NCBI GenBank assembly: GCA_022705945.1
Contig: JAKJDL010000008.1
Location: forward strand, 642-64,641
Source of the DNA: Candidatus Omnitrophota bacterium
Lineage (GTDB): Bacteria; Omnitrophota; Omnitrophia; Omnitrophales; Aquincolibacteriaceae
Reading direction: 5' to 3'
DNA: 64,000 nt
In this document: one piece after another, positions 1 through 64,000 of the stretch
Layout: the number at the start of each line of letters is the position of its first letter
Numbering within the stretch: the first letter of the stretch is position 1
Made by a program: the position numbers and the translations under genes
Notes under the pieces: model-generated
What the model was told of the DNA's origin: nothing
Database searches by the model: none
What the model saw: only the letters and a program-made list of their open reading frames with translations

Positions 1-297
1 AAGCTGAAGGGCCCTCTCCTTATTAGGAGCTGGAGCCGCGTCAATAAGGGTATGGAAAGCGAATAAGTTCTTTTTCGGGGAAATCAGACTGCTTTCACTC
101 CCTTCCGGACGCCTCGGCAGCCATTTTGATGCGGACGAATCCGCCGTTGCCGTGCGGCAGATCGGAGGCTAGAATACGGCACTGTCCGGTATCAGGATCA
201 ACCTGTCCCCGATGTGTCCGATGCCGTTCATTTGAATCTGATGATTCCGGTATATTTTTGATATAATCACAATTACAACACGCGAGATGCTCCTGTT

Positions 298-1704
298 ATG
301 AAAACACTTAAAACGCCGATCATAATCGCCGCTATTTTAACCGGGGTAGCGATTTTTTTGCCCGCCCTCGGATTCACCTCGAAACAGGTTATTTCATCCG
401 TTGTTTTTTTAATGATTTTGTGCGGGACTCTTTTTTACTGGAAATTTCGGCTTGCTTTCGCCTTTACAGGCATCGCGGTGTTGCTTGGAACCAAGTTGCT
501 TGATGTGCCGCACGTGATAGAGTTCGCCGGTCTCGATATCATTTTGTTTCTTGTCGGCATGATGACGATCATCGGTTTTCTGGAAGAAAACCACTTCTTT
601 GAATATCTTGTCTCCCGGGTCGTGGATCGCGTTGGGGAGCGGCCCTATCTACTCATTTCCATATTGATGTCCATGGCTTTTTTTTCAGCGGCATTGGTTG
701 ACGAGGTCACCTCGATTTTATTCATGATGTCTACGGTTTTTCACATTACAAAGCGCTATAAAGTCAATCCCGTCCCGTTTTTACTTATGGTTGTTTTCGC
801 AACGAATATCGGAAGCAGTGCGACAGCCGTCGGGAATCCCATCGGTGTAATGATTGCCCTCCGCGCGCAGCTTACGTTTGTGGATTTTTTGAGGTGGGCG
901 GCTCCCATTTCACTGGCGTGCCTCGGGATAACAATCCTGCTGTCTTTCTTTTTGTTTAAGAAACCCATAGCGCAGCTAGAAGCGAACATGAAGAAAAAAG
1001 GTAATGAGCCGCATGAGCTTGAACGTGTTTCTTATACCAGGGCGGGTATTTACCGGAGCTGGATTCTTTTTTTAGCGACGGTAATTTGCCTTGTTTTACA
1101 CCACAGCATTGAGGAGGCGCTTCACCTCGAAAAAAACACTCTCCTGATCGGGACCGCATTATTCTTCGGGGGGATTTCTGTTTTTCTCAAGGGAAGTAAT
1201 GCGCGAGAGTTTTTCATGCGCCGTGTTGACTGGTGGACGCTCACTTTTTTTATGAGCCTGTTCGCATCCGTAGGAACGTTGAAATATGCGGGCGTCACAG
1301 AGCAGATTGCCAAGGGGATGATCCGGGCGGGCCAGGGGGGGAATTTTGTTCTTTTGAATATTTTTACGGCGGCCGTCTCGTTATTAACCGCTTTTATGGA
1401 CAATGTGCTGGCGGTAGCCACCTTCATCCCCATCCTTGCCGATATTCAAAAAATCGGGGTGTATATTTTCCCGTTTTGGTGGGCCATGCTTTTTGGCGGA
1501 ACCATGTTCGGAAACGCTACGGTAATCGGAAGTACCGCCAATATCGTTGCCGTGGGAATGCTCGAAAAGGATACCGGTGAACACATTAAATTTATGGATT
1601 GGCTAAAACCGGGCCTTGTTGTGTCTGTGGTTACCGTGGTTGTGGCCATGCTTCTGCTGTATGCCCAGTTTCACCTAATGCCCGGCGCTCCGTCAAAATT
1701 TTAA
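298..1704 (+). CDS. Polytopic anion permease, ArsB/NhaD/CitMHS-type (ion-transporter superfamily)
   Basis: 468-aa ORF, about 10-12 hydrophobic helices, and a GSSATAVGNPIGVMIA motif typical of ArsB/YbiR-like permeases. No search was run. Confidence 0.55.
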   Translation: MKTLKTPIIIAAILTGVAIFLPALGFTSKQVISSVVFLMILCGTLFYWKFRLAFAFTGIAVLLGTKLLDVPHVIEFAGLDIILFLVGMMTIIGFLEENHFFEYLVSRVVDRVGERPYLLISILMSMAFFSAALVDEVTSILFMMSTVFHITKRYKVNPVPFLLMVVFATNIGSSATAVGNPIGVMIALRAQLTFVDFLRWAAPISLACLGITILLSFFLFKKPIAQLEANMKKKGNEPHELERVSYTRAGIYRSWILFLATVICLVLHHSIEEALHLEKNTLLIGTALFFGGISVFLKGSNAREFFMRRVDWWTLTFFMSLFASVGTLKYAGVTEQIAKGMIRAGQGGNFVLLNIFTAAVSLLTAFMDNVLAVATFIPILADIQKIGVYIFPFWWAMLFGGTMFGNATVIGSTANIVAVGMLEKDTGEHIKFMDWLKPGLVVSVVTVVVAMLLLYAQFHLMPGAPSKF

Positions 1705-1879
1705 CTCCCTCAGAAGCCACCTGCCGGTTGCCCCGTGGAATTTAAAACATTTCCGGGATTTTGCTCCCGAAATTGTTCCGCGGTTTTAGGGAGCGAAAGT
1801 CGGACGGACGGGAAGCCCTGTGCGCCTGTCGCATTTTATTCCTCGCTATTTCCGCCCATTCCTTCTATACTCCCCCTCT

Positions 1880-3130
1880 ATGCATCAACATCCCGCAAGT
1901 GAACCGCCCGTCCAGGCGAGCTTCTACGGCCTCGGTATCGCTCCGCAAATGCTCGAAACCCTGACCAGGCATAATTTCAAGGTCCCGACACCCATCCAGC
2001 AGAAGGCCATCCCCATCGCCATCGCCGGGAAGGACGTTGTCGGCATCGCCCAGACCGGTACCGGTAAGACAATGGCTTTCGGTATCCCGATGATCCAGCG
2101 CCTTGCCGCGAAAGAAGGCCGGGGACTGATCCTCGTCCCGACCCGCGAGCTCGCGCTCCAGGTCCACCAGAGCCTTCATAAGCTCTCGCCGAACACGAAA
2201 TACGCCGTCCTGATCGGCGGCGCGTCGATGCACAACCAGATCCAGGAACTCCGGCGCCATCCGCGCATCATAATCGCGACGCCGGGCCGTCTGATCGATC
2301 ATATGGAACAGCGCTACGTTTTTCTGGATGAGGTGAAGATCCTCGTTCTCGACGAAGCGGACCGGATGCTCGACATGGGCTTCGCACCGCAAATCAACAT
2401 CATCCTGAAAAAGATCCCGCGCGACCGTCAGACGATGCTTTTTTCGGCCACCATGCCGGACCAGATCATGAGGATCGCGGCCCGGCACATGAAACTGCCC
2501 GTTTCGATCGAGATCGCGAAATCCGGCACCGTCGCGGAAAAGATCACGCAGGAGGTTTTCATCGTCAAGAAGGAGGCAAAACGCCAGCTCCTGCAGAAGA
2601 TCCTCGCCCAGTATCACGGAACCGTTCTCATTTTTTCGCGCACGAAGATCAACGCGTGGAAAATCACGAGGGCGATCCGCGACATGGGCCACAAGGCGGC
2701 CGAGATCCACGCGGACCGCACACTCGGCCAGCGCCGGGAGGCGCTCGACGGCTTCAAGTCCGGAAAATATCGCATTCTCGTCGCGACCGACATCGCCGCG
2801 CGCGGGATCGACGTCCGGGGGATCGAGCTGGTCATTAACTACGACCTCCCGGACGAGGCGGAGAATTATGTTCACCGGATCGGCCGCACGGGCCGGATCG
2901 GGCACAAGGGACACGCCATCTCGTTCGCGACACCCGAGCAGGGCAAGGAGGTCAAGAACATCGAGAAGCTCATGCGCATGGCGATTCCGATTTCGGAACA
3001 TCCGGAGATGCCTCTCGAAAAACTTATCGATGTCAAACCGCAGGTCGTCGCTTCCTTCTCGGGCCGCCACTTCAGCCGCGGCCGCCGCTCCCGCGGATTC
3101 ATCTCCTCCGCCTTCCGCAAATCCCGATAA
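1880..3130 (+). CDS. DEAD-box ATP-dependent RNA helicase
   Basis: Motifs AQTGTGKT (Walker A), PTRELA, DEAD (VLDEADRMLDMGF), SAT (FSATMP), HRIGRTGR and an Arg-rich C-tail. The ORF is open from 1820; the ATG at 1880 (MHQHP...) is the more plausible start. Confidence 0.85.
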   Translation: MHQHPASEPPVQASFYGLGIAPQMLETLTRHNFKVPTPIQQKAIPIAIAGKDVVGIAQTGTGKTMAFGIPMIQRLAAKEGRGLILVPTRELALQVHQSLHKLSPNTKYAVLIGGASMHNQIQELRRHPRIIIATPGRLIDHMEQRYVFLDEVKILVLDEADRMLDMGFAPQINIILKKIPRDRQTMLFSATMPDQIMRIAARHMKLPVSIEIAKSGTVAEKITQEVFIVKKEAKRQLLQKILAQYHGTVLIFSRTKINAWKITRAIRDMGHKAAEIHADRTLGQRREALDGFKSGKYRILVATDIAARGIDVRGIELVINYDLPDEAENYVHRIGRTGRIGHKGHAISFATPEQGKEVKNIEKLMRMAIPISEHPEMPLEKLIDVKPQVVASFSGRHFSRGRRSRGFISSAFRKSR

Positions 3131-3263
3131 CGGAAAGACTTGCCCAGAGGCAGAGAAGGCCTCAGGTTTCCCGGAGGATTTTTATTCTCCCTTCCCTGCC
3201 GAGATGTTACACTAACCGCCTTCCCAAAGCATTTTGACACCTGAATTGAAGGAGGACATTCTG

Positions 3264-4013
3264 ATGTATAAACTCGTTTTGATCCGTCACGGCGAAAGCA
3301 CTTGGAACAAAGAGAACCGGTTCACCGGCTGGACCGACGTTGACCTCTCCGAAAAAGGTCTCGGGGAGGCCAAGGAGGGCGGCGCGCTGCTCAAAAAAGA
3401 AGGCTACACTTTTGATATCGCTTACACGTCCGTCCTGAAACGCGCGATCCGGACCCTCTGGAACGTGCTCGACCGGATGGACCTCATGTGGATCCCGGTC
3501 GTCCGCGACTGGCGTCTCAATGAGCGCCATTACGGAGCGCTCCAGGGCCTCAACAAATCCGAAACGGCCGCGAAATACGGCGAAGCCCAGGTCAAGATCT
3601 GGCGCCGGAGCTACGACACCCCGCCGCCCGCGCTCGAAGCGAACGATCCCCGGTCCCCGGCTTTCGACCCGCGCTACAAAAACCTCAAAGCAAATGAATG
3701 CCCCCTCACGGAATGCCTGAAGGACACCGTCGCGCGCGTAATCCCTTTCTGGAACGACACGATCGCTCCGGCCATCAAGTCGGGCAAGAAAGTCCTCGTC
3801 GCGGCGCACGGCAACAGCCTGCGGGCCATGGTGAAGTTTCTCGATAACATCCCGGAAAGCGAGATCGTCGAGCTCAACATCCCGACCGGTATGCCGCTCG
3901 TCTACGAGCTCGACAAAGACCTGAAGCCGATCAGGCACTACTACCTCGGTGATCCGGAAAAGGTCAAGGCGGCAATGGAAGCCGTCGCGAACCAGGGCAA
4001 GGCGAAAAAGTAA
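3264..4013 (+). CDS. gpmA: 2,3-bisphosphoglycerate-dependent phosphoglycerate mutase
   Basis: N-terminus [28 protein letters not shown] with catalytic His in RHGES. GGAGGA RBS 8 nt upstream of the 3264 ATG. About 250 aa, typical for GpmA. Confidence 0.9.
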
Positions 4014-4033
4014 CCCGGGTCTCGCGATCTGTT

Positions 4034-4090
4034 AAAGCGGGACGCCCGGGCAAGTACCGGGAGAAAAGTCCCGAGTCTCTTTTTTTTAGG
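4034..4090 (+). terminator. Candidate rho-independent terminator after gpmA
   Basis: GC stem cgggac...gtcccg followed by the T-run tctcttttttttt, about 20-70 nt after the gpmA stop. Confidence 0.4.
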
Positions 4091-4275
4091 AGAAATTGTA
4101 CCGGTCTTCCGACGGAGATCATAAGCGCGACGGGCAAATTCTCTAGCCGGTTCCTTGACAATCCTCCGGATAAAACGGCTGTTTTTGCGGTGAGATTTAT
4201 TTTCTGACTTGCGGTTGTTTTTCTGCTGACCAAACAGGACTTCCTGCTTCCGGAGATTCCGAAGCCCTCCGTGCC

Positions 4276-5421
4276 CTAACGGATCCCGGGCGTTTCCGTC
4301 TTTTGAAGCAGGAATCCGAAAACATCCTCCGGGAGAAACTTTCCCTTGGCTGTGAGCCGGATCGCGTCGCCGGCGCTCTCCAAAAAACCGGTCTCAAGAA
4401 GCTCGCGGACCCGTTCCCCGATTCTGGGATAAAGAGCCGGAAAATCGGCCGGAATGACCCCGCCGCTTAGTCTGAGCCGCATCGCAAAACTTTCGGTCTC
4501 TTTTTCCTCATCGGTTAAAACGTCTTCGATATCGTTCGTCCAGTCCCCCGCCTCGCATTTCCGGAAATAATTCTTCATGTCGCGCGCAAACTGGCAGCGG
4601 ACACCATTCAGATAGGAAAAAGAGCCGGGTCCGAGACCGAGGTATTCCCCGTTACGCCAGTAGATCAGGTTGTGTTTCGACGCGAATCCCGGTTTCGCGA
4701 AATTCGAGATTTCGTAATGCTCGTATCCGGCGCTTTCCAGCAGGCTGATCGCTGTCCCATACATCGCCGCATGGACATGTTCGGCGGGAAGATCGAGCCT
4801 GTTCTGATTTTTGAGTTCCCCGAAAACCGTTTCTTCATGGACCTCGAGGTCGTAAAGCGAAACTTGAGACACCTCAAGCTCGACCGCGCGGGCGATCGAA
4901 TTCCGGAAGTCTTCGTGCGTCTGGCCCGGAATCCGCAGCATGAGATCCAGGCTGATGTTCGAGATCCCGGCGCGGCGGATCTTGTCCAGGGTGACGATCG
5001 TGTCGTGCGCGCGATGACGCCGTCCGAGCCGTTCGAGCAGGCAATCTTCAAAGGACTGCGCCCCCAGGCTGACCCGGTTCACGCCAAGCACCCGGAAAAG
5101 ATCAAGCTTCTCGTCGTCCCCGTCCCCGGGGTTCCATTCGAAGGTGATCTCGGCAACGGTGCCGATCTCAAATGCATCGCGGACTCTATTGATGAGGCGG
5201 GTGATTTCTCCGACGGTCAGAAATGACGGAGTGCCGCCGCCAAGATAGAGGGAGTCGAATGCAAGCCTGCCGTATTTTTTATGGGCATGATCAATCTCGT
5301 TGAAGAGGCATTCGAAAAAACCCTTCCGCACCTCCGGTGCCGGATCCGGAATCGAAATGAAATTGCAATAGCGGCATCGTCCGCGGCAGAACGGAATGTG
5401 GATATAAAGCCCTTTAGTCAT
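4276..5421 (-). CDS. hemW: Radical-SAM heme chaperone HemW / oxygen-independent coproporphyrinogen-III oxidase-like
   Basis: CRGRCRYCNF (CxxxCxxC radical-SAM cluster motif) near the N-terminus, HemN-like length. The likely start is MTKGLYIHIPFC at 5421 rather than the ORF-track start at 5466. Confidence 0.8.
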   Translation of the reverse strand: MTKGLYIHIPFCRGRCRYCNFISIPDPAPEVRKGFFECLFNEIDHAHKKYGRLAFDSLYLGGGTPSFLTVGEITRLINRVRDAFEIGTVAEITFEWNPGDGDDEKLDLFRVLGVNRVSLGAQSFEDCLLERLGRRHRAHDTIVTLDKIRRAGISNISLDLMLRIPGQTHEDFRNSIARAVELEVSQVSLYDLEVHEETVFGELKNQNRLDLPAEHVHAAMYGTAISLLESAGYEHYEISNFAKPGFASKHNLIYWRNGEYLGLGPGSFSYLNGVRCQFARDMKNYFRKCEAGDWTNDIEDVLTDEEKETESFAMRLRLSGGVIPADFPALYPRIGERVRELLETGFLESAGDAIRLTAKGKFLPEDVFGFLLQKTETPGIR

Positions 5422-5544
5422 GGGAAGATTATACTCCCGATGTCGGTCACAAAACCACAACGGCACAAGGCCGCAAGGGCGACGTCCGGCGGGAAATGGG
5501 CTGGTTTTTTCCGTCGGTCCCGGTAATCGGTTTCGGAACCCCTT

Positions 5545-6441
5545 CTATTTTAAGGGGAGTTTATCGAGGGCGAGAAAGATCCCTTCGAGGATTGCTTCCG
5601 GCCGCGGCGGACATCCCGGCACGTAAACGTCTACCGGCACGCAGCGGTCCACACCGCCCGTTACCGCGTAATTTTCATTAAAGATTCCGCCCCCCACGGC
5701 GCAGCTCCCGCATGCCACAACCAGCTTCGGAGAAGGTGCGGCTTCGTAAGTTTTCACAAGCGCGAGTTCCATCTGCCGCGTCACCGGACCTGTCACAAGA
5801 AGCATGTCCGCATGCCTCGGGGAAGCGACGAAGTGTACTCCGAACCGCTCCGCGTCATAGAAAGGATTGGAAAGGTTCACGGCCTCCACCTCGCATCCGT
5901 TGCAGGACCCCGCGTCAACCTCCCGGATATGAAGCGAACGCCCGAAGAGGTGCCGGATCCTATCCTTGAGTTTGCGTCCGATGTCCTCAACCGAAAGATG
6001 TCCCGCAAAATCTCCCCCGGAAAAATCCCGGTCGTTTTCCGCCGGAGTTTTTACGGGCAATGCGTCCCCGGAAATAAAGAGCTTGTCCTTCCGGCACTCC
6101 TGCAGAGGAAAAAGAAGGTCTTGCCGCAGTTCTTTTTTTGTCCGCGCCGCGAATTTGAATTTCCCGTTAAAAGAGATCGCTTGATGGGGGCAAGCCGGCC
6201 CGCAGAGCGCACAGAAGATGCAGTCGCCGTAAGAAACGCGGAAGGTTCGCCCGGTTCCGTCTTTGTCGATCATCGCGAGGGCGCTTGACGGACAGGCCGC
6301 GACACATTGCCCGCAGCCCGTGCATTTGGCCGGATCAATCACGGGTGCTCCCGAAAATCCTCCGGGTGCCTCCGCGGCTTGCGGCGCATAAGGGATCGTT
6401 ACTTTGCCTGTTTTTATATTTTTCTTAAGGATTCTGAACAT
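5545..6441 (-). CDS. Fused 2x[4Fe-4S] ferredoxin (HycF/NuoI-like) plus NuoB/hydrogenase small-subunit-like (HycG-like) protein
   Basis: N-terminal half: CTGCGQCVAACP and CIFCALCGPACP ferredoxin motifs. C-terminal half: GSCNGC...ACGSCAVGGG...VPGCPPRPEAILEG, the NuoB/HycG cluster-binding motifs. Confidence 0.75.
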   Translation of the reverse strand: MFRILKKNIKTGKVTIPYAPQAAEAPGGFSGAPVIDPAKCTGCGQCVAACPSSALAMIDKDGTGRTFRVSYGDCIFCALCGPACPHQAISFNGKFKFAARTKKELRQDLLFPLQECRKDKLFISGDALPVKTPAENDRDFSGGDFAGHLSVEDIGRKLKDRIRHLFGRSLHIREVDAGSCNGCEVEAVNLSNPFYDAERFGVHFVASPRHADMLLVTGPVTRQMELALVKTYEAAPSPKLVVACGSCAVGGGIFNENYAVTGGVDRCVPVDVYVPGCPPRPEAILEGIFLALDKLPLK

Positions 6442-6450
6442 GTTTTGTCC

Positions 6451-8028
6451 TCAACGATCATTCCCGGAATACGACAGGTTCATGCTTTTATTGATGAGCG
6501 GAAAATCCGGGATGATATTCTCGAGTACCGCGTACTCGATCAGCGGCCAGTTCGCGAAAGACGGCGACTGGACCTTCCAGCGGACGATATTTCCGTCTCT
6601 GCCCGTTTCAACCCAGTGAAAACATTCGCCGCGAGGCGATTCCGTATAGCCCAGAGCGCTCCGAAACGGCCGGAAAGGCTTCGGAGCTCCGCACAAAGGA
6701 CCCGCCGGCATTGTCTGAAGGGCGTCATGGATCAACCTGAAGGATTCACAGACTTCCCGGACTTTCACTTTCATGCGGCTTTCGACATCGCCGTCGGTAA
6801 AAACCGGCACCCTGAATAAAAGATCCTTATACGCGGCGTAGGGGTGTTCGCGCCGCATGTCCCGGTCCACGCCGGACGCTCTCGCAATCGGCCCCACCCC
6901 TCCCAGGGCCTCGACCACTTCCTTTTTGAGTGCTCCCGTAATCTCGATTCTGTCCATGAGAGAATCCATCTGCCAAAGAATCCGGATCGTTTCGTCGAAA
7001 TCTTCCTTGATCTTCCCAATCTCGCCGAGAAGCCATTCTTTTTGTTCCTCCGTGATATCGCGGCGGACGCCGCCCAAAGCGGCCACGGACCGCAAAAGCC
7101 GTGTCCCCGTCAGCCGTTCGTTCGCACGCAAAAGGGTTTCTTTCAGGCGCATGAGCTGGCTCGCGCCGAAACTGAACGCGACATCCAGAGAAATCCCCGC
7201 AATATCGCTCATGTGATTATGAATCCGTTCCATTTCAAGGAAAATAACGCGGAGAAACCGGGCCCGAGGAGGAACCTCGATCTCTCCGAGGTTTTCGAGA
7301 GCCTGCGCGCACGCGACGGCGTGGGCCAGGGAGTTGTCCCCCGAGATCCTCTCGGCAAGACAAAGAAGATGGTCCGGTTTTTTCCCTTCACCCGCTTTTT
7401 CCGTGCCTTTGTGCGTGTAAAAATGCCGGATCTCAAGCTTGAGAATGCTTTCTCCGGCGCAGGAAAACCGGAAATGTCCCGGCTCGATGATGCCGGCGTG
7501 GACCGGTCCTACGGGGATCTCGAAGATCCCTTCCCCCTCGACGCGCTCAAAAATATAATCTCCAGCGACCCTGGGGATCTTCTGACGACCGTCGAAATCC
7601 TTTCTTAACGGAAAAATCCCCGGGGGCCAATCCTCGTGAAGCACAAGCCGCCTTGGATCCGGATGGCCCGCGGCGACAAGGCCCAGCATATCCTGGACTT
7701 CCCGCTCCTGCCAGTTCGCCTGCGGCAGGAAACGGCTCAGGGACGGGAACCGGGGATCTTTTTCTTCGACCCTCGTTTGCACGATCAGGAACCGGTCCTC
7801 ATGAGCGAAGGAAAAAACATAGTAAAGACTGAAAAACCCGTTTTCTTTTCTCGTGTCGGAACCGGAAAGAAAAAGGAAGCGCATTGCGAAAGTCCCGATA
7901 AGGAACTCCGCGACCCTCACGATCGAATCTTTGGCGACAAGCACATGCCATTGCCTCGCGGATTCTTCCCAATGCTTTTGGACCACACCGCCAAACTTTT
8001 CTTTTAACATTTCCGGGACCGGCTTCAT
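6451..8028 (-). CDS. NuoC-NuoD fusion / group-4 hydrogenase large-subunit homolog (HycE-like) lacking the [NiFe]-binding cysteines
   Basis: N-terminal NuoC-like region (MKPVPEMLKEKFGG...), then a NuoD/HycE-like core (GPVHAGIIEPGHFRF...ERISGDNSLAHA...). The start ATG at 8028 overlaps the upstream stop (ATGA). The C-terminus NLSYSGNDR replaces the DPCxSCTDR nickel site. The N-terminal RxCGxC site reads FRFSCAGES. Confidence 0.8.
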   Translation of the reverse strand: MKPVPEMLKEKFGGVVQKHWEESARQWHVLVAKDSIVRVAEFLIGTFAMRFLFLSGSDTRKENGFFSLYYVFSFAHEDRFLIVQTRVEEKDPRFPSLSRFLPQANWQEREVQDMLGLVAAGHPDPRRLVLHEDWPPGIFPLRKDFDGRQKIPRVAGDYIFERVEGEGIFEIPVGPVHAGIIEPGHFRFSCAGESILKLEIRHFYTHKGTEKAGEGKKPDHLLCLAERISGDNSLAHAVACAQALENLGEIEVPPRARFLRVIFLEMERIHNHMSDIAGISLDVAFSFGASQLMRLKETLLRANERLTGTRLLRSVAALGGVRRDITEEQKEWLLGEIGKIKEDFDETIRILWQMDSLMDRIEITGALKKEVVEALGGVGPIARASGVDRDMRREHPYAAYKDLLFRVPVFTDGDVESRMKVKVREVCESFRLIHDALQTMPAGPLCGAPKPFRPFRSALGYTESPRGECFHWVETGRDGNIVRWKVQSPSFANWPLIEYAVLENIIPDFPLINKSMNLSYSGNDR

Positions 8029-9500
8029 GAGATCGGACCTCCGCCGGCCACGCGGCTTGCCTGCTGAAGCAACTGCTGGAACGGACCCGGGACATAAAAA
8101 CCGGTCACCAGGATCACGATGAGACCCGCCACCAGAACGCTGTCCATGAGGAGACTTTTTTTGAGGACGGCCGGATTTTCGGGAACACCCAGCGTCATCT
8201 GGCTCGCGTGTTTCAGGAAACCGATAAAAACAAGCGAGAGCAGGATAAGGAGCAGGGCGCACGCAACGAATTTTTTCGCCGAAAATCCGGCGGCCAGGAT
8301 AAGGAATTCACTGACAAAAATGCTGAAAGGCGGCATCCCCGCGATGGCCAGGGCCCCGAGAAAGAAGACGATACCCAGGAGCGCCCTCTTCCGGAAAACG
8401 CCCCTCACCTTTTCGATCTCCTTGGTCTGAAAAAGGTAAAGCAGGTGGCCGGAACTGAAAAAGAGCAGTGATTTTGTGAACGCGTGGTTCACGATGTGAA
8501 GGAGCGCGCCGTAAATCCCGAGCGCGCCGCCGAATCCCAATCCCACGGCCGCGAGCCCCATATGCTCGACACTCGAATACGCCAGGAGGCGTTTGTAGTC
8601 CTTCTGCTCAAGGATGAAAGGCACGGACACGGCCACCGAAAGCACTCCGAAGAAGACAAGGAGCGTGCCGGAGAACGAGGAGCCGGTGGCGGCGCTGGTC
8701 AGGATGTGGAACCTCAGGATCCCGAGGGTCGCACAGCTCAAAAGTACGCCGGAAAGGAGCGCGCTCACCGGGGCCGGCGCCTGGCTGTGCGCGTCCGGAA
8801 GCCAGGAATGGAACGGCGCGAGACCGGCCTTGGTGCCGTATCCCACGAGGATGAAAATGAAGGCAAGCCGGAGGACCCGCGGGTCCAGCTGACCGGCCCT
8901 GCTTAAAAGAAAGGTCCAATCGAGCAGCAACTCGCCTTCTCCCGCAGCGGCCTGCGCGATGGCGGAATAATAGACCAGGATGATCCCGAAAAGCGCGAGC
9001 GCGATCCCCACACTGCAAAGGATCAGATATTTCCACGCGGCTTCAATCGAGCTTCTCTTGTCATCCACGTTAACCAGGAACGCGGAAGCGAGCGTCGTTC
9101 CCTCGATCGCGATCCACATGATACCGAGGTTGTTGGAAAGAACGGTCAAAAGCATGGTGAAAAGAAAAAGGTGGAAAAAAAAGGCATACCGGCGGATCTT
9201 CGCGGGAGAAAGCACGGCGTCCTCCTTCCCGAAAATATATCCTCCCGCGTAAGCGGCCGAAAGCACGCCGACGCTCGTGATCAGCAACACAAAGACCGCG
9301 GACAAGGCATCCATCATGAGGTTCTTGCCGAACGCGAACACGCATTCCGGCCGATCGGGCGCAAACACAAAGAACCACGCCCCTACCGCGGAAAGCGCGG
9401 CGCCGGCCATGAACACAAGGCGCGTGATCCTTTTGGGACACGGAACCAGGCAGAGGAACGCAAAAACCAGCGGTGCCCAAAGCACCTTATCGATCGTCAT
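8025..9500 (-). CDS. Proton-pumping antiporter-like membrane subunit, NuoM/NuoN/HyfD-F family
   Basis: 491 aa and 13-14 predicted TM helices, with conserved antiporter-type stretches (WLPDAHSQAPAPVSALL). Part of the ATGA-coupled operon. Confidence 0.75.
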   Translation of the reverse strand: MTIDKVLWAPLVFAFLCLVPCPKRITRLVFMAGAALSAVGAWFFVFAPDRPECVFAFGKNLMMDALSAVFVLLITSVGVLSAAYAGGYIFGKEDAVLSPAKIRRYAFFFHLFLFTMLLTVLSNNLGIMWIAIEGTTLASAFLVNVDDKRSSIEAAWKYLILCSVGIALALFGIILVYYSAIAQAAAGEGELLLDWTFLLSRAGQLDPRVLRLAFIFILVGYGTKAGLAPFHSWLPDAHSQAPAPVSALLSGVLLSCATLGILRFHILTSAATGSSFSGTLLVFFGVLSVAVSVPFILEQKDYKRLLAYSSVEHMGLAAVGLGFGGALGIYGALLHIVNHAFTKSLLFFSSGHLLYLFQTKEIEKVRGVFRKRALLGIVFFLGALAIAGMPPFSIFVSEFLILAAGFSAKKFVACALLLILLSLVFIGFLKHASQMTLGVPENPAVLKKSLLMDSVLVAGLIVILVTGFYVPGPFQQLLQQASRVAGGGPIS

Positions 9501-9504
9501 CTCG

Positions 9505-10164
9505 TCATCCTTTTAAAGCGGTCATGTCATCCACGTTGATACTCTCGAAAGCGCCGCGGATCTTGAAAACAAAGATACCCATGATCAGCCCGGCGACCAG
9601 CACGTCAAAAAAGATCCCTATCTCGACCAGGAGCGGCATGCCAAAGGTCATCGTAACACCCATCAAAAAAAGACCGTTCTCGATCAGGAGCAGGCCGAGG
9701 ACTTGACTGATCGCCTTTTTTCGCGTCGTCATCATCAGCATACCGAAAAAAACGGTCGAGACCGCGAGGGGGATAAACTCGCCCAATGAGACCGGGTTCA
9801 GGATCTTGCCTTCCCTCGTCACATAGAACGAAACAAATACGAGCAGCACGGCCAGAAGGAGCGAGAACGGGATATTGATGTAGCTTTCGATCTCCTTGCG
9901 GATACCGAGCCGCAGAATGATCCGGAAAAAGACGTGCGGGATCACGATTGTTTTCAGAACAAGCGTCAGAACGGCCGAGACCATCAGGTGTTCGACGTGG
10001 TTTGTGGACGCAATCACGGCCGTAATCGCCGCGAGAAAGAACGAGTGGGTCGCATAAGCGCGTATGCACGCCCCGATCTGCGGGGACGCCAGCATCCAAA
10101 AGGAAGCGATCACGAGCATCATGCCGAGAAAATGTGTCAGTGAAACCGCGATGCTGTCGGTCAT
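9505..10164 (-). CDS. Small membrane subunit of hydrogenase-4/FHL-like complex (HyfE-like)
   Basis: 219-aa hydrophobic protein starting MTDSIAVSL. Its ATG at 10162-10164 overlaps the stop of the upstream gene. The longer ORF-track version (to 10905) is a frame artefact overlapping the neighbouring gene. Confidence 0.55.
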   Translation of the reverse strand: MTDSIAVSLTHFLGMMLVIASFWMLASPQIGACIRAYATHSFFLAAITAVIASTNHVEHLMVSAVLTLVLKTIVIPHVFFRIILRLGIRKEIESYINIPFSLLLAVLLVFVSFYVTREGKILNPVSLGEFIPLAVSTVFFGMLMMTTRKKAISQVLGLLLIENGLFLMGVTMTFGMPLLVEIGIFFDVLVAGLIMGIFVFKIRGAFESINVDDMTALKG

Positions 10165-11111
10165 AGCCCCCTCCCGATGATTAATTGCCCCAGAAGTGAA
10201 AGGATCGCCAGAACAAATGCGACGGCAAGCAGGTCCGGGGCCCTGAAAAGGCGCAATTTCGAAGAGTGGATCTCGATCCAGCCGACTACAAAGGCCAGAA
10301 TAAAAATTTTCGCGAGAAAGAAGACCAGCGAAAATCCAAGGGCCGGAAAATCCCCGGCCGCCGCAATCCCCCAGGGAAAGAAAAGATCCGCCAAAAGCGT
10401 CAGGAACACGAGCTGCTTGATCTGATGGCTCCATTCGATCAGGGCCAGGTAGCGGCCGGAATATTCGAGGATCATGGCTTCGTGAATCATGGTTAGCTCG
10501 AGGTGCGTGGCCGGATTGTCCAGGGGGATCCGTCCGCTTTCCGTAATCGTAACGATCAGGAGCGCACCGAAAGCGAGACTCGTGAAGAAAAGGACCTGCA
10601 TCGGAGGTTCGGAAGCAAAATACACAGACATGCTTTCCAGAGACAGTGTCCGGGCGCGAAAACTCAGGGCGAAAAATGCCAGCAGGAGCGCCGGTTCCGC
10701 GAGCGACGAAAGCGTCATCTCGCGGCTCGAACCCATGCCGCCGAATGTCGTTCCCGTGTCCAGAGCCGCGAGAGCCAGAAAAAACCGCCCCAGCGCCAGA
10801 AGATAAACAAAAAGGATCACATCTCCCGTAAAACCGAAGAGGGACCGCGTCCAGAGGACGGGAACCATCGATGCCGCCGCAAGAGTCGACGCGAAAAGGA
10901 CCCACGGCATCGCGTGGAAAATCCAGGATGCCGTTTCCGGGATCACCATGTCTTTGCGGAACAATTTCCAGAGGTCCGCATAGGCCTGGATGAGGCTGGG
11001 TCCCACACGGTTCTGGGAAGCCGCTTTCATTTTTTTGATGAACCAGCTCACGGCAGGCGCGAGCGCCATGAGAAAAAAGACCTGAAAAAGGGACAAAAGA
11101 ACGGCGCTCAT
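10161..11111 (-). CDS. NuoH/HycD-like membrane subunit
   Basis: 317-aa polytopic protein with a NuoH/HycD-like pattern (PLDNPATHLELTMIHEAMILEYSGRY). True start MSAVLLSLFQ at 11111 overlaps the upstream stop (ATGA). Confidence 0.7.
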   Translation of the reverse strand: MSAVLLSLFQVFFLMALAPAVSWFIKKMKAASQNRVGPSLIQAYADLWKLFRKDMVIPETASWIFHAMPWVLFASTLAAASMVPVLWTRSLFGFTGDVILFVYLLALGRFFLALAALDTGTTFGGMGSSREMTLSSLAEPALLLAFFALSFRARTLSLESMSVYFASEPPMQVLFFTSLAFGALLIVTITESGRIPLDNPATHLELTMIHEAMILEYSGRYLALIEWSHQIKQLVFLTLLADLFFPWGIAAAGDFPALGFSLVFFLAKIFILAFVVGWIEIHSSKLRLFRAPDLLAVAFVLAILSLLGQLIIGRGL

Positions 11112-13138
11112 GTCCGACCTCCGTAGAAAAGGAGAAGGAGGATCAGCGTCACGAAAATATAGCTCAGATAAAGCTGGATGTGCCCGGTCTGGATCTGTTT
11201 GGCTTTCCTGGAAAGTTCGGCGACAATGTCCGCGAGCGGCTGGTAGACCCATTCGTCGGCATGATGCGTGATTTTTGACTCAAAACGCTGGGTGGTCCGG
11301 AGCAGTTCGTGGCCTTCGTCCTCAAGCTCGACCCGGCTCGTCGGCTGATAAAGGAAAGAGAGGATCCGGCGCAAAGGTTTGGAATAACCCGTAGCCGTGT
11401 ATTGCATTCGCGGACTAAGCCGGGGCATCCCGCAGTCCCATCTCGGACCGATACGGAAAAGTTTTTTCCCGAGCAGAACCCGCAGGAGAACCATGCTGAC
11501 AACCATGAAACCCAAAAGGATCACGGCGACAAAAGCGGGGGAAAACTGGCTTGCGCCCGAGGGCGAGGTTAAAAAGAATTTCCGTACCACGGCGGCCATC
11601 GGAAGATCCGCTCCCGACAGTTCTCCGGCAATTCTGCCGAGAATCTTCACGATCCACGGTGCCGCAAGAGCCAGCCCGAAACAATTCACGGCCAGGATCC
11701 CCATGCCCGTCTTCATGGACCCGCTCACCTCGCGCGCTTCAGACGCGTGAGCGGAACGGTGCTGACCCAAAAAAGTGATCCCGAAGGCCTTCACAAAACA
11801 GGTGGCCGCGAGGGCGCCCGCGAGACCCAGAAGCGCGGCGAGGATCGGCGAAAAAGACCGTATGGTAACGTCCGCGCTTTCGGATCCCATAAGAAGCGCG
11901 ACAAAGGTCAGCCACTCGCTTACAAAACCGTTGAGCGGCGGAAGCGCGGAGATCGCTATGGCTCCGGTCAGGAAAAAAACTGCGGTCCATGGCATTTTCC
12001 GGATTAACCCCCCGAGATCTTCCATACTGCGCGTATGCACCGCGGAGAGGACGGCGCCGGAGCCGAGAAAGAGAAGGCCTTTGAAAAATGCGTGATTGAT
12101 TACGTGATAAAGCGCGGCCATCAGGGAAAATCCCGCGTAAAGAGGCTGGTGAAACGCCTTAAAAACAGCCGCCATCCCGACCCCAAGAAGGATGATCCCG
12201 ATATTTTCAATACTTGAAAAAGCGAGCAGTTTTTTCAGATCGTTTTCCATCAAGGCATACAGGATGCCGAGGAGCGTGGAAAGAACGGCCACCGCGAGGA
12301 TCGCATAGCCCCACCACACCGGCACCTCTCCCAGAAAATCAAAAAGGAATAGCAGGAGTGCGTAAACCGCGGTTTTGATCATCACACCCGACATGAGCGC
12401 CGAGATGTGACTCGGGGCCTGCGGGTGAGCCTGGGGCAGCCAGATATGGAGCGGAATCACACCGGCCTTGGTTCCGAAACCGATAAGCGCCGCGAGAAAG
12501 ATAGTGTTCCTGAGCCCCGGAGAAAGCGTCCCGGCGGCCGCCCGGAATGCTTCGAACGAGAAACTTCCGGCGTGCATGGAAAGGAGCCAGAATGCCGCGG
12601 CGATCAATGCCGTCCCGGCATGCGTCATGATGAGATACAGCATACCAGCCTTGCGGGCTTCGGGTTTTTCGTGTTCAAAGACAACAAGAAAATAGGACGC
12701 GAGCGACATCAGTTCCCAAAACATGAGGAAGTAAAAGGCGTTCCGGACGGTTACGACAAGCAGCATCGCCAGAATGAAGACGTTGTAGAAAAATCCGAGC
12801 AGCGCGATGTTCTTCCTGCCTCGGAACTCGCGGCGGGTATAACCGACGGCAAAAACAGAGGCCGCAAGCGAGATCGAGGAAATAACCAGTATGAAAAATG
12901 CGGAAAGGGGGTCGGCTGCGAATCGCAAAGGACCCACAGGGAGGCTCCCCCGCCATTCGACGGCCCAGGATGTGCCCGTCAGGAGAACGGAAAGCGAAAA
13001 AAGAACGCCCGCGGCGCTTGCAAGGACCGCAAAACCATGCGTTACGCGGTTTGCGTTCTCACCGCGCTGGTTAAAAAGAAAGCTCGCGATCCCTCCCAGA
13101 CAATGGGAAAGAACCTGTGTATAGAACAGTAATGCCAT
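11108..13138 (-). CDS. NuoL/HyfB-like antiporter membrane subunit (hydrogenase-4 component B-like)
   Basis: 676 aa, at least 14 TM helices, and an NuoL-family signature (HIWLPQAHPQAPSHISALMSG). First gene of the six-gene minus-strand module. Confidence 0.8.
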   Translation of the reverse strand: MALLFYTQVLSHCLGGIASFLFNQRGENANRVTHGFAVLASAAGVLFSLSVLLTGTSWAVEWRGSLPVGPLRFAADPLSAFFILVISSISLAASVFAVGYTRREFRGRKNIALLGFFYNVFILAMLLVVTVRNAFYFLMFWELMSLASYFLVVFEHEKPEARKAGMLYLIMTHAGTALIAAAFWLLSMHAGSFSFEAFRAAAGTLSPGLRNTIFLAALIGFGTKAGVIPLHIWLPQAHPQAPSHISALMSGVMIKTAVYALLLFLFDFLGEVPVWWGYAILAVAVLSTLLGILYALMENDLKKLLAFSSIENIGIILLGVGMAAVFKAFHQPLYAGFSLMAALYHVINHAFFKGLLFLGSGAVLSAVHTRSMEDLGGLIRKMPWTAVFFLTGAIAISALPPLNGFVSEWLTFVALLMGSESADVTIRSFSPILAALLGLAGALAATCFVKAFGITFLGQHRSAHASEAREVSGSMKTGMGILAVNCFGLALAAPWIVKILGRIAGELSGADLPMAAVVRKFFLTSPSGASQFSPAFVAVILLGFMVVSMVLLRVLLGKKLFRIGPRWDCGMPRLSPRMQYTATGYSKPLRRILSFLYQPTSRVELEDEGHELLRTTQRFESKITHHADEWVYQPLADIVAELSRKAKQIQTGHIQLYLSYIFVTLILLLLFYGGRT

Positions 13139-13333
13139 TGCTTCTCAAAACCACCTTAAGACCCTTGTCGTGATCCCTGCGGAGAACACTTGGATCTTTT
13201 GCTTTTCGCGGGTTTCCATGCGGCGAACCTTGCGGTTACACGAGGCTGAATTTTTTTATGTTTCGAAGAGCCCCCTGACAAAATTTACGGCCCGGCTTTC
13301 ATATATACAGGAAAAAAAAACGCTGTCAATGAA

Positions 13334-14551
13334 CTATTTGATCCCGAATCTCTCTCCCAAAATGCGCGAGACCAGCATGCTCGCAACGGTGTCGCCCGTG
13401 GAATTAACCATCGTGGCGGGAGGATCGATCAGCGTGCCGACCATGGAGATCAGCGGAAGCGCTTCGGCCGGAAATCCGTAGAGCGTCACGATCAGAAGCT
13501 CTCCCAGGAACCCGCCGCCCGGGATTCCGCTCATGACCATGCCGGAGAGCAGTGCGATGCCCACGGCCGTGGCATACGTCCCCCACCCGTGAAACGGTAA
13601 GCCAAAAAAAGCAAAAAGAAGCGAAATCTTCACGATCGCTCCCATACAGGTCCCGTCCATATGGATCGTGGCGCCCACCGGGATCACGATGCGGCTGACA
13701 TCCTTCGGCACACCGATCCGGTCCGCGGCTTCGAGGTTCGCGGGGACAGTGGCTACACTGCTCCCCGTCCCCCACGCGGTCAGCGCGGGAGGCATGATAT
13801 TCCCCCAGAAATCCCGGAACCCTTTTTTTCCCCCGGCTAGCCAGACGTAAAGCGATGAGCCCGCGAAAAAATAAAACAGCGCGAACGGATAATAAACCGC
13901 GATCACGCGAAAATAAGAGCCCGGAAGGTCCGGGCCGAGCGTCCCGACAAGGTGCGCGAAATAAGCCCCGAGTCCGACAGGCGCGTAGAACATGATGAGA
14001 TGGATTACTTTCATCATGACCTTGTTTCCCGCAGTCAGAAAATTCACGAATGGTTTTCCCTCTTCGCGCGCGAGCGATGCGGCAAGCCCGATCAGGATCG
14101 CAAAAACAATCAGGGCCGGCATATTCTGTCTTGAGAGCAGGTGCGCGAAATCCGGCACCGTGAATGCGCGCACGATCCGGGCCGTCGCGTTGTTCTGACG
14201 GAAATCCTCCGGAAGCTCGAAGATCGGATGCCCCAAAAGGACAGGCGGGAAAAGCTTTACTCCGAGGATCATCAGGCACGATGAGACGATCCCCGTCACG
14301 ACAAAGATCAGGATCATCCAGCCCATGATCTTTCCGAGCCGGCGGAGGTCGGACATTTCCGCGATCGCGGAGGAGATCGAAAAGAAAACAAGCGGGACCA
14401 CGGCCGTAAAGAGCAGGTTCAGGAAGACATCGCCAAGCGACTTCAGGACCGCCGATTTTTCCTTCAGCAAGATCCCGAGGCCCGCGCCGACGGCGACGGA
14501 GAAAATCAGCAGGATGGAAAAGGAGTAGTGCCTTAAAAAATGATGCTTCAC
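13334..14551 (-). CDS. Dicarboxylate/amino acid:cation symporter (DAACS; GltP/SstT/DctA family)
   Basis: 405 aa, with typical DAACS motifs and hairpin loops (e.g. AVVPLVFFSI). SstT-like length. Confidence 0.75.
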   Translation of the reverse strand: MKHHFLRHYSFSILLIFSVAVGAGLGILLKEKSAVLKSLGDVFLNLLFTAVVPLVFFSISSAIAEMSDLRRLGKIMGWMILIFVVTGIVSSCLMILGVKLFPPVLLGHPIFELPEDFRQNNATARIVRAFTVPDFAHLLSRQNMPALIVFAILIGLAASLAREEGKPFVNFLTAGNKVMMKVIHLIMFYAPVGLGAYFAHLVGTLGPDLPGSYFRVIAVYYPFALFYFFAGSSLYVWLAGGKKGFRDFWGNIMPPALTAWGTGSSVATVPANLEAADRIGVPKDVSRIVIPVGATIHMDGTCMGAIVKISLLFAFFGLPFHGWGTYATAVGIALLSGMVMSGIPGGGFLGELLIVTLYGFPAEALPLISMVGTLIDPPATMVNSTGDTVASMLVSRILGERFGIK

Positions 14552-14770
14552 ATACCCGTTCGCTCGGGACTATGGGTTCGGGACCCGAGTTGGTTCCCCG
14601 TTTAATCTTCCGCGAGGTACGAGCCCCGAGCGACGAGTCCCGTCTGTCGTGTTCAGGCAGACGCATTCTATGTGATTCTTCCGGCAAAATCAGCAATCTT
14701 CCACTCACCGCATCAAGACCGGGTCTTGGCAGGCGGTAAACTCACGGGGTTTTAATGCAAGATCCAAAAT
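14552..14770 (-). promoter_or_regulatory. Long GC-rich structured 5' leader upstream of the DAACS transporter (candidate riboswitch/attenuator)
   Basis: About 220-nt untranslated region with several complementary segments (cgggactcgtcgctcgggg / ccccgagcgacgagtcccg and others). The class is not identified. Confidence 0.25.
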
Positions 14771-15163
14771 CTAAAAAAAGATCCCCATCGTCATTAGCGC
14801 AAGACCAATCGCGGCAGTCGACAGCATTACCGCTTTCATGGCGAGTGGTTCAACCATCAGGGCCAGGATCATTTCCCGGTATTTCTTCCAAAAAAATGCG
14901 CCGCCCGCAACCTTGAGGAGGGTCAGGGTCATAACAAAGGTCACGACGAAACCCTCGCTGCTCATCTCCATGAAAAACATGGCCCACGTCCCCAAAACCA
15001 GGGCTGTCCAAACGACATTGATCCAGAGGACGTATTGCGGCCGTTTTTCGGGCATGACCCTGGGTATCAGGTTTTTCCAGATACCCGGCCAGAACGCGGC
15101 CAAAAATCCTCCAACAACCATCCCCCCGCCCAAAATGATGCTTAAATATTCGAAGAACATCAT
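14771..15163 (-). CDS. Hypothetical small membrane protein
   Basis: 130-aa ORF with 4 hydrophobic helices. No motifs recognised. Confidence 0.4.
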   Translation of the reverse strand: MMFFEYLSIILGGGMVVGGFLAAFWPGIWKNLIPRVMPEKRPQYVLWINVVWTALVLGTWAMFFMEMSSEGFVVTFVMTLTLLKVAGGAFFWKKYREMILALMVEPLAMKAVMLSTAAIGLALMTMGIFF

Positions 15164-15218
15164 TTAATCCCTTTAAGGCCGCAAGACACAAAGTCACGCG
15201 CCGCATGAAAGTTTTCCG

Positions 15219-15413
15219 TCATGTGTCCTTATGGCCCGTGGCTCGCGATCGTCTGTTCCGTCCTTCCATGATGAGTGTCACCCCGACCGAAAAAAAAGAA
15301 AGGAATCCGGCGAGCGCGAAGATTGGCTGTCTCAATGTTCCCGCCCAAAACGCGACCGCGATCAGCACCATCCCCGGAAGAAACCATTTAAGCCAATAGT
15401 CCGTCTTCGTCAT
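15219..15413 (-). CDS. Hypothetical small membrane protein (about 64 aa, MTKTDYWLKWFLPG...)
   Basis: Two predicted TM helices immediately downstream of the 2359-aa gene. The longer ORF-track version overlaps the giant gene's end. Confidence 0.25.
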   Translation of the reverse strand: MTKTDYWLKWFLPGMVLIAVAFWAGTLRQPIFALAGFLSFFSVGVTLIMEGRNRRSRATGHKDT

Positions 15414-15496
15414 GGTGACAGTCTGCCCTGCTTTCTCCTCCGGGTCAATGTTTCCTGACGGGAATAATCGTTTTTTGATCCCGCACTTTATGTGTT

Positions 15497-18400
15497 TTAA
15501 GCGGCGGAGGAGAGAGCGGAGTAAGCGGCATGAATTTCTGTCAGATAATTGCTGAGAAGCCGGCTTGTCGTGCGGACCTTCCCGAAAACCCTCGGCCCGC
15601 CGATCCAATCACGGACGGCGAAAAGGAGCGTGACGCCTTTTTGCGAGTGTTCGCGAGGCAGATCGTCATGGATAAGGTAGGATTCCTTCAGTTTCTCCGG
15701 CGCTACGGCATCCAGCCGGGCCGCAAATTCATCCAGGGTATCGACATTTTCCCGCGCATCAAAAACACATGTTCGTCCCGGATTTTTCAGAAGAAGTTCC
15801 CACGAGGCATTCTGGCGGGCTTCAACAATGATCCGGGATCTTCCCGCCGGCCTCCCCCGCGAACGACGATTCTGCGCCGCTTCCCTGATTAAACCGTTTT
15901 GAAACTCAAGCAATTTTTCTCGCGAAGCACCCGGCACCACAATTTGAATGAAAAGATCGTGAGATACCGCCAAATCCACAGCCTGTCTCACCGCGGGATG
16001 CGAAGGATCGATCATCTCCAAAATAACCGAGAGTTTATCCCCCGCATCCCGGGCTTTCACATCCTGAAAGATTATTTCCAGACCCCGGGTTGCGGCGTCG
16101 CTCTTATTCGCTGCGGAGCCCGATCCGACAAGCAGCGCGATCATTCTTTCGCGTCCCATTTCCAGAACTCTCGAATGACGGATCACTCCCCTCGCGGCAT
16201 TAACCGCTACTTGTCTTTCTGATTCGGCAAGCTCGGCACGCATTTGCTTTTCAGAACCTGTTTCACGGGTTTCGGAACGGGCGAGCTTTCCGTTCATCTT
16301 CAGCGGATCTCCCGTAATAGTTATTGAAAAATTACTTCCGAGGGAGCCCTTATCCGTGAGAAACCCGAGCTTTTCACCCCGAAGCAAATAGTTTTCATAA
16401 AAACGATCCGAGCGCTCCCAGTAGGAGGTCCAGACCAAATCCTTCTCGCCTTTGCGATACAACAAACTTAATACCGCGTCCATCAAAAAAACGCCCTTGC
16501 CCTTATCTCCGTCTTTTTTCGAGACAATTCGTTTGAGATTATTCAAAGAAAAAACCGTTGCCGGCCTTAGATGCGCAAATCCTCTAAGGTTATTCTTTTC
16601 GCCCAGCAACAACAGGGTCGTTGAAACGCCCCCGATGGCCCTGTCCCAATCCTCCTTGTTTCCAAAGGCTTCCCTGTCTTCAAAAGCGGCTCGCTCAAGT
16701 GCCGCGATCTCACCGGCAATATCGCTTTTTGCTTCCGCGGCCAACCTTATGCGGCCGAGGTCAACAATCGTTCCGAACACCGGATCGCTCGCGATAACAG
16801 ATTCGTCAGGGATTGCTAGTTCCGAAAGAGCACCGGCGGGCGGCCGGGGCACATCGGATCCATCCTTCCGAATCTCGCTTCGTTTGGCCGGACTTTCCGG
16901 AGAGGGGGCAAAAACCCACCGGAGCAGGGTGGTATTATCCGGCGCATATTCTCCTCCGGCAAATTCAATATAATCCTGCGCTCGCGCCGATCCCGAAGCG
17001 AGGTAGCGGATCCGTTCATCTTGTATCGTTTTAAGATCGCCGACGTGATAACCATGAATGCCATCGGTCGCAACAAGTATCTCTACCGAACTTTTCGCGC
17101 CTCTCAGATCCAGACGGGTGATGAAGGGTTTCGACACCAAAACCTTTCTGAAGCTTCTGTCACCGAAGGCTCGGGTCAGAGAAAAAAAATGGCGCGTGCG
17201 AAGGTTCATTAACCGCGGGACATTCGAGCTTTTAACTATTTTAAAACCGGGAGCAGAAAGCAGCGCGGGATCATCGCCGACGGTATGCTGAGGGAAAGAC
17301 AGAAACTCACGGTTGTCTTTCAGGACATAAACGGGAGAATCTCCGACAATCATCACGAAGAGGTCCTTTTTATTGTCGGGAACAAAAACCGCTGATAGCG
17401 TCGACCCGGAATCAAACCAAACCGTCAAAAGATGAAGTGTGCGGAATGTCCCGGAGAATGCCGCCCGGATATCACCTCCGCGCAGGAGAACCATAAATCT
17501 AAAAACGGGGGCGAGCAACAACTGAAGCAGTCTTGAGACGCGGGAGCCGTTATGCCCGTCCATAACGGCCATCAACCTCCCGGACGAAAGGAATCCGGGA
17601 ACCGCAACCCGGATCTCCTGATTTATAAAACGGTCCTCCTGATATTTTTTTAATCCCCGGGTTTGGGCCGACTGTGGAACTTCCCGTAACTCGGATCGCT
17701 TTATGACGGCTCCGTCGGGGTTGACCCAAAAGGTTTTGTAAATTTCTTCGTCCAAAAAATGATTGGATTTAACCCGAATGCGGCGGGCTCCGGTCTCATT
17801 ATCGGGCTTTCCGACGCTCACCGCGATCCCGATCATGTGGTCGTGATCATTATGAATTAGCACGGGACCAGAAAAACTTTCCCGAATCGTTTTCAAAAAA
17901 CCCTCTCTCGCCGATTCTCCCGCAGCGAAAAGATGCACTGCCGCTTTTTCTGTAATTCCTTTTTCCAAAAAAATTCTTTTGATGCTGGCAAGATACTCCT
18001 GAAGTTCCGGGTTCGAAATATAATTCCTGTCGCTGTTCCATGGCGAAATGTGCGCCGCACCCACCTTCCCATTTTCAAAAGCGAGAAGGAAAACGCATTG
18101 GCCTGACTGAAGTCCTCCGGAAGCAAACGGCTCATTATCATAAACCTGCAGCATATTCTCCCTGAGATAGCCCCTGATACCCTGGGGAAAGGGTATCCCC
18201 GCGGTGATGTCGTAAACAGGGTTTTCGGGATAATCATCCGGCGGTCTTTCACCCGTGATCATCTCTGTGATCAAATGTCCGAGAACCTTTACCGAGGGAT
18301 TCGTTTGGTAGCGAATAGCGCCGCAAATTTCAAGAAACATTACGGCCGAAAAACCGGTCAGGGCGGTCCGGTAAAGAATTTTCGGCAGCCGGGAAATCCG

Positions 18401-21400
18401 CGGCGAGATTATTTGTCTCAGTTCGCTTCGCCGCGGGTAATTCTTTCCTTCGGGCTCGAAAACAAAGCCCACCTGCCAGCCGCTGACACCGGAATCAAAA
18501 ACAGCTTGCCGTTCAAAAGGTTCCGTAAGCCGGAACCCATGCTTTTCAGCCTCATGAATAAAAAAATCCATCTGCTGAAGATCTTTGGCGGCGCGGATCC
18601 TTTCTTTTAAAAGCCATTCTCCCCTGCGAAAATTTTCTTCGAAGATCTTTAGAATTTCGGCGGTTTTTCCGGGATCCGGGGTGTCGCCGGAAGCGCTGAT
18701 GATAGTTTTGAAAATCTCCAGAACCCGCGAAAGAAAGGCAGCGGATAAAGGATCCTTTTCACCGAAAAACCATATTTCTGCCTGACGTTCGGCCGCCAGG
18801 ATTTTTAAGGTTCTGAGGCTTCTCAATATGCCGGAAAAGCCATTTGGGACATCCGGGGATTCAAGGAAAGCGTTGACGGCTTCAAGAAGACCGCTTTCCC
18901 TGATACGTTCGAATTGCTCCAGATCGATCTTGGCTTTTTCGATGATTCCCGAATCGGCGCGGTGCATGATAAAAAGAGCTCTTGCTCCTTTCTTCATGAC
19001 TCTGGTAAGTTTCAAGAGAACCTCCGCCTCGTTCATGTACTCCAGGGCGTATTGGCTGACCACCGCATCCAGATCTTTCGGGAGTTCCGTCAGGTCCAGA
19101 TCCTCACCCCGGGACCGGACAAAATGAACGCTCTCGGGAATATAATCCTTGCCGATATCCGCTCCGTCCAACGCCCAAAGCTCGAAGTTTTTCTTCGTCT
19201 GAAGCGCTTGCCGGGCAACAAAAAGATTTCCGGCACCGAGATCAAGGACCTTGGAGCCGACAGGAACTCCTTCAAAGAAGTTCTGCCAAAAAGCCCCATA
19301 GGCTTCCTGATGCCTTGCATCCAGAGAGGTTTCACGTTCTCCTGAAAAATGCTGTGTCCACCACAAAAAAGGTTTATCCAATGCGTGATTTTCGGTCTTG
19401 ATGGTCTGTGGAAGCGGAGACGGTTCCGGCTCACTTTGAACGGATCGAACCGCCTCCTCCGGACCGTGAGAAGAAGCAATCCGAAAATTGTTTAAAAAAT
19501 CCCGAACAAACGGGTTCGCCATCAGCTTTTCCATAGAAGAGGATATGTTGAAACTTTCCGTCAGAGACGCATCTGTGAGCTGCTTTTTCGTGAGAAAAAG
19601 AATCTCAGAGACCTCGCCTTGCCCTTTGATGCTCTTTTTCCATTTTTTAAGGCGTTTGATGAATTCAGAATAGTTTTTCCCCCGGGCATCGTCCAAAAAA
19701 ACCTTAAACTCTCTTATTGCCGAAATTTCACGGGGAGTCGGGATATAAACATAAAAACTGGTTCGTCGAGGCTCCCACTTTCTTCCGTCATCAAACATAC
19801 CACGCTCTCCGGCAAGAACGAGATTCCCTTCCGGCTGATAACCTTCACCCCAGATATGCGCCATCCCTGTCTCCTCGGAAATTTCCCTCAGGATTGTTGA
19901 ATCATAAGGGTTCTGGGCCCGGGAGTAAGTGCCGGGCTCTACCATACCTCCGAAAAATTTCATTTTTTGTTTGCCTTCGTTCTCGTGAGGTGAACGCATC
20001 AGAACAAATTCTTCGGTGTCCGGGATAAACAGAACTGCCTTGGCGTTGCGAAGCAAAACCTGTTTTCCCTCCTTCCGTTCCCTTTTAACCGAGCCGCTGA
20101 TAAATGTTCCATCCTCAAGAAAAACAAGATCGGCGACCCCGGCATCCAGGCTGCCGAGGATATGTTCTTCTCCGTTCGACATAACCTCTATCACTTCCAG
20201 ATGCCGGCCCGAAAGACGAAGCTCTCCCGAAAGAACTTTTTGAAGAAGCCGTGTCCGATGTTTCGGAAGGATCGGTGTTTTTGATGTCTTGCCAAGCACG
20301 CCAAGCTGATTGCGAAGCGTGAAATAATCGCGGGGGATTTTAAAAAGACGGGCAATTTTCTTTAACCATTTCCCGGGAGTTTTAAAAAAGAGAACAAGTC
20401 TTCCCCGGACGAATCTTTCTCTGAAATGACGAGGGAAAGAAAACTTGTCATTCGAAGCATTATCAAAGCCTCTCGCTTCGGCTCGGACGGAAACGGCTTC
20501 GCGAGATTCATAAATTGTTTTCGTGCCGCCGGGGACGGCAGAGGGCTCCGCTTGATCCCGATCCGCACCGGATTCTCCCGGGGATTTTTGGGAGGCGACC
20601 GATCTGATTTCATATCTGCCGGTTATTTTTTCCTTTTCATCGCGGAAATCTTCCGCACCCAAACCGGCCTTTCGGGCGTCCGCCGGGAGTTCTCCCCCTC
20701 CCCACGAAAAACCGTGGGCCGCCACCGCCGGGGACCTGAGGCGAGCGATCAACTCATGGTCAGGCACATCCCGGCTGCTGATTTTTTGAAGGGCTTCCCG
20801 AAATTTTTCGAAAAGATGATCAGCGGTAGCGGCGCCAAGGTCGTTTCGAAGATGGGCAAAACCTGCGCCGACGGAGGAGATTCGGATACTGGAAGGCATC
20901 GCCGTATTCCTGAAAGGCTTTTTCGGGGCTTCCTTGCTTTCCGAAAGAGGTTTGCATGTCCGTTCATTTTTAAACCCAAGCATGAGATCAAGATAAGGGC
21001 CCGGATTTTCCGGTTTTGTAATACGCGGTGAAACGCGAATATAAGAAACACCGTTTCTCCGAAATAATTCCGCAATTCCTCCGGAGTGGAATCCTCCCGT
21101 GACAAGAATGGCGTTGGATTCCTTGAGTAAGCGCATCTTCCTGAGCGTTTTATCAAATATTATTTGTTCACGTGCCGTAGCGGTTTTATAAAAACTGAGC
21201 GCGGCCGAAAAAGCCGCCTGAAGGCCGGGGGAAGAATGGAGGGCGGAAAATGGGGTTTTAACTTCACTGTTTCCCGCAGAATGCCATCCGCCATCCAGTT
21301 GCTGGTATTCCTCCCTCGTCATCTCCAGCGCAAAGAGTTTTTTCAGAAGTAGGTATTCCCTGTAGCGTTTTACAGTGTTTTGCTCCTCCCGGCTCGACGC

Positions 21401-22576
21401 GAGTTTATCGAGAATCATGCCGCGGAGCTTCGCGGTTTCTCTTAAAAGATCTTCCGCCTGAATCTCTGAGGAAAGAATCGAAATACCGGTCAACCGGGTC
21501 AAACAAGGGTATTCCTCGAACCGGAATCCCCTGGGCACGGCAACCGCGTAAAAAGTTTCGAGCTGGGTGCGGACATCAGAAACCCGGGAGGATGATGCCG
21601 GCCGCAAGACGGAGTCAAAGTCCCGAAAAAAATCGGTTAATTGTTTTTCTTCCAGCCAGGTTTTTAGTTTTTTTTCTTCGAATTGTTCGCTTCCATCCGT
21701 CCGATCGCCCTCTTTTTCAAGAGCTTTCAGCCTGAAAAACCGAACAAGCTGGGGCCAGTCGTATTGTTCCGCGGGATCAGAAAGATCGACTTTGAGGTAG
21801 CTGACGGCATCCTTCATCAATCTTTCCAAACCGGCAAAGCGCTGGTCCGCGATCTCTTCCCAAAAGGCCCACTCCTTAAAAAAAGCCCTGAGTTCAGGGT
21901 TAAATATCCGGGCAACTTCTCCCGAGATTTTAGTGCGAAGCTTTTTCAGAAAAAGATCCGCCTCCGCCTTGTTGGCGTAAACTTCCCTGAATTGTTCCAG
22001 GTTCTTTTTATAAAGAGCCAAATCTTCCGCCCCCCAAACAACAGGAAGGGTTTCACGGGCCGAACCTTGCTTCGCCGAAGCTGCCGCGGCAAGATCCAGC
22101 TCGACTCCTCCGGCAAGCCCCATGCGGTTAAGCTCGGCAAGAAACTTCATGTTAAGATCAGCGTCGTCAAAAAAATGAAGCGCTTCGGGATCCAGCTTCC
22201 GCCACGCGCCTTCCAGGAAGACCGTTTTCAAACCGTGGGTTCTTCGAAAATAACTTAAGAGTTTTTCAATATTAGCTTGCCCTTCCGGCTGGCCGTGAGC
22301 TTCCTCAATGTGGATAACAAACGGCACCGGGAAGGCCGCGGGAAGCTTTTGATGGAGAGGTTTAAAGCTCTCACGGATCATTCCGAAATCCGGAGGGACC
22401 AGGATTTCATCAATAAGGGAAGGGAGATTAACCTCTGCCCGCGGGCCTGAAACCTGGAGCGGAGCGGCAGCCTGCAAAACCGTGGTTGATGAAAAAATAA
22501 TCAGCATGGCAAAGCTGACCACGCGCAACCAAATATAAGCCGCCCCCTTGTTTATCAGCATAAACTTTTCTTCCAA
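15497..22576 (-). CDS. Giant secreted multidomain protein (2359 aa): signal peptide, shared N-domain, then Nudix, SAM-MTase, PP2C phosphatase and GNAT-like modules
   Basis: Uninterrupted 7.1-kb ORF with a signal peptide (MLINKGAAYIWLRVVSFAMLIIFSSTTVLQAAAP). The N-domain is homologous to those of the 7155-aa and 729-aa ORFs (HIEEAHGQ...NIEKLL; ILVTGGFHSGGIAELFRRNGVSYIRVSP). Nudix box GGMVEPG...ILREISEETG, MTase motif I VLDLGAGN, and PP2C motifs MDGHNGS/SGSTLS/VGDSPVY/LTRAFGD/VATDGI. Confidence 0.85.
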   Translation of the reverse strand: MEEKFMLINKGAAYIWLRVVSFAMLIIFSSTTVLQAAAPLQVSGPRAEVNLPSLIDEILVPPDFGMIRESFKPLHQKLPAAFPVPFVIHIEEAHGQPEGQANIEKLLSYFRRTHGLKTVFLEGAWRKLDPEALHFFDDADLNMKFLAELNRMGLAGGVELDLAAAASAKQGSARETLPVVWGAEDLALYKKNLEQFREVYANKAEADLFLKKLRTKISGEVARIFNPELRAFFKEWAFWEEIADQRFAGLERLMKDAVSYLKVDLSDPAEQYDWPQLVRFFRLKALEKEGDRTDGSEQFEEKKLKTWLEEKQLTDFFRDFDSVLRPASSSRVSDVRTQLETFYAVAVPRGFRFEEYPCLTRLTGISILSSEIQAEDLLRETAKLRGMILDKLASSREEQNTVKRYREYLLLKKLFALEMTREEYQQLDGGWHSAGNSEVKTPFSALHSSPGLQAAFSAALSFYKTATAREQIIFDKTLRKMRLLKESNAILVTGGFHSGGIAELFRRNGVSYIRVSPRITKPENPGPYLDLMLGFKNERTCKPLSESKEAPKKPFRNTAMPSSIRISSVGAGFAHLRNDLGAATADHLFEKFREALQKISSRDVPDHELIARLRSPAVAAHGFSWGGGELPADARKAGLGAEDFRDEKEKITGRYEIRSVASQKSPGESGADRDQAEPSAVPGGTKTIYESREAVSVRAEARGFDNASNDKFSFPRHFRERFVRGRLVLFFKTPGKWLKKIARLFKIPRDYFTLRNQLGVLGKTSKTPILPKHRTRLLQKVLSGELRLSGRHLEVIEVMSNGEEHILGSLDAGVADLVFLEDGTFISGSVKRERKEGKQVLLRNAKAVLFIPDTEEFVLMRSPHENEGKQKMKFFGGMVEPGTYSRAQNPYDSTILREISEETGMAHIWGEGYQPEGNLVLAGERGMFDDGRKWEPRRTSFYVYIPTPREISAIREFKVFLDDARGKNYSEFIKRLKKWKKSIKGQGEVSEILFLTKKQLTDASLTESFNISSSMEKLMANPFVRDFLNNFRIASSHGPEEAVRSVQSEPEPSPLPQTIKTENHALDKPFLWWTQHFSGERETSLDARHQEAYGAFWQNFFEGVPVGSKVLDLGAGNLFVARQALQTKKNFELWALDGADIGKDYIPESVHFVRSRGEDLDLTELPKDLDAVVSQYALEYMNEAEVLLKLTRVMKKGARALFIMHRADSGIIEKAKIDLEQFERIRESGLLEAVNAFLESPDVPNGFSGILRSLRTLKILAAERQAEIWFFGEKDPLSAAFLSRVLEIFKTIISASGDTPDPGKTAEILKIFEENFRRGEWLLKERIRAAKDLQQMDFFIHEAEKHGFRLTEPFERQAVFDSGVSGWQVGFVFEPEGKNYPRRSELRQIISPRISRLPKILYRTALTGFSAVMFLEICGAIRYQTNPSVKVLGHLITEMITGERPPDDYPENPVYDITAGIPFPQGIRGYLRENMLQVYDNEPFASGGLQSGQCVFLLAFENGKVGAAHISPWNSDRNYISNPELQEYLASIKRIFLEKGITEKAAVHLFAAGESAREGFLKTIRESFSGPVLIHNDHDHMIGIAVSVGKPDNETGARRIRVKSNHFLDEEIYKTFWVNPDGAVIKRSELREVPQSAQTRGLKKYQEDRFINQEIRVAVPGFLSSGRLMAVMDGHNGSRVSRLLQLLLAPVFRFMVLLRGGDIRAAFSGTFRTLHLLTVWFDSGSTLSAVFVPDNKKDLFVMIVGDSPVYVLKDNREFLSFPQHTVGDDPALLSAPGFKIVKSSNVPRLMNLRTRHFFSLTRAFGDRSFRKVLVSKPFITRLDLRGAKSSVEILVATDGIHGYHVGDLKTIQDERIRYLASGSARAQDYIEFAGGEYAPDNTTLLRWVFAPSPESPAKRSEIRKDGSDVPRPPAGALSELAIPDESVIASDPVFGTIVDLGRIRLAAEAKSDIAGEIAALERAAFEDREAFGNKEDWDRAIGGVSTTLLLLGEKNNLRGFAHLRPATVFSLNNLKRIVSKKDGDKGKGVFLMDAVLSLLYRKGEKDLVWTSYWERSDRFYENYLLRGEKLGFLTDKGSLGSNFSITITGDPLKMNGKLARSETRETGSEKQMRAELAESERQVAVNAARGVIRHSRVLEMGRERMIALLVGSGSAANKSDAATRGLEIIFQDVKARDAGDKLSVILEMIDPSHPAVRQAVDLAVSHDLFIQIVVPGASREKLLEFQNGLIREAAQNRRSRGRPAGRSRIIVEARQNASWELLLKNPGRTCVFDARENVDTLDEFAARLDAVAPEKLKESYLIHDDLPREHSQKGVTLLFAVRDWIGGPRVFGKVRTTSRLLSNYLTEIHAAYSALSSAA
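17027..17584 (-). other. PP2C-type Ser/Thr phosphatase module inside the 2359-aa protein
   Basis: Ordered PP2C motifs: AVMDGHNGSRV, DSGSTLSAVFV, VGDSPVYVL, LTRAFGD, ILVATDGIHGY. Confidence 0.7.
18932..19294 (-). other. Class-I SAM-dependent methyltransferase module inside the 2359-aa protein
   Basis: Motif I GSKVLDLGAGNLFVARQAL, then an acidic loop (WALDGAD) and motif IV-like VVSQYALEYM. Confidence 0.6.
19697..20044 (-). other. Nudix hydrolase module inside the 2359-aa protein
   Basis: GGMVEPGTYSRAQNPYDSTILREISEETGM matches the Nudix box GX5EX7REUXEEXGU. Confidence 0.7.
20987..22324 (-). other. Shared N-terminal domain (copy 2 of 3) within the 2359-aa protein
   Basis: Aligns by eye with aa 60-545 of the 7155-aa protein and aa 55-440 of the 729-aa protein. 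Conserved His motif plus the TGGFH[ST][DEG]G motif. Confidence 0.7.
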
Positions 22577-23075
22577 GTGCCTTTCCTTAAATGAGTTGAT
22601 CGTGGATTAAGGATAACATCCCGGTTTTTTCTTAGCAAATCGATTTAAAATGTCTTTATAACTAAACATAGCATTAAATAGCTTTGATGTTTAAAATTAT
22701 CTTTTTATTATCTTTTTTATGAATTTATATTTGAAATGGTTCTGTTTGATGGGTGTTTTCCGCCGGACTCCAAGAAAACAGATGCTGCGGCCCTGATCCC
22801 GTTTTTGTCTCCGAATCTCAAAATGTCGGTGATTTAACCTGGAAAAATCTCATGATATAATGCTGTCTCTCTGTGGTTGCCTTTCCCCTTGAGCGGGTGG
22901 GGCATATCCCGGAGTAATATCAATAGCTTGAACCGGCTTTGTTTATCTTTTAAACCTGATTTGCGTCTTGCTCATAACAAAATAGATGGCCCCTCGGGGT
23001 GAGTGGTTCGGAAGGTTTTCCCGACCCGCTCAAATGGATAAAGGAATCGGTTCTTTAACTCAGGAGGAATTTATT
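22577..23075. promoter_or_regulatory. AT-rich divergent intergenic/promoter island between the 2359-aa gene (-) and the SOD gene (+)
   Basis: About 500 bp with GC far below the window average (long A/T runs, e.g. ttatctttttattatcttttttatgaatttatatttgaaatgg). Flanked by divergently transcribed genes. Confidence 0.5.
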
Positions 23076-23654
23076 ATGTCGTTTGAACTGCCGAAACTGC
23101 CCTATGAACTGGAGGCGCTTTCACCTGCTCTTTCAAAAGAGGCTTTAGACTACCATTACGGCAAGCACCACCAGACTTATGTGACAAACCTCAACAAGTT
23201 GACCGAAGGAAAGCCCGAGGCCTCAAAGTCTCTCGAGGAATTGGTCAAAACCACCAGGGGCGGCATTTACAATAACGCCGCTCAGGTTTGGAACCATACT
23301 TTTTACTGGAACTGTTTGAAACCTCAGGGGGGAGGCGTCCCTTCCGGAACGCTCGCTGATGCCATCAACGCATCGTTCGGAAGTTTTGAGGAGTTCAAAA
23401 CCTTTTTCTCAAACGCGGCCCTGACCCTTTTCGGATCCGGCTGGATCTGGCTCGTGAAAGACGAGGATGGATCTCTCGGGGTCGAATCACTTTCCAATGC
23501 CGGCAATCCCCTTGTCAATAATCAGAAGCCGCTCCTCACGATCGATGTCTGGGAGCACGCCTATTACATTGATTACCGGAATGCGCGGGCAAAATATATC
23601 GAGGCTTTCTGGACCGCGGTGAACTGGGATTTTGTCGCATCTCAGCTCGGGTAA
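23076..23654 (+). CDS. Fe/Mn-family superoxide dismutase
   Basis: MSFELPKLPYELEALSPALSKEALDYHYGKHHQTYVTNLN... and C-terminal DVWEHAYYIDYRN, the metal-ligand His/Asp motifs. AGGAGG RBS 7 nt upstream. Confidence 0.9.
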   Translation: MSFELPKLPYELEALSPALSKEALDYHYGKHHQTYVTNLNKLTEGKPEASKSLEELVKTTRGGIYNNAAQVWNHTFYWNCLKPQGGGVPSGTLADAINASFGSFEEFKTFFSNAALTLFGSGWIWLVKDEDGSLGVESLSNAGNPLVNNQKPLLTIDVWEHAYYIDYRNARAKYIEAFWTAVNWDFVASQLG

Positions 23655-23727
23655 AACACGCCTGTCGCCTATATAGCTTACAGCTGAAAAGGTTTTTTTC
23701 TGCGGGCTGAAGGCTATGGGCAGCCGG

Positions 23728-24222
23728 CTAGTTAAGGGCTGACTCCATTCGAAGAACTGCCTTTTCAGCCAGCGTGTATTGAGGGTTTTGTTCCAGGGCG
23801 TGGCGATACGCGTCCAGCGCCTTGAGCCAGTCTCCCCGGTGCTCCCAGACCCGGCCCAAGTTATACCAGGCATAAAAACGACCGTCATAGCGCTCGGCCA
23901 CCGTGGCTTTTTCGATCCATCCAGCGGCTTCTTCCCACCGTCCCGTTTCTATCAGATAGGCGCCGATATCATTGTAGGGGTTTCCGTAATCAGGATCGAG
24001 GCGGATCGCTTTTTCACACTCTCTTATCGCATCCCCGTATCGGCCTTTGAGGCTGTAGGCCCACCCCAAAAAATTATGGGCCTCTGCGGTCGGATTAAGC
24101 TCTATGGATTTTAAATAAAGAGCGATTGCCTCATCGATCCGCCCGACCATCTGATGGTCATAGGCTTCGGTCAGGAGCCGCTGGGCTTCTTCCTGTTTAT
24201 CCCCGGGGTCAAATTCTGTCAT
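23728..24222 (-). CDS. TPR-repeat protein
   Basis: Several 34-aa TPR units (AIALYLKSIELNPTAEAHNFLGWAY...; AIRLDPDYGNPYNDIGAY...; ALDAYRHALEQNPQY). The start is taken at MTEFDPG to avoid overlap with the MBL gene. Confidence 0.65.
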   Translation of the reverse strand: MTEFDPGDKQEEAQRLLTEAYDHQMVGRIDEAIALYLKSIELNPTAEAHNFLGWAYSLKGRYGDAIRECEKAIRLDPDYGNPYNDIGAYLIETGRWEEAAGWIEKATVAERYDGRFYAWYNLGRVWEHRGDWLKALDAYRHALEQNPQYTLAEKAVLRMESALN

Positions 24223-24241
24223 GGATCTTTCCTCAGGCGGG

Positions 24242-24856
24242 TTATCCTCCCGTCCAAGCCTTCTGCATGAACGGGTTGTTTCTTTTTTCGATGCCGATCG
24301 TTGAGCTTGAGGCTTCGCCATAGGCGTGTCCGGAGTAAACCCTGATTTTTTCATCCAGCCCGGAGAGCCGCTTCAGACTCTTTGCCATTTTTCGCTCATC
24401 CCCCCCGGGAAGATCGCAGCGGCCGCAGGCACCGGGGAAAAGGGTGTCCCCCGACAAAAGAATATCCCCCGACAAAAAACATTGCGCTCCCTCCGTATGC
24501 CCGGGCGTGTGGAGAACTTCCAGCTCGACTTCCCCGATCCGGATCTTCATGCCGTCATGCGTTTCGACAATATGCTCCGTAAATTCTTTCAGATATTTCG
24601 CCTCATCTTTATGAACGTAGATCTTGCATCCGGTTTTCCGGATCAGCTCCTCCACTCCGTTCGCGTGGTCAAAATGAGTGTGGGTCAGGAGACCGGCCGT
24701 GATTTTCATCCCGTCGGCTTCGGCTTTCCTTAAAACGGAACCCACATCCCACGCCGGATCAACCATGGCACACTGTTTGCTTTTTAGATCCCCGATCAGG
24801 TAAACAAAGTTGGCCATGTGCCCGACTTCGAGCTGTTTGAAATAAAGATTATTCAC
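24242..24856 (-). CDS. MBL-fold metallo-hydrolase (glyoxalase-II-like)
   Basis: HTHFDHANG (HxHxDH), LHTPGHTEG and SGDTLFPGACGRCD motifs. Confidence 0.8.
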   Translation of the reverse strand: MNNLYFKQLEVGHMANFVYLIGDLKSKQCAMVDPAWDVGSVLRKAEADGMKITAGLLTHTHFDHANGVEELIRKTGCKIYVHKDEAKYLKEFTEHIVETHDGMKIRIGEVELEVLHTPGHTEGAQCFLSGDILLSGDTLFPGACGRCDLPGGDERKMAKSLKRLSGLDEKIRVYSGHAYGEASSSTIGIEKRNNPFMQKAWTGG

Positions 24857-25343
24857 AGCAACAGCATCCGGTTTTTTTGACTTTTTCGTAGTAAATCACT
24901 TCGAGCACAGGGTCGTCCTGGAGTTTGAGCCGCTTCTTTTCGGTAAATACGGGCGGGATCTCCGGATAAAGGACATCGCCGTCATAATCGGCATGGATAC
25001 GGGTCAGATAAATGCCGTCTACAAGATCGATCGTGGTCCGATACAGCTCGGCGCCTCCGATGATAAAGCTGTCCTTCGTCCGGACATGCTTCAAAGCTTC
25101 TTCAAGCGAAGTGAAATAGGTCTGCCCGGGATAAGGGTTCTGTCCGCTCCGGTCAAGAACGATATTGTCACGTCCGGGAAGGGCCTTGCACCCGAGGCTT
25201 TCGAACGTTTTAAGCCCCATAATCACCGTTTGACCAAGCGTGGTCGCTTTAAAATGCTGAAGATCCCTGGGAAAATGCCAGGGAAGCCGGTTGGCCCGTC
25301 CAATAACACGATTGTTCGCAACGGCAACGATGTGAAAAAGCAT
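24849..25343 (-). CDS. folA: Dihydrofolate reductase
   Basis: MLFHIVAVANNRVIGRANRLPWHFPRDLQHFKATTLGQTVIMGLKTFESLG, a classic DHFR N-terminus. AGGAGG RBS. About 164 aa. Lies downstream of thyA. Confidence 0.85.
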   Translation of the reverse strand: MLFHIVAVANNRVIGRANRLPWHFPRDLQHFKATTLGQTVIMGLKTFESLGCKALPGRDNIVLDRSGQNPYPGQTYFTSLEEALKHVRTKDSFIIGGAELYRTTIDLVDGIYLTRIHADYDGDVLYPEIPPVFTEKKRLKLQDDPVLEVIYYEKVKKTGCCCCE

Positions 25344-25417
25344 AAAACAAACCTCCTGAATTATTCTGAAGCGTTGTTCACAAACACAAAATAATACCAA
25401 ACGCCCCGTCTTGAGCG

Positions 25418-26212
25418 TCAAACCGCAACCGGCGCTTTGATCGCCGGGTGAGGATCGTAGCCCTCAAGCGAGAAGTCCTCATACTTGAATTCAAAAAGAT
25501 TGCTTACTTCCGGGTTCAGTTTCATCCGCGGAAGCGCCCTGGGTTCGCGGGAAAGCTGAAGGTTCACCTGCTCCCTGTGATTCGAATAGATGTGGACATC
25601 CCCGAAGGTGTGAATAAATTCTCCCGGCTTAAGTCCGGTTACTTGCGCCATCATCATGGTAAGAAGCGAATATGAAGCGATGTTAAAGGGAACTCCGAGA
25701 AAAACATCGGCACTGCGCTGGTAAAGCTGGCAGGAAAGACGCCCGCCGGCAACATAGAACTGAAAAAAGGCATGGCACGGCATCAAAGCCATTTGATCAA
25801 GGTCCCCGGCATTCCAGGCGCTGACGATGATCCGGCGGCTGTCCGGGTTTTCTTTTATCGCCTCAACGGCTTGGGTGATTTGATCGATCCGGCGGCCGTC
25901 CGCGGCCTCCCAAGAACGCCACTGCTTTCCGTAGACGGGCCCGAGATCCCCGTTCGCGTCAGCCCATTCATCCCAAATCGTCACCCCGTTATCTTTCAAG
26001 AACCTGATGTTCGTGTCGCCGCGAAGCATCCAGAGAAGTTCGTAGGTCACCGATTTCATATGAACTTTTTTGGTCGTAAGAAGCGGAAAGCCTTCCGAAA
26101 GATCAAAACGCATTTGATAGCCGAAAACACTGACCGTCCCGGTCCCCGTCCGGTCCTTTTTTTCATGGCCGTGATCGAGGATGTGCCGGAGGAGATCGAG
26201 ATATTGCTTCAC
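25418..26212 (-). CDS. thyA: Thymidylate synthase
   Basis: 264 aa. [15 protein letters not shown]...[18 protein letters not shown]...[14 protein letters not shown]... and the catalytic region [10 protein letters not shown]. Confidence 0.95.
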
Positions 26213-27234
26213 GGGATCACCGCCTTGTCTTCCGCTGTTTCCTTCACGAATTTGTCATTGGTCACATTCAGATCTTCAAAATAGTGGCCGTTCAGCCTGA
26301 AAACCTGGGGGGAACCTTCCTTTTTAACAAAAAACAAATAATCTTTTGCATCCTTCGCCCCGGCAAAAAGGACGGTTTCTTTTTCCCCCGATGTCACCGA
26401 AAGTTCCCAGACGGGGCTCTCAAGACCGTAACGCTTCCCGTTGGGATCGGCAACCCCTTGAGCCCGGATACTGTTCAGGGTTGCGATGAAACGCAGGATC
26501 TTGTCAGGATCGGCGGGCAAAGCTTCCTTGGGCCCTTTCAACTTCCACCGGCCGGAACCCGGTTCATCGGTCGGTTCCCGTTCAACTCCCGCGACAAGGC
26601 TTGTGACGCCATCCTTCAGGCGTTTCACCGTAATTTTCCGGACCTGAGCGGCATCAAGCCTGAAAAGCGAAAGGTCGGCCCAAAAATCGGGGACAGGAAC
26701 GGATTCTTCAAGTCCCATAAAAAGGCCTAACAGGTGATCCAGCTTTGCGTCCGTATAAAAGATGTCCCCGCGGCCCGTTTGACGTATAAAAAAACTTGAG
26801 TGTCCGGGCTGGCGGGTCCCGATTTTCAGATCAAGAAGGGGCCGGGATAAAGCATCCGTCACGAGGACGGAAAAAGACTCTTCGTCGGTAATACCAAAAT
26901 CCCCGAAAGCCTCTTCCTCGGAGCTTCTCAGGTCTCCCCGCAAATCACCCAACACGGCGAGAAGCGCGTCAACCCTTGCTTCATCGGCCCGGGCTCCCCA
27001 AAGATTTTTGACATGCCACAAATCTTTTTCTTTATAAAGTTCGATAAGCTCCGGTTCGGTTCCTTTTCCGATAAGGATCTTGCCGGCCGTGGATGGATCA
27101 AACGGTGAAGAGAATCGGCCGTAAAGCTCGCGGCTCCGGGCAAAGTCCATCCGGTTCGAAAAATTTCGCGCGAGAAGGGCCGCGGCCAATATCCCAAGAA
27201 TTGCCGTTAAAATCAGAATTTGTCTGCGAGTCAT
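26209..27234 (-). CDS. Membrane-anchored DUF4340-like protein (accessory to GldG-type ABC systems)
   Basis: N-terminal TM anchor followed by a soluble domain. Sits directly downstream of the fused ABC-2 permease/GldG gene with a 4-nt overlap. The family assignment is from memory of gene context only. Confidence 0.45.
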
Positions 27235-27243
27235 AATAAACGA

Positions 27244-29748
27244 TTACGAAAGGTTTTTTAGATATCGCTGGCGAATCCGGCCGCGAAAATAGAAGTGAAG
27301 GAATCCCGCGATGGCGATCAAAAACGGAACGCATAATGTCGTAAAAAAACGCCAGAAGAGTTTCGCCGCGCGCGATACCTTGGGAAGAGCCCGGCTCACC
27401 GTACCCTTGGAGCGAATGCCTATCAGATCGTCTCCCAGGGTCAGGATATCGATTGAGTTAATAAAAAACGCCATATGCCCCCCGCCCTGGATCAGCTGTT
27501 TTTGAAAAGGCGTCGCGGCCCCTATCAAAACAAGTTTCCCCGGAGCCTGCCTGAGCGGTTCTTCTTCAATCGCCGGTTTTTGTTCCGGGATTTCACCCTC
27601 CCCTTCGATTTCGCTGTCCTTTTCATCAGCCCATCCGGGCGTTCCGATACCTTGAAACGCGTCGGCAAACTGCCCCTGCGCAAACACCGCCAACGGGAAA
27701 GGCCCGCCGGGACTCTGCGGCCCACGCAAAAGCTCCTGCGGCAGCATAACGGGAGATTTGAAAGGAACGGTCCACGAATCCCGGGAGGAAGAAAGAAGCG
27801 TTTCCACTTTAAGGTTTTGTGAAGCTATCCTGGCCTGATCCAGAACGAGAGCGCTCCCCCAAAGATAAAAAAAGGCCGGCAGCTGGGAAGTGATCGAAAC
27901 CTTTGAGTTCATCTCGGACGGAGTCAGAACAATTTGGATGGGAAGTCGGACGGGAAAGCTTGTTTCAAAAAAACCGGACCGTCCCCCCGCGACGTTGACC
28001 GCTTCATTCTGCTCGTCCCCAAGGACCCGTGTATCGACCTTGAATCCCCAGGCTTCAAGCAAACCGTTTACCTCCGGTTTCTTTTCATTCGGGACAAGCT
28101 CAAGATCGCCCCGCGAAGGCTTGTAATTGAACTCGTAATTCTGGACCGCCATAAAAACTGATCCCCCCTGAACCAGGAACCGGTTGATCTCGTATTTTTG
28201 TCTCGGCGTCAACTCGACCGGTCCGACCAGCGCCAGGGTTTTTGTTCCTTCGGGGATTGACGATTGTTCAGACAGATCGATCCGGACAGCGGGATAGCCT
28301 TCATATTTAAGCCCCATTTCAAGAAACTCATAGGGATCGTCCTTGAAGCTCTGCTGAAGATCTCCCCCGGCTCCCAGTTGCTCCAGAAGCGCGATCAGGT
28401 TGGGATCAATACTTCGCATTTCAGACGGCGCGACAACGGCGACTTTGGGTATCTCGGGCAAAGTCATCCGGTAGATCTTCGATACGAGAGAGTATTCGAG
28501 CTCTTCAAGATTCCCGGGATAGATCCTTGCAAGAACCTCATCAGCTTTTTCGCGGTAAGAAATGCTGATCGCCGAATAGATCAGCTTAACGCCAAGCTCA
28601 TCCGACTGGACGGATTCCATCTGGAAAGGAACGATGCCTTTTTGGGCGAGCTGTTGTTCTTTCGTTTCCTCCCCGGAATCGCTTCCGTCAACGACCTCTG
28701 CCGCGTCCATGATATGGACTTTGTATTGGAGACGCCCGTTGGAAGCGATTCGGAGCTCGTCAAGCTTGTCCCGGACATCCTGCTCAAGGGTCTTCATTGA
28801 GGTCGGCATTTTTTCCCGGGAAGACACATAGTAGCGGACCGTTGCCGGCGACGGAAGCCCCCGGAGGATCTTTCGGGTTGATTCTGAGATCGTATAAATC
28901 TTTCCGTCCGTCAAATCGAATCTGCCGAGGGGAAGCTCGCGGGCCAGGCCGTTGGCGGCAAGAAAAATTGCACCGCATATCACCGCCGCCGTTGAAAAGA
29001 TCGAAGCCGCTCCGGGCCGCATCCTTCCTTCGATCCAGAACCCGTTCAGGACAAGACAAACCACGATCCCCGTTAAAAAATAAACGAGATCACGATTGTC
29101 CACCACCCCCTTTGCAAAGGAATCGAAGTGGCCGGCCGCGCCCAAAGTGTTTTTCAAAAAACTTCCGAGACCGCTCACCCACCCGTCCAGCGGAACCGCG
29201 ATAAAATCCGTCCCGGCAAGATAAAATCCGAAACAGATCATCATGCTGAGGATAAAAGCCACGATCTGATCACGGCAAAAACCCGATATGAGTATCCCGA
29301 TCGCCAGAAAAAATCCGCCGAGCATTGCGGCGCCCATATACCCGCCGGCGATCGCGCCGAGATCCGGACGTCCGAGAACGGCCAGCATGACCGGGACGGG
29401 CGCGGTACAAAACAAGGCGAACGCGTAAAAACAAAAGCTGGCGAGAAACTTTCCGGCAACCAGATCGAACGGGGCTATGGGAAACGTCAGAAGCAGTTCC
29501 TGGGTATTCCCCCGCTTTTCCTCCGCCCAGAGTCTCATGGAAACGGCGGGGAGAAAGACGCAAAGAATCATCGGGAGCCCGTAGAAAAAAGACCTCATGT
29601 CGGCCCGCCCGATTATGAAAAACTGGGTCATGAAAAGACCGCCGTTCAGGAGCGTGAAGATGATCAGAAAAATATAGGCGATCGCGGAATTGAAATACCC
29701 GCCGAGCTCCTTGGCAAAAATGATCCCGAGGTTCCTGAACCGGTTCAT
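27244..29748 (-). CDS. Fused ABC-2 type permease (GldF-like) plus GldG-like auxiliary component
   Basis: 834 aa. The N-terminal about 250 aa hold 6 TM helices (ABC-2 permease). This is followed by a large extracytoplasmic domain and a C-terminal TM (GldG architecture). Start overlaps the ABC ATPase stop. Confidence 0.65.
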   Translation of the reverse strand: MNRFRNLGIIFAKELGGYFNSAIAYIFLIIFTLLNGGLFMTQFFIIGRADMRSFFYGLPMILCVFLPAVSMRLWAEEKRGNTQELLLTFPIAPFDLVAGKFLASFCFYAFALFCTAPVPVMLAVLGRPDLGAIAGGYMGAAMLGGFFLAIGILISGFCRDQIVAFILSMMICFGFYLAGTDFIAVPLDGWVSGLGSFLKNTLGAAGHFDSFAKGVVDNRDLVYFLTGIVVCLVLNGFWIEGRMRPGAASIFSTAAVICGAIFLAANGLARELPLGRFDLTDGKIYTISESTRKILRGLPSPATVRYYVSSREKMPTSMKTLEQDVRDKLDELRIASNGRLQYKVHIMDAAEVVDGSDSGEETKEQQLAQKGIVPFQMESVQSDELGVKLIYSAISISYREKADEVLARIYPGNLEELEYSLVSKIYRMTLPEIPKVAVVAPSEMRSIDPNLIALLEQLGAGGDLQQSFKDDPYEFLEMGLKYEGYPAVRIDLSEQSSIPEGTKTLALVGPVELTPRQKYEINRFLVQGGSVFMAVQNYEFNYKPSRGDLELVPNEKKPEVNGLLEAWGFKVDTRVLGDEQNEAVNVAGGRSGFFETSFPVRLPIQIVLTPSEMNSKVSITSQLPAFFYLWGSALVLDQARIASQNLKVETLLSSSRDSWTVPFKSPVMLPQELLRGPQSPGGPFPLAVFAQGQFADAFQGIGTPGWADEKDSEIEGEGEIPEQKPAIEEEPLRQAPGKLVLIGAATPFQKQLIQGGGHMAFFINSIDILTLGDDLIGIRSKGTVSRALPKVSRAAKLFWRFFTTLCVPFLIAIAGFLHFYFRGRIRQRYLKNLS

Positions 29749-30479
29749 GAAGGCACCTGTTCCGGCGCGAGAAGCTTGATGAAAACATCTTCAAGGGAAC
29801 CGTTGGGGCATCCGGCCCGGTGGGAAAGCTCCTGGCGGGTCCCGCTTGCGACCAGCTTTCCTTCGTTGATAATAACGATCCTGTCCGCCAAGACTTCAAC
29901 TTCCTGAAGAATATGCGTGGAAAAAAGAATGGTCCTGTTCCGGGCAAGGCTCTTGATAAGGGAACGGACCCCAAGGATCTGGATCGGGTCAAGACCGGAA
30001 GTCGGCTCATCCAGGATCAAAACCCCGGGATCGTGGATCAAGGCCTGTGCCAGACCTGTTCGTTGGCCGTATCCCTTGGAAAGCTCGTTAGTGGGCTGTT
30101 TCCAGACCTTCCTGAGCTGGCAAGCGTCCATAACCCACGCCATCCTCTCTCTTAATCGGGCGCCCGAAAGACCCCGTGCCGCGCCGACAAACCTCAAATA
30201 CTCCTCCACATTCATATACCCGTAAAGAGGCACCGTTTCAGGGAGGTAGCCCATGCGTTTACGGACTTCCACAGGGTTTTTGATGATGTCGATCCCGTCC
30301 ACAATTGCGCGGCCGGAGGTCGGATAAAGATAGGTCGTAAGAATCCTCATGGCCGTCGTCTTCCCGGCACCGTTCGGCCCGAGAAGGCCGAGAATCTCTC
30401 CGGGATTCGCCCGGAAAGAAACACCGGAAAGGGCCGTGATGTGCCCGTATTTCATGGTGAGATCTTTAACGTCGATCAT
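29745..30479 (-). CDS. ABC transporter ATP-binding protein (GldA-like)
   Basis: Walker A GPNGAGKTT, signature LSKGYGQRTGLAQAL, Walker B ILILDEPTSGLD, and an H-loop. Confidence 0.85.
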   Translation of the reverse strand: MIDVKDLTMKYGHITALSGVSFRANPGEILGLLGPNGAGKTTAMRILTTYLYPTSGRAIVDGIDIIKNPVEVRKRMGYLPETVPLYGYMNVEEYLRFVGAARGLSGARLRERMAWVMDACQLRKVWKQPTNELSKGYGQRTGLAQALIHDPGVLILDEPTSGLDPIQILGVRSLIKSLARNRTILFSTHILQEVEVLADRIVIINEGKLVASGTRQELSHRAGCPNGSLEDVFIKLLAPEQVPS

Positions 30480-30548
30480 GAAAATCCCTGCGATAAGTTG
30501 TAAGTGTCAGGCGGTAAGCATCGCCTTTGCTTATCACCTGCCGCGAAT

Positions 30549-31232
30549 CTACCGCCTGCGCCCGAAGATCCTCAGGAGGAACAGGAACATGTTGATGAAG
30601 TCCAGATAAAGCGTCAAAGCGCCGAGAATCGCGTATTGGGACGGAACCGCGCCGGCGTTCTGATGTATCCATTTAAGCTTCTGTGTGTCATAAGCCGTCA
30701 AACCGATAAAAACCGCCACCCCTGCGTAAGAAAGGATCCAGTAAAAGGCGGGCGTCTGGAAAAAAAGGTTCACGATGCTCGCGATGATGAGCCCCCAAAG
30801 GGCCATCCCGCAAAAACTTCCGATCGAAGTCAGGTCCTGCTTGGTGACCCATCCGTAGAGGCTGACGCCGGCAAAGGTTGCGGCCGCGATGAAAAAAGCC
30901 AGGGAGATCGAGGTTGCCGTGTAGTAAAGAAAGATCCCGGAAAGCGTCACGCCGTTCAGCGCCGAATAGATCATGAATCCCGCGGTCGCGGCTTGGAAAG
31001 AGATTTTCCGGATATTTGCCGAGAGCCAGAAAACGATCCCGAGCTCCGCGATAAAGAAAAGCCACATCCCCCCCTTGATGAGGAATTGCAGGAACGTGGC
31101 ATTAAGAAGCGTCATGAATGCCATCACCCCCGAAAGTCCGAGACCCAGGGTCATCCAAAAATAAACGCGCTGGATAAATGTGGACAAAGTGGCTTCACCC
31201 GGATAAGAGCGGATGTTTTGGTTCGGATTCAT
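30549..31232 (-). CDS. Bax-inhibitor-1/YccA family membrane protein
   Basis: 227 aa, 7 TM helices, with the N-terminus typical of BI-1/YccA (MNPNQNIRSYPGEATLSTFIQRVYFWMTLGL). Confidence 0.75.
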   Translation of the reverse strand: MNPNQNIRSYPGEATLSTFIQRVYFWMTLGLGLSGVMAFMTLLNATFLQFLIKGGMWLFFIAELGIVFWLSANIRKISFQAATAGFMIYSALNGVTLSGIFLYYTATSISLAFFIAAATFAGVSLYGWVTKQDLTSIGSFCGMALWGLIIASIVNLFFQTPAFYWILSYAGVAVFIGLTAYDTQKLKWIHQNAGAVPSQYAILGALTLYLDFINMFLFLLRIFGRRR

Positions 31233-31370
31233 GACAGGCCTCCCTGAAAACAGTTTTCGCCCGGCTCTGCTTTTTTAGGGTTGAGTCCGGACAATTTCTT
31301 GAGTGAACAGAAACGATTCTGGGGACATTTTAACCAAAAAAGACCCAACATACAACGCACAACGAGGCCG

Positions 31371-31781
31371 CTAATTTTCAGGCCGTGTATTCTCTTGAAG
31401 AATCTGGGAAGCGTCGGGAGAAACGGAGGACGCCAGGAATTCCTTGACCTTCCGCGCCGGTTTGGCCAGGACGGCCTTCTCTCCCCGCTCCACGATCGGG
31501 CGCTGGAGAAGATCCGGATAAATCACGATAAGGTCAAGCAACTGTTCCTCCGTCAGGTTTTTTTCCGCAAGCCTGAGGTCCCGATAAACCTGTTCTTTCG
31601 TCCGGACAAGATCCTTCAAGCTTGTTCCGAGTTTTTGCGCAAGCTCCCGGAGTTTTGTTTTCGGAACGGGAGCCGTGTAATAGTCGACCGATTCAAAATC
31701 AACATTGGCATCCTTAAGAATCTGACAGACTTCCTTACAAGTGGAGCAGGCCGGTTTTTGATAGATCGTGATTTTATCCAT
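31371..31781 (-). CDS. ArsC/Spx-family (YffB-like) thioredoxin-fold protein
   Basis: MDKITIYQKPACSTCKEV, the CxxC-type N-terminal motif of the ArsC/Spx family. About 136 aa. Confidence 0.7.
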   Translation of the reverse strand: MDKITIYQKPACSTCKEVCQILKDANVDFESVDYYTAPVPKTKLRELAQKLGTSLKDLVRTKEQVYRDLRLAEKNLTEEQLLDLIVIYPDLLQRPIVERGEKAVLAKPARKVKEFLASSVSPDASQILQENTRPEN

Positions 31782-31857
31782 TTTTAAATCCTTTCGAACC
31801 GGGTGACGAACGGCGGAAGGCGGAGAACCTAAAAACCGAAACTCCGTTCACCGTTCG

Positions 31858-32367
31858 TTATCCCGCTTTTAAAAAATACAGCCCCACATAGACTTTAGGA
31901 TCGACAAGAAACCCTTTTTGGGTCATAGTCCCAAGCCAAACTTCCGCTTCGGTCAAAGGGACCTCGTGAACGGTGATCGCCTCGCTCTCGTCCCCGCCGC
32001 CGGAATGTTTTTTAACAAGACCGGTCGCCGCATAAAAAGTGAGAATCTCGGAGCTTAACCCGCTTGAAACGGGCCCTTCGGTGATCCACTCGAGTTTCCC
32101 GGCTTCATACCCCGTTTCTTCGAGAAGTTCCCGCCGGGCCGCGGCTTCCATGGTTTCGGCATCTTGTGCGGTCTTGTCGTTCACGAGCCCCGCGGGCCAT
32201 TCGATCACGTTGGCCCGGACCGGGCGGCGGAACTGTTCGACAAAAACAGCTTTCCCCTCTTTTGTAACCGGCACGATCACGACGATCCCGCTACAGTTTG
32301 TCCGCCGGACATATTCCCACCGATCTTCCTCCATCAAATCCAGATATTTCCCTTTATAGAGAATCAT
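31858..32367 (-). CDS. Nudix hydrolase (ADP-ribose pyrophosphatase-like)
   Basis: Nudix box in GLVNDKTAQDAETMEAAARRELLEETG. Start taken at MILYKGKY. Confidence 0.8.
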   Translation of the reverse strand: MILYKGKYLDLMEEDRWEYVRRTNCSGIVVIVPVTKEGKAVFVEQFRRPVRANVIEWPAGLVNDKTAQDAETMEAAARRELLEETGYEAGKLEWITEGPVSSGLSSEILTFYAATGLVKKHSGGGDESEAITVHEVPLTEAEVWLGTMTQKGFLVDPKVYVGLYFLKAG

Positions 32368-32456
32368 GCTATTCGGGCCTCTGTTCAATTTTATTTCCAA
32401 CAATCACTTGCGGCCTATCGGGTTTTCCGTTCGACGCGCAGGACTTGTCCGGGCCT

Positions 32457-34154
32457 TTATATTGCGGCGGCTCCGTAGGTGTCTCCCCGCAGATCGCTTT
32501 CCGCGATCATTCTACCAGAATCCGTTTCAAAACAGATCATTTGTCCGTTCCCGAGAAAGTCCCGGGCGTGCACTTTGTGCCCCCAAAGCTCCAGCTGGAC
32601 GCGCCAAACCTCTTCATCATAAAGCTGTTTTTCAATCACCATCCCTTCCGGGCGATTGAAAACGCGCGGAATCTCCAGAACGCCTTCGCAAGGCACCTTA
32701 AAGTCTGTTCTTTGCAAGAAAACATTAAGGTTGGTTACAAAAGATTCCGGACCGTCCGAAGCATTCAGGCTTAAAACCGGTCTCCCGTCCTTTAGGACAA
32801 GGACCGGCGCAAAATAATTTTTGGGCCGCTGGCCGGGGGCGGGAGCGTTCGGAAAGTCAGGGTCCGAAATCAGGGATGCGTCCCTGTCAAACCCAAGCAA
32901 AAGATTGTTGAGAAAAAGACCGGTCCCGGGGATTATCCTCCCCGTCCCGAATGCATCACCCAGGCTTGAGGAATAATTGACAACATTCCCGTTCCGGTCA
33001 GCGATCAGAATCGAGGCGGTCAGCTGCTTCGAAACAGGAGTTTGCCCTTCGGTTTTTCTGGCGGAGCGGGAAGCCCTGTTCAAATCAATTTTTTCCGCCT
33101 GCCGCCGGGTCCATTCTTCGGAAACAAATTCGGCAACCGGCAGGTCAAAAATATCGGGGTCCCCTATTTTCGCATCGGCCGACGATGCGTTCTTTATGGT
33201 CTCGGCAACCAAATGGATCGCTTCCGGTCTTCCCGCATAGCCGGAAACATCAAACCTGTTCAGGATATTGCACGATTGAAGAAACAATAATCCCGACGCC
33301 GAAGGCGGGCTTGCGGTAAAAACATCATATCCCCGATAAACTCCGTAAAGAGCGCTCCGTTTCTCGACCGAATAAGATCCCATGTCTCCCGGACTGATCT
33401 TCCCGGAAAGAGGAAGTGCTTCTTGCGCGGTTTTAACAACGGCGGTCGCGAGCTCTCCCTTATAGAAAACTTCCCATCCTTTTTTCTGGATAAGCCGTAA
33501 CGTCCGGGCAAGATCCGGCTGTAGGATTTTGTCCCCTGCCCTGACAAGTATCCCGTTCTTGAAAAAAACAGACCGGAAGTGAGGCTGAACGGCAAGCTCC
33601 CCCATGTCCGACTGCAAAGCCTCTGCCAGCTCCTCGGAAACGGTCACGCCGTTTTCGGCCATCACAGCCGCAGATTCAAGGAGTTCGGCAAAAGAAAACC
33701 GGCCGCTCCCGTAGCGCGAGTGGACCTCGGCAAGCAGTTTCGGGACCCCCGGCACCCCGGATGAAATGCCGCTTTTCCTCAATTCCTGATAAGAAACCGG
33801 CCTTAAAAAAAGATCCCGGGAAAATCCGGAAGGAGACAAAACGGCCCCGTCAAAATAGAGTATCCGGCGCAGAGCGCTATCGTAATAAAGAAGCGCCGCC
33901 CCGCCCGTAATCCCGCTTGATTGCGGAGCCACAACATTCAAAACCGCCTGCGCGGTTACAAGGGCATCGACCGCGGTTCCTCCCTTTTCGAGAACCTCGA
34001 TTGCTGCCTGGGTCGCCCGCGGATCGGATGTCACGGCAGCGATCTTTGACCCGGTCGCGGCACCGCAAGGGAGAATATTGAGAAAAAAACAGAAAGGGAT
34101 CAGCGCAAGAAAGATTAAACCGGCAAAATGGGGGTGTTTAAAATCCCGAATCAT
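32457..34154 (-). CDS. ggt: Gamma-glutamyltranspeptidase
   Basis: Signal peptide, and LTASILIADRNGNVVNYSSSLGDAFGTGRIIPGTGLFLNN aligns with the GGT catalytic-Thr region (TTHFSVVD...GSGVVVPGTGIILNNEM). Start at 34154 (MIRDFKH). Confidence 0.8.
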   Translation of the reverse strand: MIRDFKHPHFAGLIFLALIPFCFFLNILPCGAATGSKIAAVTSDPRATQAAIEVLEKGGTAVDALVTAQAVLNVVAPQSSGITGGAALLYYDSALRRILYFDGAVLSPSGFSRDLFLRPVSYQELRKSGISSGVPGVPKLLAEVHSRYGSGRFSFAELLESAAVMAENGVTVSEELAEALQSDMGELAVQPHFRSVFFKNGILVRAGDKILQPDLARTLRLIQKKGWEVFYKGELATAVVKTAQEALPLSGKISPGDMGSYSVEKRSALYGVYRGYDVFTASPPSASGLLFLQSCNILNRFDVSGYAGRPEAIHLVAETIKNASSADAKIGDPDIFDLPVAEFVSEEWTRRQAEKIDLNRASRSARKTEGQTPVSKQLTASILIADRNGNVVNYSSSLGDAFGTGRIIPGTGLFLNNLLLGFDRDASLISDPDFPNAPAPGQRPKNYFAPVLVLKDGRPVLSLNASDGPESFVTNLNVFLQRTDFKVPCEGVLEIPRVFNRPEGMVIEKQLYDEEVWRVQLELWGHKVHARDFLGNGQMICFETDSGRMIAESDLRGDTYGAAAI

Positions 34155-34203
34155 TGATCCGCTCAGGACATTTTGGGGATCGGGACCCAAGGTGAACGGC
34201 TTC

Positions 34204-35145
34204 CTACCTTGAAAGGACTTTTCTGGCGGCCGAAACAATATAGGGAGCCGTAAGACCGTATCGCTCGAGCAGTTCTTCGGATTTTCCGGATTCGGCAAAT
34301 GTGTCCCGGATCGCGACAAATTCCATCCTGCAGGGATGATGGGCCGAAAGGAATGCGGCGACCGCGCTCCCGAGACCGCCCCAGATTTGGTGTTCTTCCG
34401 CGATCACAAATTTCCCCGTTTTTTTTGCTTCCTCAAGAAGGACTGCCTTATCCAGCGGTTTGACGGTGTGCATATCGATCACGGACGCCTGAACTCCTTC
34501 CTTCGAAAGCGTTTCGGCGGCGTCAAGAGCTTCGGCAACCTCAAAACCGTTGGCAATAATCGTGAGGTCTTTGCCGTCGCGGAGACGCACGGCCTTCCCG
34601 ATCTCAAACTTTGTGGACTCCCGGTGGACGATCGCCGCTTTGGGCCTTCCGGTCCTCATATAAACCGCTCCCTTATGCTTTGCCATTTCGCGGACCAGGG
34701 CACGGGTGGAAATTTCGTCGCAGGGGACGATCACCGAAAAATAAGGAAGGCTTGTCATAAGGGCGATGTCCTCGATCGACATCTGAGAGGCGCCGTCTTC
34801 CCCGACGGTGATCCCCCCGTGGGATCCGACAAGCTTCACATTCAGCTCGGAAAAAGCGATGCTCATGCGAAACTGATCAAACCCCTTGGAGACCAAAAAA
34901 GAGGCAAAGCTTGAAGCAAAAGGAATTTTCCCGCACATGGCAAGCCCCGCCGCCACACCGGCAAGATTCGCCTCCTGGATCCCGACATTGAAAAAACGTT
35001 CCGGGTATTTTTCCGAAAAAAAGACGGATTTCGTGGATTTGGAAAGATCGGCATCAAGCACCACAACATTGCGGTCCTCCGCCCCGATCTCAACCAGGGT
35101 TTCCCCGTAGGCGTCGCGCGTGGCCTTCCCCATTTTGCGTTCCAT
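34204..35145 (-). CDS. Transketolase, C-terminal (pyrimidine-binding) subunit
   Basis: MERKMGKATRDAYGETLVEIGAEDRNVVVLDADLSKSTK...FFNVGIQEANLAGVAAGLA is the split-transketolase B subunit pattern. Confidence 0.9.
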   Translation of the reverse strand: MERKMGKATRDAYGETLVEIGAEDRNVVVLDADLSKSTKSVFFSEKYPERFFNVGIQEANLAGVAAGLAMCGKIPFASSFASFLVSKGFDQFRMSIAFSELNVKLVGSHGGITVGEDGASQMSIEDIALMTSLPYFSVIVPCDEISTRALVREMAKHKGAVYMRTGRPKAAIVHRESTKFEIGKAVRLRDGKDLTIIANGFEVAEALDAAETLSKEGVQASVIDMHTVKPLDKAVLLEEAKKTGKFVIAEEHQIWGGLGSAVAAFLSAHHPCRMEFVAIRDTFAESGKSEELLERYGLTAPYIVSAARKVLSR

Positions 35146-35969
35146 TATTTGAGCTCCTCCAGGGCACGGGCTACTTCATCCGGTGTCGGCGCGACTCCGT
35201 GAAAATGATTGTTCCCTTCCATGAAGCTGACGCCTTTCCCTTTCACTGTATGAGCCACGATCATGACCGGCTGATCCTTTACGGTCTTCGCGCTTTCAAC
35301 GGCCCGGAGGATCGCTCCAAAGTCATGCCCGTCGATTTCAAGGACATGCCATCTGAAAGATTTCCATTTGTCAACGACCGGCTCCATATCACAGATTTCT
35401 TTCGTGGAGCTGTCGAGCTGGTATTTGTTGTAATCGAGGAAAGCGATCAGGCGGTCGACTTTATGATGTGCGGCCATCGCGGCGGCTTCCCAGGTCTGAC
35501 CTTCGTTCATCTCACCGTCGCTTGTGATCACGTAGGTATAATAATCTTTCTGATCGAGCCGGCGCGCGAGCGCGATCCCGACACCGATGGAAAGGCCCTG
35601 GCCGAGGGAACCCGTCGAAGCCTCAATCCCGGGAAGTTTTCTGCGATCAGGATGTCCTTGCAAGGGGCTTCCCAGTTTCCGGAAATCCGTAAGAGTTTCA
35701 GGGTCAAAATATCCCGCCTCCGCCAGCACCGCGTAAAGAGCCGGTGACGCGTGCCCTTTGCTCAGGACCAAGCGGTCCCGGTCGGCCCAGTCGGGCGTTT
35801 TGGGGTCATGGTTCATTTGATTAAAGTAAAGGGCCACAAGCATTTCGGTGCAGGAGAGGGATCCTCCGGGATGCCCCGAAGCGGCAGCGCCGGTCATCTC
35901 GACAATATGGCGGCGAATAATTTTTGCCTTGGCCTTAAGTTCCTCGACGGAAAGTCTCTTCATTGACAA
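35145..35969 (-). CDS. Transketolase, N-terminal (TPP-binding) subunit
   Basis: GHPGGSLSCTEMLVALYF...DRLVLSKGHASPALYAVL...TGSLGQGLSIGVG are TPP-binding motifs. Stop overlaps the start of the C-terminal subunit. Confidence 0.9.
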   Translation of the reverse strand: MSMKRLSVEELKAKAKIIRRHIVEMTGAAASGHPGGSLSCTEMLVALYFNQMNHDPKTPDWADRDRLVLSKGHASPALYAVLAEAGYFDPETLTDFRKLGSPLQGHPDRRKLPGIEASTGSLGQGLSIGVGIALARRLDQKDYYTYVITSDGEMNEGQTWEAAAMAAHHKVDRLIAFLDYNKYQLDSSTKEICDMEPVVDKWKSFRWHVLEIDGHDFGAILRAVESAKTVKDQPVMIVAHTVKGKGVSFMEGNNHFHGVAPTPDEVARALEELK

Positions 35970-36151
35970 ATGAGTGCCCTAGATGTTGATTGTCCCGGGG
36001 GATAAGACAGCCGAGTTTATCCGCTTTCCCCATAAGCGTCAATGTTAAAAATACTCCAAAAGGCGTAAAACGCCCTTTGATTTTGGGGAGGAGATACCGG
36101 CCTCCCCTGACGAAGATTGCGGACGGTCACTCGGCATGATATTCTTATGCC

Positions 36152-37276
36152 ATGCCTCAAGAACATCTCCTGATTATCGGGAGCAGTGAACAAAATCCCG
36201 ACCTCTTCTACGCGACAAAATTTATCGCACCGGATCCTTTCGTTTTCCTCCGCATCAGAGGGCGGAAATATATTTTGATCAGCGATCTTGAGATCGACAG
36301 AGCCAGGAAACAGGCATCCGTCCATTCCGTAGTCAGCACATCTTCTCTTGCGGGGCGGTTTAGAAAAAAATTCGGCCGGGTCCCTTCACTTTCCGATCTT
36401 GTCATGTTGTTCCTTAAAGATCACAGGGTTAAGGCGCTGACGATTCCTTCGGACTTTCCGTATTCTCTCGCGCTTAATCTCAAAAAGGGCGGGATCCGTC
36501 TCGCATGCGCAAAAATACCGTTTTTCCCCGATCGTATGAAAAAAACCGGTACGGAAATCTCCGCTATTGTCCGGGCCTTGCGCGCTACCGAAAAAGCCAT
36601 GGCCGAAGCGGTAAAGATCCTTCGCGCTTCGACGATCCGGAAGGGGTTGCTTTATTCGGACGACACCCCGCTGACAAGCGAATCGCTTCGCCGCGTCATT
36701 CATCACACGCTTCTGGAGCATGACTGCTCCGGAGAACGGACGATCGTGTCTTGCGGCCGGCACTCGATCGATCCCCACGATCAGGGATCGGGACCGCTTC
36801 GGGCGAACAAGTCGATTATTTTCGACATCTTCCCGAGGGATTGCCGTTCGCTTTATTACGCCGATTTCTCAAGAACCCTCGTCAGGGGAAAGGCTTCCCC
36901 CAAACTCCGGGCCATGTTCAAATCGGTCTCGGAAGCCCAGGAAATCGCATTCGGATTGATCCGGGACGGGGTTCCTTCCGGAAAAATCCACAATGCGGTC
37001 CTAAAGCATTTTGAAAAATCCGGTTTTGAGACGGGGTTAAAAAACGGCCGGATGCAGGGGTTTTTTCATTCAACGGGCCATGGACTCGGGCTTGAAGTCC
37101 ACGAGCCGCCGTGCATCGGCCCGGGTGAGGACATCCTGAAAAAGGGCCATGTGGTGACCGTAGAACCGGGACTCTACTACCAGGGGGTCGGAGGGGTGCG
37201 GCTCGAGGATCTCGTTTTGGTCACAAAAAACGGTTGCAGGAACCTAACTCGTTTCCCTAAATTCCTTGAAATTTAA
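36152..37276 (+). CDS. M24-family metallopeptidase (Xaa-Pro aminopeptidase/prolidase-like)
   Basis: Creatinase-N-like N-terminus, then pita-bread metal ligands (DIFPRD...HSTGHGLGLEVHEPP...VTVEPGLYYQGVGGVRLED). Confidence 0.85.
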   Translation: MPQEHLLIIGSSEQNPDLFYATKFIAPDPFVFLRIRGRKYILISDLEIDRARKQASVHSVVSTSSLAGRFRKKFGRVPSLSDLVMLFLKDHRVKALTIPSDFPYSLALNLKKGGIRLACAKIPFFPDRMKKTGTEISAIVRALRATEKAMAEAVKILRASTIRKGLLYSDDTPLTSESLRRVIHHTLLEHDCSGERTIVSCGRHSIDPHDQGSGPLRANKSIIFDIFPRDCRSLYYADFSRTLVRGKASPKLRAMFKSVSEAQEIAFGLIRDGVPSGKIHNAVLKHFEKSGFETGLKNGRMQGFFHSTGHGLGLEVHEPPCIGPGEDILKKGHVVTVEPGLYYQGVGGVRLEDLVLVTKNGCRNLTRFPKFLEI

Positions 37277-37289
37277 GAAGCCGGTATCC

Positions 37290-37335
37290 GGGGTCCGGGG
37301 TCTTCCGGAGAACTTTTTTTATTTTGCTTTGTGAT
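37290..37335. terminator. Candidate bidirectional terminator between convergent genes
   Basis: Short hairpin tccgg-ggtctt-ccgga followed by gaactttttttatttt, between the + M24 gene and the - small ORF. Confidence 0.3.
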
Positions 37336-37609
37336 ATTTAACGGCTACGGCAACCACTGCCGTAAAAAAAACGAGATTGGTCCACCCAAAAAGCCGGAAA
37401 GCGATATCGCTGGATCGCAGGGCCGCCGGACTCATCAGAAGGATGCATCCCCATACTCCGAAAAGCCAGAAAAGACTAATGTCGCCCGCCGATTTTCTCT
37501 TCGCGATCCTGACGATAAGGAAGATATTGAAAAACGGCATACAAAATCCGGCGGCGGCGCCGAGAAATGTCCAGAGTTTCGCTATTATTCCGGGATCCTG
37601 AAAGTCCAT
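37319..37609 (-). CDS. Hypothetical small membrane protein (96 aa)
   Basis: Three hydrophobic helices. No motifs recognised. Confidence 0.35.
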   Translation of the reverse strand: MDFQDPGIIAKLWTFLGAAAGFCMPFFNIFLIVRIAKRKSAGDISLFWLFGVWGCILLMSPAALRSSDIAFRLFGWTNLVFFTAVVAVAVKYHKAK

Positions 37610-37610
37610 A

Positions 37611-38210
37611 TCAGCGGAGTTGATCTTCGAGTTTGGAAGCTAACGCGTCAATCTGCTTGATCACGTAATCGGGGACAAGGTCTTCATTCTCGAGCTGGGT
37701 TTTTGCCCCGTTCAAAAAACCGATCAGTCGCCTGATCACGGCATTGCGCTTGACCTCCTTGGCTTCGGGAGTGTCCTTTGGCTTCGTTTCAGCAACAATC
37801 GCCTTCACCTTCGCGCGCACATCCTTGTATTCCCTGGCTTCATCAAGAACCTCATGGCGCAGTTCCGCGAACTCTTTTACGGGAATATTCTTGTTCTGTT
37901 TCGCAAGACGAAGGAGGTTTACGGATTCATAATCCGGGATCTTTTTAGGCTCCTCCTCGGCCGCATATTCCGGCTTCACCATCCTCGGCTCTTCTCTCTC
38001 AAGAAAACAATAGGACTTCAGGAGTTTGGAAGCGGTCGCTTCCCGTATTTTAAGCTCCTTGACGCAGTAAGCCTCAAATGTCATATAGCCCCATTCCTTA
38101 AACATCCTGTTCTTGGAAATGGCGAAAAGATATTGCCCGAGCTCAATCCAGGACGCCTTGTGGCGTCGCGCTACATCAGCCGTTTTTTCGCGTAATTCGT
38201 CGTTGGACAT
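37611..38210 (-). CDS. Hypothetical protein (199 aa, charged/helical)
   Basis: ORF ends 1 nt before the downstream small ORF. No family recognised. Confidence 0.4.
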   Translation of the reverse strand: MSNDELREKTADVARRHKASWIELGQYLFAISKNRMFKEWGYMTFEAYCVKELKIREATASKLLKSYCFLEREEPRMVKPEYAAEEEPKKIPDYESVNLLRLAKQNKNIPVKEFAELRHEVLDEAREYKDVRAKVKAIVAETKPKDTPEAKEVKRNAVIRRLIGFLNGAKTQLENEDLVPDYVIKQIDALASKLEDQLR

Positions 38211-38292
38211 AAAATCCCGTCTCCCGGAACAGGGGGCTTGAAACTCGCTTTAAAACCGCAATTCCGCAGAACGGGTTCCGAACCCTGATCTT

Positions 38293-39264
38293 CTAAATGA
38301 ATTTCAACTCCACTTTCCGTGGAATGATGCCGTGCCTGTGAGCTTCGTCCAGCAACCGCCGGAACCCTGCCTCGCCGTCGGCTCCGATATCGACCGTCCG
38401 CTCGTTCACATACATCCCGACGAACCGGTCGTTCAGATCCCAGGGCGTACCGCGCCCGAATTGGAGCGCGTATTTTAACGCGTCTTCGCGGTGATTCAAG
38501 GCATATTCGATGCTCTCTTTGAAAAGCGCCGAGAACTCCCGCATCGTCTGTTCTCCGAGGTCTTTGCGGATCACATCGACGCCGAGCGGGAGCGGCAGGC
38601 CCGTTTTCCCGTGCCACCACTCGCCCAGATCCAAGACCTTCCCGAGACCGTGCGCTTCGTGGGTGATCTGACCTTCGTGGATCACGAGACCATAGTCTGC
38701 TTCGCCGGATTTCACGGCATCGAAAATCTTGTCAAAAGGAACAAGCACTGTTTCAAAGTCACGCACAATGTCAGCTTCAGCGGTCGCCGCATAAAGCTGA
38801 AAAACCAGGTAGGCAGTGGTAAGCTTGCCGGGAACTGCAACTCTGGGTTTGGCCGCACGACACGGGCCGAACGCCTCATGAAGGTTTCCGCCGCGGGGCT
38901 TTGTGGCCCGGCGGCTTGCGGCAACAAGTATGGGGCCGTAATTGTCGCCCACGCTCGCGCCCGAGCGCATGACGGCATAACTTTCCGCCAGATAAGCGTA
39001 TGCGTGACAGGAAACGGCGGTTACTTCTAAGGGAACTGGCGGATTTTCAGGGACCGGCTCTCTCGCCGTCTCTTTCCGAAAATCAGCCTGCCCCTTTCCC
39101 AGCGCCCTTTGATTGAGCGACTCGATGTCCTCGATCACATGCTCGATCTTGAAACCGCGCATCGGGATTTTTTCGTGCGCGAGTGCGTAGAACATGAATG
39201 CGTCGTCCGCGTCAGGGCTGTGGCCTACTCTTATCAATCCGGGAGATGTCTTCATGGTAGGCAT
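38293..39264 (-). CDS. MqnA/MqnD-family protein (futalosine-pathway menaquinone biosynthesis, periplasmic-binding-like fold)
   Basis: IRVGHSPDADDAFMFYALA near the N-terminus and overall about 320 aa resemble the MqnA/MqnD (VitK2_biosynth) family. Called from memory without a search. Start at 39264 or 39255. Confidence 0.5.
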   Translation of the reverse strand: MPTMKTSPGLIRVGHSPDADDAFMFYALAHEKIPMRGFKIEHVIEDIESLNQRALGKGQADFRKETAREPVPENPPVPLEVTAVSCHAYAYLAESYAVMRSGASVGDNYGPILVAASRRATKPRGGNLHEAFGPCRAAKPRVAVPGKLTTAYLVFQLYAATAEADIVRDFETVLVPFDKIFDAVKSGEADYGLVIHEGQITHEAHGLGKVLDLGEWWHGKTGLPLPLGVDVIRKDLGEQTMREFSALFKESIEYALNHREDALKYALQFGRGTPWDLNDRFVGMYVNERTVDIGADGEAGFRRLLDEAHRHGIIPRKVELKFI

Positions 39265-39304
39265 TATACCCGCAAATCCGGGATTCGTCCCCCGGGGCCT
39301 AATA

Positions 39305-42300
39305 TTATGCCGATCGCGCCGTCGCGAGATACCCGGCCTGCATCCGCTCAACGAGCTGGCTCACGCCGGCCACGCGTAGAAAGCTCGCGAACTTTTGAGG
39401 CGTCATGACCGAAATGTCGGAAAGCCGTTTCACCAGTTCTTCGGGAAGCGTTTCGGCACCCCACACCATCGCCCTGAGATTCAATTCGCGGCCGCGGGCT
39501 TCCCTGCCCAGGAGTTTTCTCGCATCATCCAAGTGATCGGCCTGAAGAAGGAGGGGCCGGTTGGCTGGGGAGAGCTGGGCAAGAAAGCCGCGATCCGCTG
39601 AGCTGAGTTCGCTCTCGCTCGCGAGCACAATGATCCGCGTGCCGCTGAAGACTTTCTGGACCGCCAGAAGCGCCTTCTGATCGAACGCGAAAGATTTTGT
39701 AAGAATGAGGGCATCCATCCCTTCGACCGTCCTGAAAGCTATTTTGCGGGCATCGGCATAACGTTTTTCTTCCGGTTCCGTCACGGGAGCCGCAAGCACG
39801 TCATCCGGTGTCTCCGCGGCCTGCGCGACAGGAACCACCGCATTCACGATGAGCTTGACAGCGTTCGCGCCAAACGCATAAGGCACGAGCGACACGATGC
39901 CATCCGTAAGTTTTTCCGTGACGCCGAGGAAACCCCGCAGAGTTCCGCCGCCGAGACGGATATTCTCCGGAATGAACGTCTCCGGATCCGCAAAAACCAG
40001 CCGTGTCTGACCCGGCTCTGCCTGCGAGCGCGTCTCGGACCGGACAGGAACTGCGGATTTCTGCCGATACCGTGTTGGTTTGCCGGAAACCGGAACCGGG
40101 CGGTCAAAAGTCGCACTGTCGCCAAGGGCCATCTGAAAGTCTTTTTGAAATTTGTTCAAAGCTTTTTTCAGGCTCCCCCATGTGACCGGGTCTTTGGGAA
40201 GATTCTCCGGAATCCGGACTATCTCCTTGTAAAACCCGCGGAGGACTTTCACGGCGTCGGATTCGCGGCCATAGTTCAGAGAAGCCGACGTTACCATCGG
40301 AACAAAAACATCCCCGCACAACATGAAAAGATCTCGAAGCATGTTCGGGTCAAGCTTCCCAAACTCCTTCCATCCCGATTCCTCCATCTCAAGCAATTCA
40401 CGGTAGTCCGCACCGGCCAGCGCGCGCGGATAATCGCGCGGCAGTCGCGGATAATCCCTCGATGCTTCCTGATTCAGATAATAAAGTTTCCCGAAAAAGC
40501 CCCGGATCAGCCGACGGGACGGGTCATTCATCCCGGGATACCGGCTTTCCATTGTGTCGGTGAGAAGCCGGACAATAAAATGCACCCCCGGTGCGAGATT
40601 TTCCTCCGGCACCGGCTGGGAATAGAAGGAGCGGCCCCAAAAACCCTTTTCCGCAAGCGCTTTAAGATTCGCCTGGGAAATGTTGCCTTTGTTCTTCGCG
40701 TTTCTAGAGCCCCGTAAAACAAACGGCGCGGTTCGCCCCGGCAAGGCCTCGGAAATACTCTCTTCCAATCGGCCCCGCAAAGTTTCATCGACCGGGAGCG
40801 TCTCACCGGAAACAGTCGCGGAGGCGGAAACCTCTGCCGTTGCGGACGCTTCTTCCGGAACGATAGGGGCAGAAAGACCGACCGCCCCGCGATCAAGGAT
40901 CCTCAAAACAGAGCCCTCGAAATCCCAGAAACCGAGCGTCTTGCCCCAGGCAAGAAGGTGGACGGCCATGTCCTTCGGAATCCCGTAACGGGACGCATTC
41001 AGACGAAGGTCTTCCGCTATATCGGGAGGAACTTCTCCCTCCCAGGAGGAGACCCAACTCCGAACCGCTTTCGTGATGAACGGCTGTTGTTCCCGAATAT
41101 AATCCGCCCTGAAACTAACCGTGAGCAATGCGTTCCGGAACGGCACCCGGATTTGCGTATGCTCAAACCGGACACCGTTCTTCATTGTCAGAATAGACTG
41201 GGCATAAATCTGATTGAACATTTTCCTTGTTTGTTCGACAGATAGCTGTTCCCGGCCCGATCGCGCTTCCGCGCGTAGTGGGACAGCCGCAACGTTTGGC
41301 ACAACAATCGGCGTTTCGGCCACATCTGCTGCCGACGCGATAGCCGCATCCGATATCTCAACAGCCCCCGCACGAAGCTCCGAACGGTTCACTCCCACCG
41401 GCACCATCTGAAGGACCTGAAACCGCCATCCCGGCTGCCGGATCCCCGCCGGATCCTTACGTCTGACCACGGGTATCCCCGTTCTCCAGCCTTCTTTGAG
41501 AAGCGCGGAAAGCGTATGTTTCTTTTCGTAGACTTGCCCCAGAATAAGATCGCGAGCCTGATAGATCATCTCCGGCAAGAGACCCAGCGTTGAGATACTG
41601 CCGATCCCGAACCAAACCTTCCCCTCATCCTTATTGTAAGGAGTTTTCGCAAAATGGATCGGGATTACGACATGACGTTTTTGTTCGAGTCCGCCGGTTT
41701 CTTCTTTAAGCGTCCTGGAGATCACAATGGCCGTACCACGGCTGGCATCGTTGAAAAAAACCTCTCCTCTTTCAAAAAGATCTTTCACTGCCGGATCCCG
41801 CATGACGCTCTTGAGGGCCCGGTAAACCTCCCGGGATTCTTCCTCCGGCCCTTCCCAGTCTTTCATGTCTTCGAGAAGTTCCGGTACAAGCGCCGAGATA
41901 AAGGCCATCACGGGACGAACACCTTCCGCGCCGAAAAGCTCTATCGCCGTATCCCGTCCGATCCCGGAAACAGCCTGGAGATGCGTTTTGAGCTCTTCCG
42001 GTCCCCGGTGCTGGTAATAGGTCACCATTTTCTTCAGCCAATAGACCCTCGGCTTTTGCTGGCGCAATTGCTCTCCCGGTTCGCCGGAAACAAGCGCGCG
42101 AAGATCGTCCAGGATGAGAGATGCCAACTGCTTCCTTTTTTCTTCCGGTTTCATCTCGCCCGCGGCCCGGAGTTTCAGGATCTGAATATCGGGAGACGGC
42201 ACCCCGACCGGCAGAGTTCCCTGCGCGAGCATCCAGAAGGGATAAGGCTTCCGGTCCTCGCCCATCCCGTAGACCTCTCCCGTGATCGCATTGAGGACCT

Positions 42301-45300
42301 GATAGGTCATCGTCGCCGATTCCGGATCGGTCTGGCCCGTAAGCCATTCGAACTCTTTCTGCCCGTAAAATTGTCCCCAGGCCTTTGACTCGCCTCCGTC
42401 AATGCCGGGATATTTCGGTTCGCCCAGATTCAGCGCAACGATATACCTGTCCGCGCCTTCCTGAACGGCAAACCCCGCCAGGCTTTTATTCATGGAACCG
42501 AACCGCCGTCCGTTGGTTTCAAGATAGAAGAAGAGGTTCTGCCGAAACAGGTCGTTCTTGAAAAGCGATTCATACTCTTTGCTGCGGGAATGAATATACC
42601 CCTTCAGGACATTCCCCGATAACGTGACAACAAAGCTGTCCAGGAGCCGGAGCGCCGCAAGGTTGGCTTTCACTTTTTCCAGAAGATCCGTAGCAGCCTC
42701 CGCCCGGGACTTCAGGCGGAGCATTTCCTTATAAAGATCCGGTATCTCTCTCTCGAATCCCTCGAGATAACGGAATATCCTGGCGAAGATATCCTCCTTG
42801 CCGGCGTGATACGCCACCGAACGGTAACCGTCCGCGGCATGAGTTCGTATTCGGCGCGCGCTTTCAACAAAGGCGAGCGGTCCCGGGGGAGCGATCTCAA
42901 GCGCGTTGGGAGATTCATTTCTCCAGACGAATCCGGTATCATCGCCCGCTCTTTGGGAAAGAAACCTCAGAGCGCTTTCGGGAGAAAGCCCCGGCTTTTC
43001 CAGCAGGGCTTTTTCCTCTCCGGATTTTACGACTGTCCTCTGCCAAAGTTTTATGTGCGCCCGCGCCTGGCTTTTTTCCATATCCGCGACGGGAGAGGAC
43101 CGGAGAGCTTTCCATATGAGATCCCGACGCGACGAAGATAACCGGTAGCGTTCCCGGAGTTCGGCAAGGGCACCGGCCAGAGAATCCGCGGACGGCGGAC
43201 GCGCGTTCACGGTCTGAATCTTTCCGTCCACAACGGTATTGAGAACGAACTTGCCGTCGCCCGCCGCGGCGTATTCCACCAGAAAACCATTGGTGATCTT
43301 CCAGGCGCCGGCGTGAAGTTTTCCGGCAAGCTCCTCATAGGTAACATGCTCTTTGAAGATATTCACTTCGCGGCCGGTCGCAGATTCTGTGATTGTGAAC
43401 AGTTCCGGCTCCGCGCCGCCCCAAACGCCGATCAGGGCCGCGCCATTCGGAAGCCCCTTCATCATGCTGGTGGCCGAAGCTTCCAGGATTTCATAAGAAA
43501 GCATTACGCTCGCGGAGATCCCCTGGAAAATAACCGGCGCGACTTCAATGTTGTAGTTCTCGATCGTCGCAAATTTATCTTCAAGGCCAAGCTCCCGCAC
43601 CAAATCCTGGATCTCCAGAAACAAGCCGTGCGCATCTTTGCCGAACTCGCGCCCGCCTATGACCGCCCGGGCAGCGTTCTTCTTGTACCATTCCAGCCTT
43701 GCCGGGTCAGCCTTGAGCGCCCGGAGAACCTCGATCCATTTGTCCGGTCCCTTGTAGGAAACCTGGCGTCGCACGTTGGAAACGATCGGAGTCTTGAGAA
43801 ATTCCCGGCTAAGCGCCTGAACCCTGCGATCCGCCAAAAGCGCGGCCCATTCGTTTTCATTTTCAAGCGCGCCCCGGATACGGCGGTTGAGATCCGCCAG
43901 AAGCCGGTCGCCATAAACCTCCGTGAGCCCGAACTCTTCCCGATACGCTTTCATTGCCTGATCGAACCATGCGGGACGGTTTTGACTTTCTTTAAGCCAC
44001 AGCATCAACCGACCGGTCAAAAAGGCTTTAATGACCTCTGTTCTCTCCTTAAATTCACTCAGAAGAAGTGCCTGGGCAGGTTCGCTGAGCTTCGCAAAGA
44101 GGACCCTGTCATCCGATGCGGGGTCCATCCCGAGCTTCTTTTTATAGCTGTCGGTCAATCCCCGAAGGAGCGGTGACTGCCACTGTTCGAGCAGGACCCC
44201 GTTCGTGCTCCGGAGCCCGTCCTCGTTGTAGCTGTCCACCACATCGGCATAGCCGGGCATCACGCCGCCCGTGACGGCAGGCGTGTGTTCATACAAGGCG
44301 ACCCCGGTAACAAGGTCAAATGTCATCCCCGCCGCATCCGTGACACTGATCTTTCCGTTCCGGACGATATAGGGCCGCAGTGCCCTAGAATATCCCAGCA
44401 CCTCCAGAGAAGCCTCTTCAGGCTGATAGATCGTCGGCGTGAAGACAGAGTGGTTTATGTGATGGTGAAGCGCGTCCGGCAGAAGAGGCGTCGGCAAGCT
44501 GACAAAAACCTCATTGTCCACAAAGAGAATCTTCTTCTTGGCCACTCCTTGCTCCTGAAGTTTCAACGTCAGAAGCTCGGTAACTTTCCGGTAAACCCCC
44601 ATTTGCAGGTCGCGCCAAAGATTGGGGGCTCCATAAGGAGCATCGGGATAAACCTCGTCGAAGATCTGGACCTTCTTTCCATAATCATCAATGTAAAAAG
44701 CCTCGATATAAAAATTCGGCATACCCCCGACCGAAGTCTCGGTCGGATAAACCTTGACCCTGATCTCGCGGTCAACCGCTTCCCGGGCTTGCTGGAGTCG
44801 TTTCCTGTATAAAGCATCGCCGGTCCGGCTGATCCACTCGTCGGCTTTCGTGCGAAACTCATCGCCGGCATCCAGAGAGAAACTCAGCCGAAATCCCGGA
44901 TCTTCGGTCAGAACTTCGCGAAGATAATCCCCCAGCGTCTTTTTGCCGCTCACCACCTCTTCCGGAAGGTCTTTGGCGTAAGCCTGCCCCTTGATCTCGT
45001 CATAGATCACGTTCACGGCAAAGACATCTATGTTCTTTTTTTTCGGAGCTCCAAAATTCTTTTGCCAGGAGGGGAAAAGATCGTGCATCAGGGCTCCTAG
45101 GCCTCCGGTCATCGTAGTGGCCGCGACCAGTCCCGCGATCTCTTCGCCGAACTTCGCTTTAAGCTTTTCCAAAATATCACGCGACAACCCGGCCTCAAGC
45201 TGGCGGGAAATGACAGTATAATTCCCAAGTTCCGGGGCATTCTTCGTCGCCCAGGAGCGCATCTCGGAGCGGGAAGATCTTGAAAAAGCGACGGCGAGTA

Positions 45301-48300
45301 CAGCGGCTCCGCCGACAGGTCCGGAAAAATCGGCGAATCCCATCACCGGTGAGGCATGTTTTTTCATCAAGCCGTCCCGCCTGCTCGGCGCGTATCCCTT
45401 GTCAATCCCCGCTTCGCGGACCTCCGACCGGCCCAGGGCCGATAGGGCGCTTTCGATACGCACTAACCGGGGTTCTTCTTTCCGGGCCTTTTCAAGCTGT
45501 TCCAGAAGATAGCGCCGGGTCTCTTCATCGATCTTGGCGAGCGATCTTAAATGCTTTGTGAGTAACGCCCTGACCAAAGACTCTCTCCGTGAGGACCGGA
45601 TGGCCCGAACAACATGGTCGACCGCTTCCCTGGCAGTATAGCCGGCTTTCATCAGCTCATCCGCGGGATCTTTTTGCTTCCGTGCCCTGTGGATCGCGGA
45701 AGCCACTTCCAGGGTCCGGATCTCGGGGACCGGCTCCTCGCCAAGGACATTCATCCATCCGCTCATGTACCGGTTGCGCGCCACATCGATCCATCGCGCG
45801 TCCTGCGTCAACAGCTGATATTGCACTTCCCGCCACGCGGGACGGTCATACCGGTAAACGTCATACATTTTCATTAGCGAACTCAACCAGTAAACGGGGT
45901 TAAAAACCTTGAACCCTTCCGTCAGTTCCCCGCGGGTGACCAGCTTGTCCGCCAGTCCATCCACGTCCCGGAGATGACGCATGATCCCGTTGGCCGCAGC
46001 CTCTTTATCGCTAAGACCGCACGGTTCAAAGGTAGACGGCATATCGAACAGGTCCGAACCGCCATAGATCAAATCGTACATTTCCTCGGTCGTTTTGATG
46101 AAACTCGGCCGGAAATAAACCCGTCCGGAGAAAAGGGACGCAATTTCATTAAATCCTTTTTCGTAGCTGGAGCCCTTTTCCACGCTCCCGGCCACCACAA
46201 ACCGCACATCCGGATGAAGAATGAGCATCACGTCCAGGGCTCTCAAAGCCTCCATCCCGTGCTCTTTGGCAAATTCCCTGAGCGTCCGGGCCTGGGCTTC
46301 CGTCAGCTGGATCCGCACATCCGGATCCGCAAAAAGGTTCCGCATCGGAACCGCCTGCTCGTTGATATTGCCGGACAAACGGAACGGAGGATGCTGCGGG
46401 TTGAGACGCAGACCGTTTGGATCCCTGACCGTCCAGACTTCGGCAAGGAGCAGGTGATGTCCCTTTTGCATGTCGATCCGGTGGAGCATGGAATGCACAA
46501 AAACACGGTCCGGGTCCCCCGCCAGACCTGTCTTCTCCAGCAAAACGCGCCGGGCGACCGGCTGAAGATAATCCAGGACCACTTTCGCGAGCATCCGGCG
46601 ATCACGCTCGTGACCGATCTCCATGAAACTTTTGACAAATCTCGAGGGGTTCCTGACCACCTTCCCAAGATATTCCCGGAACCCTTCCATGCCCGGCTCC
46701 CAGTCCGGGTTTTTCAGATCTGATCGCATTTTTTCAAGCACTCGGGCATCATGAAACCAGCGGTGCAGGAAATCCCTCTGCTGGGTAACAACCTCGATAC
46801 CGTTCGGAATTCCGGTATATCGCCCAAGGCTGTCCTTGTATTGAAGCTCACCGGTCAATCCTCCGAATTCGTTCCAGTAATCATTGTCCAGGCTACGGTC
46901 GTGATACCCTTTCGATACCGTTACGGCCAGGTCCGATGTCTTGAGCGCCGTGAAGCTCGGATTGATGATTCCCCAAATCCCCGGAGCGAAAAGGACATCC
47001 CAGTCTTCCTGTGCGCTTAGTCCGAGGTCATGATAGACCATGGCATTACGCCGGCGTGTTTGTTCGTCGGTAAGGTGTTTTGTCTTCCAATCGTTGCTGA
47101 TATAAACCCAACCCTGATAATCCCGGTGAAGGTTATGGAATATCGAGGTAACGCGGGTTCGGCGAAAGTGCGGGTCCCGCTTCAGGTCTTTCAGCGCGGG
47201 AGCAATGCGGTCCCGGCCTTCCAGGTAAGCTTTCAGGTAGGCCGACGGCCAGTCATTGGTCTGGATGACATCAGGGTGGATGTTCGCCTCGCGAAGAGCA
47301 AGAAGAGCTCCGAGCGAAAGCGCCCTGGCGAATCGAAGCTTGAAGTTGTCCGCCCCGTGATACCCGCTGGGGTCTCCGGACCATCTGCCTCGCAGTCTCG
47401 GAAAAACCGTGTCGTTCATCAGCCCAAGGACCCGGACCCCCCTGATCTTGGTCTTGAAAATCATCAGGTCCTCGTACTGAACGGTTCCGCCGTTATCATA
47501 CGGAACCGGCGCCACGCGCCCTGTGTCTCTGAACCCGTATTGCTTAATCACATCCGCTTTGTTGTGGGAATAGATCGGGGCAACCAGCGTGACATTTACG
47601 CCAAGATGGGCCAACGTCAACGCCAGCTCCGAAACGGCCTTGGCCAGCCCGCCCGTTCCTTCGGTCCACAGGCTTTCGGGACTCACGAGCACCACTTCGC
47701 CGACGGAAGAACTCTGAAGAACCTTGATGGCATCTTCGCTCATTGCGGGATCGCTTTCCTGGTCTTCGACCGCCATACTGACGAGGAACTCACGGATCTC
47801 GTCCTTAAGCTCCGGTTTCAGAACCATAACGTCCCGGAAAACCATCGCGAGGTTCCCCAGATCCAGCCGGCCGCCCGAGGCGCGGATAATCCCGGAAAAT
47901 AACCGGAAAAGCGTCTTGAACTCACGATAACCGCTTTCAAACGCCCTGACGATCTCCCCGGAGACAAAACTATACCTGAACCTGTCCTCAACGCCGTAGC
48001 GGCGGTAGCGCTGAAGCGAATCCTTCAGAAGTTCACGGTAACCGGGCTCACCGGCAAGAGGTAATTTTCCCGAGATTTTCCGAAGGTGATAGATTTTTAT
48101 TTTACCGGACCGGAGAGGATCACGCGGGCCCAGCCCCAAATGCCGCATGGCATTCCCGGTCAGGATCAAAGGTTCCCCCGGATTGCGTACATTTACAGAA
48201 ATGTCCTCACTGTCATGGACCTTGATGAACTCAAACACATCTTCGGGCTGAACTAACAGGATTTTTTCTTTTTCCCCGAAAACCCGTTCCGGAATAAAGT

Positions 48301-51300
48301 TGATGTCGGCGGCAGACGGAGCGCCGGTATGTTCCAGCATGAGAAGAAACCCGTCGCCGCCAAGCTGAAGGGCATGAGCGCGCACCCGGCTATGTCCGAC
48401 ATCCAACGGAATGATGCCGCTTCCGGCTTCAACATCAAGCCGGCGGGCGGCCATCCGGTCGACCGTTTCTTGAAGCTCTTCCTCCGTCACTCCCCCCCGA
48501 ACTTCCGAGCGAAGGGAAAGACTTTCATCTTTTGCACCGACCCGTAATTCGGTACGCATGCCAGAGTTTGCGGCATCTCGATCCACGGGGTGGGGGGCGG
48601 CCGGATCGCGGGACATAAGCGGCAGGCTCCCGGCATAAACATCCCCCGTACCAAAATCCACGGTCAAAAGATCCCCTTCACGTAACTGCCCTCCCCCGAG
48701 CATCACGCTTCCGTCCCGGAGGACGTTAAGACCCTGCACGCTGACCACGGTGGGAATTTTGTCGTAGTTGGCTACCACCGCGGCATGCGAACTCAAACCT
48801 CCCTGGGAGGTTAAAAGCATGAGTCTTTTCCCGACGGTCCCGAGTATGCGATTGGCATTAATAAGGTCCGGAGTATCTTCGGGCGTCGGGAAAGCGCTGA
48901 CAAGAATCAAGGCTTCCACCCCTTTCTGCCTGGCCACGCGTTCCACCAAATCCCCCCGGAGTATTTCGGAGGATTTCAGCGCAACCATCCCCCGCAAGGC
49001 CCCCTCGTTCCCGTAGGCGACATTGCCGTGTCCTTCCGGAATCTGAGAAATTCTTTCGCGGTCCAAAAGCGGAAAGTTTTCCGTATTCCCGACCCTGTGA
49101 TCACTGCCCGTTTGGAGGAGGTACAGTTTTTTGTTTTCAACGGTGAACTCCACCATTTGGGGAACGCCAAAATATTCGGCCAGAAGATTGGTGCCCGCTT
49201 TTAACTTCTCATAAATCTCGGGGTTTATGCGCTGTAAGGATCCGATCGGCTCTGTTTTGCCGCGCCCCTGCATGAGATTCATGCCTCCCGAAGAAAAAAC
49301 AACGTCCCCGCCAAAGGACAGTTCACCCGAGTGAGGATCGTGAGACGTGGCAACCCCCGCGCCGGAATGTTCGTTCAGATCCCCAAAAACATAGGCCTGC
49401 ACGATCACAGGTGTTGACCATGCGTCTGAAATGTTTTTTTCTTTCCGATAGCGACTCGCCTTGGAGTTTCCCCAAGATTCGAAAGTCTTCTCGATCAAAA
49501 AATAAAGTTGTTGGTTCGGGTCCCGGTATAAAGTTTCAAACCTCTCTTTCACACCGTAACGCTCCATGATCCCATAGGCTTCCTGCACCATTTCAGAAAG
49601 ATCCGACTCCCGAAGCTCTCTCCATTTCAGGTTTTTACCATCCCCAAGGAACCGGTTCATCAAAGCTTCAAATTCGTCGTGAGGAACACCCAAACTCGTG
49701 GCCATTGATTCCACAAAACCGAGAAAGGCCCTGTAACCGGATTGAACTCCTCTTGTTTCCAGAACATACTCCAGAATTTCGGGAGTGAACCCCACCGCCA
49801 CGGCCGTTTCAAAAATCCCCGGCATGATAAAGACGGCTCCGGACCGGACCGCGAGAAAAAGAGGTTCGCCATCCTCTTTAAACAGAGGGGTCGGGGCCAT
49901 GCCATAGCGAACGGGGTGCCCCTTCTTCTTGGACCATTCTTCTTCGAGTCTTCGAAGGTGTTCTTGAACGGCTACCTGGAACTGCTCCGGAAATTGTTCG
50001 TAAAAACGATACCGCCCGACATAGGAGGGGATCACAAAAGCGCTCGGAACCGGAAGGCCCAAGGCGTCCATTTCCCCCAAATAGCATCCTTTTCCGCCAT
50101 AGGTCTTTCGTTTGTGCGGCTGGTGGTTAAACCGGGGATCACCGATGTGAGCGATCTCCCCGAACGGTTCCTTTGCTTTTTGCTTGATAAAGTTCCGGTG
50201 CGCCTCGGGGTTGACCGGTTTATCGGGATTCTGGTTCGCCTGGAGCTGCGCTTTGTTTTTAAGTTGTTCGAGAAGATTAATGGCGGCCACCGAGAAGAAT
50301 TTTTCTTTGCGGATCAGGGCAATGGCACGCTCATGCCTCTCATGGTCTTCGCCGTAAAGGGATTTCCCGGCCAAATGATATTGAGAAATCCATCGGGAAA
50401 ACTCCTGCTGGATTCCTCTTTGCATGACATTGATCACATCCAGAAGTTGGCTATAACTCAGCTCCGAATCATTCAGAAGGTCGGACCACTGAGCCGTGTA
50501 CCTTGTGATGAATCCGCTGTCAAACAGTTCATCGGTCAGTTCCGCCATCAGCATCAGCGCATCCCGAAAATCGGCATCGGTTTCTCCCCATTCTTGCAGA
50601 AAAGCTCCGAGCGACAAATTCAACATTTGTCCCAGAGAACGGTCAATCACATAGAGCTCATGCACAAGCCGAGGGTCATTCGCGTTTTCCAGAATTTCTG
50701 TGACCGTCCGCCGCGCGGCAATGATTTGCCTTGTCTTCTCAAAAGGAGATTGCTCATAAGCATCCACAACAAGCTGCAACGCCTTTTCCAGGGAGGGAAG
50801 CTCCTTTACGGTTTGGGTCTGAAGCCAACGTCCGAAAAGGTCGGGTCTGGAAGTCCCTTCAAAAAGGGCGACCAGAGCCTGCTCCAATTTTTTTACATTA
50901 GAATAAATTTCGTTCTCATTCCGTTCGTCATTCGTCATGGAAGCCAGCTCTGCCCGAAGCTCTCGTTCCCGATCGTGTAAAAAGATCCACTCCCGCTGGA
51001 TCGCGCTCTCGTCGCCTGTGCTCAAAAACTCCAGAAAAGCCTGGACTTTGGGGAGCACTTCGTAAGAGAAAGAAGGCCCGTGGAGGGTTTCGCGGATTTT
51101 CATTGAGAACTGGGTGTGGATCAATAATCGCTCGTCCAGGTCTTCTGCTATTCCCCATAGCACGCTATAGAGGTTAAAAAAGGTATCTGCTGCCGCCGAG
51201 TAGGGCAACGAAAGCACAAGCTCTTTAACAGGGCGTCTCAGGGGTTTTGGGGTTTTGGCAAGAAGCTGCGCAGCAAGGTGTCCGGCCTGTTCGGCAAGAT

Positions 51301-54300
51301 CGCTGGGATACTGATCATAATCGCGTGAATGGTTGAGGCGAAGCGTTTTTTTCTTTTCTCTCAAAAGGAGACTCAGCTGGAAGATCAGATCCAGGTTGGC
51401 GGTCAGGTCCCCCTGCTCCAGAATCCACCGGATCGCCGCAAATGCATCGCCCCAGGTCTTGATTCCCCGAATGTCCGGCATATCTTCCCGCGCTTCCGAG
51501 CGGATAGCCGCACCGCCGTGTGAAACGGTTTTGAGGAATTCGCCGAGAGGCATCCCGGATTCCAGGGAAAGGTTTTCCGGGAGAGCGGCGCCGGTCGCTC
51601 TCGAGATCCATCCGGCAAAAACCCTTTGGATTATAATTTTTTTCCCGGGGTGAAAACCTCCTGGCCCGGACAGCTTCCCGAGAATGTTGATCAATTGCAG
51701 GGCTGCCTTTTTCTGTTTTACGGCGTCTTGAAAAATCTCCCGGGGCGTCTCGACAAGAAGCCAGCCTTCCGGTTTGTGCGCATCTCCGCCTCCCATCGCG
51801 AAAAGGATACCGGCCTCGTGCTCTTTCTTGTCCGCTTCCGCATAATTTGCCTTCCGGGCATGAATCAGACCCGGCTTTATTTCAATACCGGACTCATCGT
51901 GAGCATGCGTGTACGTGGAAAAGCCCGCTCCCCTGAGAAGAAGGATGCTCAAGGGATTGGCTTGAAGATGCATCCTGTTCGCCCCATCCATCCGGACGCT
52001 GAAGCTGACGCTCCTGTTTTCCTCTTGCTCTTCGGCCGAAAGGGCCCTATCCGTATTCAGCTCGATCATGGCCTGCACGGGAGTTATCGTGCCCAGGCGT
52101 TTCTTAATGCGTCTCAAGATCTCCTGGCTGATTCTGAGCTGGATACTGCGGTCAAATTTATAAGGATCAATCCACTGATACCGGACAAACTCATGAAATG
52201 TTTTCCCCGCCGGCGGCTCGCTATCGGTCCCCGTAACCTCATTTGTCCCGGCATAGAAACAGAGCATCTTCCAGGCCATGAGCGCTTCGTCCGAAGAAGG
52301 ATCATCCTTGGCGATCTCAAAATAGACCCGCACGATCTCCTGCATATGTTTTTCGAGCTCCGCCTGGCCGCAGATCAAAAACTCCGTCCCTTTCTCTTCA
52401 GAAAGCTGAAACCCTTTTTCTTTTAGATAGGTAACGGCGATCCTGCGCCCTAAAAGCTCGCGAAGATTTTGAAGGTCCTTCGAGAGGCGTCTCTTCTCAT
52501 AACCCGGATCGTCCGTCAAATATTTCAACCGGAAATACATATCGATCTCGGCACCCGTCAACGACCGGACCATCCAGCGGTTGTCTTTTATCGTAACGGC
52601 TCCATGTCTGTCGTTAGAGCGGATCGATTTCATCGTTTTTTCCGAGGACGTTCCCGGGGCAAGAAGCCACTGATAAAATTTTTCGCGAGTTTCGGAACGC
52701 CGTGCTGAACTATATGGCAAAGACTCTGCCGCCGCGGAGACAAAAGCTCCGGAGGCGAAAGCCCGGACCTCGGAACGCCCTGATATCTTTTTACACATTT
52801 CAATAAGCGCTGTCGTCGACTGGTCATGACCGGTGACCTCGGCACCGGCCGGAAGCTGGGGAAGGATATTTTTGGCAAGCAATTTCCCTAGCTGAACACC
52901 CCACTGATCAAAGCTATAGACATTCCAGATCACCCCCTGGACGAAGATCTTGTGCTCATACATCGCAATAAGAGCGCCAAGAACCCTCGGCGTCAACTTC
53001 CTAAAAAGGAAAGTATTGGTGGGATGATTCCCTTCAAAGACTTTATGCGGAGCAAGCTTTTTAGCTTCTTCCGGCGTTTTTCCGTCACGAAGAAGCTGCT
53101 GATACGCCTCCTCGCGGGTCTGGCCCGACATGAGAGCCTCGGTTTGGGCGATGGCATTCGCGATTAATTTATCCTGGTGATCTCCCAACGGATAATGGCT
53201 TGAAGCCGCCAGCAAAAAGTCCGCCGGGATCAGCTTGGTCCCCTGGTGGATCAACTGGAAGAAAGCGTGCTGCCCGTTGGTGCCGGGCTCCCCCCAGATA
53301 ACAGGGCCCGTTTGCCAGCGCACGCGCTTGCCGTCCCGGGTAACGGTCTTGCCGTTGCTTTCCATATCCGCTTGCTGCAGATAGGCTGGAAGACGACGGA
53401 GCGACTGGCTGTAAGGAAGTATCGCGTAGGTTTGGGCGCCAAAAAAATTGTTGTACCAGATCCCGAAAAGCGCCAATAGCACGGGGAGATTTTCTTTCAA
53501 AGGCGCCTTCCGGAAATGTTCATCCATGTCATAGGCGCCCCGGAGAAGCTCCTCGTAATTATCATATCCGATGAAACAGGCAACCGACAATCCGACGGCA
53601 GACCAGAGAGAATAACGCCCGCCGACATAATCCCAGAAGCGGAACATGTTCCGGGTATCGATCCCGAAACCCGTGACCCTTTCTTCCGACGTTGAAACCG
53701 CCACAAAATGCCTCGCGACAAACGAGGGATCCCCGGCTTTTTCCAGAAACCACTCCTTCGCGGTCGCGGCATTCGTAAGGGTTTCCTGGGTGTCGAATTG
53801 TTTCGAGGCGATAATGAAAAGCGTCGTTTCGGGATCAAGCCCTTCCAGCGTCTCCGCAATATGCGTTCCGTCCACGTTCGAAACGAAATGCACGCGAAGA
53901 TCTGGACGCGCCTGGTAGGGCTTGAGAGCTTCCGCCGCCATCATCGGCCCGAGGTCCGAGCCTCCGATCCCTATATTCACGATATCCGTGATGGGCTTGC
54001 CCGTGTACCCCTTCCACCGGCCGGAAATGATCTTCTCGGAAAAATCCTTCATCTGCCTCCGGACTTTCCGGATCTCCGGCATCACATCACGGCCGTCCAG
54101 CATCACAGGCCGGTCTGAAAAGTTCCGGAGCGCGGTGTGAAGCACGGCCCGCCCTTCGGTCCCGTTGATCCTCGCGCCTTCAAACATCATCCGGATCGCA
54201 CGCGGCACTTCCGTTTCCTCCGCAAGCCGAAGAAACTCCTCAACAACATTGTCCGTCAAGCGGTTCTTTGAAAGATCGGCAATGATTTCTTCGCCGTTTC

Positions 54301-57300
54301 CGAGAACGACCTCATGCGTATATTTTTCCGCCCGGCGGGGATCAAGGGAAAAGATGTTTCTCAGATGCAGCTTGCGAACATCCCTGAAAATTTTCTTGAG
54401 CGACCTCCAGGCTTCCGTTTCGGTCGGATCATAACTCGGGAACACCTCGCCTGAAGAAAAATCCTTCTTTCCCGCGGGAATCTCGGAACGGGCTTCGGAG
54501 CGGGCCGCCGAAGATGCTTCAAGTTCATTCTCAAGCAGAGCGGTATCATTCCAGCGAAACGCTCTTCCGTTGATCACGATTTCGCGTTTTCCCTGAGACC
54601 TTGCCTTGACATTGCTTGTGGCGAGACCTTCCAGAAGCTCGCCCCGGCTTGTCGCAAAGAAATTCTTTCCGTCGATCATGACACCGATCTTTCGCGCGTT
54701 CACTTTCCAAACGATCACTTTGCGTGTCTCGGAGCGGGAAACAACAAGATCCGGGAACCATGCGTGGAATTCACCTTCCGTATATTCCCCGGCGGGGTCC
54801 CTGGCCCAAACATCCATATCTTCCGGCGCGGTTAAATGGATGAAATTTCTTCGCACATCAAGTCGTCGCCCTGTCAGACCGAGCGCGGGATCATTCCGGA
54901 AAGCGCGGGCACGCAAACTGTCGGGGTGCTTTACTGCAGCGTCTTTCGGGTCCGTTTCACCTGCAAATTCATCCTTCATCTGCTGGAGCGTAGACGCATC
55001 CGCCGCAAAAGGGTCCTTCTTGAGCCAGATCGCAATGGTAGGCGTTTCGGCCCCGGTAAAATCTTCGGCAAGTGCGGGAAAAAATGCGTTGTAAGCGGGG
55101 ACTGTTTTTCCGCGATAGGCTACCGGAATATAGTCTTCGTCAGGCAAAGAGAGAAGCCCGATGCGAAAAGCCCTGGGACCCTTTCCAAGCTTTTTGACCT
55201 TGCTCATTCCAAAAGGCGCATCCCAAATACTTGCCAGATGTTCCGGCGACAAGCCTGTTTTTTCCATAAGTTCGTTCGCCGAAAACGCAAGCTGGTCCCC
55301 GGGAACAATTTCTTTTGAAAAATCAAGAACCGCCAGATGCTCTTTGACCGCAGTCCGCTCCTCGTCGTTCAAGGCCTTGTCTCCCAGGGTGGCGACTGCC
55401 GCGTGACGAGAATAATGTTCCCCGAGAACATCTTCCCCGCGAATAGTCCCGGCATCCACCACGCGAACGGCATTGGCGAAATAACCGCGTTTTCCGGCCG
55501 CGCCGAGAACCTCGACGATCGTTTTTTCCGTGATCGTCCCGACAGAAGGCTTAATCAAAAGCACGAGGCTGTCTTTCATATCAGGGTCCTGAAGGCGACG
55601 GCCATTCCCGAAATCCACATAGCCGGTCGTTCCCTCCTTATACAATGCGAACGCTTCAGCTGCGATCTTCTCGGCTGTTCGCATTTCGGAACGGTGCTTT
55701 CCGGTCATTATCTGAAACACCGCCAGCCGGGCATTTGGAATATCAAGAGGTAAAACCCGCTTCTTCCCGGACATCCGGGAACTCATTCCGCTTACGGTAA
55801 CCCCCAAGACTCCCGCGCCCGCGCTTCTCAGTTTGTTCAAAAATTCCGGGATTTTCCGGCCCGAACGGGTTTCCGAGCCGGCAGCCGCAGTATCCGTTCT
55901 TGTTTCCGAACGCGCCCAGTCGGTCAGAATGGAACTTAACGCCTTGACATGATCCCCCGTCACAACATAAGACAAACCGCCGCCGTGGGGATTGATCGTC
56001 GCCATCATCGGTTTTTCAAAAACCCCGGCAATCACGCCGTCTGCTTTCATTTGATCCAGAACGTCTTTAGACTTCACCGCACTCTGAGAGTTCGTCCAAA
56101 AAACCACCGGAGTCTGAAACCCGTTCCGGTCAAGCGCCCGCCACATGCTCTCATGCCACCGCGCTTGATCACGACGTCCCGCATAGTCATCAAAACCGGC
56201 CAGAACCAGGTCGAAGGGACGGCTCGCCAGCGCCAGCCAGAGATCTTCCCGCTGAAAAGAAAGGTCGATCGTTTCAATCGTCGCGGCCGGGCTGATAGCC
56301 TGGGCCAGCTGGCGAAGCGACGTTGCGCCGGCTTTTGTATCCGCAACAAGAATTCTTTTGATCCACGGGAACGCATCCATCGAAAGCGGTGTTATATTTT
56401 TCGCCTCCTCTTTTCCTTTTTCGGAAGCCGAGCTGTCACCGCCCTCGCGCGCTTCACTGCGGGTGAGGCCGGTGTCCGGAATGATTTCGATCCATTCAAC
56501 GTTACTGATATCCGGGATCCTCGCTTGCCGGCTCAGCTCATCCACGGTCACAAAACCAAGAACTTCCTTATAAGCTCCTACTGTGATCTGATAAGTGATC
56601 TCCCGGTGCCGAGGACGCACCAGGACAAGGGTCCCATGAAGCGCTTCCTCAGTAACGCCTTGCGCCTTGAGGAAATCCGAGATTTTTCCGCGGCTATCTC
56701 CGATCAACTCTTTCGAAAAGCGCCGTGTCGGAACTTCCGGACGACCTTGTCCGGTCCTGAAGATCTCATCCTCTCCCCTTGTTTCCGAGCGGACAACCGG
56801 AGCTTTTATTCTGGTCAAAAAGTCCTGTGCGGAAAAAAGCCCGTTGGCGCCCTTGCGGCCTCCGGACACAAGCGGCTCCGACAGGAACCGTCCCGCGGTT
56901 TTTCTCACTCCTTGATCCGGATGATTCCTCGCGACGGCTCTGAGCCGGGCACGCACCATTGCCTCGCTTACCTTCTCCCCGCGAACCTCCGAGCGACCGT
57001 CAACCAAACTCCCGCCGTCTCCGCGGCTTAGATCCAAACGCTTCGGACTGCCCGGCGCCCGCAGTGCTTTCCGTGAAGGTCGTGGGGGAGCTTTTTGCCG
57101 AAGTCGAATTTTATCGATTGTCCGCAGCAATTCGCTCCTCTCGGCTTCCGAACCGTTTACTTTTAAAACTTCCCGCTCCGCCGCGTCCAAGGCTTGACGG
57201 ATTCTGGGATCTTCCTGCAGCCCCTCCATTTCGCGGACAACGTCCGTTGCCTCAGACCACTTCCGAGCACCTGCCTGCCTGTCAAGCGCCTTGACCAGCC

Positions 57301-60300
57301 TGGGTATTTCGATGCGGTCTCTGAAAAAACCCCCGACAGAAGCGGGCATTCTGTTGCGGGAAAACTGAACGGAAAACAAAATGAGGGCTCCTGCGGCCAG
57401 GAATCCGGCCCAGCGGAGTCTCCGGTTGGGAGCGTCCTTTCGTGACGGGATCCCGCCGAGAATGGCTTCTATGGAATAGACCAGCAGAGGTCCCGTCAAA
57501 GCAAGCATCCATGCACCATCATGATGCATCCCGGCCCTCGAAACATGGGGGCTAAAAAAGACCCTTATCGCAAAGAACACGACGGCGGCAGCGCTATAGG
57601 TCAATCCGAAAAAAGCGCTGATCCCTATCACCGGATCCCTCTCTTCCGGCTGCTCGTCCGGAACGGGCGGCATGTCCGGCCATTGAATGACGGGCGCGGC
57701 TTCTTTCCGGGCTTTCAACAGATCGGCAAGAATCCAGGGGGTCATTATCGGCGAAAAAAGAATCCCTATCATCTTCAAAAATCCGGGGACAAACAAAGCG
57801 CTCAAAAAAACAATCCCCGCACTGAAAAAATAGGCTCTTAGCACATTCACGACAAAGGGGTACTGCGAGGCATACCAGGGGAAAAGGAACAAGCCCGCGA
57901 GGCCAAGAAACAGCGCGGCACCTCCCAGATAGGCAATCCCTCCTTCCGTATCCAGCTTTTTCTCCGAGGTCATGAAAAATGACGGCATGAAAAAAAACGC
58001 CAGAAGAACCGCTACGCCGAGAGCAATTCGTTTTTTAAACACTCTGTCCCTCTGGGACGGCGAAGAAGCGGCAACCTCCCGAAGCGTCGGGCCATAATCA
58101 ATGAGACCGCTCCCCAGGAGACCCTGATCGAACAAGGGATCCTTGATCGGGTCCGCATGGCGACGGATAACATTCAAAATTTCCAGGGTTGAAAGATTTG
58201 GATTAAACTCCAGGATCCGCGCGATCATCCCTGCGACCCGGGCCGAAGCAATCGATGTCCCCGCAACCTCAAACGAAGTTACTGAAAAAAAGTTGTTTTC
58301 TTGCAGAAAGTCGCGTCCGGAGGCACAGATATGAACGTGGGACCCGAAATTCGAACGAGCCTCCTTTCCGCGCGGCGTTGCATCGCCGACGCCGATCACG
58401 CCGTCAAACGCCGCCGGGAAATTAGGGTTGCCGTCCGGAATGTTCCCGGCCGCCGCCACCAGGATCGCCCCCGCGTCCGCAAGCCGGCCTATCAAGATCT
58501 TCTCCTCTTCGGTATAAAACTTTCCGCCAAAACTCATGTTCACGACAACGCGTCGGTCAGGATTTGCCTTCATAAAATCCAAAACCGTTCCGAGGGCCTT
58601 GTAATAGCGACCGATGTCGACTTGCCCGGACACCGGGTTGACTACAGCGATTGAAATCACTTCAGCGCTAGGCGTCGATTGCCTGAGCACTTTGGCCACG
58701 ATGCTCCCATGATCCACTCGGGTTTCCTCGTCCCCGCGGACAGGGCCTTCCACAAAAGAGCTTTTTATGCCCGTGTCGAGTACAAAAACAGCAACGAGGT
58801 CCTTCTGCGATGCGGCGACAACCTGCATGGGTAAACCGGTCAACGCCGCAGCCAAGACTACCATTCTGAAAATCCTTAAAAAACTCCCTGACATTTCCGC
58901 AAAGGGCCGGGTTCTTCCGGAACGAGTACGCGTCTCGGCCCGCGAGGCGGTGCCGTCTCCGCCTTTCCAGATGCTACGCTCGACTTCCGGTTGCCGGGCA
59001 GTAGCGGATACGGGAAGGGCGCTCCGCGCGGAAACTAAAAACTGCTGTTGCAGATACCGCTGCCCGACTTCCGCAAGAAATTGCGCGTCGCTTCTAAGGG
59101 GCGGCGCCTGCTGGCTTCGTGCGATATCGCTTCCGAGAAGCACGTTCAGATAGTTTTTCCGGTCATCGATGCCTGCCTTGCCGATCTGCGGCGTGATACC
59201 GATATATGTTGCGCCGGAAGCGGTGATTTTTTCTTTCAAACCGTCCGTGTGAAATCCTCCGGTCACAAGTACCGCTCGCGGTTTTTTTGACGATTTAAGC
59301 CGGGCGAGGGAATTGCGGAACATGATGTCCTCGCGCTCGATAGCAGCCGCATAGAAATCGAGCGCTTTCTGAAAAAGCACCCTGATTTCCCGCGCGGAAC
59401 TCGCCTCCCGGCCGTTGGGCCGGGTCCCGAGTCCCCTGACAAGTTTTTCGGGAGTTATTCCCCGCGATTTGACTTGCTGATATTCTTCCCGGCTCAGTTC
59501 GAGATTAAAAAGTTTCCTCAAAAGCCGGTATTCGCGGAGCGCGGCGGCAAGGCGCTTTTCTTCCGGTGTCACAGCGAGTTTTTCGATGATCAGCTTCGTA
59601 AGCGATTCGATCTCTTTCCGGAGCGCGTCGCCCCCGATCTCCGACATGAGGATGATCTGCTGGATGTACAAGCGGAGGTTCGGATAGGGATCGAACGAGA
59701 AATCGGGCGGAAGGGCGTCGAGCAGGCGCTCGAAAACAAAGCGAGTTTTATAAACCGGGAGATCGTGTTTCGCGGCAGATTCGAAAATTTGCTCAATCTC
59801 TCTCAAAAGGGTCTCGGAACCCGTCGCCCGGGACTCGTTTTGATTTCTCGTTTTTCGATCCCCTGGTTCCGAGGAACTGGTTTCAAGTTTTTGGATAGCA
59901 TTCAAAAATTCCTGTTTCTCCTTCTCAACCTTCGCCGCGTCGATCTTCCCGCCGATCTTTCCCAACCGGAAATAACGGACAAGAACAGGCCAGTCCGTTT
60001 GAGCACGAACGTCCTTGAGATCGACAGGTGCATTTTCATCCGTCGTCCGCCCTCCGTCATTCCATACCGGGTTTTTAAAGGCCGCTGTCTTCAGCACCTC
60101 CAGCCAATCCCCGAGCGGAAGGCGCTCTTCATCGAAATCGGTATAACGGATGAGAAATTCGCGGAGATCTTTATTGAGGGAGATGCCGGCCTGCTTTTGC
60201 CATGCAATGCGTTTGGCGGACAAAAATTTCGAAATTGTTTTGCGGCTCTGATAGACCTTGCGAAATGCGTCGAGACCGGCGCGATACGCTGCGGCTTCTT

Positions 60301-60772
60301 CAACTCCGTAGCCTTTCATGGCGCCGGCCGATTCCATTAAATAAGCTTCCGCTCCGGTAAGTTCGGCAACGCGCAGCAGCCGGTCGTTGATGGTGCGGCG
60401 GAGTTCGGCGTCTCCTCCCGAAAGGTCTATCGAATCGGGACGGAGCTCATAACCTGCGCCCTCCAGATAAACTTCCTTGATATTATAATTTTCACTGAGG
60501 AACCGCAGGATGTCCCTGATGTTCTTCTGGGCATCATAATTGGCGTGAGCTTCCTGGACATGAAGAAGAACCGGAGCGTTCGGACTGCCGAAAATGATCT
60601 CGTGAACTTTGCCTAGCTCGGCCGGAATCTCGAAGTTCTGGACCTGGTTTGCGTGAGCCAGCACTTCCGTCGCGGCATAAGCAAGAGGAGACGGAGTGAG
60701 GGTGTTGGTCGTAAAAAAAGTAACGGCAATCAACCCGGCCAGAAGTCTTTTGATCTTCTTTGAGTAGCTCAT
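39305..60772 (-). CDS. Giant multidomain secreted/membrane polyprotein-like protein (7155 aa): signal peptide, shared N-domain, S8 subtilisin, TM block, receiver-like domain, phosphoglucose isomerase, PPDK-type dikinase module, GT5 glycogen synthase, GT35-like glucan phosphorylase and further unassigned modules
   Basis: Single uninterrupted 21,468-nt ORF. GAGG RBS upstream of the ATG at 60772. Signal peptide [33 protein letters not shown]. Domain motifs are listed in the sub-features below. Confidence 0.85.
43553..45175 (-). other. Alpha-glucan phosphorylase (GT35)-like module, aa about 5200-5740
   Basis: [41 protein letters not shown] resembles the GGLGxLAGD...LxGVGLLY N-terminal block of bacterial/archaeal alpha-glucan phosphorylases. 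Weaker than the other calls. Confidence 0.45.
45923..47701 (-). other. Glycogen/starch synthase (GT5)-like module, aa about 4358-4950
   Basis: [40 protein letters not shown] (the KTGGL-type ADP-glucose motif) ... [10 protein letters not shown] ... [34 protein letters not shown] (the PSRFEPCGL...GGLADTV block). Confidence 0.75.
48638..50110 (-). other. PPDK/PEP-synthase-type nucleotide-binding domain plus phospho-histidine swivel domain, without a PEP/pyruvate TIM barrel (dikinase-like), aa about 3555-4045
   Basis: [25 protein letters not shown]; [25 protein letters not shown]; [31 protein letters not shown] (PPDK_N blocks); then [25 protein letters not shown] (PEP-utilising His domain). No PEP-binding barrel is recognisable afterwards. 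Confidence 0.7.
52853..54400 (-). other. Complete glucose-6-phosphate isomerase (PGI) module, aa about 2125-2640
   Basis: [94 protein letters not shown] and [15 protein letters not shown] are the conserved PGI blocks, in order. Confidence 0.85.
56003..56359 (-). other. CheY-like receiver-type domain (possibly degenerate), aa about 1472-1590
   Basis: [11 protein letters not shown]...[10 protein letters not shown]...[10 protein letters not shown]...GVFEKP mirrors the receiver beta-strand/Asp/Thr/Lys layout. The acidic pocket is partly substituted. Confidence 0.35.
57338..58030 (-). other. Multi-pass transmembrane block (about 6-8 helices), aa about 915-1145
   Basis: Consecutive about 20-aa hydrophobic stretches ([18 protein letters not shown]; [20 protein letters not shown]; [19 protein letters not shown]; [21 protein letters not shown]; [22 protein letters not shown]; [15 protein letters not shown]). 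Confidence 0.65.
58088..58810 (-). other. Subtilisin-like serine protease (peptidase S8) module, aa about 655-895
   Basis: Catalytic-triad motifs in order: Asp in [10 protein letters not shown], His in VDHGSIVA, oxyanion Asn in NMSFGG, and Ser in [11 protein letters not shown]. Confidence 0.8.
59138..60595 (-). other. Shared N-terminal domain (copy 1 of 3), aa about 60-545 of the giant protein
   Basis: [22 protein letters not shown] and [29 protein letters not shown], conserved with the 2359-aa and 729-aa paralogs. Confidence 0.7.
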
Positions 60773-60781
60773 GACCTCGTC

Positions 60782-60819
60782 TTGGAACTGATCTTCTTTT
60801 TTGGAACTGATCTTCTTTT
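60782..60819. repeat. Perfect 19-bp tandem duplication (ttggaactgatcttctttt x2) in the 5' leader of the 7155-aa gene
   Basis: Read directly: 60782-60800 and 60801-60819 are identical. They lie 10-48 nt upstream of the start codon on the coding strand, just before the GAGG RBS. Confidence 0.8.
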
Positions 60820-60965
60820 AAAGTGAACTGGAGAAAACTCACGGAAAAGGTAACACAACTTGGTCAAATTTCAAGCGTTTGAAAAAGTTTTTATCAAAGT
60901 TTGTTTTGATGTTTTCTTTTTAGTTTTAACTATTTTTAGTTTGTTATATTTTGCTATAATCCACA

Positions 60966-61040
60966 ACCCACCCACTCCAACACCGGGACTTAGGCCCGGG
61001 TCTTGGGGTGGGTGGGTTTCGGGGGTGGGGCGGAGGGTGT
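60966..61040. promoter_or_regulatory. GC-rich palindrome (aacccacccac...gtgggtgggtt with inner ccggg/cccgg stem) followed by G-tract cluster (candidate G-quadruplex) in the divergent promoter region
   Basis: Read directly. The outer arms 60966-60976 and 61008-61018 are reverse complements, as are the inner arms 60984-60988 and 60995-60999. Then ggggtgggtgggtttcgggggtggggcggagggtg. Confidence 0.5.
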
Positions 61041-61050
61041 CGTGGATTCG

Positions 61051-61090
61051 TTATGGATATTATGGATATATGGGTACATGGATATTAGCA
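61051..61090. repeat. Clustered TATGGATAT direct repeats (3-4 copies) upstream of the 729-aa paralog
   Basis: ttatggatattatggatatatgggtacatggatatt, about 170 nt upstream of the 61262 start. Possible transcription-factor binding array. Confidence 0.45.
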
Positions 61091-61261
61091 ATACAGTGAC
61101 AATTCTACGCAGTGATGGTTCCATGTTGCCTATGCGGAATTTCTCGGTTACAGTTACATATACTTTTACTTTATGTTTTGTCCATGCTGTTTGTTTTGCT
61201 CGCAACGCTTGTTGATTCGCAAAAAATTTCCGCGGGCGGCACCGCATCATAAAGGACCAAG

Positions 61262-63451
61262 ATGAATAAAATCCTCCGTCTTTCGATTTTCCTGATCCCG
61301 GCATTATTCGCACCGGGACATCTCCGGGCAGAAACTCCGGCAGCTCCGGACAATGGAAACATGTCGATTGATTGCCTTTCCGTGCCTGACGAGATCGGGA
61401 GAATTAAAGAAAGATTCAAGGGCTCTTTGCCGCGGACTGTCATCCAGATCCAGGATGTGCATGCCCATGCTGTCGCGCAGGAAAATATAGCGGCGATTCT
61501 TACGCGTCTCAAGACCGTTTTCCGGGTTGACCGGGCCGCGCTTGAAGGCGCCTGGATCTCCACTTCCCTTCCCAAAAGCCGTTCTCTCCCCTCTTCGCGC
61601 GAAAAACAGCTTCTTGCAAGAACCTTGATGGAGGAAGCCCTTCTGTCGGGTCCCGTTTACGCCGCGATCCTTTCCCCCTCCCCGATCACTCTCGTCGGCA
61701 TCGAGGATGAAACCCATTATGAAAAAAATCGTCGTCTCTATCTGGAGCATTCCAAGGTCAGGGCGACCATTGCCGAAAAGCTGGCCGTTTACCTTGATCG
61801 GTTGAAACATTCGCAGAAAACCCTGTGGAATCCGGAGCTATCGGCTTTTTATAAACTTCTCGACAGTTATTACATGAAAGGCGATCTTTCCGTTTATCTC
61901 CCGGGGGCATTAAAAGTTTCAGAGGCGCACCGGATCGATCTTTCGGATCTGGAGCAGATCGCGCTCGTCAGGAAGATCACGGCTCTTGAGAAACAGCTTG
62001 AGCGGGAACGCTTTGAAAAAGAAACGAAACAGCTGCTGCGCGAATATAAAAACATGCCTTATACCCTTGAAGAGCTTATCCGTGGCGGACGAATACCCGA
62101 CGAAAAACTGGGTTTTTATCCGGAGATCAAAAAAATTCAGGCTCTCATAAAACTCAGGGATTCCCTCTTGACCGCTCAGCTTTGGCTTGAGCTGGAAACA
62201 ATGGCACAGCGCATCGCAGATTCCCTGATCAAAAACAAGGACGAAAACGAGCTTTGGCAAAAAACAAGGCGCTTTTATCCGGTTCAAGGTGTTCTGTTCC
62301 TGGAGGCAACCCCGGACACTCTCGTTTTTCTTGAAAAAAATCTTGTCGCCGTCCGTGAGGATATGACCGAGGCCGGGCTCTCCGAAGAATTCGGGCTTTC
62401 CCTCGCTTTCTACGCGGCCGTCAAAGAGCGCGACGAAATTTTCGCGAACAAGTTGCTGACAGACCCGTCCCTGCAGGGAACGGTTGCGATAGTCACGGGA
62501 GGATTTCATACCGAAGGTCTCTCCCGCAAATTCCGGGATGCCGGCATCTCTTACATCACGATCTCACCGGAACTTGGTGACGGAGTATTCGATAAGCTTC
62601 TTTATGAGAAGCGATTGACGGAACCTTTAGTAACGGCCGGACAGGCTTCTTCCGTATCCGCGGCTCCCTTCACCGCCAGTCAGACTCTCTCCGAGCTTAG
62701 GAACCGCCTTGCCCGGGCAGATGAACGCTTCCCGCCGAGCCTGGATGTCCTTCTGGAAACCAAAAACATCCTCACTGCCGTCGGCGTTTACAAAGGCGAT
62801 GTTCCTCTCTCCGGCTTGAAAAAATCCGCTTCGTCTTCTTATTCGCAGGGGCCGGACTCCCCGGCCGATGTTTCGAGAAAATCATTAGCCTTGTTTTCGG
62901 CCGAATCTTTTATTCGGCAGTCCAGGGATTCGCAGCTGGCCGAAATCCGCGCGTGGATGGAAAAATCCGGTCGGGCGGATTCCAGGGCCATGCTCGCCGC
63001 GGAAACGGAAGCGATGAAAAAACTTTTAGAAAATCCCGTTTCGGAAGCGTTGTTTGACCGGATGATTGAAGCCGGGGACATCCTCGCCCTCGCTCAAAAC
63101 CGGACTATCGATCCCGCTCGGCTCCCCGACCGGCTTGTTTTTTCGAAGGGCGTCGAACGTTTTGAGGTCCGCAACGAGGATCCTTCGCTTCCGGATATCG
63201 AGGTCCTGCTTCAGGGAACTCCCCGTTTTAAACGCTTCGCCCAGAAATATCCGTTTGCGATCATGAAATCCGGCTACGCGAACGAAAGGTTCGTCGTTCT
63301 CCCGGAATCCCCTGCCGCGCTTGTTCTTTACCGGCTTATCGCGCTGGACGCGGGGCTCTACAGGGCCGCAAGAAATCCGGAGTTCGTGAAATTGCTGGAG
63401 GGGCTTGTAGCCGAGATCCTGTCGAGCGGGATCGTGGAACGGGCCGCTTAA
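61262..63451 (+). CDS. Secreted paralog (729 aa) consisting of the shared N-domain plus an about 290-aa uncharacterised C-terminal tail
   Basis: Signal peptide MNKILRLSIFLIPALFAPGHLRA. IQIQDVHAHAVAQENIAAIL and AIVTGGFHTEGLSRKFRDAGISYITISP are conserved with the two giant proteins. AAGGA RBS upstream. Confidence 0.8.
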   Translation: MNKILRLSIFLIPALFAPGHLRAETPAAPDNGNMSIDCLSVPDEIGRIKERFKGSLPRTVIQIQDVHAHAVAQENIAAILTRLKTVFRVDRAALEGAWISTSLPKSRSLPSSREKQLLARTLMEEALLSGPVYAAILSPSPITLVGIEDETHYEKNRRLYLEHSKVRATIAEKLAVYLDRLKHSQKTLWNPELSAFYKLLDSYYMKGDLSVYLPGALKVSEAHRIDLSDLEQIALVRKITALEKQLERERFEKETKQLLREYKNMPYTLEELIRGGRIPDEKLGFYPEIKKIQALIKLRDSLLTAQLWLELETMAQRIADSLIKNKDENELWQKTRRFYPVQGVLFLEATPDTLVFLEKNLVAVREDMTEAGLSEEFGLSLAFYAAVKERDEIFANKLLTDPSLQGTVAIVTGGFHTEGLSRKFRDAGISYITISPELGDGVFDKLLYEKRLTEPLVTAGQASSVSAAPFTASQTLSELRNRLARADERFPPSLDVLLETKNILTAVGVYKGDVPLSGLKKSASSSYSQGPDSPADVSRKSLALFSAESFIRQSRDSQLAEIRAWMEKSGRADSRAMLAAETEAMKKLLENPVSEALFDRMIEAGDILALAQNRTIDPARLPDRLVFSKGVERFEVRNEDPSLPDIEVLLQGTPRFKRFAQKYPFAIMKSGYANERFVVLPESPAALVLYRLIALDAGLYRAARNPEFVKLLEGLVAEILSSGIVERAA

Positions 63452-63484
63452 AACCGCCGCGCAAGCGGCGGGCGGAGTCAAACG

Positions 63485-63937
63485 TCATCCGGTGATTTTC
63501 TCGGCTCTTTCCTTCCAGTTCAAAAGCGTCGCCGAAAAACTCTGGTCCAGAATATCCCGGACTTTCTGCTCCCCGAGAAGCATCCCCGCGACGCCGAGGT
63601 CCCACTCGACTCTGACTGAAACTTCAACGGCTTCCTCTTTTTTCCCGAAAGCATGAGTCCGTTTCATGATACCGTTCATGGGGAGTTTGCTTTCGATCAC
63701 GGCGCGCTCCATCGGTTCCCACACGGTGATCTCATTCTCGGTTTCGAGATGCTGGCGGCCAAACTCGCAGGACTCGCGCCATCGCAACCCCTTCCCTTCC
63801 GTGACAGCTCCGGTCCGCTCGCTTTCCTTGACACCGTCGATCCATTCCGGCATACGCTTCACGTCGGCCAGGAGTCCCCATACGGCTTCAATCGGGGCAT
63901 TGATCAAAATAGATTTAGTAAGTAGATGCATAAACAC
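63485..63937 (-). CDS. SRPBCC (Bet v1/polyketide-cyclase-like) family protein
   Basis: 150 aa. N-terminal INAPIEAVWGLLADVKRMPEWIDGVKE is typical of the SRPBCC/polyketide_cyc2 fold. Confidence 0.55.
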   Translation of the reverse strand: MFMHLLTKSILINAPIEAVWGLLADVKRMPEWIDGVKESERTGAVTEGKGLRWRESCEFGRQHLETENEITVWEPMERAVIESKLPMNGIMKRTHAFGKKEEAVEVSVRVEWDLGVAGMLLGEQKVRDILDQSFSATLLNWKERAEKITG

Positions 63938-64000
63938 CGCAAGACAACGGATTGGGGACGGAGGAAGTCGATAGACTGAATCTTGCGCTACCCGCTATCC

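Follow-up and report, generated by a model that had tools for sequence, protein, structure and literature searches.

How does a bacterial cell use a protein that joins a protease, membrane helices and enzymes of sugar and glucan metabolism in a single chain? The question is raised by a giant ORF in a 64,000-nt stretch of Candidatus Omnitrophota DNA (the window). The initial annotation described it as a stop-free frame of 21,468 nt, which is borne out here by one 7155-aa ORF on the minus strand, and offered three readings: a membrane-tethered metabolon, a processed polyprotein, or effector-like cargo. The evidence favours the second, with the other two kept as rivals, and gives somewhat better than an even chance that the ORF encodes a proteolytically resolved polyprotein. 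The short motif R-S-E-x-R, recurring between enzyme-sized cassettes, looks from its sequence like the cleavage site missing so far.

Module anatomy of the giant ORF

The module anatomy proposed earlier is partly supported and appears largely correct (Table 1). The predicted N-terminal signal peptide agrees with a signal-peptide-like start that is conserved in homologs. The N-domain behind it defines a family of at least 9,300 clusters, whose common features are a signal peptide, this Tiki/ChaN-like N-domain and a tail with [SA]A at its end. Residues H76, E104, E158, R266, E387, R480 and GGFH505-508 are invariant, and we take H76, E104 and H508 to be the His...Glu...His set that follows strands in erythromycin esterases and Tiki. 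Pfam returns a weak ChaN match for the domain, a search for significant sequence or Foldseek matches gave none, and its relatives come only from Omnitrophota MAGs. As anticipated, the domain is shared with paralogs, namely two further ORFs of the window. Paralog 2 carries a PP2C cassette, a weak methyltransferase match and a Nudix-like REISEETG motif recognised by eye, its cassettes being separated by RAEAR, RSELR (twice), RSEIR and RSETR. Paralog 3, in which no cargo cassettes were seen, retains the N-domain stretches IQIQDVHAH, LEGA and VTGGFHTEG and ends in ...IVERAA. This third paralog next door, the recurrent junction motif and the conserved C-terminal tail are absent from the initial annotation.

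Table 1. Features of the giant ORF and its paralogs; residues are those of the giant ORF and positions those of the window
Feature	Residues (aa)	Position	Strand	Remarks
Giant ORF	1-7155	39305..60772	minus	7155 aa + stop; ATG at 60772, stop at 39305
Signal-peptide-like segment	1-34	60671..60772	minus	KKIKR, hydrophobic core, AYA-A; sequence and hydropathy
N-domain (family-defining)	35-610	58943..60670	minus	Tiki/ChaN/EreA-like alpha/beta core, ~330-aa helical insert
Junction RAETR	611-615	58928..58942	minus
Signal-peptide-like start of S8 cassette	616-655	58808..58927	minus	sequence and hydropathy; such segments enriched after motifs family-wide
S8 subtilase domain	656-905	58058..58807	minus	D666 (DTG), H688 (HGS), N777 (AAGN), S840 (GTSIA)
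6-7 hydrophobic helices	911-1137	57362..58042	minus	predicted membrane anchor of S8 cassette; hydropathy
Junction RSEVR	1260	56981..56995	minus
Junction RSETR	1328	56777..56791	minus
Junction RSEAR	1438	56447..56461	minus
Cassette ('receiver-like' in initial annotation)	1443-1620	55913..56446	minus	no family match; homologs in L002, P0139, P0140
Junction RSETR	1621	55898..55912	minus
Junction RSEMR	1694	55679..55693	minus	exact start of homology to L010
Cassette	1699-2012	54737..55678	minus	unassigned; 68% identical to an L010 cassette
Junction RSETR	2013	54722..54736	minus	RAEAR at aligned L010 position
Junction RSEAR	2091	54488..54502	minus	RSEVR at aligned L010 position
PGI cassette	2096-2665	52778..54487	minus	complete glucose-6-phosphate isomerase
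Junction RSEVR	2666	52763..52777	minus
Junction RSETR	2692	52685..52699	minus	preceded by 21-aa spacer
Cassette	2697-3090	51503..52684	minus	no Pfam/NCBIfam assignment
Junction RSEAR	3091	51488..51502	minus	L010 homology starts
Dikinase-like cassette	3096-4072	48557..51487	minus	~450-aa helical region, PPDK ATP-grasp, phospho-His swivel domain
Junction RTELR	4073	48542..48556	minus	aligned RSELR in L010; homology stops
Junction RSEVR	4088	48497..48511	minus
Cassette	4093-5114	45431..48496	minus	~260 aa without assignment, then divergent GT5/GT1 (GlgA-like) GT-B unit
Junction RSEVR	5115	45416..45430	minus
Junction RSEMR	5168	45257..45271	minus	start of block common to L002, L004, L006, L007, L016
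Cassette	5173-6462	41387..45256	minus	large GT-B-like unit, weak GT35/phosphorylase similarity
Junction RSELR	6463	41372..41386	minus	shared block stops
Junction RAEAR	6500	41261..41275	minus
Cassette	6505-6910	40043..41260	minus	no Pfam/NCBIfam assignment
Junction RSETR	6911	40028..40042	minus	aligned RSEIR ahead of C-domain in L003, L005, L007
C-terminal domain	6916-7155	39308..40027	minus	amphipathic helix near end; always extreme C-terminus in relatives
Paralog 2 (2359 aa)		15497..22576	minus	signal peptide, N-domain, cassettes; end ...SALSSAA
Paralog 3 (729 aa)		61262..63451	plus	divergent from giant gene; signal peptide, N-domain, ~290-aa tail

Pfam searches of overlapping tiles recovered the predicted PGI, S8, PPDK_N, PEP-utilizers and GT5 domains; the receiver-like domain was not recovered and GT35 stayed below cut-off. 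The S8 triad is complete in the sequence (Peptidase_S8 match at aa 687-875, E 3.7e-16), and the 6-8 transmembrane helices expected around it appear in hydropathy as one segment at aa 634-652 and 6-7 more between aa 911 and 1137. An S8 homolog was found in only 1 of 144 family representatives. The proposed receiver-like domain is weaker than first described, with zero Pfam or NCBIfam matches even at E <= 1. The isomerase is indeed full-length: the Pfam match (aa 2166-2657, E 1e-222) covers 486/486 profile positions, both PROSITE-type PGI signatures are found, and identity to stand-alone PGIs of ~550 aa is 60-64% over 96% of length. Residues 2-6 through 551/551 of stand-alone PGI align to the cassette, so that the end of the stand-alone enzyme falls directly against the following motif. 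P0105 contains a second PGI cassette, with RSEVR and RSEMR on its two sides.

The PPDK-type ATP-grasp and phospho-His module is likewise confirmed by PPDK_N (aa 3558-3816) and PEP-utilizers with the phospho-His motif (aa 3956-4043). The PEP/pyruvate TIM barrel is missing from this cassette, which equals the N-terminal two thirds of a PPDK and scores far under the NCBIfam equivalog cut-off (213 vs 843 bits). For the supposed GT5 glycogen synthase, the family stands (Glyco_transf_5, aa 4360-4625; Glycos_transf_1, aa 4843-4940; both Pfam) and the equivalog level does not (124 vs 328 bits, NCBIfam). The GT35-like phosphorylase survives as a weak similarity, at 19.7-21.1 bits vs a Pfam cut-off of 27 and 25 vs an NCBIfam cut-off of 192; blocks of this cassette recur at 43-68% identity in 5 paralogous proteins. 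The unassigned sequence, put at 2000 aa or more, amounts to ~2500 aa.

The recurrent motif at module borders

The giant ORF contains 18 copies of the pentapeptide R-[S/A/T]-E-x-R, counting RAETR and RAEAR; 16 of them have the strict form, R-[ST]-E-x-R, for which 2000 shuffles gave 0.34 on average and 3 at most. Within the window it is confined to the giant ORF and paralog 2 (0/26 other ORFs). Across 79 Omnitrophota loci RSE.R is the top enriched gapped pentamer (263 observed vs 3.3 expected, ~80-fold), R[ST]ExR numbers 268 copies vs 5.9 +/- 2.6 in shuffles, and an independent set of 151 representatives has the same density, 1.94 per 1000 aa. As a control, 500/515 neighbouring ORFs lack the motif, and the multi-motif exceptions are for the most part giant ORFs next door or additional N-domain paralogs. 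Some family members (L035, L042, L001) have no detectable junction motif. The motif codons vary freely, conservation being at protein level only, so that selection must act on the peptide and not on the DNA.

The motif is found at every module border, and all Pfam domains fall between motifs without a single interruption; the median inter-motif length is 219 aa. Blocks shared with relatives obey the same borders: aa 1694-2130 and 3091-4077 are common to L010, aa 5163-6472 to L002, L004, L006 and L007, and aa 6908-7155 match the C-termini of L003, L005 and L007. Each block starts and stops at motifs, beyond which the sequences are unrelated. Orthologous junctions keep the motif, and elsewhere lineage-specific variants replace it, uniformly within a protein (RPESR/RPEAR 12 times in L008, mostly RSESR in L002, LSDSR 9 times in L017), a pattern expected of a site co-evolving with its reader. 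The flanks are linker-like, being rich upstream in A, S, P and G and downstream in E, A and G, and close motif pairs enclose spacers of 10-50 aa (aa 2666/2692, 4073/4088, 5115/5168 and 6463/6500).

Signal peptides of the Sec, Tat-like and lipoprotein types are concentrated shortly behind the motif. A hydrophobic segment lies within 35 aa after 6.4-8.1% of junctions, vs 1.5-2.0% before them and 2.4-2.7% at random positions; the 40 aa that follow a motif contain 15 of the 40 Tat-like RR motifs, where chance would give 4.8, and 4 of the 5 lipobox signal peptides, where it would give 0.6, and the giant's own S8 cassette has a sorting-signal-like start right after its junction. None of the inspected Tat-like cassettes is recognisable as a cofactor enzyme. 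Post-motif sorting signals are strong evidence that cassettes are autonomous units; they are not proof of cleavage at the motif, since internal signals and anchors could work with no earlier cut, as in polytopic membrane proteins, and the cutting could then fall to signal peptidases I and II.

Proposed proteolytic resolution and competing readings

In the favoured reading, one 7155-aa precursor, of the Omnitrophota multi-enzyme giant-protein kind, is translated, and a sequence-specific endoprotease then cleaves it at the 18 junctions or beside them. This would release about 13 products of protein size along with a few short spacers, and every product would work like a normal protein that carries its own address. 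The Tiki/ChaN-like N-domain would be exported through its signal peptide and the S8 subtilase exported and anchored through its signal-peptide-like start and C-terminal helices, while PGI, the PPDK-derived dikinase, the GlgA-like and GT35-like glycosyltransferases and the unassigned cassettes, which lack signals, would remain in the cytoplasm. The locus may thus represent an operon written as a single ORF and resolved after translation. For this gene the premise of secretion or membrane anchoring of the cytosolic enzymes probably fails, as only the N-domain and the S8 module have signal-like starts. We infer cleavage at the motif and its cytoplasmic side; the cut could be made by the N-domain found throughout the family, by the S8 module working in trans, or by an unlinked protease. 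A point against the reading is the N-domain's own signal peptide, which puts the domain across the membrane from where a cytoplasmic cut would take place.

An intact metabolon, tethered by the helices between aa 634 and 1137, is an unlikely alternative, as is, jointly with it, a role of R-S-E-x-R as a flexible linker or docking motif for a binding partner, chaperone or modifying enzyme. The linker-like surroundings of the motif are compatible with it, internal hydrophobic segments might simply thread a polytopic protein, published papers take these proteins as single membrane-associated giants, and no cognate protease was found. However, a plain linker needs no five-residue consensus that is uniform per protein yet drifts between lineages, and the motif pairs with their short inserts look like the spacer peptides known from processed precursors. 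In a permanent fusion there would be little sense in lipobox and Tat-like signal peptides right after motifs. PGI, moreover, is an obligate dimer, whose pairing inside 7155-aa chains would be awkward.

Export of the protein as a MARTX-like effector array, with the N-domain or the S8 protease cutting it extracellularly or inside the prey, is quite improbable, and the same applies, jointly, to its enzymes, which need ATP, SAM, acetyl-CoA or sugar phosphates, acting in a host or prey cytoplasm. Among the complete relatives, several of 3400-3750 aa are free of hydrophobic segments apart from the N-terminal signal peptide, which read naively means that the entire chain is exported; the phylum includes an epibiotic predator that up-regulates its giant protein when it attaches; and both hydrolase domains (Tiki/ChaN-like and S8) are of typically extracytoplasmic types. 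The conserved helix and [SA]A-COOH tail may recall, by analogy, HlyA-type C-terminal secretion signals, and the fold neighbours of the N-domain include the MARTX effector RRSP. Against this, the window is free of secretion-system genes and its context is housekeeping (hydrogenase/Mrp, SOD, ThyA, transketolase, GGT, MqnA), the PGI closely resembles ordinary housekeeping enzymes, and stand-alone pgi annotation is reportedly missing in many Omnitrophota genomes, which would fit a housekeeping role. In-chain Tat-type and lipoprotein signals imply sorting out of the producer's own cytoplasm.

An artefact, through chimeric assembly or adjacent genes joined by sequencing errors, is very nearly dismissed although the source is most likely a metagenome assembly: the 7155 codons hold zero internal stops (chance at the ORF's own composition ~1e-133), no DNA repeats >=30 nt that could cause the chimerism feared earlier were found in the gene or its junctions, the motifs are in frame and kept in orthologs, relatives of 5-7.8 kaa in independent assemblies share whole blocks with it, and thousands of independent sequences, 0.6-7.8 kaa long, repeat the grammar of N-domain, motif-delimited cassettes and C-tail.

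Relation to known systems

The statement that no such fusion had been described is contradicted by two preprints on giant multi-enzyme proteins of Omnitrophota, a group in which the giant ORF has its place. The 'Archaeovorins' of West-Roberts et al. 2023 (bioRxiv 10.1101/2023.11.21.568195) contain GT5 glycogen-synthase-like, GT1, glucose-phosphate isomerase, PPDK, NUDIX and methyltransferase domains and N-terminal S8/C39 peptidases, and Nielsen & Lui 2026 (bioRxiv 10.64898/2026.06.07.730766) define a 'multi-enzyme metabolic clusters' class of long proteins. Cleavage has been suspected for these proteins, and both preprints leave open whether and where it occurs; neither text mentions a junction motif, a Tiki/ChaN-like N-domain family or an [SA]A-COOH tail. 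The giant ORF shares with these proteins the phylum, GT5, GT1, PGI, PPDK, S8 near the N-terminus, a signal peptide with TM helices and a database-unannotated N-terminal region, NUDIX and methyltransferase being also listed in the shared repertoire. It differs in size, 7.2 kaa against catalogues that start at 30 kaa (Archaeovorins) and 10 kaa (multi-enzyme clusters), and in that Pfam finds no SecA-DEAD, HEAT or C39 here.

Likeness to the Tiki/TraB/ChaN/EreA superfamily concerns the N-domain alone, which the helical insert sets apart. MARTX toxins of Vibrio are similarly very large and modular, with conserved N- and C-terminal regions around shuffled enzyme cassettes freed by cleavage of inter-domain linkers, as proposed for the giant ORF; unlike it, they rely on an internal, InsP6-activated cysteine protease domain with cleavage behind Leu, leave the cell through a T1SS with no N-terminal signal peptide, and carry toxins rather than PGI and glycosyltransferases. 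The gingipain/adhesin polyproteins RgpA, Kgp and HagA of Porphyromonas gingivalis are bacterial precursors that likewise combine a signal peptide with a protease domain, have a conserved sorting domain at the C-terminus, and are split behind Arg or Lys to give several mature domains; they differ in having a handful of adhesin domains and a T9SS C-terminal domain, with neither metabolic enzymes nor a five-residue consensus. Viral polyproteins of the picornavirus, potyvirus and flavivirus type also derive many mature proteins from one ORF, as proposed here, with a short consensus at every junction, variable flanks, drift between lineages and internal signal sequences that address individual products. 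In contrast to these, the giant ORF, whose protease and cleavage are putative, lies on a cellular chromosome among housekeeping neighbours and carries metabolic enzymes as its cargo.

The giant ORF and its recognisable units

The giant ORF opens with an ATG and carries a sole stop, the terminal one, by both ORF listing and translation, which bears out the initial annotation's reading of one uninterrupted frame. Pfam was run on it as four overlapping tiles, and the matches are collected with the other features in the table.

Features of the giant ORF, the surrounding window and related loci (nucleotide positions in the window or named locus; aa, residues of the giant ORF)
Feature	Position	Strand	Details
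Giant ORF	39305-60772	-	7155 aa; ends ...ATARSA
N-domain	aa 35-610		Family-defining N-terminal domain
Peptidase_S8	aa 687-875		Pfam, 59.7 bits (cut-off 21.8)
PGI (PF00342)	aa 2166-2657		Pfam, E 1e-222, 740 bits (cut-off 22), 486/486 profile positions
Dikinase-like cassette	48557-51487 (aa 3096-4072)	-	76% identity to a cassette of family locus L010
PPDK_N	aa 3558-3816		Pfam
PEP-utilizers	aa 3956-4043		Pfam
Glyco_transf_5	aa 4360-4625		Pfam, 72 bits (cut-off 22.7)
GTGGLA motif of GT5 unit	47693-47750 region (aa ~4365-4375)		GlgA usually has KTGGL here
Glycos_transf_1	aa 4843-4940		Pfam
Phosphorylase	aa 5734-5791		Pfam, sub-threshold match
Paralog 2	15497-22576	-	2359 aa; N-domain and five junction motifs; ends ...SALSSAA
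Paralog 3	61262-63451	+	729 aa; divergent from and adjoining the giant gene; signal peptide, N-domain, ~290-aa tail ...IVERAA
Hydrogenase/Mrp-like cluster	5545-14708	-
MqnA-like ORF	38293-39351	-	VitK2_biosynth, E 1e-64
L013, motif-rich ORF	1-9804	+	Directly upstream of an N-domain ORF
L039, motif-rich ORF	3-9845	+	Directly upstream of an N-domain ORF

The complete subtilisin triad read by the initial annotation is present in order as D666, H688 and S840, together with the oxyanion residue N777; when the S8 unit was compared with kexin/furin-type (Arg-specific) subtilases, its best PDB matches were BprV, AprV2 and subtilisins, with PCSK9 only further down the list. The phosphoglucose isomerase (PGI) is indeed full-length, with the whole Pfam profile matched and both signatures in place (aa 2381 and 2613). 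Its cassette, a cassette being the stretch between two junction motifs, shares 60-64% identity with ordinary 550-aa stand-alone PGIs across 96% of its length, and it is the sole orthodox enzyme among the recognised units. The membrane helices also hold, as 7-8 hydrophobic segments in the hydropathy profile, one at aa 634-652 and 6-7 in aa 911-1137.

Other assignments survived in part or not at all. The ATP-grasp and phospho-His motif of the proposed PPDK-type module were recovered, but a full PPDK was not, as there is no PEP/pyruvate TIM barrel; the unit matches PPDK residues ~14-516 only and scores 213 bits against an NCBIfam cut-off of 843, which makes it a divergent relative and no equivalog. 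Its cassette comprises a helical region of ~450 aa followed by ATP-grasp and phospho-His swivel domains, an architecture that suggests a dikinase with a non-pyruvate substrate. The supposed glycogen synthase lies above the Pfam GT5 cut-off but reaches only 124 bits against 328 for NCBIfam/TIGR02095, and for this reason it is a divergent GT5-family member and no GlgA equivalog. The replacement of Lys by Gly in its KTGGL nucleotide-sugar motif may entail a donor specificity or activity differing from that of glycogen synthase. A GT35-like phosphorylase had also been proposed, and this unit falls below all curated thresholds (Pfam 21 bits against 27, NCBIfam 25 against 192), with a PDB match of E 0.0035 across ~100 residues. 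The receiver-like domain assigned to aa 1443-1620 has no PF00072 match at E <= 1 in Pfam and nothing in NCBIfam. An NDK-like reading of aa 1699-2012 was rejected for want of support.

The junction motif and the cassettes it bounds

The giant ORF contains 16 copies of R-[ST]-E-x-R (15 RSExR and one RTELR) plus RAETR and RAEAR, 18 sites in total of a junction motif that the initial annotation had missed, whereas R-[ST]-E-x-R occurs on average 0.34 times, and at most three times, in shuffled versions of the same sequence. Within the window only one other ORF, paralog 2, carries the motif. In the 79 family loci, the ORF tails (138,419 aa) contain 268 R[ST]ExR against 5.9 +/- 2.6 in shuffles, and RSE.R is their top-enriched gapped pentamer (263 against 3.3 expected), followed by RAE.R and RPE.R. 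The motif is absent from 500 of the 515 other ORFs of these loci, and the multi-motif exceptions are mostly neighbouring giant ORFs or further N-domain paralogs; its density is the same, 1.94 per 1000 aa, in 151 independent representatives. Searching the literature for the motif strings returned irrelevant matches only. The codons of the motif are free to vary (CGN/AGR, TCN/AGY, GAA/GAG), so that selection acts on the peptide and not on the DNA; this variation and the absence of DNA repeats rule out a DNA- or RNA-level repeat at the junctions.

All Pfam domains of the giant ORF fall between motifs, and the segments so delimited are either of protein-like length (63-1290 aa) or 10-48-aa spacers with a motif on both sides. 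The giant ORF was compared with family members by BLASTP and phmmer. Residues 1694-2130 and 3091-4077 match L010 at 68% and 76% identity, residues 5163-6472 match four loci (L002, L004, L006 and L007) at 43-68%, and residues 6908-7155 match the extreme C-termini of L003, L005 and L007. These common blocks begin and end at motifs, where the partners also have a motif with a differing x residue, and in pairwise alignments the homology stops at the motif, beyond which the sequences are unrelated. Stand-alone PGIs align to the PGI cassette from residue 2-6 to their very end, and the final PGI residue coincides with position 1 of the next motif. A second PGI cassette lies between RSEVR and RSEMR in P0105, an 876-aa fragment from a JGI metagenome, where it is followed directly by the C-terminal domain (...FATARSA), a position different from that in the giant ORF. 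Together, the block limits and the fit of the PGI indicate that cassettes are whole proteins shuffled among paralogs. The recurrent consensus site at module junctions that would be expected of a processed polyprotein is present.

The motif is uniform inside one protein and differs between lineages: L002 has mostly RSESR, L008 has RPESR/RPEAR 12 times, L017 has (S)LSDSR nine times (~1000-fold above expectation), and in L020 and L066 a weaker repeat, (G)ASLG, occurs 4-6 times. In the long members L001, L035 and L042, junction motifs can be recognised rarely or not at all. Uniformity within proteins and drift between lineages is the pattern of a recognition site that would co-evolve with its reader, by analogy with viral polyproteins, whose sites likewise do so.

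The N-domain family and its genomic surroundings

The first 560 aa of the giant ORF match no family in Pfam or NCBIfam. The initial annotation was correct that its N-domain is shared with paralogs. Paralogs 2 and 3 both carry it. AF2 on a six-sequence alignment of the domain gave a usable model (pLDDT 72, pTM 0.67), and Pfam PF04187 (ChaN, Tiki superfamily) was matched by two of the six members at E 0.0046. Across 147 sequences, H76, E104, E158, R266, E387, R480 and GGFH505-508 are invariant; of these, H76, E104 and H508 come after beta-strands in the model. A Foldseek comparison of the model with the PDB found nothing significant, and the domain profile found nothing relevant among PDB sequences. 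The N-domain is probably a hydrolase of the Tiki/ChaN superfamily. Paralog 3, in which Pfam found no match and cargo cassettes are absent, could be a stand-alone form of this N-terminal hydrolase.

At the opposite end, an amphipathic helix followed by [SA]A-COOH closes 25 of 31 complete family ORFs in the loci and 94 of 151 representatives against 31 of 795 controls, and all three members in the window end in this way. In about 40% of the [SA]A tails, position -2 (terminal Ala = 0) is R or K, and the resulting R/K-[SA]-A sequence is similar to how the junction motif begins. The tail could be a secretion signal, a recognition signal of the ClpX/Tsp type or a mimic of a cut junction. No homology was detected between the C-terminus of paralog 2 and the C-terminal domain of the giant ORF, though both end in [SA]A; AF2 reached no more than pLDDT 41 for the latter from a 4-sequence alignment.

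Searching GTDB species genomes with the six-sequence alignment gave at least 420 confirmed relatives, from which 79 loci were kept. All 79 come from Omnitrophota/Omnitrophica MAGs or from MAGs without a name, several of them with multiple paralogs. When the N-domain profile was run with HMMER against the full set of 1.84 billion representatives, it matched 9,314 clusters, 5,635 with E <= 1e-30; the 150 matches listed all have the domain at residues ~1-550, in proteins of 560-7,818 aa. The N-domain ORFs of the 79 loci run on for thousands of residues, many leaving the 10-kb flank. In L013 and L039, ORFs of more than 3200 aa with 6-8 junction motifs lie upstream of N-domain ORFs, an arrangement indicating that polyprotein genes occur in tandem arrays.

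The window is otherwise ordinary chromosome, with SOD, thymidylate synthase, a GldG-like ABC system, GGT, a split transketolase, an M24 peptidase and MqnA, and Rfam and tRNA scans of it found no RNA genes. The cassettes of paralog 2 include a PP2C (Pfam E 3e-7), a weak methyltransferase match and a Nudix-like REISEETG motif. In a cluster resembling group-4 membrane-bound [NiFe]-hydrogenase/Mrp systems, the 20-kDa subunit is joined to ferredoxin and the 30-kDa and 49-kDa subunits are fused to each other; two Proton_antipo_M subunits are present as well. Across 8-14 kb of the window, AT skew reaches the strikingly positive values of +0.23 to +0.26. Read from its TTG start, the MqnA-like ORF would run 47 nt into the 3' end of the giant ORF; its true start is probably further in.

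Proposed polyprotein processing, competing readings and known giant proteins

The best explanation, read from sequence patterns, would be that the giant ORF is translated as a polyprotein and then resolved at R-S-E-x-R. Hydrophobic segments are 3.5-fold enriched within 20 residues after a motif, and segments lying no more than 35 aa away follow 6.4-8.1% of junctions, the corresponding figures being 1.5-2.0% ahead of junctions and 2.4-2.7% for random positions. Many of these post-motif segments are textbook signal peptides. Tat-like [STN]RRxF[LIVM] sequences stand within 40 aa after a motif in 15 of 40 cases (4.8 expected), as in RSEMR-GI-NRRGFLAGVGAFLS, and lipobox signal peptides in 4 of 5 (0.6 expected), as in RSEMR-...-GLVAVGLTLAVSGLVGC. 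No known cofactor enzyme was recognised by eye in the cassettes behind the Tat-like signals. These post-motif signals are the strongest indirect argument that cassettes would become separate polypeptides, with separation starting on the cytoplasmic side.

In the giant ORF, RAETR(611) is followed by a signal-peptide-like stretch leading the S8 protease, which thus has its own export signal. The PGI, the dikinase-like unit and the glycosyltransferases lack such signals and need not be secreted, so the initial annotation's premise of secreted or membrane-anchored cytosolic enzymes is probably wrong; with sorting signals on individual cassettes, the paradox that it had raised dissolves.

Polyprotein processing has its weak points. 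The S8 unit is unlikely as a universal cis protease, since a homolog occurs in only 1 of 144 family representatives and 1 of 79 loci, and at best it would act in trans. The N-domain has its own signal peptide and would therefore be separated by the membrane from a cleavage event in the cytoplasm. A chain need not be cut for its internal signal sequences to function, and signal peptidases I and II could make some of the cuts. A chain that stays uncut as a tethered scaffold is a live but less likely rival. Several complete relatives have no hydrophobic segment beyond the N-terminal one (hydropathy) and would be exported whole by a naive predictor, a topology puzzle noted in published papers too. 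Export as a MARTX-like effector array is the other live rival, slightly less likely still. Of the MARTX hallmarks, RTX/glycine-rich repeats and CPD were not found by Pfam in the giant ORF, and T1SS genes are absent from the window. In practice an assembly artefact is ruled out by the chance of 7155 codons without a stop (~1e-133 at the local base composition), the absence of DNA repeats and the thousands of relatives in the scan.

The grammar of the family is a signal peptide, a Tiki/ChaN-like domain, n repeats of R-S-E-x-R plus an autonomous cassette, and a helix ending in [SA]A-COOH. The broader proposition, in our view evenly balanced between holding and failing, is that Omnitrophota routinely encode protein sets (cytoplasmic enzymes, Sec/Tat substrates, lipoproteins and membrane proteins) as single ORFs that would be cut post-translationally at a lineage-specific five-residue site by a putative dedicated protease, across at least 9,000 clusters, every one with a Tiki/ChaN-like hydrolase at its N-terminus and a conserved [SA]A-COOH tail at the other end, and that the motif would be the missing cleavage map.

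Whether giant Omnitrophota ORFs yield one chain or many is a stated open question in published analyses, one of which holds that, for lack of known cleavage points, neither structure prediction nor functional dissection can proceed. The junction motif is a candidate for the map that the field said was lacking and makes the question directly testable: it predicts product boundaries, with ~13 proteins from the giant gene, product sizes, such as ~63 kDa for the PGI, that can be compared with the existing V. archaeovorus metaproteomes (PRIDE PXD025008), and a peptide substrate for a protease search. If cleavage takes place, annotation of the phylum must split giant ORFs, metabolic reconstructions with "missing" pgi and similar genes need revisiting, and polyprotein expression is no longer mainly a viral strategy, a virus-like mode of gene expression being present in a cellular organism. 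If it does not, a very large protein family that lacks annotation still has its cassette grammar defined by the motif.

The initial annotation knew of no described system of this kind; comparable Omnitrophota giants are, in fact, already in preprints. ORFs of more than 20 kb were reported in most Omnitrophota classes (Seymour et al. 2023). The "Archaeovorins" of West-Roberts et al. 2023 (bioRxiv 10.1101/2023.11.21.568195) combine GT5 glycogen-synthase-like, GT1, glucose-phosphate isomerase, PPDK, NUDIX and methyltransferase domains with N-terminal C39/S8 peptidases; autoproteolysis was suggested, with the cleavage points stated to be unknown. In Nielsen & Lui 2026 (bioRxiv 10.64898/2026.06.07.730766), proteins with PF08323, PF00534, PGM and receiver domains form a "multi-enzyme metabolic cluster" class, and the text does not mention cleavage, motifs or polyproteins. 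These prior reports of what had seemed most surprising here are preprints only and cover proteins of at least 10 kaa only; the grammar is nevertheless previously unreported, as far as the searchable literature shows.

Set beside the Archaeovorins, the giant ORF lies below the catalogue threshold (7155 aa against at least 30,000 aa), and neither the SecA DEAD-like helicase of "most" Archaeovorins nor HEAT repeats gave a Pfam match at E <= 0.01 on any of its tiles. The N-domain family likewise belongs to Omnitrophota genomes, and the domain set recurs, with GT5, GT1, S8, PGI and PPDK_N in the giant ORF and PP2C and a weak methyltransferase match in paralog 2. Transmembrane helices are also numerous in the giant ORF, all within aa 634-1137. 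The giant ORF is a true, if comparatively small, representative of the known Omnitrophota multi-enzyme giant proteins.

Follow-up and report, generated by a model that had tools for sequence, protein, structure and literature searches.

An R[SA]ExR pentapeptide at the module junctions of giant, probably polyprotein-encoding ORFs of Candidatus Omnitrophota

Main finding

Two giant open reading frames (ORFs) of 7155 and 2359 aa were analysed in a window of 64,000 nucleotides from a Candidatus Omnitrophota bacterium. Both are probably polyproteins with an R[SA]ExR junction code that a dedicated endopeptidase would cut in the producing cell's cytoplasm. The sequences suggest that, as with viral polyproteins, the giant chains are split into proteins of ordinary size.

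In the proposed arrangement one chain would hold a conserved head (signal peptide plus TIKI/EreA/ChaN-like domain), a string of ordinary proteins and a conserved C-terminal module. The cargo string would comprise PGI, dikinase-like, glycogen-synthase-like and phosphorylase-like enzymes, an exported S8 protease, PP2C, NUDIX and methyltransferase pieces and many orphan pieces. The junction code would be the strict pentapeptide R-[S>A]-E-[L/V/A/M/S/I/T]-R. A highly site-specific endopeptidase would cut it, most likely after the last Arg and co- or post-translationally, and each piece would be released with a free N-terminus. With free N-termini, Tat, lipoprotein and Sec pieces could be exported on their own and metabolic enzymes would stay cytoplasmic. 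The statistics, placement and conservation of the motif, the alternative motif, the motif type shared by paralogs, the post-junction signals and the N-domain fold are direct results; cleavage itself, the bond cut, the compartment and the enzyme are inferred.

Layout of the 7155-aa ORF

Pentapeptides were located by exact counting and a six-frame scan. The features are as follows.

39305..60772 (-): giant ORF, 7155 aa; about 18 pieces and 17 R[SA]ExR junctions, reads as a polyprotein
60674..60772 (-): Sec-type signal peptide, aa 1-33 ([33 protein letters not shown] before A), read from the sequence
59093..60673 (-): conserved N-terminal domain (N-domain), aa ~34-560; TIKI/EreA/ChaN-like alpha/beta hydrolase fold
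58928..58942 (-): first junction RAETR, aa 611-615, immediately following the N-domain
56996..58927 (-): piece 2, aa 616-1259; S8 subtilase and ~7 TM helices
56981..56995 (-): junction RSEVR, aa 1260
56777..56791 (-): junction RSETR, aa 1328
56447..56461 (-): junction RSEAR, aa 1438
55898..55912 (-): junction RSETR, aa 1621
55679..55693 (-): junction RSEMR, aa 1694
54722..54736 (-): junction RSETR, aa 2013
54488..54502 (-): junction RSEAR, aa 2091, immediately upstream of PGI
52778..54487 (-): complete glucose-6-phosphate isomerase (PGI) piece, aa 2096-2665
52763..52777 (-): junction RSEVR, aa 2666; its first residue is 4 positions beyond the last one matched by the PGI profile
52685..52699 (-): junction RSETR, aa 2692, after a 21-aa spacer from RSEVR-2666
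51488..51502 (-): junction RSEAR, aa 3091 (exact count; alignment with relative P0002)
48512..51487 (-): dikinase-like piece, aa 3096-4087; PPDK_N and PEP-utilizers mobile domain
48497..48511 (-): junction RSEVR, aa 4088 (exact count; comparison with relatives P0001 and P0002)
45431..48496 (-): glycogen/starch synthase-like piece, aa 4093-5114; GT5 and GT1
45416..45430 (-): junction RSEVR, aa 5115
45257..45271 (-): junction RSEMR, aa 5168
41387..45256 (-): phosphorylase-like piece, aa 5173-6462; weak alpha-glucan phosphorylase (GT35) matches, below curated cut-offs
41372..41386 (-): junction RSELR, aa 6463
41261..41275 (-): in-frame variant of the junction, RAEAR, aa 6500
40028..40042 (-): junction RSETR, aa 6911
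39308..40027 (-): conserved C-terminal module, aa 6916-7155, ending ...ARSA-COOH

The embedded PGI matches the Pfam PGI profile over positions 1-486 of 486 (1.9e-222) and NCBIfam PRK00179 over positions 5-541 of 544 (aa 2115-2662), and is ~60% identical to free-standing bacterial PGIs. Motifs at aa 2091 and 2666 bracket it at its profile ends, which bears out an earlier claim that the motifs fall at module junctions.

The 2359-aa ORF and a third family member

A second motif-bearing gene and a shorter member of the family lie in the same window.

15497..22576 (-): second polyprotein, 2359 aa; signal peptide, N-domain at aa ~18-559, ends ...SSAA
20471..20485 (-): in-frame variant of the junction, RAEAR, aa 698
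18416..18430 (-): junction RSELR, aa 1383
17684..17698 (-): junction RSELR, aa 1627
16868..16882 (-): junction RSEIR, aa 1899, past the PP2C module (aa 1662-1840)
16265..16279 (-): junction RSETR, aa 2100
61262..63451 (+): third family member, 729 aa; signal peptide, N-domain and ~250-aa C-terminal part ending ...ERAA

The start of the 2359-aa ORF is likely to be the ATG 5 codons in. Past the N-domain its pieces include NUDIX-like, methyltransferase-like and PP2C modules. It had been described as a paralog of the 7155-aa protein; this applies to the ~550-aa N-terminal domain (28% identity) and not to the rest. The 729-aa protein, annotated as hypothetical in GenBank, carries neither junction motif nor cargo. 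Its gene, on the opposite strand, is divergent from the giant gene. The BLASTP match to the big N-domain is collinear with an E value of 2e-13, and IQDVHAH, LEGA and VTGGFHTEGL are conserved.

Motif enumeration

The 7155-aa ORF contains 15 copies of RSE[TVAMLI]R (aa 1260, 1328, 1438, 1621, 1694, 2013, 2091, 2666, 2692, 3091, 4088, 5115, 5168, 6463 and 6911) against 0.21 expected from composition. In 2000 shuffles the mean was 0.22 and the maximum 3. RSE.R is the commonest gapped pentamer of this protein, no other exceeding 4 copies. Two RAExR variants (aa 611 and 6500) are likewise in frame. The 2359-aa ORF has four RSExR copies (aa 1383, 1627, 1899 and 2100) against 0.09 expected, and one RAExR variant (aa 698). 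RSExR is absent from all other real genes in the window (26 neighbours; six-frame scan).

A sequence-only reading of this DNA had reported the over-representation, including the four copies in the smaller ORF, and had proposed exact enumeration with a shuffled null; the excess holds. From its list for the large protein the 15 RSExR copies and RAETR-611 stand, while GSETR (placed at 1633, in fact aa 1632) and RSEIP (aa 2096) depart from the family consensus and were left out of the count. The codons differ between copies (Ser TCG, TCC, AGT or AGC; Glu GAA or GAG; last Arg CGN or AGR), so that conservation is at the peptide level and not that of a DNA repeat, as that reading had stated.

Conservation in the family

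The family was sampled as 150 non-redundant representatives (pairwise identity <50%), and every named relative among them belongs to Candidatus Omnitrophota. RSExR occurs 673 times in these relatives against 10.1 expected (68-fold enrichment) and RAExR 201 times against 14.5 expected (14-fold). The fixed positions are strict: Lys for Arg is enriched at most 2.7-fold and Asp for Glu shows no enrichment. RSExR is a hallmark of the family; recognisable motifs are scarce or lacking in some members. Flanking sequence favours Ser, Ala, Pro and Thr, followed by acidic residues, and contains few aromatics, a linker-like composition.

The first motif lies at aa 500-720 in 105 of 127 relatives (median residue 616), just past the N-domain, and the motif-delimited pieces have a median length of 211 aa. 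Recognised enzyme modules sit whole between motifs, for example the GDH and PGM modules of relative P0061; modules carried by relatives also include DHDPS and UGPase. In P0001 and P0002 the motifs occupy the same variable linkers as here. RSEAR-3091 aligns with RSEMR of P0002, immediately ahead of a conserved block, and the variable linker after the dikinase domain carries RSEVR-4088 here and RSEMR and RSEVR in P0001 and P0002.

An alternative junction motif

Seven relatives with zero RSExR contain 4-17 copies each of [AG]xSLG, which takes the same positions; its first copy lies at aa 527-607 in the five relatives examined. The paralogs of one genome share one motif type in the two genomes where this could be compared: two adjacent paralogs of GCA_029261035.1 both carry [AG]xSLG, and the two paralogs of the present window, with N-domains only 28% identical, both carry RSExR.

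The existence of two unrelated motifs in different lineages also speaks against protease-free ribosomal skipping of a peptide bond, as in viral 2A StopGo elements. In favour of skipping, the pentapeptide is short and strict and sits at junctions, and for a protease there are only candidates. Known 2A elements depend on a Pro where skipping occurs and on ~18 conserved residues, whereas only five are conserved here, and we know of no 2A element that works on bacterial ribosomes. We regard skipping as very improbable.

Targeting signals after junctions

Internal Tat-like signals fall within 35 aa after a junction in 7 of 10 cases, where 7.3% would be expected (p=1e-6), as in AASLG followed by MDRRTFVK..., AASLG followed by MDRRDFIK... 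and RSEVR followed by AIDRRAFLG.... Lipobox signals do so in 4 of 8 cases (p=0.002). Of first TM segments, 26% are found no more than 20 aa from a junction; the null gives 7%. One Tat piece bears an NAGPA domain, of extracytoplasmic type. In this window the signal-peptide-like start of the S8 piece ([38 protein letters not shown] before AS), internal to the ORF, directly follows RAETR-611. To our knowledge, Tat and lipoprotein signal peptides work at free N-termini only. The frequency with which pieces start with Tat, lipoprotein or Sec signals after the motif therefore argues for cytoplasmic cleavage there. Gene fusion could in principle have left such signals behind as relics; against this, they look intact, and the lipobox Cys is kept in proteins with ~0.1% Cys.

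The same clustering weighs against an uncleaved motif acting as a linker element (a docking site for a partner protein, a hinge, or a modification site, for instance for Ser phosphorylation) in giant proteins that work intact. In favour of this reading, the literature describes giant-ORF peptides from another Omnitrophota bacterium in proteomics without reporting processing. The PP2C module of the 2359-aa paralog would also suit a phosphorylated site. However, the uncharged [AG]xSLG at the same positions speaks against a charge-based or phospho-site role, and the 201 RAExR copies indicate that Ala is allowed at position 2 and that Ser is not essential. An uncleaved motif is thus considered unlikely. 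The proposal that the pentapeptide is a junction or processing signal is instead strongly supported by its enrichment in relatives, its placement at domain boundaries, the alternative motif and the signals that follow it.

The embedded S8 subtilase

Piece 2 of the 7155-aa ORF retains an S8 triad (D666, H688 and S840) ahead of ~7 TM helices (aa 911-1138). The core of the sequence-only reading, a polyprotein junction signal, is strongly supported, but it had also suggested that this subtilase, as a kexin-like, Arg-directed convertase, autoprocesses the chain at RSExR. The intact triad is compatible with this, and in the literature N-terminal S8 or C39 domains are speculated to cleave giant proteins. 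A homologous S8 was found in just three of 152 family members and not in the motif-bearing 2359-aa paralog. The motif, in which Arg at P5 and P1 encloses Ser, Glu and a hydrophobic residue, is neither dibasic nor RxxR and is not a kexin/furin-type site. Because the S8 comes after RAETR-611 and a signal-peptide-like segment of its own and precedes the TM helices, it looks like exported cargo, which it probably is, and the piece is probably extracytoplasmic. Autoprocessing by S8 is accordingly most unlikely.

The N-terminal domain as a candidate protease

The N-domain (~550 aa) and its signal peptide are common to the 150 relatives; a K/R and hydrophobic core precede it in 87 of 93 complete N-termini. 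It has no match to Pfam, NCBIfam or PDB members at the sequence or profile level. Its fold is that of an alpha/beta hydrolase of the TIKI superfamily (TIKI/EreA/ChaN/RRSP-like), with a helical insertion of ~340 aa between core strands. Conserved residues are H71, H76, E104, E158, R266, E387, R480 and T504-G-G-F-H508. The 28-residue spacing of H76 and E104 equals that of the catalytic His-Glu pairs of Bcr135 (H85/E113) and RRSP (H3902/E3930) (PMC6254334). Compared with the TIKI/EreA/ChaN/TraB-PrgY-GumN superfamily (Sanchez-Pulido & Ponting 2013, cited in PMC6254334), the N-domain differs in lacking a sequence-profile match and in its insertion, and its activity is putative.

The N-domain is the leading in-cis candidate for the junction protease. 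We tentatively entertain the possibility that it acts as a leader protease that folds first and cuts the R[SA]ExR sites behind it, in cis or in trans; on this view the 729-aa copy without cargo (61262..63451) would be a trans-acting version. It is the sole conserved enzyme-like part across members, it keeps conserved His, Glu and GxxH residues where the superfamily has them, and the first junction lies directly behind it. RRSP and Tiki are site-specific endopeptidases of this superfamily, RRSP being sequence-specific (PMC6254334), so the fold can serve such cleavage. Many superfamily members are, however, esterases or binding proteins. The near-universal Sec signal predicts export, a poor fit to a cytoplasmic protease, whereas the Tat and lipoprotein signals behind junctions imply cytoplasmic cleavage. 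Covariation of N-domain sequence with motif type is almost nil: RSExR-type and [AG]xSLG-type N-domains are told apart by a single column (aa 484, M versus F) and the latter form no single cluster, so that the N-domain is not obviously the determinant of specificity. The motif shared by paralogs 28% identical points the same way. We give a cytoplasmic protease acting in trans at least the same likelihood as the N-domain in cis.

Comparison with known systems

The very low Cys content (~10-fold depleted against neighbouring genes) counts against the cytoplasmic reading, since it would be better explained if the entire chain were exported. This depletion, as expected of unfolded translocation, and the signal peptide of nearly all members would suit a secreted MARTX-like effector array. 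[quoted passage not shown] Omnitrophota include predators and epibionts according to the literature, and fold neighbours of the N-domain include the host-acting effectors HopBA1 and RRSP. MARTX toxins are likewise giant bacterial proteins with arrays of unrelated enzyme modules, freed by site-specific cuts in inter-module linkers, as they would be here. They have an internal cysteine protease domain (CPD) cutting after Leu, type I secretion, RTX repeats and toxin cargo. No RTX repeats, CPD or T1SS features were found here with Pfam, and the window encodes no delivery apparatus. The cargo is of housekeeping type (the PGI resembling ordinary PGIs, and the enzymes of relatives), together with exported proteins bearing their own signal peptides. 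We judge an effector array quite improbable. The MARTX effector RRSP does share the TIKI-type fold of the head domain (PMC6254334).

Among Omnitrophota, cleavage of giant proteins has been hypothesised, with the cleavage points stated to be unknown and the N-terminal regions generally without identifiable domains, in West-Roberts et al. (2023; bioRxiv 10.1101/2023.11.21.568195). Those giants share with the present proteins the phylum, GT5, GT1, PGI, PPDK_N, NUDIX and N-terminal S8 domains, TM helices and a signal peptide; they reach 30 kaa and more, whereas the proteins here are smaller (2-7.5 kaa). A 'multi-enzyme metabolic cluster' class of giant ORFs is described in bioRxiv 10.64898/2026.06.07.730766, from which the terms cleav-, proteoly-, polyprotein and motif are absent. 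The junction pentapeptide, TIKI-like head, C-terminal module and post-junction signals were not found in the sections of these preprints that were covered or by term searches.

The polyprotein reading has further parallels elsewhere. Like viral polyproteins (picornavirus 3C, potyvirus NIa-Pro, alphavirus, flavivirus), the giant ORFs would yield many mature proteins per ORF through short strict junction sites (4-5 fixed residues) in flexible linkers. Viral internal signal sequences function once cleaved, and site and protease co-evolve by lineage; we count both as further likenesses. Unlike them, the genes are on a cellular chromosome, several per genome, with housekeeping cargo and conserved head and tail modules, and for the protease there are only candidates. 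The nuclear-encoded plastid polyproteins of Euglena and dinoflagellates (LHCP, RuBisCO SSU) are joined by conserved decapeptide linkers that a specific protease removes. There too mature proteins are joined by a short conserved linker in a cellular organism, but these are tandem copies of one protein, processed after organelle import in eukaryotes.

Motif enumeration and consensus

Three members of the family are encoded in the window:

15497-22576, minus strand: small ORF, 2359 aa
39305-60772, minus strand: large ORF, 7155 aa
61262-63451, plus strand: 729-aa 'hypothetical protein', divergent from the giant ORF

The pentapeptide RSE[TVAMLI]R was enumerated exactly, giving 15 copies in the large ORF and four in the small ORF, against composition-based expectations of 0.21 and 0.09; the highest counts in 2000 shuffles were three and two, respectively. 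The sequence-only reading had claimed strong over-representation in the large protein and four copies in the small one. Both claims held, and the over-represented junction motif is real. Its list of instances was exact for the 15 RSExR copies and for RAETR-611 (numbers denote the first residue of a motif), while GSETR and RSEIP fall outside the family consensus. RSE.R is the commonest gapped pentamer of the 7155-aa protein (15 copies, all others having at most four), and RSExR is absent from all other real genes of the window in a six-frame scan. In-frame RAExR variants occur at residues 611 and 6500 of the large ORF and 698 of the small ORF.

Residue numbers for the small ORF include five extra residues, as its listed start is a TTG (window 22561-22576, minus strand). 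The start is more likely to be an ATG five codons downstream (MLINKGAAYIWLRVV...), with which the N-terminus is more typical of a signal peptide.

Both serine codon families, both arginine codon families and both glutamate codons are used in the motifs, so that the signal lies at the peptide level, as had been proposed. A DNA repeat was ruled out as the origin by these mixed codon families and by the lack of internal repeats in a self-BLAST of the protein. A Shine-Dalgarno-like role, suggested by TCGGAGGT in RSEVR, was dropped because TCGGAGGT is missing from the other variants.

The consensus was derived from 150 relatives (426,298 aa), in which RSExR was found 673 times (10.1 expected, 68-fold enriched) and RAExR 201 times (14.5 expected). 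RSExR is the top-enriched gapped pentamer of this set, ranking above the invariant motifs of the N-terminal domain itself. Positions 1 and 5 are strictly R, with K enriched merely 1.5-2.7-fold; position 2 is S or, less commonly, A; position 3 is strictly E, with D showing no enrichment; and position 4 is L, V, A, M, S, I or T. The residues upstream are S/A/P/T-rich, those downstream are S/T/A-rich and then acidic, and aromatic residues are few. This S/A/P/T-rich, aromatic-poor composition is the signature of a putative recognition site in a flexible linker.

Position of the motifs relative to domains

The domains of the large ORF were assigned with Pfam and NCBIfam profiles.

Domains of the large ORF
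aa ~687-900: S8 subtilase (Pfam and NCBIfam)
aa 2115-2662: glucose-6-phosphate isomerase (PGI), complete (profile positions 5-541 of 544)
aa ~3551-4043: PPDK_N and mobile (PEP-utilizers) domain (Pfam and NCBIfam)
aa ~4360-5013: GT5/GT1 glycogen-synthase-like module (Pfam and NCBIfam)
beyond the GT5/GT1 module: GT35 phosphorylase, weak matches (Pfam and NCBIfam)

When the motifs were mapped onto these boundaries, their placement at module junctions was borne out. RSEAR-2091 and RSEVR-2666 lie on either side of PGI, the latter beginning four residues past the end of the profile match; motif 4088 follows the dikinase module, motifs 5115 and 5168 follow the synthase module, and motifs 6463 and 6911 lie around the phosphorylase-like module. 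One motif of the small ORF lies downstream of PP2C. Relatives aligned over the dikinase region have motifs in the same variable linkers, with diverging flanks. GDH, PGM, DHDPS and UGPase modules are also carried by relatives, and in P0061 (P-numbers denote relatives) the GDH and PGM modules each lie wholly inside a piece delimited by motifs. Free-standing PGIs retrieved by a genome-contig search with the PGI module are ~60% identical to the embedded one; none is fused and none carries the motif.

The pieces between successive motifs have a median length of 211 aa (5-95% range 22-951 aa), and about 10% of them are shorter than 50 aa. Two such pieces lie in the large ORF:

52700-52762, minus strand: 21-aa piece between RSEVR-2666 and RSETR-2692
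41276-41371, minus strand: 32-aa piece between RSELR-6463 and RAEAR-6500

Such very short pieces may act as spacers of the kind found in retroviral Gag, or may be released as small peptides.

Family architecture

The only region common to both giant ORFs is the ~550-aa N-terminus (28% identity, E = 1.5e-49). An exhaustive search with aa 1-1200 of the large ORF returned 658 cluster representatives at E<=1e-30, and the best 150 of these 658 match at their own N-termini and have lengths of 0.5-7.5 kaa. It was through this search that the family came to light, and not through word-indexed protein searches, which were sparse (one match for aa 1201-2100, four for aa 3096-5200 and seven for the N-terminal domain).

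The first motif falls at aa 500-720 in 105 of the 127 members with complete N-termini (median 616), directly after the N-terminal domain or head; it is RAETR-611 in the large protein of the window. In an all-against-all comparison of 984 pieces, the sole widely shared piece apart from the head was a ~230-aa C-terminal module, always terminal; 35 proteins have it as sequence type C1 and 41 as type C2. The last piece of the large ORF (aa 6916-7155; window 39308-40027, minus strand) is of type C1. No conserved polar residue was found in this module, and a fold search gave generic Rossmann-like matches only. The chain ends in -SA or -AA in 91 of 154 family proteins, including all three members in the window (ARSA, SSAA and ERAA), and most of the proteins that end otherwise look truncated at contig ends. 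Such ends recall the tails that ClpXP, Tsp or PDZ proteases recognise at the C-terminus of their substrates.

The 729-aa protein consists of a signal peptide, a TIKI-like N-terminal domain and a ~250-aa tail ending in ERAA, with neither junction motif nor cargo; its gene may be an ancestral cargo-less form or a trans-acting copy. The family design is thus a head, a junction, cargo pieces each followed by a junction, and a tail, and the cargo looks as if it had been inserted into a head-plus-tail gene.

An alternative junction motif

In seven relatives with zero RSExR, a different pentapeptide, [AG]-x-S-L-G, is present in 4-17 copies, and in the five relatives examined (P0133, P0082, P0145, P0068 and P0118) its first copy, at aa 527-607, again comes directly after the head, where other members have their first RSExR.

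Proteins noted as using [AG]xSLG
L084:923-8803 (GCA_029261035.1)
L084:10001-23641 (GCA_029261035.1)
P0133
P0145
P0111
P0068
P0118
P0139

In GCA_029261035.1 P0082 (4546 aa) and a paralog of 2626 aa next to it both carry [AG]xSLG and neither carries RSExR; in the genome of the window RSExR is used by two paralogs whose heads differ greatly. Since paralogs share one motif type in both genomes where they can be compared, the type of motif appears to be fixed per genome, which is the expectation if it is recognised by a single genome-encoded reader. Among the other relatives, P0125 has RSEQR and P0132 seemingly has R-x-E-M-R.

A 2A-like ribosomal skip at the motif would also yield separate products, but it is unlikely given an element of only five residues that exists in two unrelated versions.

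Targeting signals after the junctions

Tat, lipoprotein and Sec signals function, to our knowledge, only at free N-termini. Many pieces start straight after a motif with such a signal. AASLG is followed by the Tat signal MDRRTFVKTCMAGLGALAAGAG and then an NAGPA domain; further Tat signals are MDRRDFIKLAGAAAGLALAA after AASLG, AIDRRAFLGAAAGAAALLGLG after RSEVR, and QRRQFLKRAAVTAVGLG and SRRSFLSGVGAWALSG after other junctions. Lipoprotein signals with a lipobox cysteine (...GLVGC, ...SMAGC, ...GLVGC and ...GLVSC) and ordinary Sec signals were also found directly after junctions. Seven of the ten internal Tat-like patterns lie within 35 aa after a junction (7.3% expected, p = 1e-6), as do four of the eight internal lipoboxes (p = 0.002), and the first transmembrane (TM) segment lies at most 20 aa from a junction in 26% of cases versus 7% in a positional null.

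In the large protein the S8 piece starts right behind RAETR-611 with a signal-peptide-like segment of textbook form (38 residues, then AS) and ends with ~7 TM helices.

56996-58927, minus strand: S8 piece (aa 616-1259)

Predictors of whole-protein topology would take this internal segment for a TM helix and would flip the predicted side of everything downstream.

Tat and Lol/Sec targeting begin in the cytoplasm, and since they do, the simplest reading would be cleavage in the cytoplasm at the motif, probably just after it. Each released piece would then be routed separately, with PGI and the glycogen enzymes remaining cytoplasmic. The earlier proposal that the motif is a processing or junction signal is thus well supported, if indirectly, by motif placement, enrichment, the alternative motif and the post-junction signals. 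That the motif might instead be an uncleaved docking or phosphorylation site is hard to square with signal peptides directly after junctions, with Ala being allowed at position 2 (the 201 RAExR copies) and with an alternative motif that is uncharged.

A cut after the final Arg of the motif gives peptides identical to tryptic ones, and because of this Arg, published bottom-up proteomics of Omnitrophota giants could not have shown processing.

Cysteine makes up 0.1-0.2% of the giant proteins versus 1.0% in 26 neighbouring genes, being about ten-fold rarer, and its share ranges from 0 to 0.35% in the 150 relatives. Of the few cysteines that the relatives have, a good part is in lipoboxes just after junctions. 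The embedded PGI has two cysteines versus a mean of 2.4 for PGIs, which generally contain little Cys, so that the depletion is invisible within this module; at one position where 20 of 24 homologues have Cys, it has Ala.

The ten-fold depletion and the universal signal peptide would both be accounted for by a MARTX-like array of secreted effectors. The cargo is however of housekeeping type, and RTX, CPD and T1SS features are absent: Pfam and NCBIfam scans of the whole large protein gave no RTX, Peptidase_C80 or T1SS-related family. We hold this to be a minority reading, and cytoplasmic cleavage at the motif is preferred.

Candidate processing enzymes

The sequence-only reading had suggested autoprocessing, pointing to the embedded S8 subtilisin, whose family includes kexin-like members that cleave Arg-containing sites. 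Its catalytic triad is present (D666 in DTG, H688 in HGS and S840 in GTSIA; Pfam Peptidase_S8, 5.9e-16). This mechanism is not supported: the S8 is a poor candidate for the junction enzyme because a homologous S8 is found in only three of 152 family members and is absent from the 2359-aa paralog, and because it seems itself to be an exported piece. Nor is the motif of kexin type: R-S-E-x-R is unlike a dibasic or R-x-x-R site, tolerates K poorly and has a small or hydrophobic residue ahead of its final R.

The head shares a parallel beta-sheet core fold with Ere, ChaN, HopBA1, TraB and RRSP, all of the TIKI superfamily. This placement is by fold comparison only, as the domain has no Pfam or NCBIfam match at E<=1 (TraB_PrgY_gumN, Erythro_esteras and Cofac_haem_bdg included) and no match in the PDB by sequence or profile. 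Residues H76 and E104 of the head, 28 residues apart, are 98-99% conserved, and TGGFH-508 (H508) is invariant. Catalytic His-Glu pairs in the superfamily have the same separation of 28 residues (H85/E113 in Bcr135 and H3902/E3930 in RRSP; PMC6254334), and H76, E104 and H508 are candidate catalytic residues, matched by spacing and strand position only. In RRSP a TIKI-type fold acts as a sequence-specific endopeptidase (PMC6254334). On the basis of the fold and the conserved His and Glu, the head is a possible, if somewhat improbable, candidate for the junction protease. Against the head as motif reader, 87 of 93 complete members have a Sec signal peptide, a single column (aa 484) separates RSExR-type from [AG]xSLG-type proteins, and the [AG]xSLG-type heads form no single cluster. 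A trans-acting cytoplasmic protease is a candidate at least as likely as the head.

Relation to known systems

Like the Omnitrophota giant multi-enzyme proteins (at least ~7000 aa), the large ORF combines unrelated enzyme domains with a signal peptide and ~7 TM helices; the 2359-aa ORF is under the ~7000-aa size threshold. The available text of West-Roberts et al. (bioRxiv 2023, 10.1101/2023.11.21.568195) describes giant proteins whose domains include GT5, GT1, PGI, PPDK_N and NUDIX, with S8 or C39 peptidases at the N-terminus, and leaves open whether they are single molecules or are cleaved, the cleavage points being unknown. A 2026 preprint (bioRxiv 10.64898/2026.06.07.730766) sets up a class called 'multi-enzyme metabolic cluster' and reads topology from the uncut chain; in its available text the terms cleav-, proteoly-, polyprotein and motif are all absent. 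Literature searches on the pentapeptides, and on polyproteins in Omnitrophota, returned no earlier description of the junction motif. New with respect to the available literature are the junction code, with R[SA]ExR and [AG]xSLG as its two forms, the conservation of a TIKI-like head and an [SA]A-ended tail, and the post-junction signal peptides, which imply piecewise routing.

Several complete proteins are contained in one ORF (PGI from end to end, and pieces with their own Tat, lipoprotein or Sec signals), and this is shared with polyproteins of the viral type, as is a short conserved sequence at every junction. Site-specific processing of polyproteins has precedents in viruses, in MARTX toxins and in certain eukaryotic precursors. 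We know of no earlier case of a cellular prokaryote using polyprotein processing as a general gene-expression strategy, and it would be a novelty for a bacterial phylum to handle chromosomally encoded, housekeeping-type cargo in this way. We consider it a little short of an even prospect that the whole phylum expresses a sizeable share of its proteome, both housekeeping and exported, as virus-like polyproteins, in which cargo has been inserted into an ancestral gene, between the part for the signal peptide and TIKI-like head and the part for a C-terminal module ending in [SA]A, and is released by a dedicated endopeptidase through a genome-specific code, R[SA]ExR or [AG]xSLG.

If this is true, the 'giant proteins' of Omnitrophota would be cut-up equivalents of operons and not giant machines, and predicted topologies and assignments of extracellular enzymes would need piece-by-piece reinterpretation; cytosolic-type enzymes would be found inside proteins predicted to be secreted or membrane-bound because the signal peptides are those of single pieces. 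The signature oddity of the phylum is its giant ORFs, and a strict, countable code that predicts exact mature products makes the question of cleavage testable. The code would also serve as a re-annotation rule for the more than 650 cluster representatives with a head domain, and the motif as a peptide substrate for finding a new site-specific protease, possibly a tool enzyme like TEV.

Annotation and genomic neighbourhood

Named relatives, all from Candidatus Omnitrophota, are annotated after whichever enzyme each contains. P0007 and P0032 (GenBank HNX67865.1 and MBN1688305.1), of 6-7 kaa, are named after a single embedded enzyme, and 'UTP--glucose-1-phosphate uridylyltransferase' and 'dihydrodipicolinate synthase family protein' are example names for such polyproteins. 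Because public names reflect one embedded enzyme, enzymes hidden in giant ORFs may be mis-scored by pathway surveys of Omnitrophota; according to the available text of the 2026 preprint (bioRxiv 10.64898/2026.06.07.730766), PGI is reported in only 67 of 176 genomes.

The host of the giant ORFs is Candidatus Omnitrophota, and the proteins adjoining them have exact counterparts in GenBank under Candidatus Omnitrophica bacterium ADurb.Bin277 (GCA_002069035.1). Otherwise the window consists of ordinary chromosomal genes, among them transketolase, DHFR, thymidylate synthase and SOD, and a membrane-bound hydrogenase-like cluster.

5545-13138, minus strand: cluster of complex-I-like and [NiFe]-hydrogenase-like subunits

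This cluster is unconnected with the junction motif and resembles an Ech/Mbh-type membrane-bound hydrogenase; its members are a NuoB-like protein with ferredoxin domains, a fused 30-kDa/49-kDa large subunit, a NuoH-like protein and two antiporter-like subunits.

Follow-up and report, generated by a model that had tools for sequence, protein, structure and literature searches.

A giant open reading frame from an Omnitrophota bacterium carries glucan-related enzyme cassettes punctuated by an R-[S/A]-E-x-R motif and may encode a processed cargo polyprotein

Giant multi-enzyme proteins are a published feature of the Omnitrophota, and glucan-related and PPDK domains have already been reported among them. 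How such proteins operate has been viewed in several ways. In V. archaeovorus, peptides were assigned to one giant open reading frame (ORF) and a 'coat' model was put forward (PMC10066038), and most long Omnitrophota proteins have been read as membrane-anchored (Nielsen & Lui 2026). West-Roberts et al. (2023; bioRxiv 10.1101/2023.11.21.568195) annotated the PPDK-type domains as interconverting pyruvate and PEP, and suspected that such proteins are cleaved, at points that were not known. We found no account of a punctuation motif or of cassette logic in the searchable literature.

The window analysed here, a stretch of 64,000 nucleotides from an uncultivated Omnitrophota bacterium, contains a small relative of these giant proteins, an ORF of 7,155 codons that runs from ATG to stop (39305..60772, minus strand, as are all features of this ORF). 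Homologues are present in 25 species-level Omnitrophota genomes and on 4 metagenome contigs from independent studies. An earlier note had delimited a four-enzyme glucan unit at 43553-54400. This interval does lie in one frame; it covers only aa 2125-5740 of the protein, and its limit at 43553 falls inside the glucan phosphorylase (GT35)-like module, 32 residues short of the PLP lysine K5772. The protein as a whole consists of 18 cassettes, separated from one another by 17 strict R-[S/A]-E-x-R peptides.

This peptide, with the consensus [A/S]-R-[S/A]-E-[V/A/M/L/T/I]-R, is found at every cassette border. The giant ORF contains 17 sites against 0.2 expected (strict RSExR), and 30 family ORFs (103 kaa) contain 229 against 6.2 expected, with the Arg never replaced by Lys; only four sites occur in 63 kaa of non-family ORF-like stretches. 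The motif codons vary synonymously between sites, which places the selection at the level of the peptide. When the ORFs are cut at the motif, the resulting segments match motif-bounded segments of other species over their full length, in shuffled order, and length is nearly constant within each cassette family. When BLAST was run on uncut sequences, the alignment blocks ended at a median distance of 7 aa from a site, compared with 150 aa at random. In one relative (L015), RSExR is replaced by R-P-E-[S/A]-[R/K], which occurs 16 times, also at block ends, a pattern consistent with joint evolution of a recognition site and its reader. The flanks of the motif are linker-like, rich in A, S, G, P and E, and segments resembling signals or anchors are overrepresented immediately downstream of the sites (47% vs 12%, p=3e-6). 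Taken together, these sequence patterns suggest that R-S-E-x-R is probably a site-specific proteolytic processing signal, although it matches no known protease specificity.

We therefore favor, with a probability of roughly 55%, the reading that the ORF encodes a cargo polyprotein cleaved at RSExR into its 18 cassettes rather than a channelling mega-enzyme. PGI, the GT5-like transferase, the GT35-like PLP enzyme and the barrel-less phosphotransferase derived from PPDK would be made as one precursor in fixed stoichiometry and, because the peptide would be a processing signal, would then act as separate proteins with no substrate channelling. The fusion of these enzymes is probably not mechanistic, given that the cassettes are separable and differ in order between species. 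The cassettes are whole proteins: PGI is full-length, and the dikinase matches a free-standing gene of 981 aa. The RSExR sites are thus candidate cleavage points for the giant proteins of Omnitrophota.

The protein is organized as a signal-like N-terminus, a conserved N-domain, a variable string of cassettes and a conserved C-terminal domain. The N-terminal module (aa 1-615; 58928..60772) comprises a signal-like peptide (aa ~10-34) and the family-defining N-domain, and ends in RAETR. The N-domain has a hydrolase-type TIKI/TraB/EreA/ChaN-like fold that is conserved in the family; its core His and Glu motifs are identical in 26-27 of 27 members, and its fold matches include the endopeptidase RRSP and TraB. 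Being universal, it is the leading candidate for a processing enzyme acting in cis; esterases and haem binders also belong to this fold family. With its signal peptide, the N-domain might also be exported and so separated from the cargo. The C-terminal domain (aa 6916-7155; 39308..40027), for which a PDB search gave no match, is conserved and closes every complete family ORF (L006, L008, L013, L021, L026 and L028).

A second protease candidate follows the N-terminal module. This subtilase cassette (aa 616-1264; 56981..58927; Pfam Peptidase_S8, 4.7e-17; QhpE/mycosin-like in NCBIfam) has an intact catalytic set, D666/H688/N777/S840, in the motifs VLDTGI, DHGSIV, AAAGN and AGTSIAS. It has its own signal-like segment (aa 631-652) and, by hydropathy, a bundle of about seven transmembrane (TM) helices (aa 911-1140), beyond which (past aa ~1140) the giant ORF shows no TM-like segment. 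No homologue is present in the other 28 family ORFs, so the subtilase is not the general processing enzyme.

The presence of four glucan-related modules on one polypeptide is borne out by Pfam matches to PGI, PPDK_N/PEP-utilizers and Glyco_transf_5 and, weakly and below threshold, to Phosphorylase; they do not form the contiguous fusion that had been described, as cassettes of 26, 399 and 53 aa intervene and RSExR marks every junction. The PGI cassette (aa 2096-2670; 52763..54487) is bordered upstream by RSEAR (aa 2091-2095; 54488..54502) and ends in RSEVR (aa 2666-2670; 52763..52777). It matches the entire Pfam PGI profile (1-486/486, about 4.7e-224) and the NCBIfam equivalog NF001211 (812 bits vs a cutoff of 492), and by these profiles is a complete, canonical glucose-6-phosphate isomerase with linkers of ~20 aa. 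PGI turned up in none of the other 28 family ORFs, the majority of which are visible only to ~3,900 aa. The 26-aa mini-cassette (aa 2671-2696; 52685..52762) has RSExR on both sides, the second being RSETR (aa 2692-2696; 52685..52699). The 399-aa cassette (aa 2697-3095; 51488..52684) closes with RSEAR (aa 3091-3095; 51488..51502), had no match in Pfam, NCBIfam or PDB searches, and is unrelated to the cassette found ahead of the dikinase in the relative L005.

The dikinase cassette (aa 3096-4092; 48497..51487; Pfam PPDK_N 6e-18, PEP-utilizers mobile domain 5.5e-08) consists of a 445-aa all-helical domain, a PPDK nucleotide-binding domain, a phospho-His swivel domain and a tail that ends in RSEVR at the border with GT5 (aa 4088-4092; 48497..48511). 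As had been proposed, it lacks the PEP/pyruvate barrel: PF02896 (PEP_utilizers_C) is absent from the whole giant ORF at E<=0.01, and also from the 18 other window ORFs scanned and from the complete relatives L026 and L028. The catalytic His3996 (codon 48785-48787) is kept. The core, 28-30% identical to PPDK, aligns colinearly with PPDK residues ~8-516 (E=4e-43), including a ten-residue motif. In the AF2 model (pLDDT 79.8), the site-bearing tail (residues 962-997) has a pLDDT of ~30, that is, it is predicted to be disordered. Foldseek ranks PPDK (2.5e-26) far above PEPS (5e-8) and RPH (3e-7), and the domain order, ATP domain followed by His domain, is PPDK-like, not GWD-like. From sequence and model, the module is thus a descendant of PPDK and not of GWD. 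Without the barrel it cannot alone interconvert pyruvate and PEP, and its acceptor must be something other than pyruvate/PEP or be supplied in trans. Most likely, the cassette would perform the first PPDK partial reaction (ATP + Pi + His3996 <-> AMP + PPi + His~P); the phosphate might then conceivably pass to an acceptor on the helical domain, which would replace the missing barrel. Dikinase cassettes of 973-998 aa occur in seven ORFs.

The GT5-like cassette (aa 4093-5119; 45416..48496; Pfam Glyco_transf_5 2.6e-20), ending in RSEVR (aa 5115-5119; 45416..45430), is a highly divergent GT-B protein of the glycogen/starch synthase type (TIGR02095, 124 bits vs a cutoff of 328; PDB SS4/GlgA, E=4e-9) that carries insertions totalling ~250 aa and is extended at both its N- and its C-terminus. 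A 53-aa mini-cassette (aa 5120-5172; 45257..45415), ending in RSEMR (aa 5168-5172; 45257..45271), separates it from the GT35-like cassette (aa 5173-6467; 41372..45256), which has a C-terminal extension of ~600 aa and ends in RSELR (aa 6463-6467; 41372..41386). Pfam and NCBIfam matches of the latter are weak and sub-threshold (Phosphorylase, 1e-4). A profile of 12 GT35-like sequences matched solely alpha-glucan phosphorylases in PDB (best E=2.9e-6, across EASxTSxMK), which points to a very divergent alpha-glucan-phosphorylase-type core, present in 13 family ORFs. Catalytic residues survive in part: in GT35, K5772 (codon 43457-43459), GGLG and TNG..W are invariant; GT5 retains FEPCGL (E4916) and R..QKG, the equivalents of R300, K305 and E377, but the Lys of KxGGL is Gly (K15) and the His of HDW is Asn (H161). 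Both substitutions recur in L005, the only other family ORF in which GT5 was found; L027 breaks off before that position. The remaining nine R[S/A]ExR sites (within 40028..58942) are at 58928-58942, 56981-56995, 56777-56791, 56447-56461, 55898-55912, 55679-55693, 54722-54736, 41261-41275 and 40028-40042.

The strongest competitor of the processed polyprotein, although distinctly less probable, is an uncleaved beads-on-a-string scaffold, a membrane-tethered mega-enzyme or metabolon in which RSExR would be a hinge or a docking peptide, for example for the N- or C-domain. The V. archaeovorus peptides mapping to a single giant ORF with its 'coat' model (PMC10066038), the membrane-anchored reading of Nielsen & Lui 2026, the TM bundle, which could tether the cargo, and the linker-like flanks of the motif all agree with it. 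A plain hinge, however, requires neither an absolute Arg and Glu nor a lineage-wide switch to RPExR; the signal-peptide-like segments right after sites are best read as new N-termini, and the cassettes match complete, autonomous proteins.

The proposal of the earlier note, a fused glucan machine in which the barrel-less dikinase is a prokaryotic GWD analogue phosphorylating the glycogen or alpha-glucan of GT5 and GT35, appears doubtful. The barrel-less layout with an intact His is compatible with it, and both here and in L005 the dikinase is immediately followed by GT5 and GT35. All four lineages that have the dikinase and whose ORFs are visible far enough also contain a GT35-like cassette, compared with ~8/19 ORFs without the dikinase, a weak statistic from phylogenetically non-independent lineages. 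Against these points, no GWD/PWD entries are among the PDB sequence and structure matches, where true PPDKs, and not GWD, PEPS or RPH, are nearest. No carbohydrate-binding module was detected, and the conserved helical domain, which could be a novel glucan-binding domain, has no significant structural match. Seven unrelated cassettes in L026 and three in L028 separate the dikinase from the GT35-like cassette, and neither has GT5 or PGI; the free-standing homologue P0066 lies among unrelated, non-glucan genes; the counterparts of K15 and H161 are missing from GT5; and the junctions carry the probable processing site. An alpha-glucan acceptor is possible, favored only by the GT35-like co-occurrence.

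A split PPDK, in which a different cassette or gene would contribute the barrel in trans, is improbable: the core is clearly PPDK-derived and West-Roberts et al. annotate such domains accordingly, but PF02896 was missing throughout the ORFs scanned, eight of eight relatives of the helical domain stop right after the His domain, and that conserved domain was gained instead. A mis-assembled or read-through pseudogene joining independent genes in frame by chance, suggested by the unusual length alone, is refuted by the conservation, across independent assemblies, of giant ORFs that share the motif and both terminal domains, by the 21.5-kb frame without stops and by a motif peptide that persists despite synonymous variation.

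The window encodes two further family members. One, of 2,359 aa (15497..22576, minus strand), has an N-domain 28% identical to that of the giant ORF (E=1e-49), five R[S/A]ExR sites, a C-domain-like end and different cargo, namely PP2C and, by eye, Nudix-, methyltransferase- and GNAT-like sequence. The other, of 729 aa (61262..63451, plus strand), is transcribed divergently from the giant gene and consists of a signal peptide and an N-domain (E=1e-14), without cargo or RSExR; its Cys content is 0.14%. Several family members possess a signal peptide and lack TM segments. Cys is depleted ~9-fold across the family, with 8 Cys in the 7,155 aa of the giant ORF; the cargo enzymes act on cytoplasmic metabolites, whereas such a low Cys content resembles that of exported proteins.

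The interval 43553-54400 corresponds to aa 2125-5740 of a giant open reading frame (ORF) of 7,155 codons that starts with ATG, occupies 39305..60772 on the minus strand and measures 21.5 kb. An earlier note described this interval as a fusion of four enzymes of glucan metabolism. HMM scans with Pfam and NCBIfam profiles, run on ten segments of the giant ORF, recovered all four modules on the one ORF (the Phosphorylase match being weak and sub-threshold), but the right limit of the interval falls inside the module that resembles glucan phosphorylase (GT35-like), 32 residues before its PLP lysine; this module continues to aa 6467 (nt 41372). The PGI module is a bona fide, full-length glucose-6-phosphate isomerase, which matches positions 1-486 of the 486 in the Pfam profile (E=4.7e-224) and scores 812 bits against the NCBIfam equivalog NF001211 (cutoff 492). 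No PGM, GlgC or GlgB is recognisable in the glucan cassette set, which is incomplete as a pathway. The giant ORF starts with a signal-like peptide followed by a 560-aa domain without a Pfam match (hereafter, the N-domain), and further contains an S8 subtilase followed by a single bundle of about 7 transmembrane (TM) helices; hydropathy analysis detected no TM-like segment past aa ~1140. Many other segments are unannotated, and comparison of two of these (aa 2697-3095 and aa 1699-2017) and of a C-terminal domain profile with PDB sequences yielded no significant match.

The modules of the giant ORF are parted by a short peptide, R-[S/A]-E-x-R, the 17 copies of which always lie between recognisable modules; from composition, 0.2 copies of the strict form, RSExR, are expected. 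Across 30 ORFs headed by the same N-domain (103 kaa), there are 229 copies of the motif compared to 6.2 expected, conforming to the profile [A/S]-R-[S/A]-E-[V/A/M/L/T/I]-R-[E/A/T/G], and Lys never takes the place of either Arg. Other ORF-like stretches at the same loci contain 4 copies in 63 kaa. In one Omnitrophota lineage, L015, RSExR is absent, and R-P-E-[S/A]-[R/K] is found 16 times instead (L015:146-11714). At the motif sites, Arg, Ser and Glu are each encoded by varying synonymous codons, which argues for selection on the peptide, and AGGAG is unused; on these grounds, we reject a nucleotide signal, be it an internal Shine-Dalgarno sequence with a start codon or a recombination, DNA or RNA site. 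The extreme C-terminus is conserved as well, in the window (39308-39331, minus strand) and in the family ORFs of loci L006, L008, L013, L021, L026 and L028. Its 'A-R-S-A' resembles the opening half of the 'A-R-S-E-x-R' sites inside the ORFs, a likeness that might point to a cut inside the motif or to a common recognition element.

Two additional members of this family are encoded in the window. The second member (15497..22576, minus strand; 2,359 aa) combines the N-domain with five R[S/A]ExR sites and different cargo, namely, a PP2C domain identified by Pfam and Nudix-, SAM-methyltransferase- and GNAT-like stretches recognised by eye, and ends with ...AYSALSSAA; its similarity to the giant ORF is confined to the first ~560 aa, over which the two are 28% identical (E=1e-49). 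The third member (61262..63451, plus strand; 729 aa) is transcribed divergently from the giant gene and consists of a signal peptide, the N-domain and a ~250-aa tail, with 0.14% Cys, no cargo and no RSExR; it could be a minimal 'chassis' or a trans-acting N-domain enzyme. Scanning a single genome for each species, for which a 6-sequence alignment was effective and a 10-sequence alignment proved too diverse, identified the N-domain in 25 loci, nearly all labelled Omnitrophota or Omnitrophica, and nearly every copy starts an ORF that extends beyond the 10-kb flank. A metagenome scan contributed a further two relatives, both complete (4,657 and 5,021 aa). The N-domain takes the first position in every case, and a domain of ~230 aa ends every complete family ORF.

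Between these bookend domains, the cargo is shuffled. When the ORFs are cut at the motif, the resulting segments match motif-bounded segments from other species from end to end, in differing order, and the cassette families are nearly constant in length, at 973-998 aa for the dikinase cassette (7 ORFs) and 67, 88 and 189 aa for mini-cassettes. When the giant ORF was compared, uncut, to the family ORFs, the ends of the BLAST blocks were located at a median distance of 7 aa from the nearest motif, compared to 150 aa for random positions, and 81% of them, compared to 15%, were within 30 aa; the R-P-E-[S/A]-[R/K] sites of L015 likewise lie at block ends. A larger conserved block around the dikinase was considered and rejected, given that the 399-aa cassette upstream of it in the window is unrelated to the 411-aa upstream cassette in family locus L005.

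Several observations suggest that the cassettes are whole, autonomous proteins. The PGI cassette consists of a full-length PGI and short linkers. A homolog of the dikinase cassette (aa 3096-4092) exists as a free-standing protein of 981 aa, P0066, with its own start and stop (L030:5864-8809), the same domain layout and no PEP/pyruvate barrel. The S8 cassette opens with a signal-peptide-like segment directly after RAETR, and family-wide, hydrophobic signal- or anchor-like segments lie no more than 45 aa downstream of the motif in 47% versus 12% (p=3e-6), for example, RSELR|SFRLLMLAGMVAIASFWTAVSAK. In many cassettes, they start only a few residues past the motif, as would be expected if every cassette were a pre-protein. 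Such segments are also seen at aa 658-690 of the L018 ORF, aa 1917-1945 of L026, aa 2491-2525 of L004 and aa 642-685 of L011. In the AlphaFold2 (AF2) model of the dikinase cassette, the tail bearing RSEVR is disordered (pLDDT ~30). Taken together, the full-length PGI, the free-standing dikinase homolog, the signal-like segments after the motif and the disordered tail favour the motif being a processing site. The family shows the hallmark of processed polyproteins, complete autonomous modules parted by a conserved short site, and the best explanation, with a probability of about 0.55, is a cargo polyprotein processed at its RxExR junctions: a precursor would be cut there, giving separate cassettes.

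There are two candidates for the processing protease. The AF2 model of the N-domain (pLDDT 76.5, pTM 0.69) adopts the alpha/beta fold of the TIKI/TraB/EreA/ChaN superfamily, and the MARTX effector RRSP is among its structural neighbours; Pfam TraB, Erythro_esterase and ChaN do not match the N-domain of the giant ORF. TIKI and RRSP, both site-specific proteases, belong to this superfamily, as do esterases and a haem binder. All 27 members of the window family, the cargo-less paralog among them, are identical at H76, E104-G105, E158, R480 and G505-G-F-H508, and 26 of the 27 at H71, A106, E142 and E481. Judged by the sequence signature, the conserved His and Glu may correspond to the two GxxH-type His motifs and the conserved Glu at the catalytic positions of the superfamily. 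The S8 subtilase, with its D/H/N/S set intact, is the other candidate. However, no homolog of the S8 cassette was found among the 28 other family ORFs, and because it is found only in the giant ORF, it is unlikely to be the general enzyme.

The cargo enzymes act on cytoplasmic metabolites. Yet several complete members combine a signal-like N-terminus with no TM segment, and Cys is depleted ~9-fold, accounting for 0.11% of the giant ORF and 0-0.34% of the family ORFs (three of which have none) compared to 1.0% of 22 neighbouring ORFs. Exported toxins typically contain little Cys, and the MARTX proteins of Vibrio are large secreted proteins with conserved ends, a shuffled effector array and site-specific internal proteolysis. 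Cys depletion and a signal without a TM segment are compatible with export and even with delivery into another cell, and a predatory or episymbiotic lifestyle has been proposed for the phylum Omnitrophota (bioRxiv 10.1101/2023.11.21.568195; PMC10066038). Extending the polyprotein reading in this direction, these proteins might be self-processing, exported functional analogues of MARTX, cleaved at RxExR by the TIKI-like N-domain or a partner, so that the cassettes would be freed outside the producer or inside prey or host cells and mobilise the glucan and energy stores of the host; we consider this rather unlikely. The cassettes so freed would include the glycogen-phosphorylase-like and GT5-like modules, PGI and the ATP-consuming, barrel-less PPDK, and if this scenario were true, the same punctuation could allow the 10-150-kaa giants of the phylum to be dissected in silico. 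The likeness to MARTX is one of analogy and implies no homology: the site is RxExR as opposed to Leu-x, the cargo consists of metabolic enzymes rather than classical toxins, and the signal is N-terminal and Sec-type, whereas that of MARTX is a C-terminal T1SS signal. Neither RTX/glycine-rich repeats nor a CPD cysteine protease were detected in the window family.

The dikinase cassette matches the Pfam profiles for PPDK_N (6e-18) and the mobile His domain of PEP-utilizing enzymes (5.5e-8), and its C-terminal half aligns colinearly with residues 8-516 of PPDK (sequence comparison, E=4e-43), with the catalytic His motif, GGLSSH(3996)AAVV, conserved. Its nearest database relatives are full-length PPDKs (28-30% identity), and its AF2 model (pLDDT 79.8, pTM 0.80) matches PPDK (1KBL; E=2.5e-26, 542 aligned columns), PEP synthase (5e-8) and rifampin phosphotransferase (RPH; 3e-7). 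Thus, PPDK (EC 2.7.9.1), with the same nucleotide-binding and phospho-His domains, is the best match in both sequence and structure. Unlike PPDK, the cassette stops where the PEP/pyruvate TIM barrel would start, the model ending in a disordered tail, and has in the barrel's stead a conserved, all-helical domain of 445 aa at the N-terminus; it scores 213.5 bits against the PPDK equivalog TIGR01828 (cutoff 843.45). The earlier note had allowed that a barrel farther downstream might have been missed; none (PF02896) was found in the giant ORF, in 18 other ORFs of the window or in L026 and L028, two complete relatives.

The helical domain showed no significant fold match with its AF2 model and no Pfam or NCBIfam carbohydrate-binding module (CBM), and a word-indexed homolog search with this half of the cassette returned no match. 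An exhaustive search of 1.84 billion representative proteins yielded 8 relatives. In all seven inspected directly, the helical domain is followed by PPDK_N and the His domain, with which the layout ends, as established by Pfam for six and, for P0065, by homology to the family ORF L017 and its own motif sites. Besides P0066, the seven further relatives are 1,065-2,925 aa long. Together, the barrel-less PPDK and the new helical domain characterise a small family of dikinases. On the most parsimonious mechanism, such an enzyme would first catalyse the PPDK partial reaction, ATP + Pi + His <-> AMP + PPi + His~P, and would then pass the phosphate from His~P to an acceptor bound by the helical domain; the participation of Pi/PPi rather than water is a guess from the PPDK ancestry. 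RPH and other barrel-less relatives of PEP-utilizing enzymes, such as phenylphosphate synthase, have an ATP-grasp domain and a C-terminal swivel His domain and bind the acceptor on a family-specific extra domain, a layout that the dikinase would share. The structural likeness to RPH is distant, and the extra domain is helical and N-terminal, whereas that of RPH is an inserted rifampin-binding domain.

The proposal that a dikinase without the barrel uses an acceptor other than pyruvate therefore stands, but that of an analogue of glucan-water dikinase (GWD) in a mechanistic fusion is unsupported. Plant GWD and PWD likewise have a phospho-His, no PEP barrel and, as expected for the cassette, a non-pyruvate acceptor. 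Enzymes of the GWD/PWD type transfer the beta-phosphate of ATP to C6 or C3 of glucan. GWD carries an N-terminal CBM45, with the His domain preceding a C-terminal ATP domain, and PWD carries CBM20. In contrast, the cassette follows the PPDK order, nucleotide-binding domain then His domain, lacks CBM45 and CBM20, and has neither GWD nor PWD among its PDB matches. A prokaryotic analogue of starch phosphorylation is speculative.

More generally, an alpha-glucan seems improbable as the acceptor. In its favour, the four dikinase lineages that could be followed to a sufficient length (the window, L005, L017/L028 and L026) all have a GT35-like cassette, a co-occurrence weakened by the phylogenetic non-independence of these lineages, and the order dikinase-GT5-GT35 is common to the window and L005. 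However, ~8 of 19 ORFs that lack the dikinase also carry a GT35-like cassette, which makes for a weak association; the dikinase and GT35-like cassettes are parted by 7 unrelated cassettes in L026 and by 3 in L028; and in these two ORFs, there is no PGI, GT5 or other Pfam-recognisable sugar enzyme. The absence of a CBM and the gene neighbourhood of P0066, which includes PNPOx, ArsC, VWA, PALP and ABC-transporter genes and is devoid of glucan genes, also count against a glucan. The adjacency of cassettes reflects co-expression or co-delivery, not necessarily a joint mechanism.

The neighbouring modules are themselves divergent. The GT35-like module is extremely so, with a ~600-aa extension, and falls below the curated thresholds (PF00343, 21 vs 27 bits; TIGR02093/02094, 25 vs 191.7 and 18 vs 552.9). 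Nevertheless, alpha-glucan phosphorylases are the sole PDB matches to a 12-sequence profile of this module (best E=2.9e-6), its EASxTSxMK aligns with the PLP lysine of phosphorylases, and GGLG, TNG..W and that Lys (K5772) are invariant in the 12 family sequences; it is probably a PLP-dependent GT35-type enzyme. The GT5-like module matches Glyco_transf_5 in Pfam (2.6e-20) and scores 124 bits against TIGR02095 (cutoff 328). Aligned to SS4 and to an E. coli GlgA sequence, it retains HNL..YQG, NG(I/V)(D/E), R..QKG (equivalents of R300 and K305) and FEPxGL (equivalent of E377), but in both the window and L005, K15 (KxGGL) is replaced by G and H161 (HDW) by N (E. coli numbering). Given these substitutions and ~250 aa of insertions, canonical ADP-glucose glycogen-synthase activity is uncertain from the sequence. 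In L005, the Cys of the GT5 motif FEPCGL is replaced by Gly.

Giant proteins of Omnitrophota have been described previously. West-Roberts et al. 2023 (bioRxiv 10.1101/2023.11.21.568195) reported 'Archaeovorins' with S8 and C39 peptidases, GT5 glycogen-synthase-like domains, glucose-phosphate isomerase and 'pyruvate-diphosphate kinase domains', and suspected cleavage, stating that the cleavage points were unknown. Nielsen & Lui 2026 (bioRxiv 10.64898/2026.06.07.730766) reported 'multi-enzyme metabolic clusters', a sugar-metabolism Pfam community and PF08323 in 153 long proteins. Accordingly, the co-occurrence of glucan and PPDK domains in Omnitrophota giants was already known; the published reading, in which the PPDK domains interconvert pyruvate and PEP, does not hold for the barrel-less family. 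The window family resembles these giants in phylum, in the combination of S8, GT5, PGI, PPDK-type, NUDIX, methyltransferase and GNAT domains on one ORF and in the presence of a signal peptide and/or TM segments. It differs in size (7.2, 2.4 and 0.7 kaa in the window compared to at least 10 and up to 147 kaa), and the giant ORF falls outside the definition of Archaeovorins, which comprises a gene of more than 90 kb, numerous TM helices, and SecA-DEAD/preprotein-binding and HEAT domains; no Pfam matches to SecA-DEAD, HEAT, C39 or dockerin were found in the window ORFs scanned (at E<=0.01 for the giant ORF).

The strict RxExR motif, the bookend domains, the cassette shuffling and the Cys depletion are features of the window family that are absent from the descriptions in the two papers; we found no account of them in the literature covered by our partial search, and queries for the motif and for processing sites returned nothing relevant. 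Cleavage of giant proteins in Omnitrophota has been raised explicitly as a question, and a junction peptide that is strict, overwhelmingly enriched in statistical terms and located at the boundaries of shuffled homology blocks provides concrete candidate cleavage points, which make cleavage testable, including by in-silico segmentation for structure prediction. What makes this locus interesting is chiefly the candidate cleavage motif, together with the logic of the cassettes, rather than the glucan-dikinase hypothesis.

Several other genes in the window deserve mention. Downstream on the same strand, an MqnA-like ORF (38293-39351, listed with a TTG start), a gene of menaquinone biosynthesis via the futalosine pathway, begins inside the 3' end of the giant ORF, with an overlap of 47 nt (39305-39351). 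A cluster of Mrp/complex-I-like membrane subunits (5545-13138, minus strand), which includes fused 30-kDa/49-kDa (NiFe-hydrogenase-like) and 20-kDa/ferredoxin subunits, suggests a group-4 energy-converting hydrogenase-type complex, which would fit an anaerobic lifestyle. Finally, a transketolase is split into separate adjacent genes for the N- and C-terminal halves (34204-35969, minus strand), which adjoin genes for a gamma-glutamyltranspeptidase and an M24 peptidase.
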